Origin: Chrysochromulina tobinii
Lineage: Eukaryota
Assembly: GCA_001275005.1 (NCBI GenBank)
Contig: JWZX01003214.1
Span: 1 to 49,115 of the forward strand
Direction: 5' to 3'
Length of the DNA stretch: 49,115 nt
The notes under the pieces were generated by a model. It was not told the origin of the DNA. It saw only the letters and a list, made by a program, of their open reading frames with translations, and did not search any database. Every line of letters starts with the position of its first letter. Position 1 is the stretch's first letter. A program made the translations under genes and the position numbers. This document shows, one piece after another, positions 1 to 49,115 of this stretch.

Positions 1-642
1 GACGGAGCTCACTTACCGGTCTCTAGGAATGTTCCGTAAGCAGGTTAACGGACCCCCACCGGGGGAATGACCCCCCTACCGCTCGCAAAGTCGATCGTCG
101 TGTAAGTTACAAACGTAACTACGTTACAGACGGTGTAACCACGCGGACCCAACGAGCATCGAGCAACGCCAAGTCCCGAAGAAGGAAGAACGCACGCGCG
201 ACGGCTGAGTTGGCGCGCTTCGCCTTCGGCCGGCCGCCGCGCCCCCGGCCGGCCGCGCGCCCCGCATTGAGTTCACGCCGCATGGGTTCGGTCCCCCGTA
301 CCCGCGCACGTACTACCTCAGTCGTGTCGTCGACCGTCGTACAGCCTGTTACTCCAATGCGGTCGAATGTTGTGTGCTCGGCTACTGTTGGCCCACCTTT
401 GGTTTCCTCTCTCCGCCCGTCCGCCTCCCGCCCTCTGCCCTCAGTCTCACGTTCTATGGTCTCCAAGGACTCAGCACGACTACTCGATTCTCTTCTCTCC
501 TTCCGCTCAATCCACAGCTCTCAGCTGCCCATCAACGCCCAGCGATCACGAACCAAATTTGGCTTCGTAAGGCCGTTACGTTCCACGCTGCGGAGCCGGA
601 TTGGGCAGGCCAGATTGGGGCCCGATTGGGGCCAGATTGGGG

Positions 643-2005
643 CTAGCCAGATTCGGCTTCGGGAGGCCGCCACGTCAACAAGCTTGGGTCGCAGCGCAGT
701 GACTGTCGACAATTCGCACGAAGATGCTCATCGACAATTTTTGGCCGAGACCGAGATCACATGCTGCCCTTTCCAGAAACGAATCAGGTTGAGGGACTGC
801 AGCGTAGAGATGATGTCGTCGGAGCGAATGGCAGTGCTTGCAGCGAGGTCTTTGATCGACAGGTTGCCGCGCTGTGTACGCAGTGCTTCGAGGAGCACCT
901 CGGTCCAATAGGACCGAAAGGAGAGTTGGCCCAAATCGGAAAGGGGCTTCTCGGGAGACCCGACCTTGCCCTCGCGCAGCGTGATGTGGTAGGCGAGGTC
1001 GATCAAAAGTTTGCCATAGCCTTTCCGCTGATGCTGAGGCAAGACCAGAATGCAGGCGATGTTATTCCCTTCCGCCGAGCTCTTCTCCTTCGAGAAGTAG
1101 CCCGCGAGCGACTCGGCGCCCGTGGCATCCTCCTCGCAGAGCACGTAGAAGAGAAAAGGGTCGACGTCATAGTACAACGTCTTGTGATCGAGGAAGAGCT
1201 TGGCGAGGAGGCAGAGGCACTGGCAGTACACCTTGGCTGTGGAGCCATCCACCTCGTACAAGGTCAAGCGCGCAGGCTGCGGGAGACCGAGCTTCGCATT
1301 GGCCTCGGGCTGCGGCGGCGCAGGGGCGGCGTAGATGCGCAACCCGGGCGGACCACGTCGGGTGACCGCGGCGAGGTGGCGCACGTACGAGTCACGGCGC
1401 TTGAAGTACTTGAGCGAGTACGGGCAGATGTACAAGCGCGACTGCATCGCGAACACGTCCGGGTACGGCGAGAAGTACCACGTGTCCACCTCGTACCGCC
1501 CAATCTCGATGACCTTGATGTTCTTGACTTTGGTGGACGCCTCGTGCTCCTTTTCGAGCGCTTCATCGTACGACTGGCCTTGCACGTGATGGATCTCATC
1601 GATTCGCCGCTTCATGGTGCGTGTCGCCCGGCGCTCAGGCGCTGGCCGCGCGCGGTATCCGGGTGCCCTGCCCGCAGCCGCCACAGCGGCGCCACCAGCA
1701 CCACCACTGCTGGTGCTGCTCACGTTGGTGCCGCCGCCAAGGTCAGATTCACGAACGAGCTGGGCTTCGCTCACCCAATCATCTAAACGACGGTCAGTCC
1801 CTTCATAATGGACGTAGTATCGCCACGCACCATTGTGGAGCTCGCGCTCGATAATCTCACAAGAGACGGACGGGGCCCCCGCATCGCGCCTGCAAGGCGT
1901 GCTCATGCCGATCTCAAAAAGAGCTGCCGGCGGATACTGCGACGCACTCTCGGAAACGACTGGTGCGTTCGAAGGTGCTGCAGACGCCGGCTCAGATGAC
2001 GGCAT
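643..2005 (-). CDS. MYST-family histone acetyltransferase (Esa1/KAT8/HAM-like) with N-terminal Tudor-knot/chromo-barrel; +1 frameshift at T5 738-742
   Basis: Motifs YYVHYEGTDRRLDDWV, IGRYEVDTWYFSPYP, CLCLLAKLFLDHKTLYYDVDPFLFYVL, NNIACILVLPQHQRKGYGKLLI, GSPEKPLSDLG. Removing one base from the T run restores the typical C-terminus KIVDEHLR...LRCDPSLLTWRP, with stop at 643-645. Confidence 0.95.
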
Positions 2006-2055
2006 GACGGAATGCAAGGTTGTGGGGCCCTGGGCGGTGTAGCGTTCGTGGGTCA

Positions 2056-2140
2056 CAAGTCAAGTCGAGTCAAGTCAAGTCAAGTCAAGTCAAGTCAAGT
2101 CAAGTCAAGTCAAGTCAAGTCAAGTCAAGTCAAGTCAAGT
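2056..2140. repeat. (CAAGT)n pentanucleotide microsatellite, about 17 units
   Basis: Near-perfect tandem array just upstream of the MYST start codon. Confidence 0.97.
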
Positions 2141-2217
2141 TCACGTTCACGTTAACTTGCCCTCTCGGCAAGACGCGCCACCACAGGTCCCGTGGAGACA
2201 CAGCGTGGAGGACGCAG
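2139..2217 (-). repeat. 79-bp dispersed element, copy 1 (inverted relative to 5692-5770)
   Basis: Reverse complement aligns without gaps to 5692-5770, 6 mismatches by manual count. Confidence 0.92.
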
Positions 2218-2729
2218 ACACGTCAAGTTTAGTCAAGTTTTGTCTATCTTCACACGTATGTGCGAGGCCGAGGGCCCGCGCGCGGTGCGCCGCGGTGCGC
2301 GCGCGCCGCGGTCCGCTCGCTGGCCACCTCATCTCACATCTGCATCTCACACCCGACACCCCTCCAGCCCGCAGCCCCACCGCGCACTGGCTTCGGTGGC
2401 TTCCCCAACGTGGTTTTTTAATATTACTTTTCTTATTTATATTCGATGCGCACCTTGCCCCGCGGCCGCGCGATCATTACATAAACGATTCATCGAACAG
2501 TTGAAACGGTCGCTCTCCCTCTCTCCGCACTGCGTGCGCGGACAAACCATCGGAAGCACGAAACTCAGGATCCGGACGAACGATGGTGCTGATCGATGTC
2601 GTTGCAAGATCGACGATCCTCCAATATGAAGTTTGGCCCGTACAGTATGCAGCTTGGCGCGGCACTCGCACCCGCAATCGCACTCGGTTTGGCCAATCGG
2701 ATGCCGTTGAGCGACGCTCACCACGACGC

Positions 2730-3956
2730 TCACTCGAAGATGGATTTGCCAATGAACTCCATCAAGACGGACGTGTTCGGCACGGCGCTGTCTGCCACCT
2801 CCTCGAAGTTTTCGAGAAAGGTGAGCATCTGCGCCGCAAGGCCATACAGAGCTCCGGCCTCCGCCTTGGTGATGGCATGCAGCATGGGGCCCACGGTCCG
2901 CTTGAGAACGTTCATCTCGTAGAGCAGGCTAGAGTTGTAGACGACCTCGGCTTCCCCGGCAAAGGGGTAGATGTTCTCGAGCTCGCCCTCGCGCACCGAC
3001 GCGTACTTTTTAAGGGTGTGAAGCGCCGAGTTGCCCCTGTGAAGGTAGTCCCGCGAGATGCGCCGAATGAGACGCACGTAGTCCTCCCGCGCGGTGGATC
3101 CGTCCATGAGTGTGAGCGGCGACAGGGGCGCGATGAACACGTTGAACTTGGACGCATCATCCACCTGGGCGGTCAGCGCGGGATTGAGGCAGAAGATACC
3201 CTCCATGATCAGCATGCCTCCAGGCGCCAGCTGCTTACGCCTCGTCTTGTACGGCTCGGGGGCTCCGATGACGAAGTTGAAGATGGGAGTGTCAACGGGC
3301 GTGCCTGTGAACAGCTTCTGGAGGTCGGCGTTCAGTTTGTCAACGTCGACCGCCAGCAGAGTCTCAAAGTTCAGGTTGCCATCCTTGTCTCGCGGATGGC
3401 GGGGGTCCTCTCGAGCCAAAAAGTAGTCGTCAGTGGAGAGGGTCTCCGGCTTGATTCCAGCGCACCTCAAATGCATCGAGAGCTTGGAACAAAAGGTGGT
3501 CTTGCCCGAGGACGAGGGCCCAGCGATCAGCACGAGGGAGAGTGGCGTCGGCGCATTCTTCGTCGCCTCGCGCTTCGCCTGGATCGCATGGGCAACGTCC
3601 ACGATTTGCCCGTCATGCCACGCCTCGGCGAGCAAGATGGTCTGCGTCGGGCCACCATCCTTCTTAATCTGTGCGTTGACGGAAGCAGCACTCTGGAGTT
3701 CGACCGCGGCTGCCCATCGCTTTCCAGTCTCAATCGCCTCTTCAACGGAGACTCTCTTTGCCCCTTTGCTCGAGCTCCCGTGTCTGGATCGCATTGGGCT
3801 CAGCTTTCCCTTGGATCGGGTGGGCGAATGACCAGGTGAGCTTTGCGGCGAATAAAACCCTTTCATGCGAGCGTAGGTACTGGCCGCCTGGGCCGCTGAC
3901 TCGTGCACGCTTTCATTCCACTGACTTGCAGTCTCACCGACGGTGAGGCGGTGCAT
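2730..3956 (-). CDS. udk: Uridine/nucleoside kinase (P-loop), bacterial-type, intronless
   Basis: Walker A LIAGPSSSGKTTF, LSTDDYF, NFETLLAVD, IMEGIFCLNP, RLIRRISRDYLHRG, VREGELENIYPF, C-terminal VPNTSVLMEFIG. Start placed at ATG 3956. Confidence 0.85.
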   Translation of the reverse strand: MHRLTVGETASQWNESVHESAAQAASTYARMKGFYSPQSSPGHSPTRSKGKLSPMRSRHGSSSKGAKRVSVEEAIETGKRWAAAVELQSAASVNAQIKKDGGPTQTILLAEAWHDGQIVDVAHAIQAKREATKNAPTPLSLVLIAGPSSSGKTTFCSKLSMHLRCAGIKPETLSTDDYFLAREDPRHPRDKDGNLNFETLLAVDVDKLNADLQKLFTGTPVDTPIFNFVIGAPEPYKTRRKQLAPGGMLIMEGIFCLNPALTAQVDDASKFNVFIAPLSPLTLMDGSTAREDYVRLIRRISRDYLHRGNSALHTLKKYASVREGELENIYPFAGEAEVVYNSSLLYEMNVLKRTVGPMLHAITKAEAGALYGLAAQMLTFLENFEEVADSAVPNTSVLMEFIGKSIFE

Positions 3957-4408
3957 GGTTTCGACGTCGATGCGTCGTCCGTCACGCACCGAGCGCCTCA
4001 CAAGCAAACATAGGAAGCTCTTAAGGCGCCGATGTAACGGTCTTAAACTCGAGGCAGTTTTGAGAAAAGGGGTGTATCGCGAACACACGCTTGCTTGCCG
4101 CGTGCTGCGCCATACAAAGTAAGGGGGAGTCAGCAGGGATGAGGCCAGGGGATGTACAATAGTAGAGGCATGAGGCAGCGGTCGAGGGGTCGACTCTACA
4201 AGTCTACATGTACCGTAGGTCTCTATGTAGCCTCTTTCTTCACTCAAGATAGGCTCGCGGCCGTTGCCACGCATCTAGGAAGACCTTGCGTGTGGTCGGC
4301 GACACGGGGCGCGCACAGCGACCGTCGCCAGGACGGCCGTTTTACATAGTAGCCGTCAGCGGGAATCTCAATTCATCAATCGGGGAATTACCCAGCAGAA
4401 TTACCCGA

Positions 4409-5170
4409 ATGAGGCACCAAAGGATTCTCGAGACTCTTCGCCAAGGATCGCGTGTGCTCATGCCCCAGCAAATGAGCAGCACGTCTCCAGCCGTGAGACA
4501 GAACGACGGCTACTGGAAGCAGAGCGATGCAGAGGAGCCTCTGATTCTGCGCGTTCCAAGTGGGTGGCAGGCGGCGAGGAATGGGGGCGAGCACAATGGC
4601 GAGGACGACTACTATGCGCTACGAAGCCTCTTGCAAGACTTTGAGGAGATCTTCATCGCCATGCATGGCCGCCGGCCGACGCCAACCGAGTGCGCCGCGG
4701 ACGCGAACTACCATGCACTCTACTTCCGGTATGCCGCCGCGAAGAAGGCGCGACAGCTGCAGAGCGCGACGGCGACTTTCCAGCCGATGGCTACGGACGC
4801 AGCCATGCAGGAGGAGAGCAGGCAGCAGCCCGCCCCAACGGGTGGCGTGCCGCACGAAGAGTACGATGCCGCCGATGCGTACGGGGCCGCCCATGCCTGG
4901 AGTGACATGTCAGTCGCGGACCAGCGCGGCTCTCGCCCGCTCGAGGCGACGACTGATTCGTTGTGGCGGCAGCTGCTCGGGTCCGGCAGTGCACTTGGGC
5001 AGAAGCGACCGCGTGCCGAACTCGAGGCCGCCGCGTTCCCCGCTCGCCTGCACACGCGCCCGCGCTCGTACGTGACCACGGCCTGCCAGACAGAGACCAC
5101 CGCAGAATTCCCGCCCCTAGTTCTGCTGCAGCCGGAAGGCCCATTCGCAGAAGGCGTCAGAGTAGATTGA
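4409..5170 (+). CDS. Hypothetical protein with Sld2/RecQ4-N-terminal-like (or FAM13A-like) helical domain
   Basis: Segment LRSLLQDFEEIFIAMHGRRPT...YHALYFRYAAAKK resembles the WERAF...GRRPS...LYREY motif of the RecQ4/Sld2 N-terminus. GC3-rich ORF. Confidence 0.55.
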   Translation: MRHQRILETLRQGSRVLMPQQMSSTSPAVRQNDGYWKQSDAEEPLILRVPSGWQAARNGGEHNGEDDYYALRSLLQDFEEIFIAMHGRRPTPTECAADANYHALYFRYAAAKKARQLQSATATFQPMATDAAMQEESRQQPAPTGGVPHEEYDAADAYGAAHAWSDMSVADQRGSRPLEATTDSLWRQLLGSGSALGQKRPRAELEAAAFPARLHTRPRSYVTTACQTETTAEFPPLVLLQPEGPFAEGVRVD

Positions 5171-5691
5171 TCGCGAGTGCATGTCATATCATCCCGGGGT
5201 GCAAATTGATGGCGATGAGCCGTGTATGTGTGCTGGCCGGTTTAGGCGTTCCGCGTTTAATTAGTCTTCTCTAGAGAGGCGGTGTAAAACTTGTTATTAA
5301 CCGACACTAGTTTGTCACTAGTACTGTGTCGAAGACCCCTTACCCAGTCGGCAGTCCCCGCGTCCAGTGTGACTCAGTGTGTCGCCCGGAGTGGGAGCGT
5401 GCGGAATTCCGAATACCACGCCACGGGGGTCGCGAGCGGGCCAAGAAGTAATTTAGTACATGCGGAGTAACGTTTAGTAACGTAAGGGCCAGGTCGGCCC
5501 TCAGGCTCAGTCGCTCCAGGCCCATCAACCAAACGCTCGGTGCGCGACTTCCCTCTCAGAGGCGGCCACGTGGTGTCGATTATGGTGTCGAAAGTCCTCG
5601 TACAGTCTTGTGTCTCTCAGAAGGGGAAATATGTCGTCTGACAACGTTTTACCGCCTATTTATGGCGCGTTGCACTTTTCGCAATCAAACA

Positions 5692-5770
5692 CTGCGTCCT
5701 CCACGTTGTGTCTCCACGGGACCTGTGGTCGTGCGTCTTGCCGAGATGGCCATTTAACGTGAACGTGAAC
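5692..5770 (+). repeat. 79-bp dispersed element, copy 2, ending in (GTGAAC)2
   Basis: 73/79 identity to the reverse complement of 2139-2217. Ends about 110 bp upstream of the DnaJ ATG. Confidence 0.92.
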
Positions 5771-5882
5771 ATGCGTGAACGTCACGTGAACGTTTCGCAA
5801 TCAAGCGATGCGGAATCGAGAGGGGCACGCGTTCTTGAATACCAAGTGCGGCCGGCACAGAAGGCGAGTCCCGAGGCCGCGC

Positions 5883-8800
5883 ATGGCGACGCTGACCAGG
5901 CATGACGACCCGAGCGAGTCGGCGGCGGCGGCCACCACTAGCGCGCATCCGGCCTCGCAGCAGCAGCAGCCCCGATTTGAGGTGCCCGAGTTCGAGATGT
6001 TCTCCACCCGCCGGCCGCGCAATCTACTCGCCGGGATCTCATCGGGTGCCAAGTCGGCGATCAAGGGCGCAGTGAGCGGTATGGTTGGGCTGTTCGCCGC
6101 ACCCATTGTCGGCGGCAAGGAGAATGGCGTCCCCGGCTTCTTCGCCGGCTTGGCGACGGGCATTGTAGGTGCGGTGGCATTGCCGATGACAGGCGCGGCC
6201 GTGGCCACGTTGCAAATCGGGCGCGGTCTCGTGAACACGGCAGAATCCGTCTTCGAGTCGGCGAACGGCAAGGACTGGGATGAGGAGAAGCGCGTGTGGT
6301 TTGAGTACAACCTGCAGGTGGAGGCGGAGAAGGTGCGCGCACTTGACGAGTTTGCTTCCGAGGACGGCAGCAGATCTGCTCGCACGGGCGTGAATGGCAC
6401 AGGCGGGGTTGGGAGCGCGAGCGGGGCTGGGAGCGCGAGCGGCGCCGGCGCTGGCGCCTCCTCGGGTGGGTACTCCTCGGGTGGGCCCTCCGGGCGCTCG
6501 CCCAGCGACACGGCGTACTATGACTTGCTTGGCGTCCGATCGGATGCATCGACGGATGAGATCAAGAAAGCGTACTACAAGCGCGCTCTCAAGCTGCACC
6601 CGGACAAGAACCCGGGGGATAAGACGAAGGCGGAGGAGTTTCAGAAGGTCTCCGAGGCGTACCAGGTCCTCGCCGACGCGACGATGCGCTCACGTTACGA
6701 CTCACACGGCGCTGCTTCCCTTGACGTCAACTGGATGGACGCGGGCATGTTCTTCACGATGCTCTTTGGATCGGAGCGTTTCGAGCCGTACATAGGCAAG
6801 CGCCTTGATTGTGTCTGAGTGCGCCTGATCGCGTCTGTCTGAGTGCGTCCGCCTGATCGCGTCTGATCGCGCCTGAACGCGTCTGACTGCGTCTGATTGC
6901 GTCTGATTGCGTTGCATGCGAGCCGCACATAGGTAAGCTCGCGCTCGCGACGGCGGCCTCGATGGAGGGGACCCTCTCGATGCGTCGCCTCGCCATCAAG
7001 CAGCAGAAGCGAGAGGTGGAGCTCGCACTGCGTCTCTCGGAGCTCTGCGACAGCGCTGGCGCCAATGGCGGCGCGAGTGGCGTCAGCGGTGGGACCACTG
7101 GCGCCTCCGTCGCTGCCAGTGCTGAAGGCGGTGCCGCCGCCCCCGCTATAGTCGATGGCAGCGCGGCCGCGGCCGGCGCAGACGACCGCTGGGCTAGTCG
7201 TATCCGCGCAGAGGCGAAAGAGCTTGCGTCGGTCTCGTTTGGCGAGTGCTTGCTCTTCACGGTGGCGGAGCTCTACGGCTGCCGAGCTGACGAATACCTC
7301 GGCCTGCACACGAGCGTACGCATGCCCTCGCATAGCCCTCGCATGCCCTCAGATGGCCCTCGGATGGTCCTCTAATGACCTCTAATGACCTCTAATGACC
7401 TCTCCTCGGATGGCCCTCGGATGGCCCTCTAATGACCTCTAATGACCTCTCCTCGGATGGCCCTCGGATGGCCCTCTAATGACCTCTAATGACCTCGGAT
7501 CGGATGGCCCTCGGATGGCCCTCTAATGACCTCTAATGACCTCGGATGGCCCTCGGATGGCCCCATTGATTGCCTCCCTCATCAGGTGGGCTGATTGCCC
7601 CTCGCATGCCCTCGGAGTGCCTCGGAGTGCCCTTGAGTGTCCTTGAGTGCCCTCGGAGTGCCCTTCAGTGCCTTTTAAGTGCCTTGAGTGCCTCTACGCG
7701 ACCGTCAATTTGATTGTCAATGTGCCCTCCGTGTGTGCCCTCCCTGTGTGCAGCTCCTTGGTGTCGAGGGCCACCTTGCCGCCATCCGGATGTTTCGCAT
7801 CTCTTTGCAGAACCATTCCGCGGCCGCCAGCGCCGGCATCCGAGCGGCGGGCGCCGCCGTGCGCACCTTCAGCACCGTCAAGGAGATCGCCGATCAGCAG
7901 CGGAAGGAGGCGGCCGAAAGCGCCGCAGCGGGAGGCGAGACGAAGCCGCAAGGCGACCCGCTTGGATCCCTCACGCCTGCTCAGGTGATGACGTCATTGC
8001 CATGATTGCCACTGATTGCCTCCGATGGCCTCCCTCATCGGGCCTGATGTGCTCGGATCCCTCACGCCTGCTCAGCTCAAGGCGACTCAAGAGAACCTAC
8101 CGGTCTTCCTCGAAGCGATCTGGCATGTGTCCGTGGTCGACATCGAGCGTACGCTCACCGCGGTGACCCACAAGGTGAGCCGCCCCGACCTGATTGGTCT
8201 CTTCATTGAGTGAGCCGCCCCGACCTGATTGGTCTCTTCATTGATCTCTTCATTGATCTCGGGGGAACTCCGAAGGCACGCATGCATGCGCTCACCACGG
8301 CGCCGATCCGAATGCACGCATGCATGCGCTCACCACGGCGCCGAGCACGCCCTGGGCGAGCAGCTGCTGATAGCGACGCATGCATGCGCTCACCACGGCG
8401 TGCCGACCGCTCCCCGCGCATGCATGCGCTCACCACGGCGTGCCGACCGCCCCCCGCGCAGTTGTGTCGCGACCACTCCGTCGATGAGAGCACACGGCTG
8501 CAGCGGGCACACGCCCTCCGGCGGATCGGTGCGATCTTCATGGAGGAGGCCCTCGCGAAGGGAGGCTCCAAGGTGGCCTGATTGACCTTGATTGACCTTG
8601 ATTGCCCTGGAGGAGGCGCTCGCTAAGGGAGGCTCCAAGGTGGCCTGATTGACCTTGATTGACCTTGATTGCCCTGGAGGAGGCGCTCGCTAAGGGAGGC
8701 TCCAAGGTGGCCTGATTGACCTTGATTGCCCTTGATTGCTGTGGAGGAGGCGCTCGCTAAGGGAGGCTCCAAGGTGGCCTGATTGACCTTGATTGCCCTT

Positions 8801-9326
8801 GATTGCCCTTGATTGCCACTGAGTGCCCCTGATTGCCCCTGATGCCAAGGGCCCCAAGGGGCGTGTCGGATGGCCTCTGATGGGCCACTTCGATTGTCTC
8901 TCTGATGGCCTCTGATGACCTCCCTCGTCCACCCTCCTCTCGCAGGACCCAACCAAGAAGGTGACCGACATGGTCAACATGATTGCACCGCAATTCCAAT
9001 CCGCCGCACAGCAAGCGCGCGAGAATGCTGGCGGCGCTGGCGCAGCCAGTGCACGCAGGGCAGCCGCAGGGCCAGCCGCACCCGCCGACCCGCCTCGCCA
9101 ATACGAGCTGGATGAGCTTCGTAAGCTACCGGTACGTGAGCTCAAGGTGCTGCTGCGCGCTCGGCATGCAAGTGCTCACCACGGCGCCCTCCTCTCCCCA
9201 CAGGTACGTGAGCTCAAGGTGTTGCTGCGCGCTCACGGCGTGTCGGAGGTCGAGGTGGTCGAGAAGGAGGAGCTTGTGCAGGTCATTTATGCCCTCCAGC
9301 AGAGCGCGATCAAGCCCGAGGGCTGA
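5883..9326 (+). CDS. DnaJ-domain protein with DnaJ-X domain; exons 5883-6795, 6933-7315, 7754-7984, 8076-8174, 8462-8572, 8946-9131, 9204-9326
   Basis: J domain YYDLLGV...IKKAYYKRALKLHPDKNP...FQKVSEAYQVL, then FFTMLFGSERFEPYIGKL and WHVSVVDIERTL (DnaJ-X). All predicted splices keep the frame. Confidence 0.9.
6796..6932 (+). other. GC-AG intron flanked by a duplicated exon junction
   Basis: CGAGCCGTACATAG|GCAAGC recurs as CGAGCCGCACATAG|GTAAGC. Filler of CTGATCGCGT/CTGATTGCGT repeats. Splicing gives EPYIG-KLAL. Confidence 0.8.
7316..7753 (+). other. Repeat-filled intron with internal CCTCATCAG|GT at 7585/7586
   Basis: CCTCTAATGA, CCTCGGATGG and CCTTGAGTGC arrays. A phase-0 splice joins GLHTS to LLGVEGH. 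Confidence 0.7.
7985..8075 (+). other. Intron whose acceptor is a copy of the upstream exon end
   Basis: GGATCCCTCACGCCTGCTCAG occurs immediately before the GT and again as the intron 3' end. Confidence 0.88.
8175..8461 (+). other. Intron with duplicated 35-bp 5' end and repeated GCATGCATGCGCTCACCACGGCG cassettes
   Basis: GTGAGCCGCCCCGACCTGATTGGTCTCTTCATTGA twice, then four cassette copies. Splice joins THK to LCRDHSV. Confidence 0.85.
8573..8945 (+). other. Intron containing three extra copies of the exon end plus donor
   Basis: TGGAGGAGGC(C/G)CTCGC(G/T)AAGGGAGGCTCCAAG|GTGGCCTGATTGACCTTGATTG present four times in 8541-8800. Confidence 0.85.
9132..9203 (+). other. 72-nt in-frame, stop-free intron with 32-bp exon duplication
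   Basis: GGTACGTGAGCTCAAGGTG(C/T)TGCTGCGCGCTC duplicated around GGCATGCAAGTGCTCACCACGGCGCCCTCCTCTCCCCACAG. Confidence 0.85.
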
Positions 9327-9776
9327 TGACGTGGCGCTTGGACGGGTGGCGCGTGGCGTGGCTCTCTGTTTCGCTCCTGCGTGCTGGGGAATCTTAGGGG
9401 AATCTCTCTATGATCGAGATGATGGGCGAGATGCTGGGGAGTCTCTCTCGGATTGCAATCTCATTGCCATCTGGACCTGTGGAGCCGCATCCGTAGTCGC
9501 ATCTGTTGCCGCGATGTCGTGGGCTGTGGAAGCTGGAGCAGCAGCTGGGGGGGGCATGATTATACCACCTGGTGTCCCCCGAACTGTCACTCCTGAACTG
9601 CGGTCCGTCTGCGGACCTCCCTAGCGCATCTCTGATGTGTCTCTCATGTGGTATAGAACTTTCATTTATGCAGCCCATTCACACCTCAGACCTCACAGAC
9701 AAGGGGTCCCAGGTGCCGCCGCGCAGAGCCAGAGGGTGTATCGCTGTATCGCTGTATGGCTGTATCGCTGTGGAGG

Positions 9777-10511
9777 ATGGACGACAGAACCGTGCGCCAC
9801 CTCGCGGCTGCTAGGGCGCTGCTCGAGGAGTCGGAGACATTGTACGAGAAAATCGCGCAGTACCAGACGGAGGACCTCTTGAGCACCGACGACGCGATTG
9901 CCCAACGGCACGCACGCCTCGTGCTTGGCAAGGAGCGGGTGAAGGAAATCTCGCGACTGGAGGTGGCCAGGAGGCTCAAAGAAAACAAAGAGGAGGCCCG
10001 CCGTCTGCTGGCGCAGGGGAACGAAAGTCTGCGTGTGCGCGTCGCGACTGCGAAACGGGTAGCGGCCGCGGCTCGCAGAACATTCGACGAGCAGATTAAC
10101 AAGGAAGAGGCCCGTCAGGCCGCTGCTCATGTTAGCGTTGCCGCTCAGCAGCAGCAGCCTCCACGCTCTCGCCCTCGACGCTGGGCGAGCGCTTCTGATG
10201 CCGCAGCGGAAGCATCGCCTGCGCCTGCAGCAGCCGACCAGGTGGCTGCGTCTGCCGAAGGCGAGCAGGCGCCTGCCGCGGCCAAAAGTGCCGCGCCACC
10301 GCCAGTGATGGACGCGGCCGCCTTGGCCGCGGCGGCCGCTGAGCTAGCCCGCCTCCGCGGGCAGCTGCACGGCGCCCAGACCGAGCTCAGGGGCCTCCGC
10401 GAGCGTAGCAGAGCGGTCGAAGGTGTCGTGATGTCGGTGATTCCCATGCCACGTGGAGCGGCGGCAGCTGGACCAACACCTGGTACTTGTATGAGCCGAC
10501 CCACGAAGTGA
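9777..10511 (+). CDS. Hypothetical coiled-coil protein
   Basis: 244-codon ORF with E/K/R/A-rich helical segments and typical codon bias. No family recognised. Confidence 0.6.
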   Translation: MDDRTVRHLAAARALLEESETLYEKIAQYQTEDLLSTDDAIAQRHARLVLGKERVKEISRLEVARRLKENKEEARRLLAQGNESLRVRVATAKRVAAAARRTFDEQINKEEARQAAAHVSVAAQQQQPPRSRPRRWASASDAAAEASPAPAAADQVAASAEGEQAPAAAKSAAPPPVMDAAALAAAAAELARLRGQLHGAQTELRGLRERSRAVEGVVMSVIPMPRGAAAAGPTPGTCMSRPTK

Positions 10512-10713
10512 GGCTGGCTGTGAGGGTCGGCTCCTCTGAAAACAATACGGTACTCGATTCTTTAAAGCCGACGGCATTTAATTGTTCGCTCACGCCGGCG
10601 CTTTCCGCGTTTCCATAGTTTCAACGGCTGCGAAGAAGACGTACAGTAGAAACTAGTCCGCGTGGCACGGTTGTCAAGGCGAGCGGCGGGCGGCGCGCCG
10701 CATCTTGCGCGAC

Positions 10714-12654
10714 ATGGGGCAACACCAACGCGGGCGCCACCTCGCGGGCATGGGGCAAGGCACGCACCAGCACGGTGGAGCGGCAGCACTTCACGCTCGG
10801 GAGCACGCACAATCCGCCGCGGCCGCCGCGGCTGCTGCTGCCGCCGGGTCATTGTTTTCTTCGAGCGACGTGGGGCGAGCGCCCCTGGCCACCGGCGCGG
10901 CCTCGTCGTCGGAGGTGATTGGGCTGGCAGAGAACAGCGATTTGGGCTCTTCGTCCTTCCTCGACCAGTTGCGTCCCAACCCAGGCGGCCGGTACATAGA
11001 GCTCGTCATGCTCAATGTTGCTCTGTGTGCGTGCTTGGTCATGTGGTGCATCGCACGGGAAGCGAGCGGCCTGGACAAGATCGGGGGCGACTCGCCCCCC
11101 GTACGCAAGGAAGCAGAGGCAGTCTACCTCCGGCTGCGCAATCGGTACCTCTCCGTGTACACCCTCGCTGTCTTTGGCGATTGGATCCAAGGCGGCTTCG
11201 CGTATGCCCTTTACGCAGCCTATGGCTACTCGCAGCGCGAGATCAGCCTGATCTTCATCGTCGGGTACGCGTCGTCGATGACGATCGGCACGTACGTATC
11301 CGCGCTCGGCGACACGGGCGGCCATCGGCGCAACTGCGTCGCCTACGGCATCCTGTACGCAGCCTCCTGCGTCCTCTGCCACTCACGCTCCCTGCCTTCG
11401 CTGCTTCTCGGGCGCGTGCTCGGTGGCGTCGCGTACTCGATCCTGTACACGTCGTTTGAGTCGTGGCTGATCGCGGAGGCCGAGGCGCGCCGTCTCCCGC
11501 GCGTGCTCCTCTCTCGCCTCTTCTCCTTCTCCACCTTTTGTAACGCGGGCTCTGCCGTTGTGGCGGGGATGGTCGGCCACCTCGTGATTGAGGTGCTGCC
11601 GTGCGCGTCACGCAATCGCTTCGCGTGTGCCTTCGACGTGGCGGTCGTCTCGCTGCTGGGCGCGTCGCTCGTGGCCGCCACGCGCTGGGGCGAACGGTAC
11701 GGCGATCAGCTGCACAGTACGGGCGAGTCCCTGCTCAAATCGTACCGCACCATTCGCGCCTCGAGGCCGCTTGTGGCGCTGGGGCTCGTGAACTCGTTCT
11801 ATGAGGCGGCGCTGTACGTGTTCGTGTTCCTGTGGACCCCAGCGCTCGAGCGGCGCTCGCGCCAGGGCGACGGCACGTCCAACATGGGGCACGGGCTCGT
11901 CTTCTCCATCTTCATGATCTCGAAGATGGCTGGCTCGCAAGCGTCGCACGTCCTCTCCGAGTACCTGTCGCCCGGGGCGAGGCTGCAGCTCGTCTTCGGC
12001 GGCTCGGCGCTCTGCCTCGCCGCTCCGGTGCTCACCGACTCGTACGAGTACACGCTGCTCGCCTTCTGCGGCTTCGAAGCGCTGCTCGGCATCTACTGGC
12101 CCACAATCGCACTGCTTCGGTGCGGCTCCATCTTGGACGCGCAGGTGAGTCTCGTTAATTGCCTCTTGATGGCCTCTTCTGATTGCCTCTGACTGCGTCG
12201 CTGATGAAGCGCCGGCTCCATCTTGGACGCGCAGCGCGCCTCGACAATGGCAGTCTTCCGCGTGCTGCTCAATTTGCTGGTCATCTTGGTGCTGCCGCTC
12301 GCGGGCGGGCTGCCCGAGGCGCTCGCCTTCTCGCTCGCGGCCGGCATGCTCTTGCTCTGCCCCGCACTGAGCGGCATCTTGCGACAGGCTGAGACGAGCA
12401 CACACGGCAAGGAGGGCCATGTGCTGGTACGTCTGATCGCCCCGAATCGCCTCTGATCGCCTCTGATCGCCTCTGACCGCCTCTACTTGCCCCTACTGAC
12501 CTCTGATCGCCTCCATCATCAGGTACGAGCCGATGATACCGACACCGAGCCCGGCACCTCGTCCGACGACTCCGAACCTATTCATGCGGAGGCGCACGAG
12601 GAGGGACTGGACCTCGCCGCCATCCCGCGCTCTCCGCTACTACCTCGCCCTTGA
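10714..12654 (+). CDS. MFSD5: MFS transporter, molybdate-anion transporter (MFSD5/DUF791) type; introns 12145-12234 and 12427-12522
   Basis: YLSVYTLAVFGDWIQGGFAYALYAAYG, LLLGRVLGGVAYSILYTSFESWL, FYEAALYVFVFLWTPAL, RASTMAVFRVLLN. Multiple TM helices. Confidence 0.88.
12145..12234 (+). mobile_element. Introner-like intron, GTGAGTCTCGTTAATTGCCT family, copy 1 (22-bp flanking duplication)
   Basis: CGGCTCCATCTTGGACGCGCAG before the donor and as the intron end. 5' cassette shared with 16269 and 28012. Confidence 0.8.
12427..12522 (+). other. Repeat-filled intron ending CATCATCAG; short GGTACG duplication
   Basis: CTG|GTACG...CAG|GTACG with CTCTGATCGC repeats. Confidence 0.8.
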
Positions 12655-13176
12655 GTTACTTCATACTACCTCGCCCTTGAGAGCCCTCTCGTCGGGAGCG
12701 CGCAGGGAACGGTCGCGACGGTCGCAGAGAGCAGACCAGAGTCGAGAGTATGCTGGAGAGTATGGAGACTTGGAGAGACCACACGACGGTGAAAGACGGT
12801 GAGTGCTGAGATCGAGGTACACGACGTGTCAGAACATCTACATTCAGCAGAACATATTGACTCCACCCGCGCGGGTTAAATGCCCTGCTTCTTTTTAACG
12901 AAACTTGCCATCTTGCAACTCTCTGAGCGATGCCCGCCGATGGCGGATCTGGTGCATTGGTCGCCCCGGCCTCGTCGTTCGAGGTAGAACGGTACAGAGT
13001 CAGACGAGACATGCCACATCATGATGGAGTACGGTCCGGTGAGACAAAACAAACTTTTCTGGACTGGCGTGACCCAAATCTATCCCTCGGAGGCCCACGC
13101 CCTCAAACACCTTATCCAAGGTTCACAGTAGGTTCACAGCCTATGGTAAGTTCGACAGGGCCTCTCGTGGCGCCCC

Positions 13177-14181
13177 ATGTGCAAGGCCATCGGGCGCCTC
13201 GTACTCCTCTCAGCTGTCCTGTACGGCACGGACGCAGGCCGGCTGAGCCTGCATGCGTCGGCTGAGCAGGGGCTGGTGGAACCGCTCAAGGTTGCGATCA
13301 AGGGGCGTTACGATGAAGAGAGGGAGGAGCAGATCAAGCCGGACATCGATGGGCAGAACAAAAAGGGACGAGTGGCACTCCATCTAGCGGCTTGCAATTG
13401 GCGAGGCGATCTTGAGCCGGTGCGCGTGCTCCTGGAGCATGGCGCCGATCCAGACGCCCGTGATCGCGATGGCCTGGCGGCGCTGCACATCCTCGCCGGT
13501 GGGTGCAATGGTGGCGGCGCGGCTGCTGGGCGCTACGGCGGAGTGGAGGTGGCGCGATTGCTGCTCAAGCACGGCGCGGACCTGAATGCGACGATAGAGG
13601 CCGACGGGCTCACGCCGCTGCACATTGCTGCGGCTGGCGGCAAGGCCTTCCGTTTGCTCGAGTGGCTCGCCAGCAAGGGTGCCCACGTGAACGCGATCGA
13701 CCCTCTGATGACCTCTGATGACCTCTGATGACCTCTGATGACCTCTGATGACCTCTGATGACCTCTGACGACATCAGGTGCCCACGTGAACGCGATGGAC
13801 CGCTCGGGGGCCACGCCCCTGCACGCAGCGGTGCGGGCCGGGTTGCCTCGCGAGGCGCGGGCACTGCTGGAGGCGGGCGCCGACCCGAGCGTCCCCGACG
13901 CCGAGGGCCGCCTCGCAGCCGATGCACTCGTTGGGCGAGACTCGACCGCCGCACTCCTTCGAGCGGATCTTGCGGATTTTGCAGCGATCCGTGCGAACTT
14001 TCTCAAGGCGAAGGCGGAGCGCGCGGCCGCCAAGGCCGCAGCCAAGGTCGCCGCCAAGGTGGGCGATAAGGCGGACGAGAAGGCTGACGAGAACGTGGGC
14101 AATAAGGCGGACGAGAAGGCTGACGAGAAGGTGGACGTGACAGTGGATGCTGCGGCGGCGGCTGAGAGGGTGGAGCTGTGA
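13177..14181 (+). CDS. Ankyrin-repeat protein with signal peptide and C-terminal RVEL; intron 13679-13777
   Basis: Ankyrin motifs GRVALHLAA, VRVLLEHGADPDARD, GLTPLHIAA, GATPLHAAV. Hydrophobic N-terminus. Confidence 0.9.
13679..13777 (+). other. Intron whose donor is a copy of the downstream exon start
   Basis: GGTGCCCACGTGAACGCGAT duplicated. (CCTCTGATGA)n filler, ending ACATCAG. Confidence 0.9.
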
Positions 14182-14648
14182 ACTCAGCAGGGTGGAGCTG
14201 TGAACTCAGTTGGGTAGCTACTCCAGTGGGGACTCTCACACCGAGAGCCACGCCGAGGCTCGCATAGCACGCAATCGATCGGACTGTGCGCGCGAAAGCA
14301 AGCGGAAGCGCCGACGTGTAGGTCGAGCGCATTCGGTAATATAGGATACGAATTACGATACAGACGTGTAGGTAGGCGAAAGTAGTAAGAAAGTAGTAGC
14401 GGTTGCGTCGGGTCGGAACCGGCGAGCCGAGTTATAATGATAGTAGGCGCGCGAGCCCGGCGACCCCGGCAAACCACTTTTAATGATATGTGTGGAGGAG
14501 CACGGTATGTATGCCGAGTTCGTGTGAGAGCTGAGACGACTCGATCGGCAACTATCGGCGAGGAACCGGCGCGCGGGCACAGATACCGGCTCAGAAAAAA
14601 AAGGAGAGAGAGCTCGCTCTCTCCTCCCGCACGCAGCCTGCTCACACC

Positions 14649-15242
14649 TCATCGCGCCGGCACGAACGTCATCGCGCCGGCGTTCATGCAGTAGCGCTTG
14701 TACGTGGGCGCTGGACCGTCTGGGAAGACGTGGCCGAGGTGCGCACCCGACTTGGCGTCGATCACCTCCGTGCGCACGCCGCCCATGGCCATCGCACGCC
14801 GCCGGTCGGCCAAGTCCTCCGGATCCGGTCGCTCGACCACCGCGCCTGGTATGGCGGCGTAGAACGATGGCCAGCCCGTGCCGCTCTCGTATTTGGTGCT
14901 GCTGTCAAAGAGTGGCGCACCAGAGATGGCACCGGCCCAGGTGCCCTTCTTCTTGTTGTCGTGAGCGTAGCCATTGGTCGTCATGCCCGTGAAGGAGCGC
15001 TCCGTTGCGGCCGACAGCGAGATGGCGCGCTGGAAGGGTGTGAGCTTCTCCTCGGCAATGCGCAACACCTCCTCTTTGCTCATCGTGCCCTCTCCGGCAT
15101 AAGCGCGCGCCGCTGGCGTCGGGAGGCAGGGCCCGAAGGAGGATGCCGCGGCGATGGCGGCGCCGTGCTTGAGCAGCGCACGGCGCGTGTTGAGGGCCGT
15201 GCTCGTGGAGAGCAGCGAGAGGAGCATCGAGAGGAACACCAT
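14649..15242 (-). CDS. msrB: Methionine-R-sulfoxide reductase B, probably plastid-targeted
   Basis: ATERSFTG, PLFDSSTKYESGTGWPSF, RTEV, HLGHVFPDGP, RYCMN. N-terminal signal peptide followed by an RR motif. Confidence 0.95.
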   Translation of the reverse strand: MVFLSMLLSLLSTSTALNTRRALLKHGAAIAAASSFGPCLPTPAARAYAGEGTMSKEEVLRIAEEKLTPFQRAISLSAATERSFTGMTTNGYAHDNKKKGTWAGAISGAPLFDSSTKYESGTGWPSFYAAIPGAVVERPDPEDLADRRRAMAMGGVRTEVIDAKSGAHLGHVFPDGPAPTYKRYCMNAGAMTFVPAR

Positions 15243-15439
15243 CCTGCCAATCAATCACAACACACCAATCATGCCTCGAGTTCACGGTCACCACCGCAGT
15301 CTGTGTAGGAGGTCGGGAGTCAGAGTGTGACCCAGAGGAACACTCTTCACAGCGGTACTTCGTGCGAACTCGGCAATGCGACCCGTCCTGTGCATCTGCG
15401 CATAAAATCACGCGGCTCTCGAGCCCCGACGGAGTGCAA

Positions 15440-17037
15440 ATGGTGGCGCCTGTTGACGCCGCTCAGAAGCATCGGCCTGACAGCTCGGCCTTCAAGCAGC
15501 AGAAGCTCAAGGTATGGCGTCCGATCCTCACGCCTAAAAAGGTCGTGATGCTCTTCTCCGGGCTGGGCCTCATCTTTCTTCCCATCGGCATCGCGATCAT
15601 CGTAGCGTCGAACCAGGTGCGGCCCGCGTCTGCAGCCGCCCTATCCGTCGCGGCCATGGTCGCAGACGCTGTGCTGCTTCCGATGCTCCCGCTGCCCTTC
15701 TCTGCATGCCTGCTGCACATGCTGGCTCGCTGCCGCCGCCGCCGCCACCCGCCGCCATCGCCTCTCCCGCTGCACAGGGCGGCCTGTAGCCTCGGCGGCC
15801 GTGCACACGCCCTATCACGCACGCGCGCCCCGACCCTCGTGGGCGCAGGTCGCGGTGGCGGAGACAGCGGACTACGGTCGCGATGCGTCGTCAAACTCGA
15901 CGCCGCGCGGCGGCAGCGGCTGCTGCATCGCCAACTGCAACGGCAACTCGTGGGATCGCATCGAGCTCAACCCGTGCTACATCACGCTCACCATCGAAGA
16001 GACGATGACGCCTCCCATCTTCATGTACTACCAGCTCGCCAACTTTTACCAGAACCACCGGCGCTACGTGCGCTCACGTAGCGACACGCAGCTCGTGGGT
16101 GATACGACCCACCTGGCGGCCGATTTGAAGGAGGATTGCATGTACCACTACAGCGCGTCATGGGACGGCGGCGCGCCCATCAACCCGTGCGGTCTCATCT
16201 CGTGGTCCTGGTTCAACGACACATTTGCCCTGATGCGCCCCGACGGCACGCCAGTGACCCTCGAGCAGGTGAGTCTCGTTAATTGCCTCTTGATTACCTC
16301 TGCTGATTGCCTCTGATTGCCTCTGATTGCCTCTGATTGCACGCCGGTGACCCTCGAGCAGGACGCTATCGCTTGGCAGTCCGACCTGGACACCAACTTC
16401 CGCAACAGCGTCGACGGCTCCTCGGGCCGAAACTTTCCGATGCTTGCCTACTGGCGCAACATCAGCTGCGAGGCCGACCCGACACCGGGCACTGGGCTCG
16501 CCCCGCGCACTCCCGCACAGCGCGCCGCGTGCGTGAGTGCCAACGCCGCCACCCCCGGCGTGGGGTGGTGCTTCCGCGGATCGGGCTTCTGCACCGAGGA
16601 TCAGCACTTTGTCGTGTGGATGCGCTCCGCGGGCCTGCCCCAGCTTCCGCAAGCTCTACGCGCGCATCAACGAGCCGCTGCCCGCCGGCACCTACACGGT
16701 GCGCGTCTCGAACGGTGTGCCCACCAACACAGGCAACGTGACGGACATTAACGTCCTCGGCCCGCACTACAACTGGGGCTACCCGCTCGACAACCCGACG
16801 CCGAAGGTGCAGCGCTTCCTGTACCCAGTCGGCTCGTTCAGCGGGCACAAGACCGTGGTGCTCACGACCATCTCGTGGATAGGCGGCCGCAACTTTTTCC
16901 TTGGGTACGCGTACCTCGTCGTCGGCATCGTGTGCATCGTGCTCGCGATGACCTTCTTCATCAAGTGGCGCTTGTCGCCCCGCGATCTGGGCACCGCGGC
17001 CTACGTCACCTACAACATGGATGCGCCGCCCAAGTGA
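15440..17037 (+). CDS. CDC50: CDC50/LEM3 flippase beta subunit; introns 15617-15848 and 16269-16361; +1 frameshift at C4 16638-16641
   Basis: FKQQKLKVWRPILTP, YYQLANFYQNHRRYVRSRS, PCGLISWSWFNDTF, FVVWMRSAGLP/SFRKLY, SWIGGRNFFLGYAYLVVG. Confidence 0.93.
16269..16361 (+). mobile_element. Introner-like intron, GTGAGTCTCGTTAATTGCCT family, copy 2 (23-bp flanking duplication)
   Basis: GCACGCC(A/G)GTGACCCTCGAGCAG duplicated. ATTGCCTCTG filler. Confidence 0.8.
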
Positions 17038-17619
17038 GGTGCTCGCTCCCTCGACAGCGCCCCTCCATGGCGAGATGCCGCGCGCGACGTGCGTCCACTA
17101 CCCTCTGACACAGCACGCCTCCTCGCTGCGAGCTCCACTGGACCTCACTGGCTGGCTTTGCTCCTCAAACTGCTTGGATCTACCATTGTGTTGCATGCAT
17201 GTGCCATTGTTTACGCATAAATTAAATGATGAGGGCGGTTCGTAGTCCGGTCCAAGCCACGGCGTTTCGGGGACTCAGTGGAGCGTCCCCGCGCGGTAGC
17301 AAGGATACCGTTCGGCCGCGACCGCGCCGGAGCGACCCGCCCGCGAGCTCCGCGGGCCGGGGGCGCCGCGGCCCCCCGCACGGCGCAGGGCAGGTGGAGG
17401 TGCCCAGGTGGGTCCAGGTGCGTCAGGTCACACGGGTGCGAGCGCCCCGCGACGGGAGTCCCGCGCCGCCCCGGCCGGGCAACGCGACGGCCCGACGGAA
17501 CTCGACCAACTGTAATTACGCTAGCCGGTAGATATAACGTGGGGCGATCCGCGGTCCGAGTCAAGTCTAGCTATATAGCACTACCGTATCGTACGACGAT
17601 CGACGTGTCGCGTAGAGCT

Positions 17620-17770
17620 CTCCTCTCCGAGCGCTCCTCTCCGAGATCTCCTCCGAGATCTCCTCTCCGAGCGCTCCCCTCCGAGATCTCCTCCGAGATC
17701 TCCTCTCCGAGATCTCCTCTCCGAGATCTCCTCTCCGAGATCTCCTCTCCGAGATCTCCTCTCCGAGCTC
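17620..17770. repeat. Minisatellite of about 14-nt units (CCGAGATCTCCTCT)
   Basis: About 11 degenerate tandem units downstream of the kinase stop codon. Confidence 0.9.
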
Positions 17771-17840
17771 TCGGAGAACAGTCACCAGGTACCTCGGTCA
17801 GCTGTCAGCCCCGCGGTAGCGGATCACCTTCACATCGGAT

Positions 17841-19633
17841 TCACATCGGTGATCCACTAGCAGGAGGCTCCCCTTGCGGCGGCGTCTGCCCCTTGGGATG
17901 GAAGCCAGATTGCCGGTCGAAGCCATTCAAGCTGTAGACCGTCTTTCGTCGCTGGCCTGGCGGCGAGGGCACAAAGAGGGGCGCAGTGGTGCGGGGGACG
18001 ATGGCCGGGTTACCCTGAGGGATGTCCCCATCCGCCTCGGCCGCCGCGGAACGATTGGAAGCACTCGGATCGCTCATCGTGGCGGGCGACGTGGCGGGCG
18101 GCGCTTCAGCCACCGGGACGGCGGCGCTGTGCGGAGGAGGGGCAGGTGCACTGGCAGGTGCACTGGGTGCCTTGGCGGCGGCTTCATCTGGGGTATGGAC
18201 GCCGGGGTGAGCACTTGCATGCAGCCAGATGGGTGCCTTGGCGGCGGCTTCATCTGGGAGCTCTTCATCTGGGAGCTGGGGGTGCAATTGAGTGCCTCTC
18301 TGAGTGTCGCCGATCTTGGCCTTGGCGGTCGCTTCGCCCGCGAGCTCGAGGTTTCGTTGGAGGAGGGACGCGAGGTTGTTGAACGAAAAGTGCATGAAGT
18401 CCTTGTCCTGCTCACCACCTCGCTCAAGGGATCTGCCGCCAAAGCTCTCGTCCGCGAGCGAGGACCCCTGCCCATCTGGTTCACAGGACCCCTGCCCAAA
18501 GGAGTCGTCGTCCGCGAACGAGCCCTGGCCGAAGCTCACCTCCTTGTGAACGCGCGGGAGCTCCGTTTCGTCACCGTGTGGAAGGAAGCTGTGAACGCGC
18601 GGGAGCTCCGTTTCGTCACCGTGTGGAAGGAAGCTGTGAACGCGCGGTAGCTCAATTTCGTCACCGTGTGCAAGGAAGCCGCCTCTGCGACCGCCAGTAC
18701 CGGTAAGGCGTGCGCTGTTGAGGCTGACGGCGAGGCTGTTGTCGCCGCTGGCGCTCGTGCCATCCTCCTGTGAACCACCCTCCTGTGAACCAAAGCGCAC
18801 TGGCGCACAGCCAGCGGCGTCGGCTTGGGAGCCGACTCGTCTGCTATCGCCGGCGCCGCCGCTGCCACCGCCCGCACCAGCAGCAGCACCACCACCAGCA
18901 CCACCAGCACCACCACCAGAACTGCCAGCGGCTCCGCGTCCATCGGCGACATGGCTGCCAGCCCCGGGTACGCACGCACCACCCGCACCGGCGCCGTCCG
19001 CACTGCCTTCACCGCCGCCCCCGCCCCCGCCGCCGCCCCCGCCCCCGCCGCCGCCGTTGGCGCGCGCCACCCCATGGTGCTCGACTTCGGCACCCCCGAG
19101 CATCGCCCGCCCATGGTGCCAGCCCGCCGAGCCGAGGCTGCCCGTGGGCGACAAGATCTGGGAGAGCTGCGTGGGCGAGCGCTGCTCGGGCGGCACGAAG
19201 TAGCTCGTGTCATAGGCATCGTCCACGTGGGGTACGAAAGCGATCGAGCCTTCTCGTCGGCGCGTCGCGTCCCAATGGACCTGTGTGAAGAACGGGTGGC
19301 GCTCGACTTCGGAAAAGGCACCAGAGCCGAGCCGTTGGGTCGCCACAGGCTCGAGGAGCCGACGGAGCAGCGCGACGGCGTTCGGCGACAGGTGCTCCTC
19401 CTGCTCGGGCCACCGGATTGCATCTGCGTGCGTGTGGTTGAGCACGTTCTCAAAGACCTCCTCCACGGAGTCGCCCGTAAACGGCGGGTAGCCCGTCAGC
19501 AGCTCAAACGTGACGCAGCCGAGGGCCCACCAGTCGACCGCCGGCCCGTGCCGCTCGCCGAGGAGGAGCTCGGGCGCCATGTAGTCGGGGGTCCCTACTT
19601 TGGCCAAGCAGCTCGTCCGTCGGCGCGGGCGTC

Positions 19634-19671
<38 letters not shown>

Positions 19672-22600
19672 GGTGCTGGGCGTTGTCGCGAGCGGTGGCG
19701 GAGGCTTAGCGTCGTGGCTGGGGGTGTGAACGGGAGTGTGAATAGCGTCGAGGCGGGGGGTGAGCGGCGGCACGCGTGCGTCGTCTGTCGCGAGGCCGAA
19801 GACAGAGAGCCCAAAGTCAGTGAGCTTGATGTGGCCGTCTTGATGGATCAGCACGTTATCGGGCTTGATGTCGCGATGGACTACCCGGAGGGTCGAGTGC
19901 AGGTACTCAAGCGCGAGCGCGATCTCGGCCACGTACCTGATGAGGGAGGTCATCAGTGGTCATCCGAGGTCATCAGTGGTCATCAGTGGTCATCAGTGGT
20001 CATCAGTGGTCATCAGTGGTCATCCGAGGTCGTCCGAGGTCATCCGAGGTCATCAGTGGTCATCAGTGATCATCAGTAGTCATCAGAGGTCATCAGAGGT
20101 CATCCGAGGTCGTCCGAGGTCATCAGTGGTCATCAGTGGTCATCCGAGCCACATACTGGCGCGCATGCGACTCGTCCAAGAAGCCGACCGCCTTAAGGAG
20201 CGAGAGCAGGTCGCCACCGTTGACGAATTCCATCACCAAATATAGATGCTCGCGCGACGCGAAGGAGTAGTAGAGCTTGACGACATACGGATGCTCGGCG
20301 GTCGCGAGGATGTCACGCTCCGCCTTGATTCGGTGCACCTGGTTCTTTCGGCGCATGTCCGTCTTACGCAACACTTTGATGGCGTACCTGTGGGGACGCG
20401 GGGCGCCGTGGTGAGCGTGTGCATGCAAGTCAAACTTGTGCAGGCGTCGGGGCGCCGTGGTGAGCGTGTGTGCATGCATGTCACGCTTGTGCAGGCGTCG
20501 GCGTAGATCGCGTACAGGTCTCGCGTGGTCTTCATCGCCGCGAGGACCACATGACCATACGCGCCGCGGGAGATGGGCTTGAGGATCTCGAAGGACGAGA
20601 TGTTGTGCGACTTGGGGCGGCTGCGCTGCCGGCGCGCGCTGGCCGTCGACGAGACGCTGCTAGGGATGAGGATGCTGTGAACACCTCCGGAGGCTGTGAA
20701 CTGGCCCACCTCCGTCGACGAGACGCTGCTAGGGATGAGCACCGCCACCTCCGTCTCCGGCAGGGGGAAAGGCGGCAGGGGGGATGGCGGCAGAGGGGAT
20801 GGCGGCAGTGCAGCGGGCAGCGGCTCAGCCGGCGCTTTGGCCAGCGAGTCCGCCTGAGGCATCGGGTCCATCGGCAGCGCCGTCGCGGGCGCCGTCGCGG
20901 TCGGCGTCGTCCGCCGCATCGAAAGTTGCCATGCTGCTGCCGGATTCGATCCCCGACGCGCCGTCGTTCCTGCTTGCGGCCGCCTCGTGCCGCTCGATCT
21001 CGTGCCGCTCGAGATCGGGAGATCGCTCGAGATCGGAAGGAGCAGCGGCGAGCGCGGGCTACTGTCCAGCTCGCGCTCGACACAGCGCGCGCACGGGCTA
21101 CTGTCGCCCGCGCTGTCGTGAGCGCTCTCGCGCGGCGCGGCGGTGCCGATCTCGCCGATCTCGCCCGCGCTGTCGTGAGCGCTCCGCGTGAGCGAGAGGG
21201 GCAGGGCACTGAGTGGTTCGGTCATCACGTGCCGCGGCGGCGAGGCACCGCGTGGCTCGGCCATCATCGGCGCGGCGATCAGCCTGATCGAGGTTGGCAA
21301 GTTGCAGGCTCGAAGTTCCAAATCGGGCGATGCGCCCGTCACGGCGCCGATGTGCTCGACACGGCGCTCGACCACAGGCGGCTCGGCAGGCGGCGCCGGC
21401 GCCGTGACAGGCGCCACGGTGGCGGCGGGCGGTGGCGGCGGGGCGTCGTCGTGGGCATGAGCGTCCTCGTGGGCGTGGGCGTCGTCTTGGGCGTCCGCGA
21501 GGAAGGGTGCGACGTGCGAGAGCATGCGGATGAGCTGTCGCGCGTACGAAGCGGTCGTGCCGTCGGCAAGGCGCTGCGAGGCGCTGAGCAGCTCCCGCGC
21601 GTACGCGAGCATGCGCGAGCACGTCGTGGGCGAGGTGGTCAGGTGGGCATGCGCGCACACGCCTTCGAGGGCGGCGAGGATGGGCGCCGTGTCGGGCACC
21701 CCAATGGGCGCCGTGTCGGGCGGCGGGTGGGCGGCCGTTGTGGTTTCGGCCGAGCGGAGCGCCGAGCTGAGCGCCTGATCTCGGCGCTTAATCTCGGACG
21801 AGATGTGCCTGCGCAGCCTCTTGAGCGAGTGCTCGACGTGGAAGACGACCACGTCGGTCATGCAGAGCTTGGAGTGCTCGGCCATCAAAGCGATCTCGAC
21901 CGTGCACTCGCAGATGCGGCAGAGCAGCTTGGGCCGCGGCGGCGGCGGCAGCGACGAGCAGGGCGAGGGGCATAGGGGGCGGGGGGCACAGGGGCGGGGG
22001 GTACAGGGGCGGGAGCATGGACGTCGAGCCGAGCGACGAGGGCGCCGTCGTGAGCGACGAGGGCGCCGTCGTGAGCGAAGCGGGCGCCGTCGTGAGCAGT
22101 GCCGTCGCCTCGGCCGCCTCGGCCGCGACCGTTGTACTCCGCTCCACGGGCACAGAGAGCGCCGTGTCGGGCGTAGAGAGCGCCGTGTCGGGCACAGAGA
22201 GCGTCGTGTCGGGCACAGAGAGCGCGCCGACCGACGCGAAGGCGCCGTGCCGGGCACCCTCGGCGCAAAAAGCATGCGGCCCACGCGCGGCGGTCTCGTC
22301 ATCGGGGTTCGTCAGCGTCGAGGCGAGGGGTCGAGATCGATCGAGATCAGAGCCCGGGAGGGATGGATCGCCGGCGTGCGCGCCGTCGTGAGCGCCGACT
22401 TGCACGCCGTCGTGGCGGCTGTGAATGTGAATGTGCGGCGTGCCGTCCTGTGAACTGCTCGCCTGTGAACCACTCGCCTGTGAACGGCTCTCCGCCGCCA
22501 CGGTCGCTTCCCTATGCGACTGATGCACCTGTGAACCAGATGGGGCGCCGTGTCGGGCAGCGGCGGGCGCGCCCGCGAGCTTGGTGCTCATCACGGCGCC

Positions 22601-23257
22601 CTCGGGCTCGTCGGCCGCCGCGACGGCGCCTGAAGCCAAGAGGAGTGAGAGGAGCGCGGCCGCCTCGGTGGCCGCCGCTGAGGGGCGCGCGCCGTGTTGG
22701 GCGCTGTACTGGGCGGCGACCTCGGAAGGTGCAGCAGCTGCCGCCTTACTGGGCGCCGTACTGGGCGCCGTACTGGGCGCCGCCTCTGCTGAAGCCGCAG
22801 CCAGCACTGACTCCGCCGACTCCGCCGACGCCGCCGACTCCGCTGACTCCACGAGCGTGGCTGGAGAGCGCGGGAAGGGAAGAGACGCCAGCGACGGCAG
22901 CGACGGCAGCGACGGCAGCGACGACGCTTCCTTTTTTGGAAGCGACGGCAGCGACGACGCTTCGCATGCCGACGCTCCGAATGCTACCGGTACGACGGAG
23001 GCATCGACGGAGGCGTCGACGGAGGCGGAGCCGCGGTGGTGGCCGCGGTGGTGGCTGAGGCTCGTGAGCGAAGCGGCGACTGAGTACGAGCGTCGCCTTG
23101 GCGTGGGTGTGCGTAGCTCGACCGTGGCGGCGTGGGCGCCGGGGCTGTCAACATTGTACCCGAGGGCCCGCAGCTCGGCGCCGTCGCTCTGACGAAACCC
23201 TGTGGGGAGGGCTGGGCCTGCCCAGCCGTCGCTCGGCAGCATCGTCGGATCCGCGGC

Positions 23258-23290
<33 letters not shown>

Positions 23291-23912
23291 AGCGTCGGCC
23301 GGCGGCCGGCGGAACGGAGGGGACTCGTAAAAGGTAGGCAGCGACTTCGATCGCTCGATGCCGGGGCGCTGTACTGAGCGCTCGGGGAATGGGCGGCTTA
23401 CCGTGGATGCCGAGGGTGACGAGGGTGACGGCGTCGGTGGCAACTGGCCGCTGCTCAAGAGGTAGGGAGAGGCGGCCTGATGGCGACGATTGCGAGCGAA
23501 GGACTGCCATTCGAATCGGTGAACGTCATCTCCCCACTGTGTGAATGCCTGGAGCATGAGACGATCCGCCGCGCCGTCGCGGCAGCTCTTTCGCGTCCTC
23601 GTGGGCGCCCTCGTGAGCTCCGGCGAGCTGTGTAAGGGCTGCGGGGACGAGCTGTGAAAGGGCTCCGGGGACGAGCTGCCCTCCTCTGCCTCCTCCTCCT
23701 CCTCCCCCTCATCCTCCTCCTCCCCCTGTGCCCCGACCCCTGGGCGCGCACCCCTCCCCCTCCTCGGGGATCCGTCCTGACGAAACCCGGTGCAGCCGTC
23801 CTGACGAAACCTCGGGGAGCCGTCCTGACGAAACCTCGGGGATCCATCCTGACGAAACCTCGGGGAGCCGTCCTGACGCAACCTCGGGGAGCCGCCCATC
23901 CGGAGTACACGA

Positions 23913-23948
<36 letters not shown>

Positions 23949-25282
23949 TCCTCGAGTGACGAGATCGACATCTCGAGTGACGAGATCGACATGGACGAGG
24001 CCGCGAGCGCCGCCACATCTCGATGCACCGCTGAGGACGTGCGACCTCTAGTGCCGTCCTCGTCCTCGTCCTGACGAAACCTCGGGTCGTCCTCGTCCTC
24101 CTCCTCCTCGCCGTAGCAAAGATCGAGCGACCTTCGCCGGTGTGAGCTGAGCTGCTCGTCTCCAGCCAGCACGGGCTGCGGGCTGCTGCTGCTGCTGCTC
24201 TCCAACGCGTCAAGCTCGGCGTCGTCGGGTGCAGCGCAGCGGCGCAGCCAAGAGGCATCGCCCGCCGATCGAGCGAGCGCATCGCCCTCCGCCGCTGCCG
24301 GCAGCGACGCGAAGGAGCGGGCGCGTGCGCGACGAAACCTCGAGCTCGCTCCGGAGCTCTCCTGACGAAACCTCGAGCTCGCTCCGGAGCTCTCCTGACG
24401 AAACCTCGAGCTCGCTCCGGAGCTCACGGCGCCTCGGCCGCCGTCGGGCTCCTCGGACGGCGGGTGCCGCGGCGCCAGCACCGCGCTCATCGGCGCCCGC
24501 CGCGCCTCGGGTGAGAGCTCGGGCAGTGGTACGAGGCGCGCATACCTGTGGGGAAACGCGGGGCGCCGTGGTGAGCACGTGCATGCATCGGGAGAGAGCT
24601 CGGGTCAGTGGGAAACGAGGCGCGCGCACGGCGTGAGGGCGACCACGAATCGTGTGGACAGGTTGACAGCGTCCGCCGAGATGAGTGCTGCGAGCGGGGC
24701 GCGCAGGGCCTGCGCCTGACGCAGCAGCTCCGTACACAGCGGCCCGGCCGGTGGCGGCGCTGCTGGCGGCGATGCTGGCGGCGCTCCTGGCGCTGGCGCC
24801 GCCGCCGCCGCTGGCGGCTCGGAGGCGGTCGCGAGGCAATTGGGAAGCGCCAGCTGACGTTCCAGCTCCAGCAGAGTCTCCAAGCGCCGGTCGCTCCCGC
24901 TACTGGGAGAGTCGGTCGCCGGCGCTGCGCCCGGCTCCTCGACACGGTCCTCGAGGAAGGCGATGCACAGCTGCCGCAGCGCGAGGAGCGCTTGGCGCTG
25001 CTCGGCGGTCAGCTGGCGGGCGGCGGCCATCTCGGCATGCGTGTGCGGTCCGCCGCCGGCGACTGCGCCCGCCGCCTGCATCAACGGCGACGCGAGCAGC
25101 ACTCGCAGCTGCGCATCCGCCTGCTGCTTCGCACGGCGGAGCGCTTCCGACAGGGACGGCTCGCGGCTGCCAGCCCCGGCGAGGCCGAGGAGGTTGTTTG
25201 CGGATTGCACGCGACGCGGACTGACGTGGGCGGACTCGGCGATGGCCACGCGCAGGTCGGGGCGCCTGTAGCCGGCGGGCAT
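17841..25282 (-). CDS. IRE/RIM15/MAST(Greatwall)-type AGC Ser/Thr kinase; introns 24546-24629, 20388-20515, 19937-20156 (possibly 18171-18236); +1 frameshifts at about 21975-21979 and 19599-19601
   Basis: [84 protein letters not shown]...EHSKLC zinc finger and an N-terminal IREH1-like helical region. Long low-complexity linkers. Confidence 0.9.
19937..20156 (-). other. Repeat-filled intron ending CCTCCCTCATCAG inside the kinase domain
   Basis: CA|GTATGTGGC...CAG|GTACGTGGC restores HARQYVAEI. About 20 units of ACCACTGATG/ACCTCGGATG in sense orientation. Confidence 0.9.
20388..20515 (-). other. Intron with two GCTCACCACGGCGCC cassettes
   Basis: CT|GTACGCGATC...CCCCACAG|GTACGCCATC restores DLYAIKVL. 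Confidence 0.88.
23776..23896. repeat. In-frame 24-bp tandem repeat (RQDGSPRF)n in the kinase linker; further in-frame repeats at 18546-18680 (45 bp), 22030-22100, 22148-22222 and 24330-24425 (33 bp)
   Basis: Directly visible tandem units with lengths that are multiples of 3. Confidence 0.9.
24546..24629 (-). other. Intron with about 40-bp diverged exon duplication and a GCATGCACGTGCTCACCACGGCGCC cassette
   Basis: CC|GTGCGCGCGCCTCGT...CCCCACAG|GTATGCGCGCCTCGT. Splicing joins ORF 24605-25282 in frame to ORF 21788-24490 (ALTPYARLV). Confidence 0.85.
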
Positions 25283-25570
25283 TCACCGTGCTTCACCTTC
25301 CAGCAGGGAGAAAGGCCGGGCCGTCGCCAAAGCGTTCGCCTTTTCCAGGACACTCCACCCCATGAGACGCGGCACCCTAGAATTTCGTCAAATCTGCATT
25401 TCTCCACCTCCAGGTCGGTGCAAAGCGTTTCCAACCCGATTCACCGTGGTCAGAAGGCTCTGGAGGGTATTTGTGCTTCTTTGCAACGTGTTCCGCAAGT
25501 TCACGGTGGACCCGCCGGCGATGAGCTGCAAAGCACGTCGCGACTCACCGGAGGTCGCGCTCGCACCGCA

Positions 25571-28517
25571 ATGCCGGCCGAGGTGACCGCGCCCAGCCTG
25601 CTGCGCCAGCTGGGCCAGTTGGCTGCTCCGACGGCCAGCTCGCCTTCGAATAAGGGCTCCAAGCTCAAGCGTCAGCGCGTGGGCGATGGTGGCGCCGCCG
25701 GCTTCCTGCGCGAGCTCGGCCAGCTCATCACCAAGATCTCCGCGACGGGCGTGACGGTCGAGGAGCTCGCACCGCCGCTACGCCTCGTCGTCGCGCTTGC
25801 GACGCTCTCCAACGTGTCCAGCTGGTGGCCGGCCTCCTCGGCGCAGACCTTTGAGGGGCCCCTTGACGCGGCGCGCCGGCTGCTCTCGGCGCTGCTGCCC
25901 GTCACGGGCCCGCTCGACTTCTTCGACCACACGGCGGTGCTGCTCGGCGCGTTCGGTCAGCTCGGCGCGTTCCGCGCCGAGGCGATGCACTGGCTCGTGC
26001 TCGCGCATGAGGCCCTAGGCTGCTGGTACGCCCTTCATCCCGGCCGAACGGCCCTGCTCTACCACCTGCGCGACCCGCAGCTGACGGCGGACGCGGGGTT
26101 CGCACTCTTTCGGATCGGGAGCTGCTGTGCCGCGCGGCGCGGAGGGGCGGGCGGCGCGTGGCTCGAGCGCCACCATCTCAAGATGGTGTACGCCGTGCTG
26201 CGCGAGCGAGAGAGGACCCAACTGCCGCCGCTTTGGGTGCTTCGAGCCATCTTGACCCATCAACTCCCGAAGCTCACGGACCCGAATGACGCGCGGCTCA
26301 CCGGTGTGTTCAGCATGTCGCCGTACCACGAGCTCGCGTGCGTTGATTACGTAGCCGCCGACGAGCTCACCGCACTCATCGCGTGCATGCGTAACGACAC
26401 GTTTACGACCGCTGCTGACCGTCAGTGGCGCGAGCGGCGCGAAGCAGCTGCCTATCTCCGAGGCACGGGCGGCACGCACGCGCACGCGGCGCTCGCGGCG
26501 CAAAAGCAGCAGGCGGCCGCCGCCCTCGCGCGTGCGTCCGACACCGGTGCCGCTGACGGCAACGCGAACGGCAACGGCCTTGCCGGAAGCGCCGTCCCGG
26601 GCGTCTTCGGCCCGCTGGTGTGTGAGCGATTTCTTTCAGAGCGCTTATCCTCCCTCGAAGCGGCGCTATGGTGCGCCGAGTGCCGCTGAGTGCCGCTGAG
26701 TGCCGCTGATCGCCGCTGAGTGCCGCTGAGTGCCGCCGAGTGCCGCCGAGTGCCGCTGAGTGCCGCTGAGTGCCACGGATCGCCGCTGAGTGCCACGGAT
26801 TGCATCCCTCATCAGGCTGCAGCAATGTGCGGTGGTGCTGCAGCTGGCGTCGCCGATGGAGGTGTGCGCGCGACCCGAGCTGCGACTCTCCGCGCGCCTC
26901 CTCTGGCATAGCCCCGCCGCCAAGGTGCTCCAGGACCGGGCGGACGCCGCCTTCGAGGCTGGCATGTCCGTGGGCGCCTCCGACGCCGATCGACGGTTGG
27001 CCCTCGTGCAAGCGGCACGGCTCGCCCGAGCTGTGAATGCCACCGGCGGCGCGGCGCAGCGATGGCTGGCGGAGGGGTGCCTCCACGTGGATAGTTCGTG
27101 CTGGCGCGCCGTGCTGCTGCTCGTGGCCCACCTACCGTTGCTCGAGTGGGGGCAGGTGAAACCCGCCCTCGACGGCGCGTCACGCTTCGCCCAAGAGCTG
27201 CATGCAATCGCGCCTCGCGGCGAGGACCAGCAGATCAGCTGCATGCTCTTCGTCGTCCTCGGCGAGCTGCTCGAGCATTGGCTCACGACGTTGCGTGTGC
27301 GGGGCACCATCCAGCCCGGCCGGTGCGTCCCAATCTCCGAGGGAGATTTGCTATGGAGCTCGGGCTCGGAGCTCGAGACGTTACGCACGCTGGTCGCGTG
27401 GGTGGATCTGCAGGCCCAGCTCGCACTGCAGGCCGCCCCTCGCTCGACCGCCCTTCACCTCGCCGTGATGGGCTTCTTCGCCAAGGTGGGCAGGCTGCAC
27501 ACACACTGCTCCGTCCCCTTTATGGTCGTGCCCTCCTACCCCGTCGCCCAGCGCTGCTTGCTCCACTCGTGCCCACTCGTCGTCTCGCGCCTCTGCGGCT
27601 TGCTTGCGGACTACCGCAAGGAGATCGAGGGGCTCAAGGCCACCTACGCCTCCTCTCCGCTGCCTCGGAACGCCCGAGCGGGGGCGAATGGTCTACAGGT
27701 GTGAATGACCTGTGAATGATTGTGAATGACTGTGTGAATTGCTGCTGGCTGGGGTCTGATTGCCACGGAGTGCGTCTGATGGCCTCGCGCGTGTGCGCGT
27801 GAATCGAGCACCACAGGACATCCCGCGCTTCAACTCGTTCGTGCTCGATGCATGCAATGCCCTGTGGCGCAATCGAGCCTTCGTCGAGTGCCCGAGCGAC
27901 GCGGCGCCCAACACGGCGGCGCAGGTCGACGAGCAGCTCAGCTGCCTGCGCCTGCCCAAGACGACGCTCACGCAGCTGCATGCGGCTCTGGAAGCCGTAC
28001 TCGTCCCTCAGGTGAGTCTCGTCAATTGCCTGTGAGACCTCTGAGTACCACTGATACTGAGTGCGACCGATGGCCACAGATGGCCACTGAGTGCCTCTGA
28101 TGGCCACTGATGGCCACTGAATGCCTCTGATGGCCACTGATGACCGTACTCTTCCCACAGGAGGGCGAGGCGCCGTCCGACGATCAGGTCTCATGGGGCC
28201 ATGGAGGGCGCACCACGTTCGAGTTGCGCCGCACCCTCTCCATCACACACGGCGCCGCGTGGCAGGGGCACGTTCGCACCTTTTTAAACTCCGGGGCCGT
28301 CGCCGCCCATGTAGACGATCGTGCGGCCGCCAACGGCTCGCCCACTTCTGTACCGAAGCGCCCCACCGTACACGCCCTCGAGAACCCGAATCTGAAGGCG
28401 CAATACCTCGATGAGCTCCGGCGTGAGGGGTATGTGGGGCTGTACGACTTTCTGCATGCATTCATCTCGTCGCTCGCGCGCCGGCAGCAGCGGCAGGGGA
28501 TGCAGCAGGCGGCCTGA
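25571..28517 (+). CDS. CENPI: Centromere protein I (CENP-I/Mis6/Ctf3)-like; introns 26671-26815, 27699-27816, 28012-28160
   Basis: C-terminal motifs VSRLCGLLADYR, FNSFVLDACNALWRNRAF, LSITH and YLDELRREGYVGLYDFL resemble the Mis6/CENP-I C-terminus. Splices keep the frame. Confidence 0.7.
26671..26815 (+). other. Repeat-filled intron (GAGTGCCGCT)n ending CCCTCATCAG
   Basis: TG|GT...CAG|G gives AALW-LQQC. Confidence 0.85.
28012..28160 (+). mobile_element. Introner-like intron, GTGAGTCTCGTCAATTGCCT family, copy 3 (17-bp diverged duplication)
   Basis: CCGTACTCGTCCCTCAG versus CCGTACTCTTCCCACAG. GATGGCCACT filler. Confidence 0.8.
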
Positions 28518-28994
28518 CCGGACAATGGCCGCCGAAGGGCTGCCTGCATGACCTCGGTAGCAGGCGGCGCGGCGGTCGTAGGGGAGGGAGCTGCGCCGCG
28601 CTCTTGCGGTCTCGGCAAGGGGCGATCGGGGCTGGCAAGATACATGGACGCGACGAGAAGACGTGATCTCCGTCGTGTACGCGTGTCTGGACCCGTCTCT
28701 CTGTCGGTGGCGCTAGTCGCAGTTAAGTCGCGTCCCCGGTTGTTACGCGCGATATCAGAGTGTTTTCGAACAAGACACCGGGCGACCCGGGTGTAGGTCT
28801 GTAGGAGCACTGTTTCGGGATAGAATAAAAATACGCAGATCGATCACGCCATTATTTTGCAGTTGAGTTCGCAGAGTTGGGGGCGCCGAGAAGCGCCGTG
28901 AGCCCCGTGACCGTGTACCCGGGTCCGTGATTCTCGGAGCGATACGGAGTGACGCCGCCCAGACGAGGCCGAGCGCGGAGCGATCCCCCCACGA

Positions 28995-29855
28995 TCAGCG
29001 CCACGGGCTCGAGGGCAAGGGGCGCATCATCGCCGTCTCGAACGTGTGCGCAAGTGCGGCGATCTCTTCAACGGCAGCGCGCCACTTGCTCGCCTTGCGC
29101 GATGCCTGACGCGACGCAAGGGACGCCTCGAGAGTACGATGGCGCCAAATCTCGATGACGACGTTGAGGGAGCCGCAGTCGGAGTAGAGAAGCGTGCAAA
29201 GCTCGGAGGCGCCCGAGTCGTCCGCAGCAAGCTTGTCTTGCAGCCCCGTGCCGTAGAGCTCGAGGAATTTGGGCACTGTGGAGTACCCAAGCTGCAGCTG
29301 ATACTTGCGCATCTCGAAGGCCACTGGCTGCCGGCCCATGGCCGGCTCGTGGCTGGCCAACGTCCAAGGCTCCTGGTGCGAGGGAGGCAAGTACGCGAGC
29401 GCCCCGGGCAAGCCCGCCGCCTCCAAGCACGCGGTCGCTTCGTTCATGATCATGCTGGTCGAGTCCGACAGCGCATCTCGCAGTGCGGGCAGTGGCAACG
29501 TCATGTTCGAAATCATCTCAGTGTTGCTGACAGTGGTGCCGTACAAATCGGCTTCGTCGGCCGCTAACATCTGCGCCTTGTCACGCTCGTCAAAGCTCTC
29601 CCAGTGGTACAGGTGGCTGACCACCGAGGTGGAGCCACCAATCTCTGTCTTCCACATCCCAAGGAGGCCGGGCGAGGCCCGTTTCCGAGAGTCTGCTGTG
29701 CGCTCGATTTCGTCGAGGTACGAGTGCATCTTCCCGGGTAGCACGTGGTCAGCTCGTAGCTCAAAGAAACCCTTTTTGCGCCCGGTGGAGAGTGCACGGG
29801 AGGCAGTCAGGAGCCTGCAAGAGCGCCTTGCGACACGGAAAAGGATCTCCGCCAT
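28995..29855 (-). CDS. NIPSNAP: NIPSNAP family protein, mitochondrial-type presequence
   Basis: Two repeats: FELRADHVLPG...GMWKTEIGG...HLYHWESFDER and FEMRKYQL...GSLNVVIEIW. Ends PLPSSPWR. Arg/Ser-rich N-terminus. Confidence 0.88.
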   Translation of the reverse strand: MAEILFRVARRSCRLLTASRALSTGRKKGFFELRADHVLPGKMHSYLDEIERTADSRKRASPGLLGMWKTEIGGSTSVVSHLYHWESFDERDKAQMLAADEADLYGTTVSNTEMISNMTLPLPALRDALSDSTSMIMNEATACLEAAGLPGALAYLPPSHQEPWTLASHEPAMGRQPVAFEMRKYQLQLGYSTVPKFLELYGTGLQDKLAADDSGASELCTLLYSDCGSLNVVIEIWRHRTLEASLASRQASRKASKWRAAVEEIAALAHTFETAMMRPLPSSPWR

Positions 29856-29963
29856 TCTCGAGTGAAAATTGGCGTGAAGTCCCCAGCGAGAGGGTGGAAT
29901 TGTGTGAAGTACATGAATATAAATTTTCGCGCCATCGTGAACGCTTTGGCGTCACTTCACACG

Positions 29964-31280
29964 ATGGACTTCGTCCGCAACTCCGCGGCGCCACATCTGC
30001 AATCGTCACACCGCTGCCGCTGCCGCTGCGAGGCTCGTGGTCCACGGAGGCTCTTGCGCCTCTCACGCTTCGACGTGACGCTCAACGCCGCCGACCAGGA
30101 GGCCCTGTTCCATGCGCTCTGCCGCGACGGCGCCGTGCTGGTGCGTCCCCTCGACTCCGCCCGTCTGGCCGACACTATCTCCGCGTGCTTTCGAGCCTGC
30201 GGCGGCTTCTTCGCGCGGCCGTTTGAAGAGAAGACTCGGCACTATGCCGGCGCTCACGTCGGCCAAGCTCATGGCTACATGGACTACCTCGCCGATGCGG
30301 AGGGCTCCGAGTGCTTCGAGGCGAAGCTGCACTACGACTCGCGCTTCGAGTGGCCCAGCAAGCCCACAGGCCTGCGGGTCGCCATCGAGGCGGCGGCCGA
30401 CGTGCAGCGGCGCACAGGCCTGTGGCTGCTGGACGCGGTCATGCTGGCTCTGGGGTTTGACCAAGCCCACGTCGACGGCCTTGTGGACTCGCGTCGTGCA
30501 GGCGACGATGACGAGAGGCCCGCCTATGCCGCCGGCAAGGCGCGGTCTGGCATGGTGCACGCTAGCGGTGAGGCGCGAGCTGCCAGCGAGTCGCCCGAGG
30601 GCATCGCGCTCCGCTCGGCGTCGCATTCGGCGTTACGAGTGTGGCAGTACACCCACGGTCAGCCAAGCGGCTGGCATTGCGACAACACTTTGCTCACCCT
30701 CGCGCCCCGCGGCTCGTCAGTCGGGCTGGAGGTGCGCTCACCTCTCGACGGGCGCTCCTTCTCTCCCGAGTCGAGCATGAGCGCGGATGAGCTGCTCGTC
30801 TTTGCGGGCGACTCGCTCTCGTACTTGTCGTCCGGACGCGTGCCGGCGCTGATGCATCGGGTGGTGCCGCCGCCGCCGCCGCCCATCTCTTCCGCCCACT
30901 CGACCACCCACGCAGATCCACCGCGCCTCTCGTGCCCCTTTTTTCTGCGCGCGAGGCGCAGCGCCACGCTCGAGCCGCGCCGTGTTGAGCTCGTGCCGCG
31001 CCGTGTTGAGCTCGAGCCGCGCCGTGTTGAGCTCGAGCCGCGCCGTGTTGAGCTCGAGCCGCGGAGCGGGGGCCTACCGCCACTGCTCGTCGCGGCGCTC
31101 GAGCACAATGCCGACAACTTGCGCTCGCGCTGGCCGTGGAAGTGCCGCGGGCCGCTCGCCGAGTACTACTCGCAAGGCGTGCAGTGGCACGCGGCGAGCC
31201 GTGTTGAAGGACATGAGAGCCAAAGTACCGTGCTGGGGCCTGAAAACGCAACGCCTCATGCTCAAGATCCGCCCCGTTGA
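29964..31280 (+). CDS. 2-oxoglutarate/Fe(II) dioxygenase (IPNS-like)
   Basis: HxD in GWHCDNTLLTL, GLEV, LLVFAGDSLSYLSSG, distal His in MHRVV, RxS in RLSCPFFLR. Contains a 21-bp in-frame repeat (LEPRRVE)x4 at about 30969-31060. Start uncertain. Confidence 0.85.
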   Translation: MDFVRNSAAPHLQSSHRCRCRCEARGPRRLLRLSRFDVTLNAADQEALFHALCRDGAVLVRPLDSARLADTISACFRACGGFFARPFEEKTRHYAGAHVGQAHGYMDYLADAEGSECFEAKLHYDSRFEWPSKPTGLRVAIEAAADVQRRTGLWLLDAVMLALGFDQAHVDGLVDSRRAGDDDERPAYAAGKARSGMVHASGEARAASESPEGIALRSASHSALRVWQYTHGQPSGWHCDNTLLTLAPRGSSVGLEVRSPLDGRSFSPESSMSADELLVFAGDSLSYLSSGRVPALMHRVVPPPPPPISSAHSTTHADPPRLSCPFFLRARRSATLEPRRVELVPRRVELEPRRVELEPRRVELEPRSGGLPPLLVAALEHNADNLRSRWPWKCRGPLAEYYSQGVQWHAASRVEGHESQSTVLGPENATPHAQDPPR

Positions 31281-31697
31281 ACTGTTCCCATATGCGGGTG
31301 TGTACTCTTTCTCGTTTTCTCAAGGTAATTCTAGTGCAGAATAACGGTACGCTATAGCGTATACGGGCTATAGGTTTAGGTAGACGACTATGGTCTATGC
31401 GATGGCCGATGCACGCCTCTGTAACTGTGATGGGGAAGGAGTGACGCAGCGCAGCGTGACCCGTTCCCGTAGCGGCACGCCGCCCCGCTCGGCTGTGATG
31501 GCCTACGAATCCTACGGGAGCCCCACCGCACCAACGCCCTACTCGACGCCCTGCCACGTGCCAGGCCCACCAGCACACCAGCGATGGCCGATGCACATAT
31601 GAGACCAAAAAAGGTGCTCTCTCCAAGCACCCTTTAACTCCAAGCACCCTTTAACAGACGCAGCACGCGCACACACGCATCACAGATGCAACTGTTC

Positions 31698-34600
31698 TCA
31701 CAGATGCAGATGAAACCCAGCCTTTCCTTGTACTGCGAAACGAATCGAGGCCTTCCCTTCCTCGCCCATATCATTTCCCGAGAGGTCGCACTTGATCAAT
31801 GTGCCTGTGAAGGCCACCATGGCGGCCACAGACTTTACTCCCACTGGACCGATGCTGTTTTGGCCCATGTTGAGCGACGCGAGCTTGGTCTCCTTGTTGC
31901 TCTGGATGGCCTCGCAGACTGCACGTACACCCTCATCCTTGAGGCGGTTAGAGGACAAATCCAGGGCCGTCAGCCCGCCATTAACTCCATTAACTCGCAG
32001 GGCGTCAGCGATTGCAGTGATGCCCTCTGCAGTGTAAGTGCCCTGGCCCCGATCGTCCACACCGCACAGCACGTTGTTGGAGAGGTTGATAGACTTCAGC
32101 GCGCCGTTAGCAGCAAGCACTGGAGCGAAAACGGCTGCACCTGCTGGGCCGAGCTTGTTGCCGCCCAGACTGCACGCACAAGGGTCCATGTATGATCAGT
32201 CGCAGCAGCCGCTGCTGCAAAGCCAGGTCGGATAGCAGGTATGCAGGGGAGTTCAAAATTTTGGCAAACTTACTTCATATTTGTCAGCGCGCCTGTGACG
32301 CTCGTGCGGAGCGCCTCTGCGATCAGCTGGACACCAGCAGGGCCGATGTTCTCTTCGGACGCGTCCAAGGACATGATCTTGCTGTCCTTGTTGCCGCAGA
32401 TGGCGGCAAAGATGGCGCCCCAGCCCTCGTCCCCGAGCTTGTTGCCCCCGAGGTCGACGGACGTCAATGCGCCATTGACGCGCAGAGCATAGGCAATCGC
32501 TGTGATGCCCTCTGCATTGTAAGTTCCAGAATGATTCTGATCGATGCCGCACAGCTGATTGTTTGAGAGGTCCAGCTGTGATACCATCCAAAACAAAGGC
32601 AAAGGTTAGAGGAACAGAAAAGGCACCTCTGGGGGGTCCGAAAGCGAGCACCTGTGTCAAGGTGCCTGTGACGGCTACCATAGCCGCCACAGCGTTTGCT
32701 CCAACTGGCCCGATGCTGTTGTTGTTGAAGTTGAGCCACGCGAGCTTGGTCTCCTTGTTACTCTGGATGGCCTTGCAGACTGCGCTTACGCCATCATCCT
32801 TGAGGTTGTTGTGCCAAAAATTCAGGCCCATCAGCCCGCCTGTGACAATGGCGTGTGAGAGGTCAGTCGCCAGCAGGATCGCATCGAGCAGCTTGAGGTT
32901 CTGGTTGGAGAAGTCAGCGGTGGTCTGGTCGCGCAGGATGCCGCAGAGTGAGATGCCCTTCTGCTTGGCTACCTCAGCGAGCAACTTGGCAGACTCCGCA
33001 TCAAGATTATTGTGCAAGAGGTTGGTCGCCGTCAGCGCGCCGTTGACGCCAAGCATCTTGGCCACATATTTTGCACCTGCTGACCCTCCGATGTTGCTGC
33101 CTTTGTTTCCGGACCAATCGCCACTGATGTCAAGCTCCTTGAGCGACTTGTTCTGTTCTAGTGCCTCGCAGATGGCTTTGGTGCCCTCCTCCCCGAACTC
33201 ATTTTTTGCCAGCGACAGCTTCGTCAGCGCGCCGTTGACGTCAAGCATCTTGGCCACATGTTTTGCACCTGCTGACCCTCCGATGTTGCTGCCTTTGTTT
33301 CCGAACCAATCGCCGCTGATGTCAAGCTCCTTGAGCGTCTTGTTCTGTTCTAGAGCCTCACAGAGTGCCTTCGTGCCCTCCTCCCCCAACTCGTTACCAG
33401 CAAGTGATGTTATGGTCAGCCCGCCTGTGACGGCTACCATAGCCACCATAGCCGCCACAGCGTTTGCTCCAACTGGACCGATGCCGTTGTAACTGAAGTG
33501 GAGCGACGTGAGCTTGGTCTCCTTGTTGCTCTGAATGGCCTCACAGACTGCGTTTACGCCCTCATCCTTGAGGCTGTTGGACGACAAATTCAGGGCCATC
33601 AGCCCGCTTGTGACGGCTACCATAGCCGCCACAGCTGTCGCTCCAATCGGGCTAATGTTGTTATCCCCAACGTTGAGCTTTGCGAGCTTGCTTTCCTTAT
33701 TGCCCTGCACTGCGTTACAGATCGCCGTGATGCCCTCGTCCTTGATTGAGTTGCTCCATATATAGAGATCCGTCAACGCGCCTGTGACAATGGCCTGTGA
33801 CAGGTCGGACCCCAGCAGGATTGCATCGGGCGGCTCAAGTCCCTTGTAGAGGAAGTTAGCGGTGGTCTGGTCGCGCTGGATGCCGCAGAGCGAGATACCC
33901 TTCTGCTTGGCGACCTCAGCGAGCATCTTGGCGGACTTCACATCAAGCTGATTGCCCAGGAGGTTGGTCACCGTCAGCGAGCCTGTGACAACGGCCTGCG
34001 ACAGGTCCGACGCCAGAAGGATCGCATCGGGAGGCTTGAGTTTCTGGTTGGAGAAGTCAGCGGTGGTCTGGTCGCGCAGGATGCCGCAGAGCGAGATGCC
34101 CTTTTGCTTGGCGACCTGAACGAGCATCTTGGCGGACTCCGCATCGAGCTCATTGCGTAGGAGGTTGGCCACCGTCAGCGAGCCTGTGACGCTCGTGTGG
34201 AGCGCCTCAGCGATCAGCTTCACACCAGCAGGGCCGATGTTCTCAGAGCACGCGTCCATAGACATGATCTTGCTGTCCTTGTTGCCGCAAATGGCGGCAA
34301 AGATGGCGCCCCATCCCTCGTCTCCGAGCTTCTTGCCCCCGAGCTTGACGGACGTCAATGCGCCTGTGACAACGGCCTGTGACAGATCGGACCCCAGCAG
34401 GATTGCATCGGGCGGCTCAAGTTCCTTGTAGAGGAAGTTAGCGGTGGTCTGATCGCGCTGGATGCCACAGAGCGAGATATCCTTCTGCTTGGCGACCTCA
34501 GCGAGCATCTTGGCGGACTCCGCATCAAGCTGATTGCCCAGAAGGTTTGTCACCGTCAGCCCACCATTAACGCGCAGGGCGTTGGTGATTGCAGTGATGC

Positions 34601-37600
34601 CCTCTGAGGTGTAGGAACCTTGTTGGCCGACATCAACGTACCTCAAGATGCCACACAGCTGGTTTCTGGAGAGGTCAATGCTTGTCAGCCCGCCATTGAT
34701 GCCTACCATCTTGGCCACGTGCTTGGCTCCTGCTGTCCCACCAATGTTGCTCTTTCCAAATTTTTCGCCGCTGATGTCAAGCTCCTTGAGCGTCTTGTTC
34801 TGTTCTAGAGCCTCGCAGATGGCCTTAGTGCCCTCCTCCCCCAACATGTTGTGGGCGAGCGACAGCTTCGTCAGCCCGCCATTGATGCCTACCATCTTGG
34901 CCACGTGCTTGGCTCCTGCTGTCCCACCAATGTTGCTCTTCCCAAACTTTTCGCCGCTGATGTCAAGCTCCTTGAGCGTCTTGTTCTGTTCTAGAGCCTC
35001 GCAGATGGCCTTAGTGCCCTCCTCTCCCAACTCGTTTTTTGCGAGTGATACTTTGGTCAGCCCGCCCGTGACGCTCGTGCGGAGTGCCTCTGCGATTAGC
35101 TTGACACCAGCAGGACTGATGTTCTCGGAGGACGCGTCCATAGCACTGATCTTGCTGTCCTTGTTGTGGCAGATGGCGGCAAAGATGGCTCCCCAGCCCT
35201 TGTCCCTGAGCTTGTTGCCCCTGAGGTCGACGGACGTCAATGCGCCATTGATGCTGATACAGGAGGCAATCACAACCGCAGAGGCAACGCCAAGATTCTT
35301 GCCCGAGAGGTCGAGCGTGTCGACGGAGTCGGTGCCCTTGAGCTTCTTGACAGGGAGAGCAAACCCATCCAAGTTCACCTATGCATGAGGGACCTCCACA
35401 TGTCAGTGCAAGAGGGAGCGCATCTGGGCTGAGGGAGCACAGCTAAGCGTACCTCCGTCAGCGCGCCTGTGACGCTCGTGCTGAGTGCCTCGGCAATCAG
35501 CTGGACACCAGCAGGGCTGATTGTTTCGCAGGACGAGTCCAGAGACATGATCTTGCTGTCCTTGTTGCTGCAGATGGCGGCAAATATGGCGCCCCAGCCG
35601 TTGTCCCCGAGCAAGTTGCCCCTGAGGTCGACGGACGTCAATGTGCCGTTGACGCCGATCAGTGAGGCAATCACAATGGCTGAGGCAAAACTGAGGCCCT
35701 TGTTTGAGAGGTCGAGCGACTTGACTGGCTCGGTGCCCTTTAGCTTCTTGATGGGCAGCGCAACGTCATCGAGATTCACCTGTTCGCGGAAAGTGCAAGC
35801 TGAGAGCTCAGAACAGGTCCCAATCATGAAGTGGAGATCGGCATATACCTCTGTTAGCGTGCCATTAGCAGCGAGTGCTGGAGCTAAAGCTGCTGCCCCC
35901 TCTGCGCCAAGATGGTTGCGGCTGAGACTGCGCAACAAAGCAACAAACGAAAGCATGCAACTGGCCATCAGCAAGGCAAGCGGGGTTACGAATCAAGTTT
36001 GGATGTTGGTCAACAAAATTACTCGATTTTTGTCAGCGCGCCGTTGACGCCTATCAGCGAGGCGATCACGATGGCGGAGGCAACACCGAGGCGCTTGTTT
36101 GAGAGGTCGAGCGACTCGACTGGCTCGGTGCCCTTGAGCTTCTTGATGGGCAGCGCATGGCCGTCGAGGTTCACCTGTACGCGGAGAGTGCAAACTGTCA
36201 GCTCAGAACAGGTCACACTCGCGGGCTGGAGTTCAGCGGTACCTCTGTTAGCGAGCTATTAGCAGCGATCTTGCCAATCTGTACTCCCATCTCGAGCCTC
36301 TTATCAGGAGCGCAGTCTCTGAAATGAGAGTCGAGAGATACGTCGAGAGACTTGAGAGTAGCTGCACACTTTGCTGCCGCATTGATGAGCGCCAGTTCAC
36401 TCGGAAACAAACGCCCCCTGGCGGGGAACTCCTCAATCAAGGCCATCTTCATCACGAGCGGCATGTGCGTCGAAGTGAGAGCATCCGATTCGAGGCGTCG
36501 CATCCGCGGGAGGTTGCACACGTGCTTGAACAGAGCTGTGACGCCATCCTCCGTGGCCTTAGTGCCCTTGAGTTGCAAGTTGAGCGACTCGAGCGAATTT
36601 GGCAGTGCCGCCATGAGCAGTTGCAGCTCCTTGTCGGTGCACTTGATCAGATTTGAGAGATCGATGACAAGAGACGTGGATGCCGACGCCTTCATGGCAG
36701 CAAAGTACGGGCCAAGCTGCTTGCCTCGTGCGATGACGGTACGTACCATGCCTGCGGCAAATCGGCCAGCGAGCATGTTGTTCAGCCGTGTATAGCTCGC
36801 ATGCTCTTCGGGCGGCTCCGCGTCGGAAGCCGCGCCGACAATTGCGTTGAGGATGGTCTTGCGGTCGGCCTCCACAGAGGCTTGCGCGGACTGCAGCTGA
36901 ATGTCGAGGCGCACACGCTCGAGCGGAAAACCCGACTCGCGCTTCTGCTTCGCGCCCGCGTCCTTATCTCCTGCGCTCAGCCCTTCAACGAGGCCAACAG
37001 CCCCGCCCTTAAGGCACGTGTACACGTCGTACGTCTTGTGCTTGTCGCCGGCAAGGCTCGTAAAGATTTCATAGCCACACCAGATTCGAGAGAAGGTGAT
37101 GCCACCCTCATCAAGGACGGTGACGGTGCCGAACGAGAGCTTCATCGCCTTGCGGAACGAGGACTCCTCAAGGGAGCCCCCAATCTCATCGTCGAGCTTC
37201 CACTGGTTGTTGGCGTACGCGCAGACCCAATATGGGCTGTCGACGCCCAGCCCGCGATCGACAGCGTGCTGCTCGAGGCACTTCACAAAATCGAGAACTG
37301 GTTCGCCCCACCAGTGGCTCACAAAGTAGAGCGGCACCTGCTCTCCGAAGGCGATAAGCTCCACGAGTGAGCACTGCGCGGCGTACGTCGCCGGCTTGAT
37401 GACGAAGCGCGCCGCGTCGTAGAGGGTGACGGTGCCGGGTGTCCTTTGCTTGCCACTCTTGTCGGCCCACCCCTCGGGCTTGCATCGCCGACTAATGTGC
37501 GAGCACACGCGCTGCAGCTGTGCGCCAGTGATGGCCCGTTTGGCAGTCTCCGCGATGGTGCAGCCGCCGCGCTGATCACCGTGCAGGTCGGCAAAGTCCT

Positions 37601-37901
37601 CGGCGGCCGGCGGCCTGACGTGGACAAAGCTGCTCGCATAAAAACCTTTGCGCCACTCGTCGATTGTAATGCAGCCATCCGAGTCGAGGTCGAGCTCGCT
37701 CATCAGGGTTGCGAAAACCACGTCATCGTAGCCTTGCTTTTGCAATGCGCTCTTCAACTCATCGCAAGAGATGGTCTGGTCGCTGTCGACGTCGACCTCC
37801 TTGAAGATCCTCGTCGGGTCTTGCCACTGGAGCGTCTCCGGCGTGCGCACCTCGACACCATCGACAGGATTTGGCGCCACCTTCGTGACGGAGCCGCCCA
37901 T
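31698..37901 (-). CDS. Large EF-hand + HET-like + RNI-type LRR (NLRC3-like) protein; introns 36175-36242, 35928-36022, 35780-35848, 35379-35452, 32576-32651, 32170-32273
   Basis: EF loops DVDSDQTISCDE and DLDSDGCITIDE. FVSHWWG, YWVCAYANNQW, SRIWCGYE motifs. Dozens of LxxLDLSxNxLGxxG repeats. Six GT-AG introns that keep the frame. Confidence 0.88.
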
Positions 37902-38562
37902 CGAGGGAAGGAAGGTCCCAAGGTCCCAAGAACCCGCTTGTTCCCAGTGAAATAACGAAGAGGGGTTTCGTCAATGGATCTGCGTCGGAGGCCGACATTA
38001 TGTCGTAATAACCCCTTACACGTAAGATATTCCTGTTTTCATATTCACACCTGCTGCTGTTCACTCACGCTCGACTAGACGATCTTGAGAGCGTCCAAGC
38101 GTCGAATGGCGCAGCCTCAGCCGGCCACGGCGATGCCCACGAGGCAGATCAGGCCGGGTGCGCTCGGACTATTGACGCCACCGCAACGCGGCCTGGCACT
38201 CGCTATCATCCAGGCAGATCGGTGTGGCCGTGGTGGTGATGACCTCGAGGACCTTGCGAAGCCTAATCGCTTTGCGCACATGGACACCACGACGAGCACG
38301 CAACTATCGCAGCGAATCGGGATGCTCTCACACTGGGCGCCGGCGAATGGGTCTGTACCATCGTACGGGAGGTGACGTGGTCGTAACGGTCAGGTGTTCC
38401 GATTGGGTGTTCCGATTTAGACGGCACTCGCACCTATCCCACCGCCGAGCCCCGAGGTGTTCCGTATATATTCGATATAATTGGAGATGACAGTCCTGTT
38501 TCGTCCGTTTACTATAGATGTCCATGGACCATGGCTCACTCACGGCTAAAGGTAGGTGCACC

Positions 38563-39831
38563 TTACACGAGATGCGCCAGGGCGAGCCCCGCACGTGCTG
38601 TGGGCAGTGGGGGCAGCGCCCTCCAGCGGCCCTTACGCGCGTCGAAAGCCTCGCAGGTGGTGAGCGGCACCCCCGTGTCGCCGCATCCGCCCACGACATA
38701 GAGGCAACCGTCGAGGGCGAACGTGGCCGACAGGTACCCACGCGGCATGCTCATCGGCGGCAGCGCCCGCCAGACGCCCTCACGAGAGTCGAATCGCTCA
38801 CTGCATGCTAGCATAACGATGCCATCCTCGCTGCCGCCGACGACGTACAGCGCACCGTCCTGCCCGACGCCAGCGCCGCAGCCGGAGCGCGGCTTCGACA
38901 TGGGCGGCAGCAGACGCTGTGGGCGCACACCACACATGTCGAACGTCTCTACTGTGCGCTGGTAACTAGTCCCGCCGGAGTAACCACCGACGAGGAATAG
39001 CTCGGAGGCGCGTGCGTCCACCGCGAGAGCGTGGCCGCAGCGCGGCTTGAGCATCTCGCCCGCGTGCCTCCACGCAGCCACATTCCCGTCTGCATCCATG
39101 GCTTGCAGCCTGCCTGCCATGGGCGACGACAAGGGCTCCAAGAGGTACTCGATGGTACGGAGGCACTGCGCGCCGCGAGACATGCCATCGCCGCCTCCGC
39201 ATACCCAGAGCCGGCCGGCGTCGTCGCACACCGCGGAGGCGAAGCAGCGTGGCGACGTGAGTGGCTCCACGTCTTGCGTCCAGACCCCACGCACCGAGCG
39301 TACAGGTATGTCCTTTATCGTCGCCGTCGCAATATCGTATGCAAACTGAAACTCCTCCACCTCGAGCGGCGAGTCGTCGACCGTCAGGCGCTCGATGGTA
39401 GCAATCGCCTTTTCCTCGTAGTCATCGTAGCCGCCGATGAGGAAGATCGTGCGCGCTACGCTGTCCACGGCGGCGCACGGCGCGCTGCTTGGCGTCTTCG
39501 GCAGGGGTGCCTCGCACCATCTCTGCGCTCGTACATCAAAGGTCGCGCTCGTCCGCTCGCCGTCGAGTCCGTCGCCGCCCATGGCGACGATGCGCTCCAC
39601 ACAGCAGTGCGCGCGGCGCACAAGCGGCAGCCAGGCCTCATCCTCCCGTCGCCGAAGCAGCCAAGCGTTCGCTACGGCCAGTGGCTGCCACACTGCAGGG
39701 TCTGCCGCTGCAGCCGCTGAGAATGTGCGGCATGATGACAGGGCGTTGCATATGTCCGAGGCGGTCGGTAGTAGACGGAGCACGTAAGCTAGCACTGCCT
39801 CGGGCAGATCGATGATACGCATACTCGCCAT
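38563..39831 (-). CDS. F-box/Kelch-repeat protein
   Basis: N-terminal IIDLPEAVLAYVLRLL F-box. Repeated GG-containing Kelch blades (IFLIGGY, LWVCGGG, LFLVGGY, LYVVGG) ending W..LPPM..PR. Confidence 0.9.
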   Translation of the reverse strand: MASMRIIDLPEAVLAYVLRLLPTASDICNALSSCRTFSAAAAADPAVWQPLAVANAWLLRRREDEAWLPLVRRAHCCVERIVAMGGDGLDGERTSATFDVRAQRWCEAPLPKTPSSAPCAAVDSVARTIFLIGGYDDYEEKAIATIERLTVDDSPLEVEEFQFAYDIATATIKDIPVRSVRGVWTQDVEPLTSPRCFASAVCDDAGRLWVCGGGDGMSRGAQCLRTIEYLLEPLSSPMAGRLQAMDADGNVAAWRHAGEMLKPRCGHALAVDARASELFLVGGYSGGTSYQRTVETFDMCGVRPQRLLPPMSKPRSGCGAGVGQDGALYVVGGSEDGIVMLACSERFDSREGVWRALPPMSMPRGYLSATFALDGCLYVVGGCGDTGVPLTTCEAFDARKGRWRALPPLPTARAGLALAHLV

Positions 39832-40126
39832 CTCGGCCTCCTAGGGCCGCGTTTTATCGACGACACCGGAAATGCGGGTCTCAGGAGATCTCAGTTTGAC
39901 GTAACCCATCGAGCGCTCTAGGCGTAGAAAAGTGTGTGTGAAGAACGTTCAATCAAGTTTCGGGGGATTTCGCGGCATTAAATTGCGCGTTGAGGGCCGG
40001 TGTGCAAGCAGCTATCCCAATCCTTGGACTCCCGACCGTCACCGTGTGTGCGTTCTGTACGTCAGCGCTACGTCAGCGCACCGTGCCTTCCTTCCCGGTG
40101 GCTGCGGGCGGCAGATCTGAGCACCG

Positions 40127-41515
40127 ATGAAAAAGCAGCACTGGCTCGTATCGGCGATGGAGGTCAATGGCGTCAACGATCATGGTAAACTCGATTATCG
40201 CGCGTTGCTACGCTTCACCGCCGAGGTCTTCGACGCCAGAAAACTGCCAACGTCGAACCCGGCATATCAAGTCGCACCGCCATCGTCAGTGGTCGATGCG
40301 ACACGATGGCTCGTGGATGTGTATCCGGAGCACCCACCGTGTGGCTTCAACGCTGCTGAGGTCCGGCAACGAATAGATGCGGCCATGGCACAGGAGATGG
40401 TGGAGTATCATTTGATGCTGCAACGCGCGGATGCAGCGCTGAGCAATTGGGACGCATCGAAGCAGGACCACTACAATGCGGAACTTCGTGCGCCAAACGT
40501 GTGGGAGGTGGATCTGCCTATGAACATTATCGATGAAGCCAAGTCGATTTTTGAAGCAGCTGATCTGGCCAAGGCCTTTCGCCACCTTCACGAAGCCGAT
40601 GCTCGTCATCAGCAGGTGTCAACGCCCTGTGGGCAGTTCTTCGTGCTGCGCTCGCTCGGCGGGATGGGCGGCACGACCTCGTCCGACATCACGTGGATCT
40701 CGGTCGATGATCGGCACACGTTCAACCGGTTCGAACGTCTTTTCGAGCGTCTCGAGCTCGCGGAGATGTTCGAGCCCGTGGTGGACTCAACAGACCGACT
40801 GTGCCTGTACTCTGCGTTCTACGTGGTGCGCAGCCATTGCGAGAGTCCCTTCTTCCATTTCGATTGGCCTGCGGAGCTGGGGGTCAAGGCTCTTACGCTC
40901 ATGACGCCGCTGAGCGATTTTCGGCAGCAAACGTCCTTCAACCTGCTCTATGGCCAACGGTCACCCGAGGCGCCACGTGGCTCGACCGCCGACGAGACGA
41001 ACGAGGACGACGACAATGAGGCGGGCAACTTGACGGGCAACTTGACGGGCAACTTGACGGGCAACTTGACGGGCGACTCTGCACCTGAGCTCGCAGCGCC
41101 GACGAGCTCCGAGCTTGGGTCCGGCAGGGGGCCTCGGGCGGACCACGCGTACGCGTCGTCGAGTACGGAGGCGCGGTATAACTATACGAAGGGCAAGGGG
41201 ATCGTCTTCGGCGCCTCCTTTGCGCATAGCACCGAGCCTGGCGTGGCCCACGAGCAAGATGGAGTCCATGCGTACCTGTGCTTCACGTTCGGCACGAACC
41301 GGAGCAAGCACTGGCCCCTGATCGCCGACAGCATTGGTGGGCACAGCCGCGTGGCTGGGGCGATGGATGGCAGTTTGGTACTCACGAGGCTTGGGAGGGA
41401 GATCGAGATCGAGATCGAGACAGACGGAGGCACTGTCGACACGGGACAGATCCGACAGAGCTGTGGCAATCTACTAGTCTGTAGAGATGCACACGGCTTT
41501 ATATGGAGATTTTAA
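40127..41515 (+). CDS. Hypothetical protein, possible 2OG-Fe(II)/cupin-type dioxygenase
   Basis: 462-codon ORF with FHFDW (HxD), LTLMTPL and IVFGASFAHSTEPG (distal His). 12-bp in-frame repeat (GNLT)x4 at about 41023-41073. Confidence 0.6.
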   Translation: MKKQHWLVSAMEVNGVNDHGKLDYRALLRFTAEVFDARKLPTSNPAYQVAPPSSVVDATRWLVDVYPEHPPCGFNAAEVRQRIDAAMAQEMVEYHLMLQRADAALSNWDASKQDHYNAELRAPNVWEVDLPMNIIDEAKSIFEAADLAKAFRHLHEADARHQQVSTPCGQFFVLRSLGGMGGTTSSDITWISVDDRHTFNRFERLFERLELAEMFEPVVDSTDRLCLYSAFYVVRSHCESPFFHFDWPAELGVKALTLMTPLSDFRQQTSFNLLYGQRSPEAPRGSTADETNEDDDNEAGNLTGNLTGNLTGNLTGDSAPELAAPTSSELGSGRGPRADHAYASSSTEARYNYTKGKGIVFGASFAHSTEPGVAHEQDGVHAYLCFTFGTNRSKHWPLIADSIGGHSRVAGAMDGSLVLTRLGREIEIEIETDGGTVDTGQIRQSCGNLLVCRDAHGFIWRF

Positions 41516-42065
41516 GCGCGCAGGCCGCAGCCGCGCACGCGCTCGCGGGCGTGGCGCGTGGGGCCGCGCGCGGTTGCGGCGACCGTTGCGGGCGTCGGTT
41601 AAATATGAAGATAACATCCAGGATGACATGCCGGCCGAAAAAAGCTGCAGTGTGCAGAGGCAGCGCGTGTGCCGGGCCGAGCTCGTCCTCGAGGATAAGG
41701 TCATTCCCATCTCTCACACGCCTCATTTAAAAACTCGTGCTCTGGGCCTGGAGCAGCATCCGCGTGAAACTCGAGGCCTGAAAGGGTGGAGGGTGCGCCG
41801 AGACCTCGAGCCGAGACCGGGTTCCTCCGAGATAGTAATTACTTCTAATATTTATTATGTTAGATAGTATAATAGTAGTAAGGGCAGTATAATAGTAGTC
41901 AAGTAAATAATAATAAGTGGTACGACAAGCAACAGACAACCAAGAAGCATACTTGTAAGAAATCGGGGGGGGGGTAAAGAATCCTATTCATACCGTAGCG
42001 AATGAGTGCGAATGTCAGAAACACGAGCAGAAATCATGAAAGCAGGGTGCTCAACATCAAGCACC

Positions 42066-44654
42066 ATGCTGCTCGCGGCCGTCGGCCTGACGGCCGCCGT
42101 CGACAAGCTCACGCTTCCAACCTTCCTGAATTCTCACATGGCGCTGCAGCGTGCGCCGCTCTCGGCACGCCTCTGGGGCTGGGCGTCACCCAATGCGACC
42201 GTGACCGCTGCGATGGATGTTGAGAGTGTGAAGGCGACGCCCGATGCGGACGGGCTGTGGATCGTCGAGCTGCCCCCGCAGCCAGCCTCAACGGGTAAGA
42301 CGATCATCGTCACGGACGGTACGACCAGAATCACGCTTGACGACGTAGCCTTCGGCGATGTGTACCTCTGCTCCGGGCAGAGCAACATGGAGTTCAGCGT
42401 CAACGCCGCATTCAATTCTACGCTCGAGATCGCCGACTCGGTCAATTACCCCGACCTGCGTCTCGCAACGGTGCAAAGGGCCATGTCCGACAAGCCAGAG
42501 CAAGATGCTCCGTCCAAGGCCAACTACACATGGGCGCGCTCGAGCCCAGCAGCCTTCGCGCCCGCCGGCGGCGACAACTTCTCGTGGTTCTCGGCCACGT
42601 GCTACTTCTTCGGGCGCGAGGTGTACAAGGTGCTCGGAAACGGCAAGGTACCTATCGGCCTCATTGCTTCCGACTGGGGCGGCCAGAGTGTCGAGAGCTT
42701 CTCGTCGCCCGAGGCGCTAGCGGACCGCACCTGCGGAGGTACGCTGCCTGGCCATGCCGCAGCATCGTCGAGCCAGGACTATCCCTCGCCGCCAGGATCG
42801 CCAGGACTATCCCAAGCCGCCAGACCGCCAGGACTCGCCCTGCCCGCGGATGAGCCCTGGCCAGGCCCCTCACAGCTGTGGAATGCCATGATCTATCCCC
42901 TCCGGTTGATGCGATTTACCGGGGCTACATGGTATCAAGGGGAGGTATGTGGCACGGAGTCCTTGCTCGGCCTGGCAGTCTCATGCCACTGCGCCCGGCC
43001 GTCCTAGCTCGCTCACCAGCCACGCGGCACGTCTCTCGGCGCGCCGCGCCGCACGCGCGCCCCCGACGCAGGTAAATAGGGCCGACCCTGCTGGATACTA
43101 ACCCTAACCCAACCCCCAACGCAGGCGAATTGGGCCGACCCTCCTGGATACTCCTGCCGATTCCCGGCCATGATCGCCGACTGGCGCCGCCAGTTCGGGC
43201 TGCCCGATCTCTCCTTCTTCTACGTGCAACTCGCCCCGTATCGCCTGGACTTCTCGCGCTTCCGCTTGGCACAGGGTGCCGCGCTGCAGCTGCCCAAGGT
43301 CGGCTTCGCAGTCGCCATCGACCTAGGTGACTTGACGAGCCCCTACGATGCCATCCATCCGAGGCGGAAGCAAGAGGTGGGCCGGCGTCTCGCACTCTCG
43401 GCACGCGCCATCCAGTACGCCGACCGATCCGTCGTCTACCAGGGGCCGACCCTCTCGGCTGCCCAGTTCGTCTCGAGCAACACGATCTGGGGGACGAGCT
43501 ACGGCGCCCGCCTGAGCTTCGTGCCCGGAACGGCGGACGGGCTGCATGCGGCCGGCACAGCCGATTGCGTGGCCTGCTGCGAGGAGTCGCCTTTCGAGGT
43601 GATGGACGCCACGGGATTGTGGACGCGGGCCGCCATGGGCATCACCGGTGATGAGGTGTCACTCCGTGGTGTGCCGCACCCCATCCAGGGCATTCGGTTC
43701 GATTTCGAGGGCATGCCGCAGTGCTCACTGTATAATGGCGTGGGCGGCCCCGACAACCATCAGGGACTCGCGGCACCGCCCTTCCAGTACTGCGCGTACG
43801 GCACGCACGACGGCCAGCCTGCCTGGGCCGCCTCCTGCGAGCCCAACGAGTGTGCTCCCGTCGGTATTCCTGTGCCGTCCGCCGGAGTCGCCGTGGCAGT
43901 GGCCGCCCTGGGCTTTACTGTTCTCGTCCCACTGCCACAGTTCTTCAAGCTTGCAAAGGCACGCTCTTCCGCTGGCGTGAGCCTGTTCACAGTCATCATC
44001 ACGATGTTTTCCTCGATGCTCAACGTTGGCGCAGCTCTCATCACAAAGTGGCGTCAGATCACCGCATGCGGACACCTTGGTTGGAGCTGCGTCCCCAACC
44101 TGCTCGACCTGTTCCAAAACATACAAGTGGCCATTATTGCCGCAATCCAGCTGGTCATGGTTGTGGCATACCCGCCGAACGCCAAACGCGCGCGAGCCAT
44201 GGCGGCGACCACCCTCGGCATGGCAATCATCCTTTGGGTTGCATGCGTGTGCGCATCACTGGCGGCGCCTTGCGGGAAGCGCACGCTTGCCTTCGCTGCC
44301 GTGCAGAGGTCTGCCGGCTCCCTCGCTGCCCTGGTGCATTACGCTCCGCAGCTTCTCGCCACGTGGCGGCACCGCGCGTCGGGCTCGCTCTCCCTCCTAA
44401 CTTACACGTTGCAAGTCGTGGGAGGCTATCTCAACATCTACCAGAGCATCACTCAGGGTGTCTCCCCATGGCCTGTCTGGACACCATGGCTGATCTCTAC
44501 GAGCATGCAGAATGCCGTGCTAGTGAGCGCATTCGTCTTTGACGCGCGGCGGTGGAGGGCACGGCAACGGGCTCGAGGCAAGTGCGCGCTGCCCGACGAT
44601 AATCTTGTGAACAGCTCCGAAAGAGAGCCTACACCCCCCCCGCCGTCCAGCTGA
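42066..44654 (+). CDS. Sialate O-acetylesterase (SASA/SGNH) fused to a C-terminal double PQ-loop membrane domain; intron 42945-43124
   Basis: FGDVYLCSGQSNME, FSATCYFFG, PIGLIASDWGG, LWNAMIYPL, WYQGE|AN, FFYVQLAP, IHPRRKQEVGRRLA. The same ORF continues into VPLPQFFKLAKARSSAGVS and YAPQLLATWRHRASGSLS with TM helices. Confidence 0.88.
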
Positions 44655-46020
44655 GGGACAGTGCGGGTGCCGTCCTCAAGGCACTCTTCCAAAGCCCTCC
44701 GCTGGGCAACTACTCGTACGACGCTTTCACCGGCAACTCGCCGACTGTCGGTGGTGAGTGTGGTAGAAAAGTTGTCTTTTGTCTCACCGGAGGGACCGCG
44801 TACGCTAAGAGAATGACGGCGGGTAACCGCGTAACCTTTCTGGGCGGCTAGCGCGAACCGAACTGTCTCCCCCTTGGGGCAGGGGGCGGTTCGTTGATCC
44901 CCCCTAAGAGGAAACCCCACCGAAGCATATAACGGCCAAATAGTTACGGCCCGGGGTTCACCTCATCCTCAACATGATGACAGCACTCCGGGTGACACCT
45001 TTCGTAGTTTCGTATGACCTTACGCCGCCGCCCCCCCTCACGAACGCGATGTCGAACCCGCCCCAGCGCCAGCCCCCTTTTCCGTAGGGGAAGTTCGGGA
45101 CGTAGAACACCTAACACCACGGCGCACAGGGAGGATTTTCCAATGCGTTTGCCGTTTCACGGCCCGCCCCAAGGTGGGGGGGGCGTCGCGCCGTAGGGCG
45201 ACGGCATACGATACGTCGTTGTGGCCCTCGTCCGTGGTCCGGACTCCGGACCGACCCCTTACCGACCCCTTACACTGAGTTCAAAATCAGGTGGTGGGGA
45301 TAGTGTGTGAATCCAGAAAGAATACCCTCCCCTACCCCTTTGGGTCAAGTTACCCGCGGGGGGCCGGCCGTGCCCGCCCCCTGTGCCGGCTGTGCCTGTG
45401 GCGTGTGGGGGGCGGTCCGGCGGTGGGGATTTTGGTTTTTGCGATTTTCTATCACATCCTAGGATTGTCTCACATATCCTATGTACGTACAGGGCTGCGC
45501 CGTCCGAGGGCCAATGCCGAGGGCAAGGCGCTCGTCGTGTTCAACATTGAGCGCAACGTGCAGCTCGCCATCGGACGACCTCGCGTCGAGGGCCGTTTCA
45601 ACGATCGTGAGTTCGTGAAACTGCGCCAGTTTGCGTTGGAGGGCGCGACGGCGCGTGAAACATGAGTCATGACCATGAGTGGAGACGGGAAGCAACGGTC
45701 GAATGACCCGGAATCGCAATCAGACAGCAGCCGGTACATCGATGGGGTCCACGCACACCGGCTTTTGTGGGACAACAAACGCGCAAGAAGGTTGATGCGC
45801 TTGCAAATTCACTTGCAAATCAGACGCACCGCGCACCAGATCCGTCGTCGATCGTCGATCGTCGATCGTGCGGTCAGGCCGTATACGCACTCCGCACTGC
45901 GTCCCCGGTAAACACACCAAGATCGATGCCCCGAGGGCAGGCTCGCTCAAACAAATGCGACATCGCCTCCCGACCGATGTGCGATGAACCGATGTCTCCG
46001 CGCGGCTATCTCCGGCGCGC

Positions 46021-47094
46021 CTACGAAACCGTAATGGATATTTTGCCCACGTGATCACTGACGCCACCGGCGCCACTGCCGGCGCTGTAATTGAAGGCCA
46101 GCGCGGCGTCCTCCAGGCTGAAGGATCGATCAACGGTCGCCCGCAGCCCGCCCGAGCGGACGAGTGCCGCCAGCTCGTCGAGGGCCTCGAGAGCAAATGC
46201 CTCGAACTCTTCGCCTGTCGCGTAGTTGAGTTGGCGCACGCCGGGCTTCGGGTTGGCAGAGAGGCACGGCGGCCCTTGCGTCTTCTTGGTGAAGCACTCG
46301 CCGTGGGGGAGCAGCAGGTACGTGCCGCCCGGTCGAATAGCATGCATCGCCTTATCGGCAGTGCCCTCGGCGCCGTAATTGTCGTACACGATGTCCACGC
46401 TGTCATCGGGAAGCGTGCCGAAGAGATCTACTTGCTTGTAATCGACGACGTACGTAGCGCCGAGGCTCTTGACAAAGTTGATGCTCGCGTCGCCACTCGC
46501 TGACGTCGCGATATGCGCCGCGCCCCACGCCTTGGCGAGTTGGATGCCTATCGAGCCTGTGCCACCTGCTCCTGCGGTGATGACAACGGTGAGGTTACCC
46601 TTGGTCCAGGGCGAGCCCTTTGGTAGAGGCGTGCCCGGCTCTGAGGCCGTGCGCTTGAGCGACATGAGCGAGGTGAGGCCAACCTCTGGGATCGTGCCCG
46701 CCTCGAGGTGGCTGATCGATGGCTTCAGACCGATGCTCGTCTCGGCGACTGCGACGTAGTCCGAGTAAGCGCCGGTGCCGAGCGTCCACACCTCGTCGCC
46801 GACATTGATGCGCGAGCAGTCGTCGCATTGTACCACCGTGCCGCTCACGTCCGCTCCGCACCTACCCACGGTGCAGGCGCCTCCCTCAACCTCGTCCACA
46901 TCAGAAGGATTTACCGATGTGGCATTGACACGAATGAGCGCAACGCCATGGCCCACCTTGGGCACGGCGACCATGCGAAGGTGCACGCAATCCACGAAGG
47001 GTGCGGCGCACGGGCCGGTCGTGCGCACTTGGCGCATCGTCGTTGGCGGAGCGGCCGCGTGAGCGGCCGCGGCCGCGATCGCGATTCTCAGCAT
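46021..47094 (-). CDS. MDR-superfamily NAD(P)H-dependent oxidoreductase (quinone reductase-like), with signal-like N-terminus
   Basis: IRVNATSVNPSD, GADVSGTV, GAYSDY, VVITAGAGGTGSIGIQLAKAWGA, LGATYVVDY, GKISI. Confidence 0.9.
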   Translation of the reverse strand: MLRIAIAAAAAHAAAPPTTMRQVRTTGPCAAPFVDCVHLRMVAVPKVGHGVALIRVNATSVNPSDVDEVEGGACTVGRCGADVSGTVVQCDDCSRINVGDEVWTLGTGAYSDYVAVAETSIGLKPSISHLEAGTIPEVGLTSLMSLKRTASEPGTPLPKGSPWTKGNLTVVITAGAGGTGSIGIQLAKAWGAAHIATSASGDASINFVKSLGATYVVDYKQVDLFGTLPDDSVDIVYDNYGAEGTADKAMHAIRPGGTYLLLPHGECFTKKTQGPPCLSANPKPGVRQLNYATGEEFEAFALEALDELAALVRSGGLRATVDRSFSLEDAALAFNYSAGSGAGGVSDHVGKISITVS

Positions 47095-47244
47095 GTTCGG
47101 CCTTGCCGATGAAGTGAAACGAACAGCGTGAAAAGTGGTCTAGTTGCGAGCAGGCTTGACTTCATTTATCCGTTTGCGCCCGCCCGCCCGCCCGCCCCCC
47201 CACGTCGACTTTAGCTGGTTGATCGCGCGCGCGCGCTTCAGAAG

Positions 47245-48868
47245 ATGCTTCGCGCAGCCGTGTCGACGGCGCTCCGGCGGCCGGCGTCGTTGTGCCGGTC
47301 GCAGCCGGTGCGGCGGTTTAGCAAGCGGACGGACGGCTTCGACGAGGCACTGCCGCGGCGCGACATCATCGCGCCGCTCTTCTTCGCGGGCGTCTATGCG
47401 GGCTCATGGGTCGCGGCCGACGAAGGCCGCATCCAGTCGCTCGCAGAAAAGGTGGACGTGAACACGGACCCGACCAAAAACCCGACGCCCACGCAGCTGT
47501 TCCACCACTTGTGGCCGTATGTCGCGGGCACGCTCGGCATGCTCTTCGAGTCGGTCGCATGCAAGTTCAGCCAGACGAAGGACATGGAGTGGCTGTGCAC
47601 GACCGCGCTCAACGACGACGTGAACGCGGCGGTGGCGCTCTCGCTGCTCACGCCCCCGGCGGAGTTCTCGCCCGCGTTCACGCGTGCCATCTGCGACCGG
47701 AAGGGCGCGCTCCGGCGCGTCAACGAGATCGTGCAGATCTACAAGACGTTGCCGCGCGACCAGCACGACGACGTGGTCGTCAACGCGTGCGTGGTGATGG
47801 CGAAGGTGGCGGCGCTGCCCGAGCTCAAGGCGGAGGGGCTCGCCGTGGCCGACTTTAGCTGGATGATGCCCCCCGGCGAGAAGGCGCCGCTCTACGCGCA
47901 GTACGGTCTCGAGGGCCTCCAGATGCTCTGGCAGTCGGACACGCGCAGCTTGCTTTCGTCAGGTGGCGTGCTGCGCACGTATGAGTTGCTAGAAGGGAGC
48001 CCGCTGCGCCCGAGTAAGCTGGAGAGCTCGGTGATCAACCAGCTGCTCGCGCACCGCCTCTTCAACCAGTTCGTGTTGCGGCGCGCCGAGCTCCTCGAGC
48101 AGGTGCGCTGAGGGCCTCTGAGGGCCTCTTGAGGGCCTCTTGAGGGCCTCTGACGGCCTCTGATGGCCTCTGACGGCCTCTGATGGCCTCTGATTGCGTT
48201 CCTCATCACTCCTCGGGCAGGGGCGCGCGCTCGAAACGGCGCTTATGCGAGAGACGCGCGCGGTCGGCGCGGCCCAGCGCCCCAAGAACGTCTGGCAACG
48301 GGCGGGGGTGCAGAGCGGCGAGTCCGAGATGGAGATCTCGTCGCGCGTGCGCTCGGCCGAGCTCGAGGCGGTGCGCGGCAGCTTGCGGGTGCTCGAGGCC
48401 TACCAGCCCTCGAACGCCCTCACGTACCTCGAGCAGTACACCCCCTACATCTCCATGGCGAGCGCGGCCACGCTTGGTGCCCTCTACGGCGGTGCGCGCG
48501 GCTACTTTCGTGGCTGGTACCAGGACGTGACGCCTTCAGTCTGCCGTGAGCTCGCCGCGCACGTGGGCGCGCGCGCCGCGCTGGGCGCCCTCATCCTCGT
48601 CGCCGCCTTCGAGTACGCGCCATGGCTCAAGGCTCAGGCGCTCAAGCTCGCGGGCGAGAGCGAGGTGACGTGCTACTCAGACTCGAATGCTCTCAAGCAA
48701 CTCGTGGCCATCGACTGCGCGTACCTCGGTGTGATTGGGCTCGTCAACTTCGCCTTCCCTTTCTGCCTCGTGCCTTGGGCATGCAACGTCGCACAGATCC
48801 TCGTGCTCCCGAGTCAGGCGCCCGCGAGCGCGCGCAGGACGAACCCGACGTCGACGACCAAGCAGTGA
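47245..48868 (+). CDS. Hypothetical membrane protein with mitochondrial-type presequence; intron 48103-48220
   Basis: MLRAAVSTALRR presequence. Two GC3-rich ORFs joined by a phase-0 intron. C-terminal TM segments. Confidence 0.7.
48103..48220 (+). other. Repeat-filled intron with duplicated exon end
   Basis: CTCCTCGAGCAG|GTGCGC versus CTCCTCGGGCAG|GGGCGC. GGCCTCTGA(G/T/C) filler. CCTCATCA cassette directly before the duplicate. Confidence 0.85.
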
Positions 48869-49115
48869 AATTGTCTGATGACACCAGGACGACGATGATG
48901 TGACCCAGGCTCGGTGACTGTGATCGACGTGGCAAAATGACGATGCTTGGCGAGCGAGAGACGTTCTGCGTGCCGTGTGCTGCGGTCAGGTCAAATGGGG
49001 AAGTGATAAAGTAATTGGGCTTGCAAATCATGTTGCAAATCCAGCGCTTCCACACACCGCACAGCCGGACGTTCCAGCTTCCACCGGAAGGACCCCCGCT
49101 CCCCCGGGGGCGCCC

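What the first reader, a model, noticed from the sequence alone, without database searches (positions are those of the whole stretch)
5270..5670. Mirror-DNA patches: intergenic segments that read like complemented-but-not-reversed sequence
Seen: in 5271-5665 I count CTAG+GTAC+ACGT = 10 versus GATC+CATG+TGCA = 1, and in 1-520 8 versus 2. The base-by-base complement reads like ordinary DNA (e.g. GATCTCTCCGCCACATTTTGAACAATAATTGGCTGTGATCAAACAGTGATCATGAC). By eye, similar patches lie at about 4140-4390, 10520-10670, 12690-12870, 14220-14600, 17240-17615, 28660-28830, 31320-31600, 38370-38520, 39840-39990, 41770-42000 and 44700-45270. All are intergenic; boundaries are approximate. No standard polymerase mechanism yields reversed non-complemented copies. 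The options are an assembly or processing artefact, a distinctive intergenic mutational bias, or something new.
Basis: partly seen in the sequence, partly recalled or inferred. Interest (0 to 1): 0.75.

Follow-up and report, generated by a model that had tools for sequence, protein, structure and literature searches.

The report
Gene-free spacer DNA, not mirror DNA
The odd patches are real stretches between genes of a single-celled alga, where the letter patterns typical of its genes fade to nearly random, so they only look back-to-front; the two longest also lack GCA/GCT words, likely the trace of a local mutation bias.

Summary
The counts are right (10 vs 1; 8 vs 2), and the patches are a real class: an unsupervised HMM finds them, 68-96% intergenic against 18% of the window. 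The DNA is genuine. Contigs built from reads span the main patch, and diverged strains from another study bridge two other patches. So it is not an assembly artefact. It is also not mirror DNA. A mirrored host model fits worse than plain random sequence (-14 to -32 bits/kb; a true mirror would give +25 to +48). ApT is not depleted (0.92; mirror predicts 0.48). Mirrored frames show no coding signal, and the host's common repeats are not mirrored (956 copies vs 14). The host is a Chrysochromulina haptophyte whose genes avoid TpA strongly (0.49). Twelve short spacer cores are indistinguishable from random. The two longest spacers overshoot: GCA/GCT words number 76 against 130 expected (z -4.7). 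C-to-T loss at GCW, the mirror image of CpG decay, fits them best, but other rules fit the other patch sets better, strain variants are uninformative, and no matching methylase is listed for the genus. Mostly ordinary, with one small open lead.

The parts
5270..5670 (.). Main patch: core of the spacer between the 4409-5170 gene (+) and a DnaJ gene (+). TA 1.09, AT 0.60, AC 1.31, GC 0.79; GCW 9 vs 27 expected
   Evidence: inside one contig 3900-5727 with 3 differences in runs X1 and X12, diverged pieces in X14 and X17
1..520 (.). Right part of the longest patch, which runs about 750 nt beyond the window start (seen in L003). It lies between two convergent genes, the nearer one a MYST acetyltransferase (728-2056, -). 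GCW 61 vs 92
44700..45490 (.). Second-longest patch; GCW 23 vs 57. Holds a piece at 45153-45204 that is multi-copy in related strains, a 27-nt repeat shared in ordinary polarity with 13035-13060, and a tandem 76-nt unit at 45273-45348
4140..4390 (.). Weak patch between divergent genes; X14 has 82 nt replaced by 27 at 4145-4228
10520..10670 (.). Short spacer patch; the only one where the mirrored model clearly beats random at both orders while the direct model does not (+25, +38 bits/kb over 151 nt)
12690..12870 (.). Listed patch that fits the ordinary host model as well as the mirrored one; built of short tandem duplications
14220..14600 (.). TA-rich spacer between convergent genes; no GCW deficit (26 vs 26.5)
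17240..17615 (.). GC-rich spacer between convergent genes; TA 2.04, GCW 21 vs 28
28660..28830 (.). Spacer patch between convergent genes; GCW 4 vs 12
31320..31600 (.). TA-rich spacer; no GCW deficit (25 vs 20)
38370..38520 (.). Spacer patch, GCW 3 vs 10; bridged by contigs of X14 and X15 with 1 difference each
39840..39990 (.). Spacer patch between divergent genes; bridged by X14 (38944-40338) and X15 (39802-40636) with substitutions and short indels
41770..42000 (.). AT-rich, low-complexity spacer patch (43% GC, TA 1.57)

Best explanation
The patches are the cores of intergenic spacers in a Chrysochromulina genome, where the strong short-word biases of its genes and introns fade to near-random composition, and the longest spacers have additionally lost GCA/GCT words, likely through a local context-dependent mutation of cytosine. 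Shown: the DNA is real and varies between strains; genes and introns avoid TpA (0.49, 0.39) and favour CA/TG and GC; spacer cores do not; TpA rises with distance from gene ends (0.51 at 0-50 nt, 1.19 beyond 300 nt, not monotonically). Against that background unbiased DNA looks reversed, and picking patches by eye adds overshoot. Inferred: the cores lie beyond the UTRs, are untranscribed and are free of coding or RNA-level constraint. Inferred, weaker: the extra deficit comes from C-to-T change at G-C-(A/T) in old spacer or repeat-derived DNA. That lowers GC and raises AC/GT, the mirror image of ordinary CpG decay, which is why the complement looks natural.
For: Mirrored host model -14 to -32 bits/kb against random, host on itself +25 to +48; trinucleotide chi2 is 209 for random, 581 for mirror, 1075 for direct. 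Windows where mirror beats random: 34 of 2272, against 43-52 in shuffles. Twelve short spacer cores chosen from gene ends: all six word classes within |z|<2 of shuffles. Two longest spacers: GCW 76 vs 130, z -4.7. In the 13 patches WGCW is 0.44 of expectation, WGCS 0.79, SGCS 1.21; the rest of the DNA has WGCW and WCGW both at 1.57, so a mirror would keep 1.57. Products SGTW and WGTW are raised (1.19, 1.29), WGTS is not (1.03). G[C>T]W is first of 720 single rules on DNA more than 300 nt from gene ends (chi2 103 to 34) and gains 25.5 bits leave-one-out there. Read-derived contigs and other strains carry the patches.
Against: No RNA-holding run was listed, so 'untranscribed' is inferred. I set gene ends by eye from ORFs and Pfam hits after seeing the sequence. 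With dinucleotides kept, the extra GCW deficit in unbiased sets is marginal (16 and 19 of 300 shuffles reach it). Strain variants: 3 of 19 intergenic C/T sites are G[C/T]W (about 2 expected by my estimate) and 6 of 19 are CpG. Only 57 kb could be analysed.
Confidence: 0.7

Rival explanations
1. Pure neutrality plus selection by eye: all patches are unconstrained spacer DNA, and the GCW deficit in the two long spacers is the idiosyncratic make-up of two old repeat-derived inserts, with no general mutation rule.
For: Short spacer cores are random-like. A model trained on unbiased cores gains nothing leave-one-out (-2.4 bits/kb). The 44700 patch holds multi-copy pieces. The deficit in the unbiased set rests on two spacers.
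Against: The two long spacers show the deficit separately (61 vs 92; 23 vs 57), as do single-copy 5270 (9 vs 27), 28660 and 38370. No Pfam hit of a mobile element in 20 ORFs over the patches.
Confidence: 0.4
2. Native GpC (GCW) cytosine methylation marks silent spacer or repeat DNA, and deamination has eroded those sites. This is a specific form of the mutation clause in the best explanation.
For: Graded loss WGCW < WGCS < SGCS and the product pattern fit G[C>T]W. CA not preceded by G is only mildly low (0.87) and CT not preceded by G is normal (1.0). Non-CG methylation occurs in another protist, Naegleria (PMC12344493, passages).
Against: C. tobinii is listed with DNMT5, DNMT6 and DNMT2 only (PMC12344493 supplement row); that paper treats DNMT2 and DNMT6 as RNA methylases and places haptophyte 5mC in gene-body linkers. 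Strain variants show no excess. The rule is not unique.
Confidence: 0.15
3. RIP-like CpA-to-TpA mutation of repeats.
For: TA/AT 208:151 against 730:1642, and (CA+TG)/(AC+GT) 361:538 against 5985:4672, which are the classic RIP indices (recalled). TpA is RIP's main product (PMC4943192, passages).
Against: GCT/AGC is as depleted as GCA, and CA after A, C or T is only 0.87-0.92. The rule gains 2.7 bits on the deepest set against 25.5. The patches mostly stay 51-70% GC. No DNMT4/RID is listed for C. tobinii. The 5270 patch is single-copy.
Confidence: 0.06
4. True mirror DNA: reversed, non-complemented copies made in vivo from host or foreign DNA by an unknown parallel-copying route.
For: The complements of the three long patches have a generic natural signature (CG 0.7-0.8, TA 0.6-0.84, CA 1.2-1.3, read off). 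One 22-nt GA-rich mirror pair links 12737-12758 and 14516-14537 (E 0.002). A foreign source could not be searched for.
Against: The mirrored host model fits worse than random. No coding signal in mirrored frames: combined z 2.2 against 2.9 for direct frames, both driven by low-complexity 41770, while coding controls give z 9.5-18. 103 frequent host 10-mers have 956 copies against 14 mirror images. Mirrored and as-given queries give equally weak hits (5 vs 4 blastn, 17 vs 22 tblastx), and one as-given hit is a 27-nt ordinary-polarity repeat. Edges are fuzzy, and no whole-patch presence/absence difference was seen in the strain contigs shown. I know of no such polymerase (recalled).
Confidence: 0.02
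5. Assembly or gap-filling artefact that wrote segments backwards.
For: Such an artefact was reported for another genome in this scan (e1-7588550, unchecked).
Against: The window has no N. Contigs from raw reads of X1 and X12 span 3900-5727 with 3 differences. Two other assemblies match at 99.9% over 1-15.6 kb. Strains of a separate 2025 study bridge two patches with natural substitutions and indels.
Confidence: 0.01

Closest known systems
CpG decay by 5mC deamination (CG down, CA/TG up); described in PMC12695648, passage seen
   Same: A regional loss of one C-containing word with gain of its C-to-T products would have the same logic.
   Different: Here CpG is not lost (1.24; WCGW 1.48). The lost word is GCA/GCT, the mirror image. 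Methylation at that word is untested.
Repeat-induced point mutation of Pezizomycotina fungi (PMC4943192, passages)
   Same: Blocks with raised TpA and lowered CpA/TpG next to normal genes.
   Different: Not AT-rich blocks, not confined to repeats, GCT lost as much as GCA, and no RID listed for the genus.
[quoted passage not shown]
   Same: Same algal group; gives genes and spacers different chromatin and mutation settings; CpG is not depleted.
   Different: It is CG methylation in gene bodies. It does not predict a GCW deficit in spacers.
Backwards-written block beside an assembly gap (scan note e1-7588550, unchecked)
   Same: Flipped palindromic word counts draw the eye in the same way.
   Different: That block held an intact gene once reversed and sat at a gap. 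These patches hold no mirrored gene, have no gap and are read-supported.

Membership tests
Mirror (reversed, non-complemented) copy of host DNA | Mirrored host Markov model fits as well as the host model fits host DNA | tested here: not met
   -14 to -32 bits/kb against +25 to +48; 34 windows against 43-52 in shuffles
Mirror (reversed, non-complemented) copy of host DNA | Reversed patch matches a source sequence, gene or repeat | tested here: inconclusive
   No convincing match in 57 kb; the whole genome is not held and nt could not be searched with reversed sequence
Assembly artefact | Reads or independent assemblies do not span the junctions | tested here: not met
   Spanned in X1 and X12, L001-L004, X14 and X15
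RIP | Raised TpA/ApT and lowered (CpA+TpG)/(ApC+GpT) | tested here: met
RIP | CpA-specific C-to-T loss regardless of the 5' base | tested here: not met
   HCA 0.87-0.92 but GCA 0.58-0.66 and GCT 0.58-0.62; weak leave-one-out gain on the deepest set
RIP | Targets duplicated DNA and needs RID/DNMT4 | tested here: not met
   5270 patch single-copy; DNMT4 = 0 for C. tobinii in a published table, not searched by me
Methylation-driven word decay (GCW form) | Substrate words low and C-to-T products high | tested here: met
   WGCW 0.44 and 0.36; SGTW 1.19 and 1.43; WGTW 1.29 and 1.47; not unique among rules
Methylation-driven word decay (GCW form) | Excess of segregating C/T variants at the target word | tested here: inconclusive
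   3 of 19 intergenic C/T sites
Methylation-driven word decay (GCW form) | 5mC present at the target and an enzyme with that specificity | not testable with these tools
   No methylome; the published DNMT list shows no obvious candidate
AID/APOBEC-type WRC deamination (motif recalled) | Loss of WAC as well as WGC, with WGT products | tested here: not met
   AAC 1.07 and TAC 1.4 are not low; WGTS 1.03 and 0.76

The most novel reading that the evidence does not exclude
Chrysochromulina methylates or otherwise modifies cytosine in GpC (GCW) context in silent intergenic and repeat-derived DNA, a native version of the GpC mark used artificially in chromatin footprinting, and its decay has written the mirror image of CpG depletion into the spacers. 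(Literal mirror copying from an unsampled source is not formally excluded, at about 0.02.)
Probability: 0.15. Interest if true: 0.7.

Novelty: new variant of a known kind. Interest (0 to 1): 0.24.

Why it matters
As it stands, it is a useful caution: in a genome whose genes avoid TpA strongly, plain spacer DNA looks reversed, and a given-versus-reversed likelihood test passes unless random sequence is the control. If the GCW deficit holds genome-wide and is due to methylation, it would be a native eukaryotic GpC mark, which my two searches on the theme (listings only) did not turn up, and it could be tested with one Nanopore or EM-seq run.

Tried and rejected
No whole genome is held, and the metagenome records could not be searched by handle. 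More host DNA was sought and mostly not found: the metagenome scan gave 4 loci on 2 contigs of this same place (adding 7.8 kb); viral contigs gave nothing usable in 4 scans (one search used the antisense ORF by mistake); genome contigs gave nothing. Rfam: 0 hits in the window. The two high-copy elements fold no better than shuffles. Pfam on 20 ORFs over the patches: one weak hit below cut-off. Phage blastn of 5200-5700: no match. One search's sliding scan was run on a wrongly joined sequence because the locus is reverse-oriented; only its alignments and the printed L004 sequence were used. In one search, 3 of 13 codon-training stretches were out of frame; the coding controls still scored z 9.5-18. 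Protein-like readings of complemented patches seen by eye did not survive shuffling. CHG/CWG, oxidative C-to-A and CpG rules fit poorly on the deepest set. Runs X18-X23 held next to none of the words and were not used. Huff and Zilberman 2014 could not be read. Searches for literature on mirror or parallel-copied DNA and on Chrysochromulina or haptophyte methylation listed nothing on this feature; listings only.

Full report
Context. The window is from a Chrysochromulina haptophyte: the best named relatives of its MYST acetyltransferase are from Prymnesium and Emiliania, and the 90% cluster of its closest hit holds a Chrysochromulina parva protein. It is gene-dense, with Pfam hits for 14 of 25 ORFs scanned and introns built of 10-bp repeats. 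No whole genome is held. Analysis covers the window plus 7.8 kb beyond its start from L003.

Observation. Over the 13 listed patches the two word sets total 51 vs 17, against 410 vs 656 window-wide. An unsupervised HMM, given no mirror prior, finds the same class in four of four runs (TA 1.2-1.4, CA 0.71-0.83, AC 1.19, GC 0.77-0.89), and 68-96% of its bases are intergenic against 18% of the window. So a distinct intergenic class exists. But 10 of 11 is only P=0.006 for unbiased sequence among about 124 such windows: it is surprising against the host's genes, not against random DNA.

Not an artefact. Thirteen runs hold 94% of the words of 4000-7000; these may be the source culture and are not independent. 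Two were laid: each has one contig over 3900-5727 with 3 differences. Two other assemblies match at 99.9%. Four runs of a separate study hold diverged copies: partial pieces of the 5270 patch, and contigs of X14 and X15 that bridge 38370-38520 and 39840-39990. These are contigs, not raw reads, but they come from other assemblies than the window's.

Not a mirror. (a) Dinucleotide odds in patches, rest, and mirrored rest: TA 1.23, 0.48, 1.11; AT 0.92, 1.11, 0.48; AG 0.89, 1.07, 1.17; GC 0.87, 1.20, 1.12. AT, AG and GC miss the mirror prediction. (b) Against an order-0 baseline the direct host model scores -46 to -63 bits/kb and the mirrored one -14 to -32; host DNA gains +25 to +48 on its own model. 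(c) Windows where it beats random are no commoner than in shuffles (34 of 2272 vs 43-52). (d) No mirrored coding signal: 2 of 13 patches reach p<0.05 mirrored and 4 of 13 as given, against controls at z 9.5-18 (3 of 13 training stretches were out of frame). (e) Frequent host 10-mers: 956 copies, 14 mirror images; mirrored and as-given BLAST give equally weak hits. Against this reading: one 22-nt GA-rich mirror pair between two patches (E 0.002), one 151-nt patch (10520) where the mirrored model does beat random, and the fact that a foreign source could not be searched.

What it is. I defined 16 intergenic intervals from gene ends, by eye. TA odds are 0.49 in coding DNA, 0.39 in introns, 0.51 within 50 nt of gene ends and 1.19 beyond 300 nt. 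The cores of the 12 shorter spacers wide enough to test match base shuffles in all six word classes (|z|<2). Most of the 'mirror' is therefore loss of gene-type bias, sharpened by choosing patches on these very words. That the cores are untranscribed is inferred; no RNA-holding run was listed.

Residual signal. The two longest spacers overshoot random: GCA/GCT words 76 vs 130, z -4.7; CA/TG z -3.5. In the 13 patches WGCW is 0.44 of expectation, WGCS 0.79, SGCS 1.21, while WCGW stays at host level (1.48 vs 1.57). By patch, 8 of 13 are below 0.75 of expected GCW, and 14220 and 31320 show no deficit. GpC decay would give the mirror image of CpG decay, which would explain the natural look of the complement (inference). 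Strain variants do not decide: I used 24 of 27 rows (three in the high-copy element dropped) and the 40 rows shown of 92; 3 of 19 intergenic C/T sites are G[C/T]W and 6 are CpG. Part of the 44700 patch is multi-copy in related strains, so repeat ancestry may contribute; no mobile-element Pfam hit was found in 20 ORFs.

Comparison. RIP indices are met but CpA specificity, repeat targeting and RID are not. A published table lists DNMT5, DNMT6 and DNMT2 for C. tobinii (PMC12344493, supplement rows); its text calls DNMT2 and DNMT6 RNA methylases and reports all-context methylation in Naegleria (passages). Haptophyte 5mC is described as linker methylation in gene bodies (PMC9246332 and bioRxiv 10.1101/2021.06.11.447926, passages). 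Amoebidium's CGC/GCG methylation is CG, not GpC (PMC11244446, passages). 6mA at ApT does not track ApT depletion (PMC12695648, passages). Viruses of this host carry methyltransferases (PMC12085832, passages), but nothing links them to these spacers. Supplements of the bioRxiv paper were not seen and may list further haptophyte DNMTs. Searches listed no paper on this feature (listings only).

Verdict. Real, heritable spacer DNA; not mirrored and not an artefact. Chiefly an absence of gene-type bias (confidence 0.7 for the overall reading), with an unexplained GCW deficit in long spacers that has about a 15% chance of marking native GpC methylation. Interest 0.24.

Noticed in passing
window 5692-5770 (+) and 2120-2217 (inverted copy): About 80-nt dispersed element upstream of genes. 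Summed contig depth reaches about 55,000 against 73 in X1, suggesting hundreds of copies, and it is also abundant in X14 and X17. No Rfam hit and no stable fold. Possibly a MITE- or SINE-like element.
   Followed up: partly
window 45273-45348: 76-nt unit that forms head-to-tail joints in X15-X17 at depths of 175-620 against about 5-10: a satellite or small circle, present once here. It has no GC or CG dinucleotide at about 50% G+C.
   Followed up: partly
window 44765-44791 and 13035-13060: 27-nt motif shared in inverted orientation between two spacers (93%, E 2.5e-4).
   Followed up: no
window 8541-8808: 67-nt unit repeated in tandem inside the DnaJ gene, apparently duplicating an exon end together with intron repeats.
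   Followed up: no
window 2056-2140: Long (CAAGT)n microsatellite abutting the 80-nt element upstream of the MYST gene.
   Followed up: no
window 43097-43120: Short telomere-like CCCTAA/CCCCAA run inside a probable intron that also duplicates about 25 nt of flanking exon sequence.
   Followed up: no
window 31760-37900 (-): Large LRR and EF-hand gene region with 174-, 186- and 192-nt internal duplications and lower GC, about 55-60%.
   Followed up: no
window 8175-8244: L001-L004 carry about one more 35-nt repeat unit here than the window (overlapping alignments).
   Followed up: no
introns across the window, e.g. 13703-13778, 19936-20160, 26660-26812: Introns of 10-bp tandem repeats with ApT odds of 1.56 and CpG of 0.78; the period matches one helical turn.
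   Followed up: no

What the first reader, a model, noticed from the sequence alone, without database searches (positions are those of the whole stretch)
6796..48220. Apparent intron-generating system: exon duplication + splice-site cassette + sense-oriented micro-repeat filler
Seen: at least 12 introns in 7 unrelated genes are flanked by a direct duplication of exon sequence of variable length (about 6-40 bp, 0 to several mismatches): 6796, 7985, 9132, 12145, 12427, 13679, 16269, 19937, 20388, 24546, 28012, 48103. One splice site lies inside the duplicated exon sequence and the other usually comes from a short shared cassette, so splicing restores the coding sequence exactly. Known: Introners of Micromonas and Aureococcus also co-opt a splice site from a target-site duplication, but these are short, fixed-length TSDs around TIR-bearing elements. 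Inference: variable long duplications, no visible TIRs and a different tandem filler in each copy fit staggered-break repair with templated or reiterative synthesis better than cut-and-paste transposition. Different divergence levels suggest ongoing activity.
Basis: partly seen in the sequence, partly recalled or inferred. Interest (0 to 1): 0.9.

Follow-up and report, generated by a model that had tools for sequence, protein, structure and literature searches.

The report
Introns that seed new introns
In a Chrysochromulina alga many short introns consist of one end of another existing intron plus a 9-44 base copy of the gene's own neighbouring exon, several are present in some close strains and absent in others, and they likely arise when DNA repair copies from another intron, which would be an ongoing way to make introns without a transposon.

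Summary
All 12 introns are at the stated places with an exon duplication at the junction (6-32 bp; 8 of 12 score at a level reached by 8 of 2611 random pairs). Splicing restores homolog-colinear proteins; RNA contigs join one of them directly. The host is of the Chrysochromulina tobinii/parva group, for which the 2025 Introner survey lists 0 families. In 102 related loci, 61 duplications run 9-44 bp (median 23) with no fixed length and no TIRs. Nine introns, including window intron 9132, are present in some close strains and precisely absent in others. The inserted part is a piece of another intron: a 5' or 3' splice cassette plus 10-base filler that carries a branch-point-like word. The far end of the duplication often shares 3 or more bases with that filler (19 of 43 vs 10% null), relatives are often nearby (15 of 52 vs 4), and two introns carry another gene's exon end. 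Best reading (0.6): microhomology-guided template switching copies half or whole introns into exons; selection keeps the spliceable ones. Rivals: Replitron-type helper, reverse transcription. Not found in the papers searched.

The parts
6796..6932 (+). GC-AG intron in DnaJ gene; both splice sites inside a 20-bp exon duplication (6782-6801 / 6919-6938, 2 mismatches) around 10-base filler
   Evidence: RNA piece ends fit a 137-base skip (indirect)
7985..8075 (+). DnaJ intron, 3' site from a 25-bp copy of the upstream exon end (7960-7984 / 8051-8075)
8573..8945 (+). DnaJ intron holding a 4-copy 67-bp array of exon end + 5' splice site + filler (8541-8809): the same copying acting on its own junction
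9132..9203 (+). DnaJ intron, class A1: 5' site from a 32-bp copy of the downstream exon, 3' cassette with branch-point-like word and pyrimidine tract; precisely absent in L010
12145..12234 (+). MFS-transporter intron, class B: shared 5' cassette, filler, 22-bp exon copy giving the 3' site; cassette variant shared with 16269
   Evidence: RNA piece ends at 12122 (indirect)
12427..12522 (+). MFS-transporter intron, class A2: 6-bp duplication, filler, 3' cassette
   Evidence: RNA piece ends fit a 96-base skip (indirect)
13679..13777 (+). Ankyrin-gene intron, class A: 25-bp copy of downstream exon, 7 filler units; one unit longer in L018
16269..16361 (+). CDC50 intron, class B: shared 5' cassette, filler, 24-bp exon copy; spliced in RNA
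   Evidence: (joint 16253 to 16347 in 3 RNA runs, not in DNA)
19937..20156 (-). Kinase intron, class A2: 9-bp duplication, about 20 filler units, 3' cassette
20388..20515 (-). Kinase intron, class A1: 10-bp duplication, doubled 51-base cassette
24546..24629 (-). Intron upstream in the kinase transcription unit (same gene assumed), class A1: diverged exon copy, cassette like that of 20388
28012..28160 (+). Class B intron, 18-bp duplication, filler length varies between strains
48103..48220 (+). Intron with 18-bp duplication across the junction, filler and a decayed 3' cassette
43072..43124 (+).
26671..26815 (+). Intron with filler and A2 cassette but no junction duplication
7316..7753 (+). DnaJ intron of stacked filler blocks with an internal A2 cassette, no junction duplication
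8175..8461 (+). DnaJ intron with internal 35-40 bp duplications and four A1 cassette cores, no junction duplication

Best explanation
These are young spliceosomal introns, each built from one end of another existing intron plus a 9-44 base copy of the host exon, and they are likely made by microhomology-guided template switching during DNA repair or replication, with no transposon involved. Shown: the anatomy, the shared cassettes, the variable duplication, presence/absence between strains, microhomology at the far end of the duplication, nearby relatives, and two introns that carry another gene's exon end. Inferred steps: (1) a DNA end in an exon pairs through a few bases (AG|G, up to 10-18) with the exon-intron junction of a donor intron, often one within a few kb; (2) it copies the donor's 5' cassette (class B) or, in mirror image, its 3' cassette (class A) with some filler; (3) it leaves inside the filler and re-pairs with the host exon at a filler-like word 9-44 bases away, so that this exon stretch is made twice and supplies the missing AG or GT; (4) filler and cassettes hold a branch-point-like word 15-58 bases before the 3' site, so sense-oriented products are spliced and survive, others are removed by selection; (5) if the donor is the same junction an array results (window 8541-8809), if the donor is already repeat-flanked and the target resembles its repeat the whole intron is copied; (6) recombination between the two repeats can delete the intron precisely.
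For: Duplication score 10 or more in 14 of 20 A1, 22 of 71 A2 and 25 of 37 B cassette sites, against 2.1%, 0.5% and 2.8% for shuffled pairings; 61 duplications 9-44 bp, median 23. 36 of 37 B cassettes follow AG and 79 of 91 A cassettes precede G, 71 of them GT or GC. Far-junction microhomology of 3 or more bases in 19 of 43 testable introns (of 65) vs 9.8% at other exon positions, 0 of 5000 permutations reached the mean. Nearest relative of an A2 end lies in the same region for 15.0 of 52 vs 4.1 +- 2.2, including genes on opposite strands; a rare B variant occurs as three local pairs plus one single (7 of 37), one pair in two different window genes 4.1 kb apart. Intron in L040 ends in 18 bases of the L011/L062 exon but matches its own exon for 10; intron in L082 ends in 24 bases of the L043 exon and matches its own for 16; no exon-level homology between the gene pairs. 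Nine whole-intron presence/absence sites whose empty allele equals the spliced product. Branch-point-like word in 101 of 117 3' ends vs 16% of coding windows and 30 of 117 on the other strand. Background of plain 12-45 bp tandem duplications: 15 in the window vs 0 in three shuffles.
Against: No event was seen de novo and no enzyme is identified; the genome could not be searched for RT, Rep/HUH or polymerase theta. Locality was not significant for A1 ends (2.5 of 18 vs 1.5, p 0.24) and weak for B starts (3.8 of 35 vs 1.0, p 0.017), and the cassette of window intron 9132 has an identical 40-base end in another region. 24 of 43 testable introns show under 3 bases of far microhomology and 5 of 39 class A cases share no base left of the 5' site. 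49 of 71 A2 and 12 of 37 B sites have no strong duplication. Loci were chosen by one cassette, so densities are biased. Direction (gain or loss) is argued by parsimony for two sites only. Sequence cannot tell a genomic template from a cDNA or circle.
Confidence: 0.6

Rival explanations
1. Class B (perhaps also A) is a tiny non-autonomous copy-and-paste element moved by a Replitron-type HUH endonuclease.
For: Replitron-1 of Chlamydomonas inserts in one orientation right after RG, makes variable-length TSDs that include the RG, and carries a fuzzy right end taken from downstream of the parent copy (PMC10288648 section 9); one Replitron locus is reported in C. tobinii. Class B has a sharp left end after AG (36 of 37), variable duplication and donor-derived tails.
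Against: No terminal direct repeat or conserved right end in the 26 B bodies listed (by eye); class A is the mirror image and has no RG target; AG is also the splice consensus; microhomology at the far junction and self-arrays need no transposase; the paper saw TSDs and fuzzy ends in no other Replitron family.
Confidence: 0.14
2. The template is RNA: a reverse transcriptase primes at a nick and copies an intron end or pre-mRNA (target-primed, SINE-like or cDNA-templated repair).
For: Variable long TSDs are typical of target-primed reverse transcription (recalled, no call); class A inserts end exactly at the 3' AG; all 20 window introns examined are in sense; filler and cassette share a strand in 49 of 50 arrays with a cassette nearby.
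Against: Class B has the opposite polarity (exact 5' end, ragged 3' end); donors lie in neighbouring genes, also on the other strand; arrays include exon sequence across the junction; no poly(A) tails in the introns listed (by eye); sense orientation is explained by selection for splicing.
Confidence: 0.15
3. Old introns whose ends are being rewritten by local tandem duplication, with the empty alleles being losses.
For: Junction arrays at existing introns are common and vary between strains; the site L034:9197 looks like loss; no outgroup genome was examined.
Against: Does not explain a 19-26 base cassette shared by unrelated genes or an intron carrying another gene's exon end; at L028:3194 two different haplotypes are empty and the filled allele nests with one of them, which favours gain.
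Confidence: 0.07
4. Presence/absence is an artefact of short-read assemblers collapsing the direct repeats.
For: Longest exact shared run is 21-30 bases at 6 of 8 sites measured; all alleles are assemblies.
Against: Runs are only 19 and 17 bases at window 9132 and L034:9197; five sites show the empty allele in 2-5 loci; empty alleles carry their own flanking substitutions; the same contigs keep other perfect 30-44 bp duplications.
Confidence: 0.04

Closest known systems
Introners with TSD-co-opted splice site (Micromonas, Aureococcus, Polarella classes, Chrysochromulina sp. Tara MAG family 5, E. huxleyi fam24)
   Same: One splice site carried, the other taken from duplicated exon; coding sequence restored; related introns in unrelated genes. 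E. huxleyi fam24 is listed as unknown mechanism, 10-bp terminal direct repeats, co-opt 5' carry 3'.
   Different: Published families have fixed TSDs of 3-8 bases and end-to-end similarity; here 9-44 bases, only one end shared, low-complexity body, no TIR. C. tobinii is listed with 0 families.
Daphnia pulex new introns by staggered double-strand-break repair (PMC4202315)
   Same: Population-level presence/absence, direct repeat of adjacent exon, internal repeats.
   Different: Repeats 4-12 bp and source mostly unknown there; here longer repeats and the source is other introns of the genome, with shared cassettes.
Tandem genomic duplication model and intron transfer between paralogs (review PMC3443670)
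   Same: Duplicated AG|GT exon gives splice sites (6796 type); an intron is passed on by recombination.
   Different: Here foreign intron sequence lies between the copies, and transfer is between unrelated genes through 10-18 matching bases, not between paralogs.
Replitron-1 / Replitron-N1 of Chlamydomonas reinhardtii (PMC10288648)
   Same: Oriented insertion after RG, variable TSD, end sequence traceable to the parent copy.
   Different: 0.9-3.6 kb elements with 6-bp terminal direct repeats and about 53-bp conserved termini; not described as making introns in the passages read.
Microhomology-mediated template switching (FoSTeS/MMBIR, polymerase-theta templated insertions)
   Same: Short homology at both junctions, nearby templates, tandem duplication (recalled; only search listings seen).
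   Different: Known as a source of rearrangements, not as a recurrent self-propagating source of introns in the listings seen.

Membership tests
TIR/MITE-type Introner | Fixed-length short TSD within a family | tested here: not met
   61 duplications 9-44 bp, commonest length 5 of 61
TIR/MITE-type Introner | Terminal inverted repeats | tested here: not met
   Longest terminal inverted match 6 bases in 1 of 61, 1-3 in 53
Introner (survey definition) | Similarity between copies reaches near both splice boundaries | tested here: not met
   One end is host exon copy; met only in donor-recipient pairs; criterion read
Introner (survey definition) | One splice site carried, the other co-opted; precise splicing | tested here: met
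Introner (survey definition) | Recent spread, presence/absence among close relatives | tested here: met
   9 sites
Replitron | Oriented insertion directly after RG with variable TSD (Replitron-1) | tested here: inconclusive
   Class B follows AG in 36 of 37 but this is also the splice consensus; class A does not fit
Replitron | Short direct terminal repeats, conserved termini at both ends | tested here: not met
   No such repeat or conserved right end in the B bodies listed (by eye)
Replitron | Autonomous partner encoding a Rep HUH transposase with matching termini | not testable with these tools
   No genome held
Non-LTR retroelement / SINE | Fixed 3' end with A-rich or repeat tail, variable 5' truncation, variable TSD | tested here: inconclusive
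   Class A has a fixed 3' end and variable TSD; class B has the reverse polarity; no poly(A) seen
Non-LTR retroelement / SINE | Partner RT element or Pol III promoter | not tested
   Only 17 window proteins scanned, none RT-like
Intron gain by tandem genomic duplication | Intron consists only of duplicated exon with AG|GT | tested here: not met
   All 12 have non-exon sequence between the copies; both sites inside the duplication at 6796 and two related sites
Intron transfer between paralogs | Donor and recipient genes are paralogs | tested here: not met
   No exon-level homology in two donor-recipient pairs beyond the junction

The most novel reading that the evidence does not exclude
A self-propagating, transposon-free intron system: ordinary introns carrying a multimerised branch-point filler act as templates that seed new introns in nearby and distant exons through short homology, evolve chimeric ends from the exons they pass through, and are lost again by recombination between their own repeats, so that gain and loss are running now within one algal species group and are invisible to Introner pipelines.
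Probability: 0.4. Interest if true: 0.92.

Novelty: new variant of a known kind. Interest (0 to 1): 0.8.

Why it matters
Where the sequence of new introns comes from is a long-standing open question; recent surveys attribute ongoing gain mainly to transposons and list this species with no Introner family. Here the donors can be identified, the junction signatures are countable, and alleles with and without the intron exist in close strains of a small-genome alga, so the rate, polarity and enzymes of intron birth and loss can be tested directly. It also shows a class of gain that current pipelines filter out (one shared end, low complexity), so it may be under-counted in other haptophytes.

Tried and rejected
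No whole genome is held and metagenome records could not be opened as genomes, so no genome-wide count and no search for an autonomous element. Cassette and filler scans of viral contigs gave 1, 0, 0 and 0 hits and of prokaryote genomes 0. A second, cleaner RNA mapping was not obtained, so 11 of 12 named junctions lack a directly listed RNA joint. Six of the 102 loci or sites were left out as chance or unrelated matches before counting (L015, L023, L060, L072, L098, and the viral hit L001). A recapture estimate gave about 22 regions for the exact B cassette, but the collection may hold only part of each assembly, so I do not use it as a genome copy number. Of 17 indels inspected, 8 were array-unit, nested or filler changes and were not counted as presence/absence; the automatic splice check passed 7 of 9 and the other two were read by eye; the collapse check was mis-anchored for L037 and covers 8 of 9. 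Mismatch rate in duplications is flat along their length, so it gives no sign of donor-derived bases at the near junction. A telomerase origin of the filler was considered: no run of two or more CCCTAA-type units was found in the loci. Distant-orthologue intron positions were not tested: the one metagenome scan went to the cassette. One paper fetched from a recalled DOI was unrelated. Earlier-finding look-ups by place and by the first word set were empty.
Full report
Host and genes. The best named homolog of the first DnaJ exon is a Chrysochromulina-labelled transcriptome protein at 67%, and two single-exon window proteins fall in 90% clusters that hold Chrysochromulina parva proteins, so the host is of the C. 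tobinii/parva group; I did not establish the strain. The seven host genes are DnaJ, an MFS_5 transporter, an ankyrin protein, CDC50, a protein kinase and two genes without Pfam match.

The observation. All 12 introns are present with an in-register copy of exon sequence at the junction, 6-32 bp with 0-2 mismatches. Eight score 12 or more, a level reached by 8 of 2611 random GT..CAG pairs; four (12427, 19937, 20388, 24546) are weak alone. Removing them restores open frames, and all six DnaJ junctions align without gaps to 9 of 9 homologs, which hold the duplicated peptide once. Contigs of three RNA runs join across intron 16269 and across the ordinary intron 15617, and the DNA run does not. For five more introns only the ends of RNA pieces fit the predicted skips (indirect); the joint table was cut and the remaining junctions are not shown in RNA. 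The filler is one family of 10-base units, not a different repeat each time, and two named introns have none.

A larger sample. One scan of metagenome contigs for the 19-base 5' cassette returned 102 loci, about 351 kb non-redundant in 22 regions, from assemblies like the window and from field-type assemblies 1.1-3.9% different (the labels are my inference). Three cassette classes occur: B (5' cassette carried, AG from the exon copy), A1 and A2 (3' cassette carried, GT or GC from the exon copy). Strong duplications flank 25 of 37 B, 14 of 20 A1 and 22 of 71 A2 sites, against 2.8%, 2.1% and 0.5% for shuffled pairings. Without array units, 61 duplications run 9-44 bp, median 23, in introns of 54-168 bases. 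There are no TIRs. A branch-point-like word lies 15-58 bases before the 3' site in 101 of 117 cases, against 16% of coding windows (the consensus is recalled, branch points were not mapped).

Activity now. In 15 pairwise alignments (about 73 kb, partly overlapping and biased to cassette-rich regions; two long ones had no such site) I inspected 17 indels and found 9 whole introns present in one allele and absent in another, the empty allele equalling the spliced product. One is window intron 9132, absent in L010; five other named introns covered by a field-type allele were present. Five sites are filled only in culture-type, two only in field-type, two vary among field-type loci. At L028:3194 parsimony favours gain; at L034:9197 it favours precise loss through the repeats; for 9132 the direction is open. 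Assembly collapse is unlikely at 9132 and L034:9197 (exact runs 19 and 17 bases) and less well excluded at six others (21-30 bases). Arrays of exon end plus cassette plus filler also vary in copy number, as in the window at 8541-8809.

Where the insert comes from. Three results point to other introns as templates. First, the far end of the duplication continues the donor-type filler or cassette by 3 or more bases in 19 of 43 testable introns, against 9.8% at other exon positions; 24 of 43 show less. Second, relatives are often close: 15.0 of 52 A2 ends have their nearest relative in the same region (null 4.1), also in a gene on the other strand, and a rare B variant occurs as three local pairs, one of them window introns 12145 and 16269 in different genes; the test was weak for B and not significant for A1, and distant identical copies exist. 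Third, two introns end in exon sequence of an unrelated gene that holds a similar intron: L040 carries 18 bases of the L011/L062 exon while matching its own for 10, and L082 carries 24 bases of the L043 exon while matching its own for 16. So some apparent target duplications are pre-existing homology, and mismatches are not simply age. The window also has 15 plain tandem duplications of 12-45 bp against none in three shuffles, a background process of the same size range.

Mechanism. I commit to microhomology-guided template switching (0.6): a DNA end at an exon site pairs with a donor's splice junction, copies one cassette and some filler, and returns to the host exon at a filler-like word, making 9-44 bases twice; products that splice survive in coding sequence. 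Self-templating gives arrays, repeat-flanked donors give whole-intron copies, and the repeats allow precise loss. These steps are inferred; no enzyme or de novo event was seen. Rivals are an RNA or cDNA template (0.15), a Replitron-type helper (0.14), rewriting of old introns (0.07) and assembly artefact (0.04).

Comparison with the literature. Seen: passages of bioRxiv 10.1101/2022.06.06.494994 and PMC9860276 with supplement rows (file cut when stored): marine Chrysochromulina MAGs have Introners, the figured family with a 4-bp TSD; C. tobinii and C. parva appear only in the genome list; the pipeline needs similarity near both ends and removes low-complexity families. Passages and supplement rows of PMC12130899 (files 13 and 14 not searched): C. 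tobinii 0 families; E. huxleyi fam24 of unknown mechanism with 10-bp direct repeats may be related. Parts 1-2 of 4 of bioRxiv 10.1101/2020.10.14.339549: TSDs of 3-8 bases, fixed per class. Passages of PMC4202315, PMC3443670, PMC11282704, PMC4580454, PMC8379373; section 9 part 1 and passages of PMC10288648. Ten searches showed no description of this system; the library lacks most subscription papers and bioRxiv supplements were not seen, so prior description is not excluded. An earlier AI note on the same genome reported the same footprint and read it as a mobile family; it is a lead, not support.

Verdict. A real, active intron-generating process. It works like an Introner in outcome but fails the TSD, TIR and two-end tests. 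New variant of a known kind (repair-linked intron gain and intron transfer), possibly a new category; interest 0.8.

Noticed in passing
window 16638: All four runs laid lack one base here, so the window likely has a one-base assembly insertion that frameshifts CDC50.
   Followed up: no
window 17841-25282 (minus): The long kinase gene does not give one open frame after removing the three introns; further introns or assembly indels are likely (indels at 22057 and 22173).
   Followed up: partly
window 31686-37901 (minus): EF-hand and leucine-rich-repeat gene or genes with 186-201 bp tandem units, one copy of which holds a short insertion near 35380-35452.
   Followed up: no
window 42945-43124: Intron whose last 53 bases duplicate the 3' splice site and exon start with a short telomere-like spacer; possible recursive or alternative 3' site.
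   Followed up: partly
window 2056-2140 and 17615-17772: Intergenic simple arrays (5-base unit x17; 14-base unit x12) of other families than the intron filler.
   Followed up: no
L083:300-420 and L087: Intron holding about 40 bases of exon from the gene in L028/L047 between two B cassettes: a third likely donor-recipient case, seen by eye.
   Followed up: partly
L034:9166-9252: Polymorphic GC-AG intron; 16 of 91 class A cassettes are followed by GC, so GC donors are tolerated.
   Followed up: partly
L001:4495-4554: A viral-collection contig ends in the A1 cassette with an upstream duplication; probably host DNA or an integrated element.
   Followed up: no
L054:12307-13890: About 1.5 kb AT-rich intergenic duplication or insertion absent in L020.
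   Followed up: no
L031 versus L022, L029, L047, L070: Culture-type assemblies hold two exon haplotypes at this gene, so they are not all one strain.
   Followed up: no
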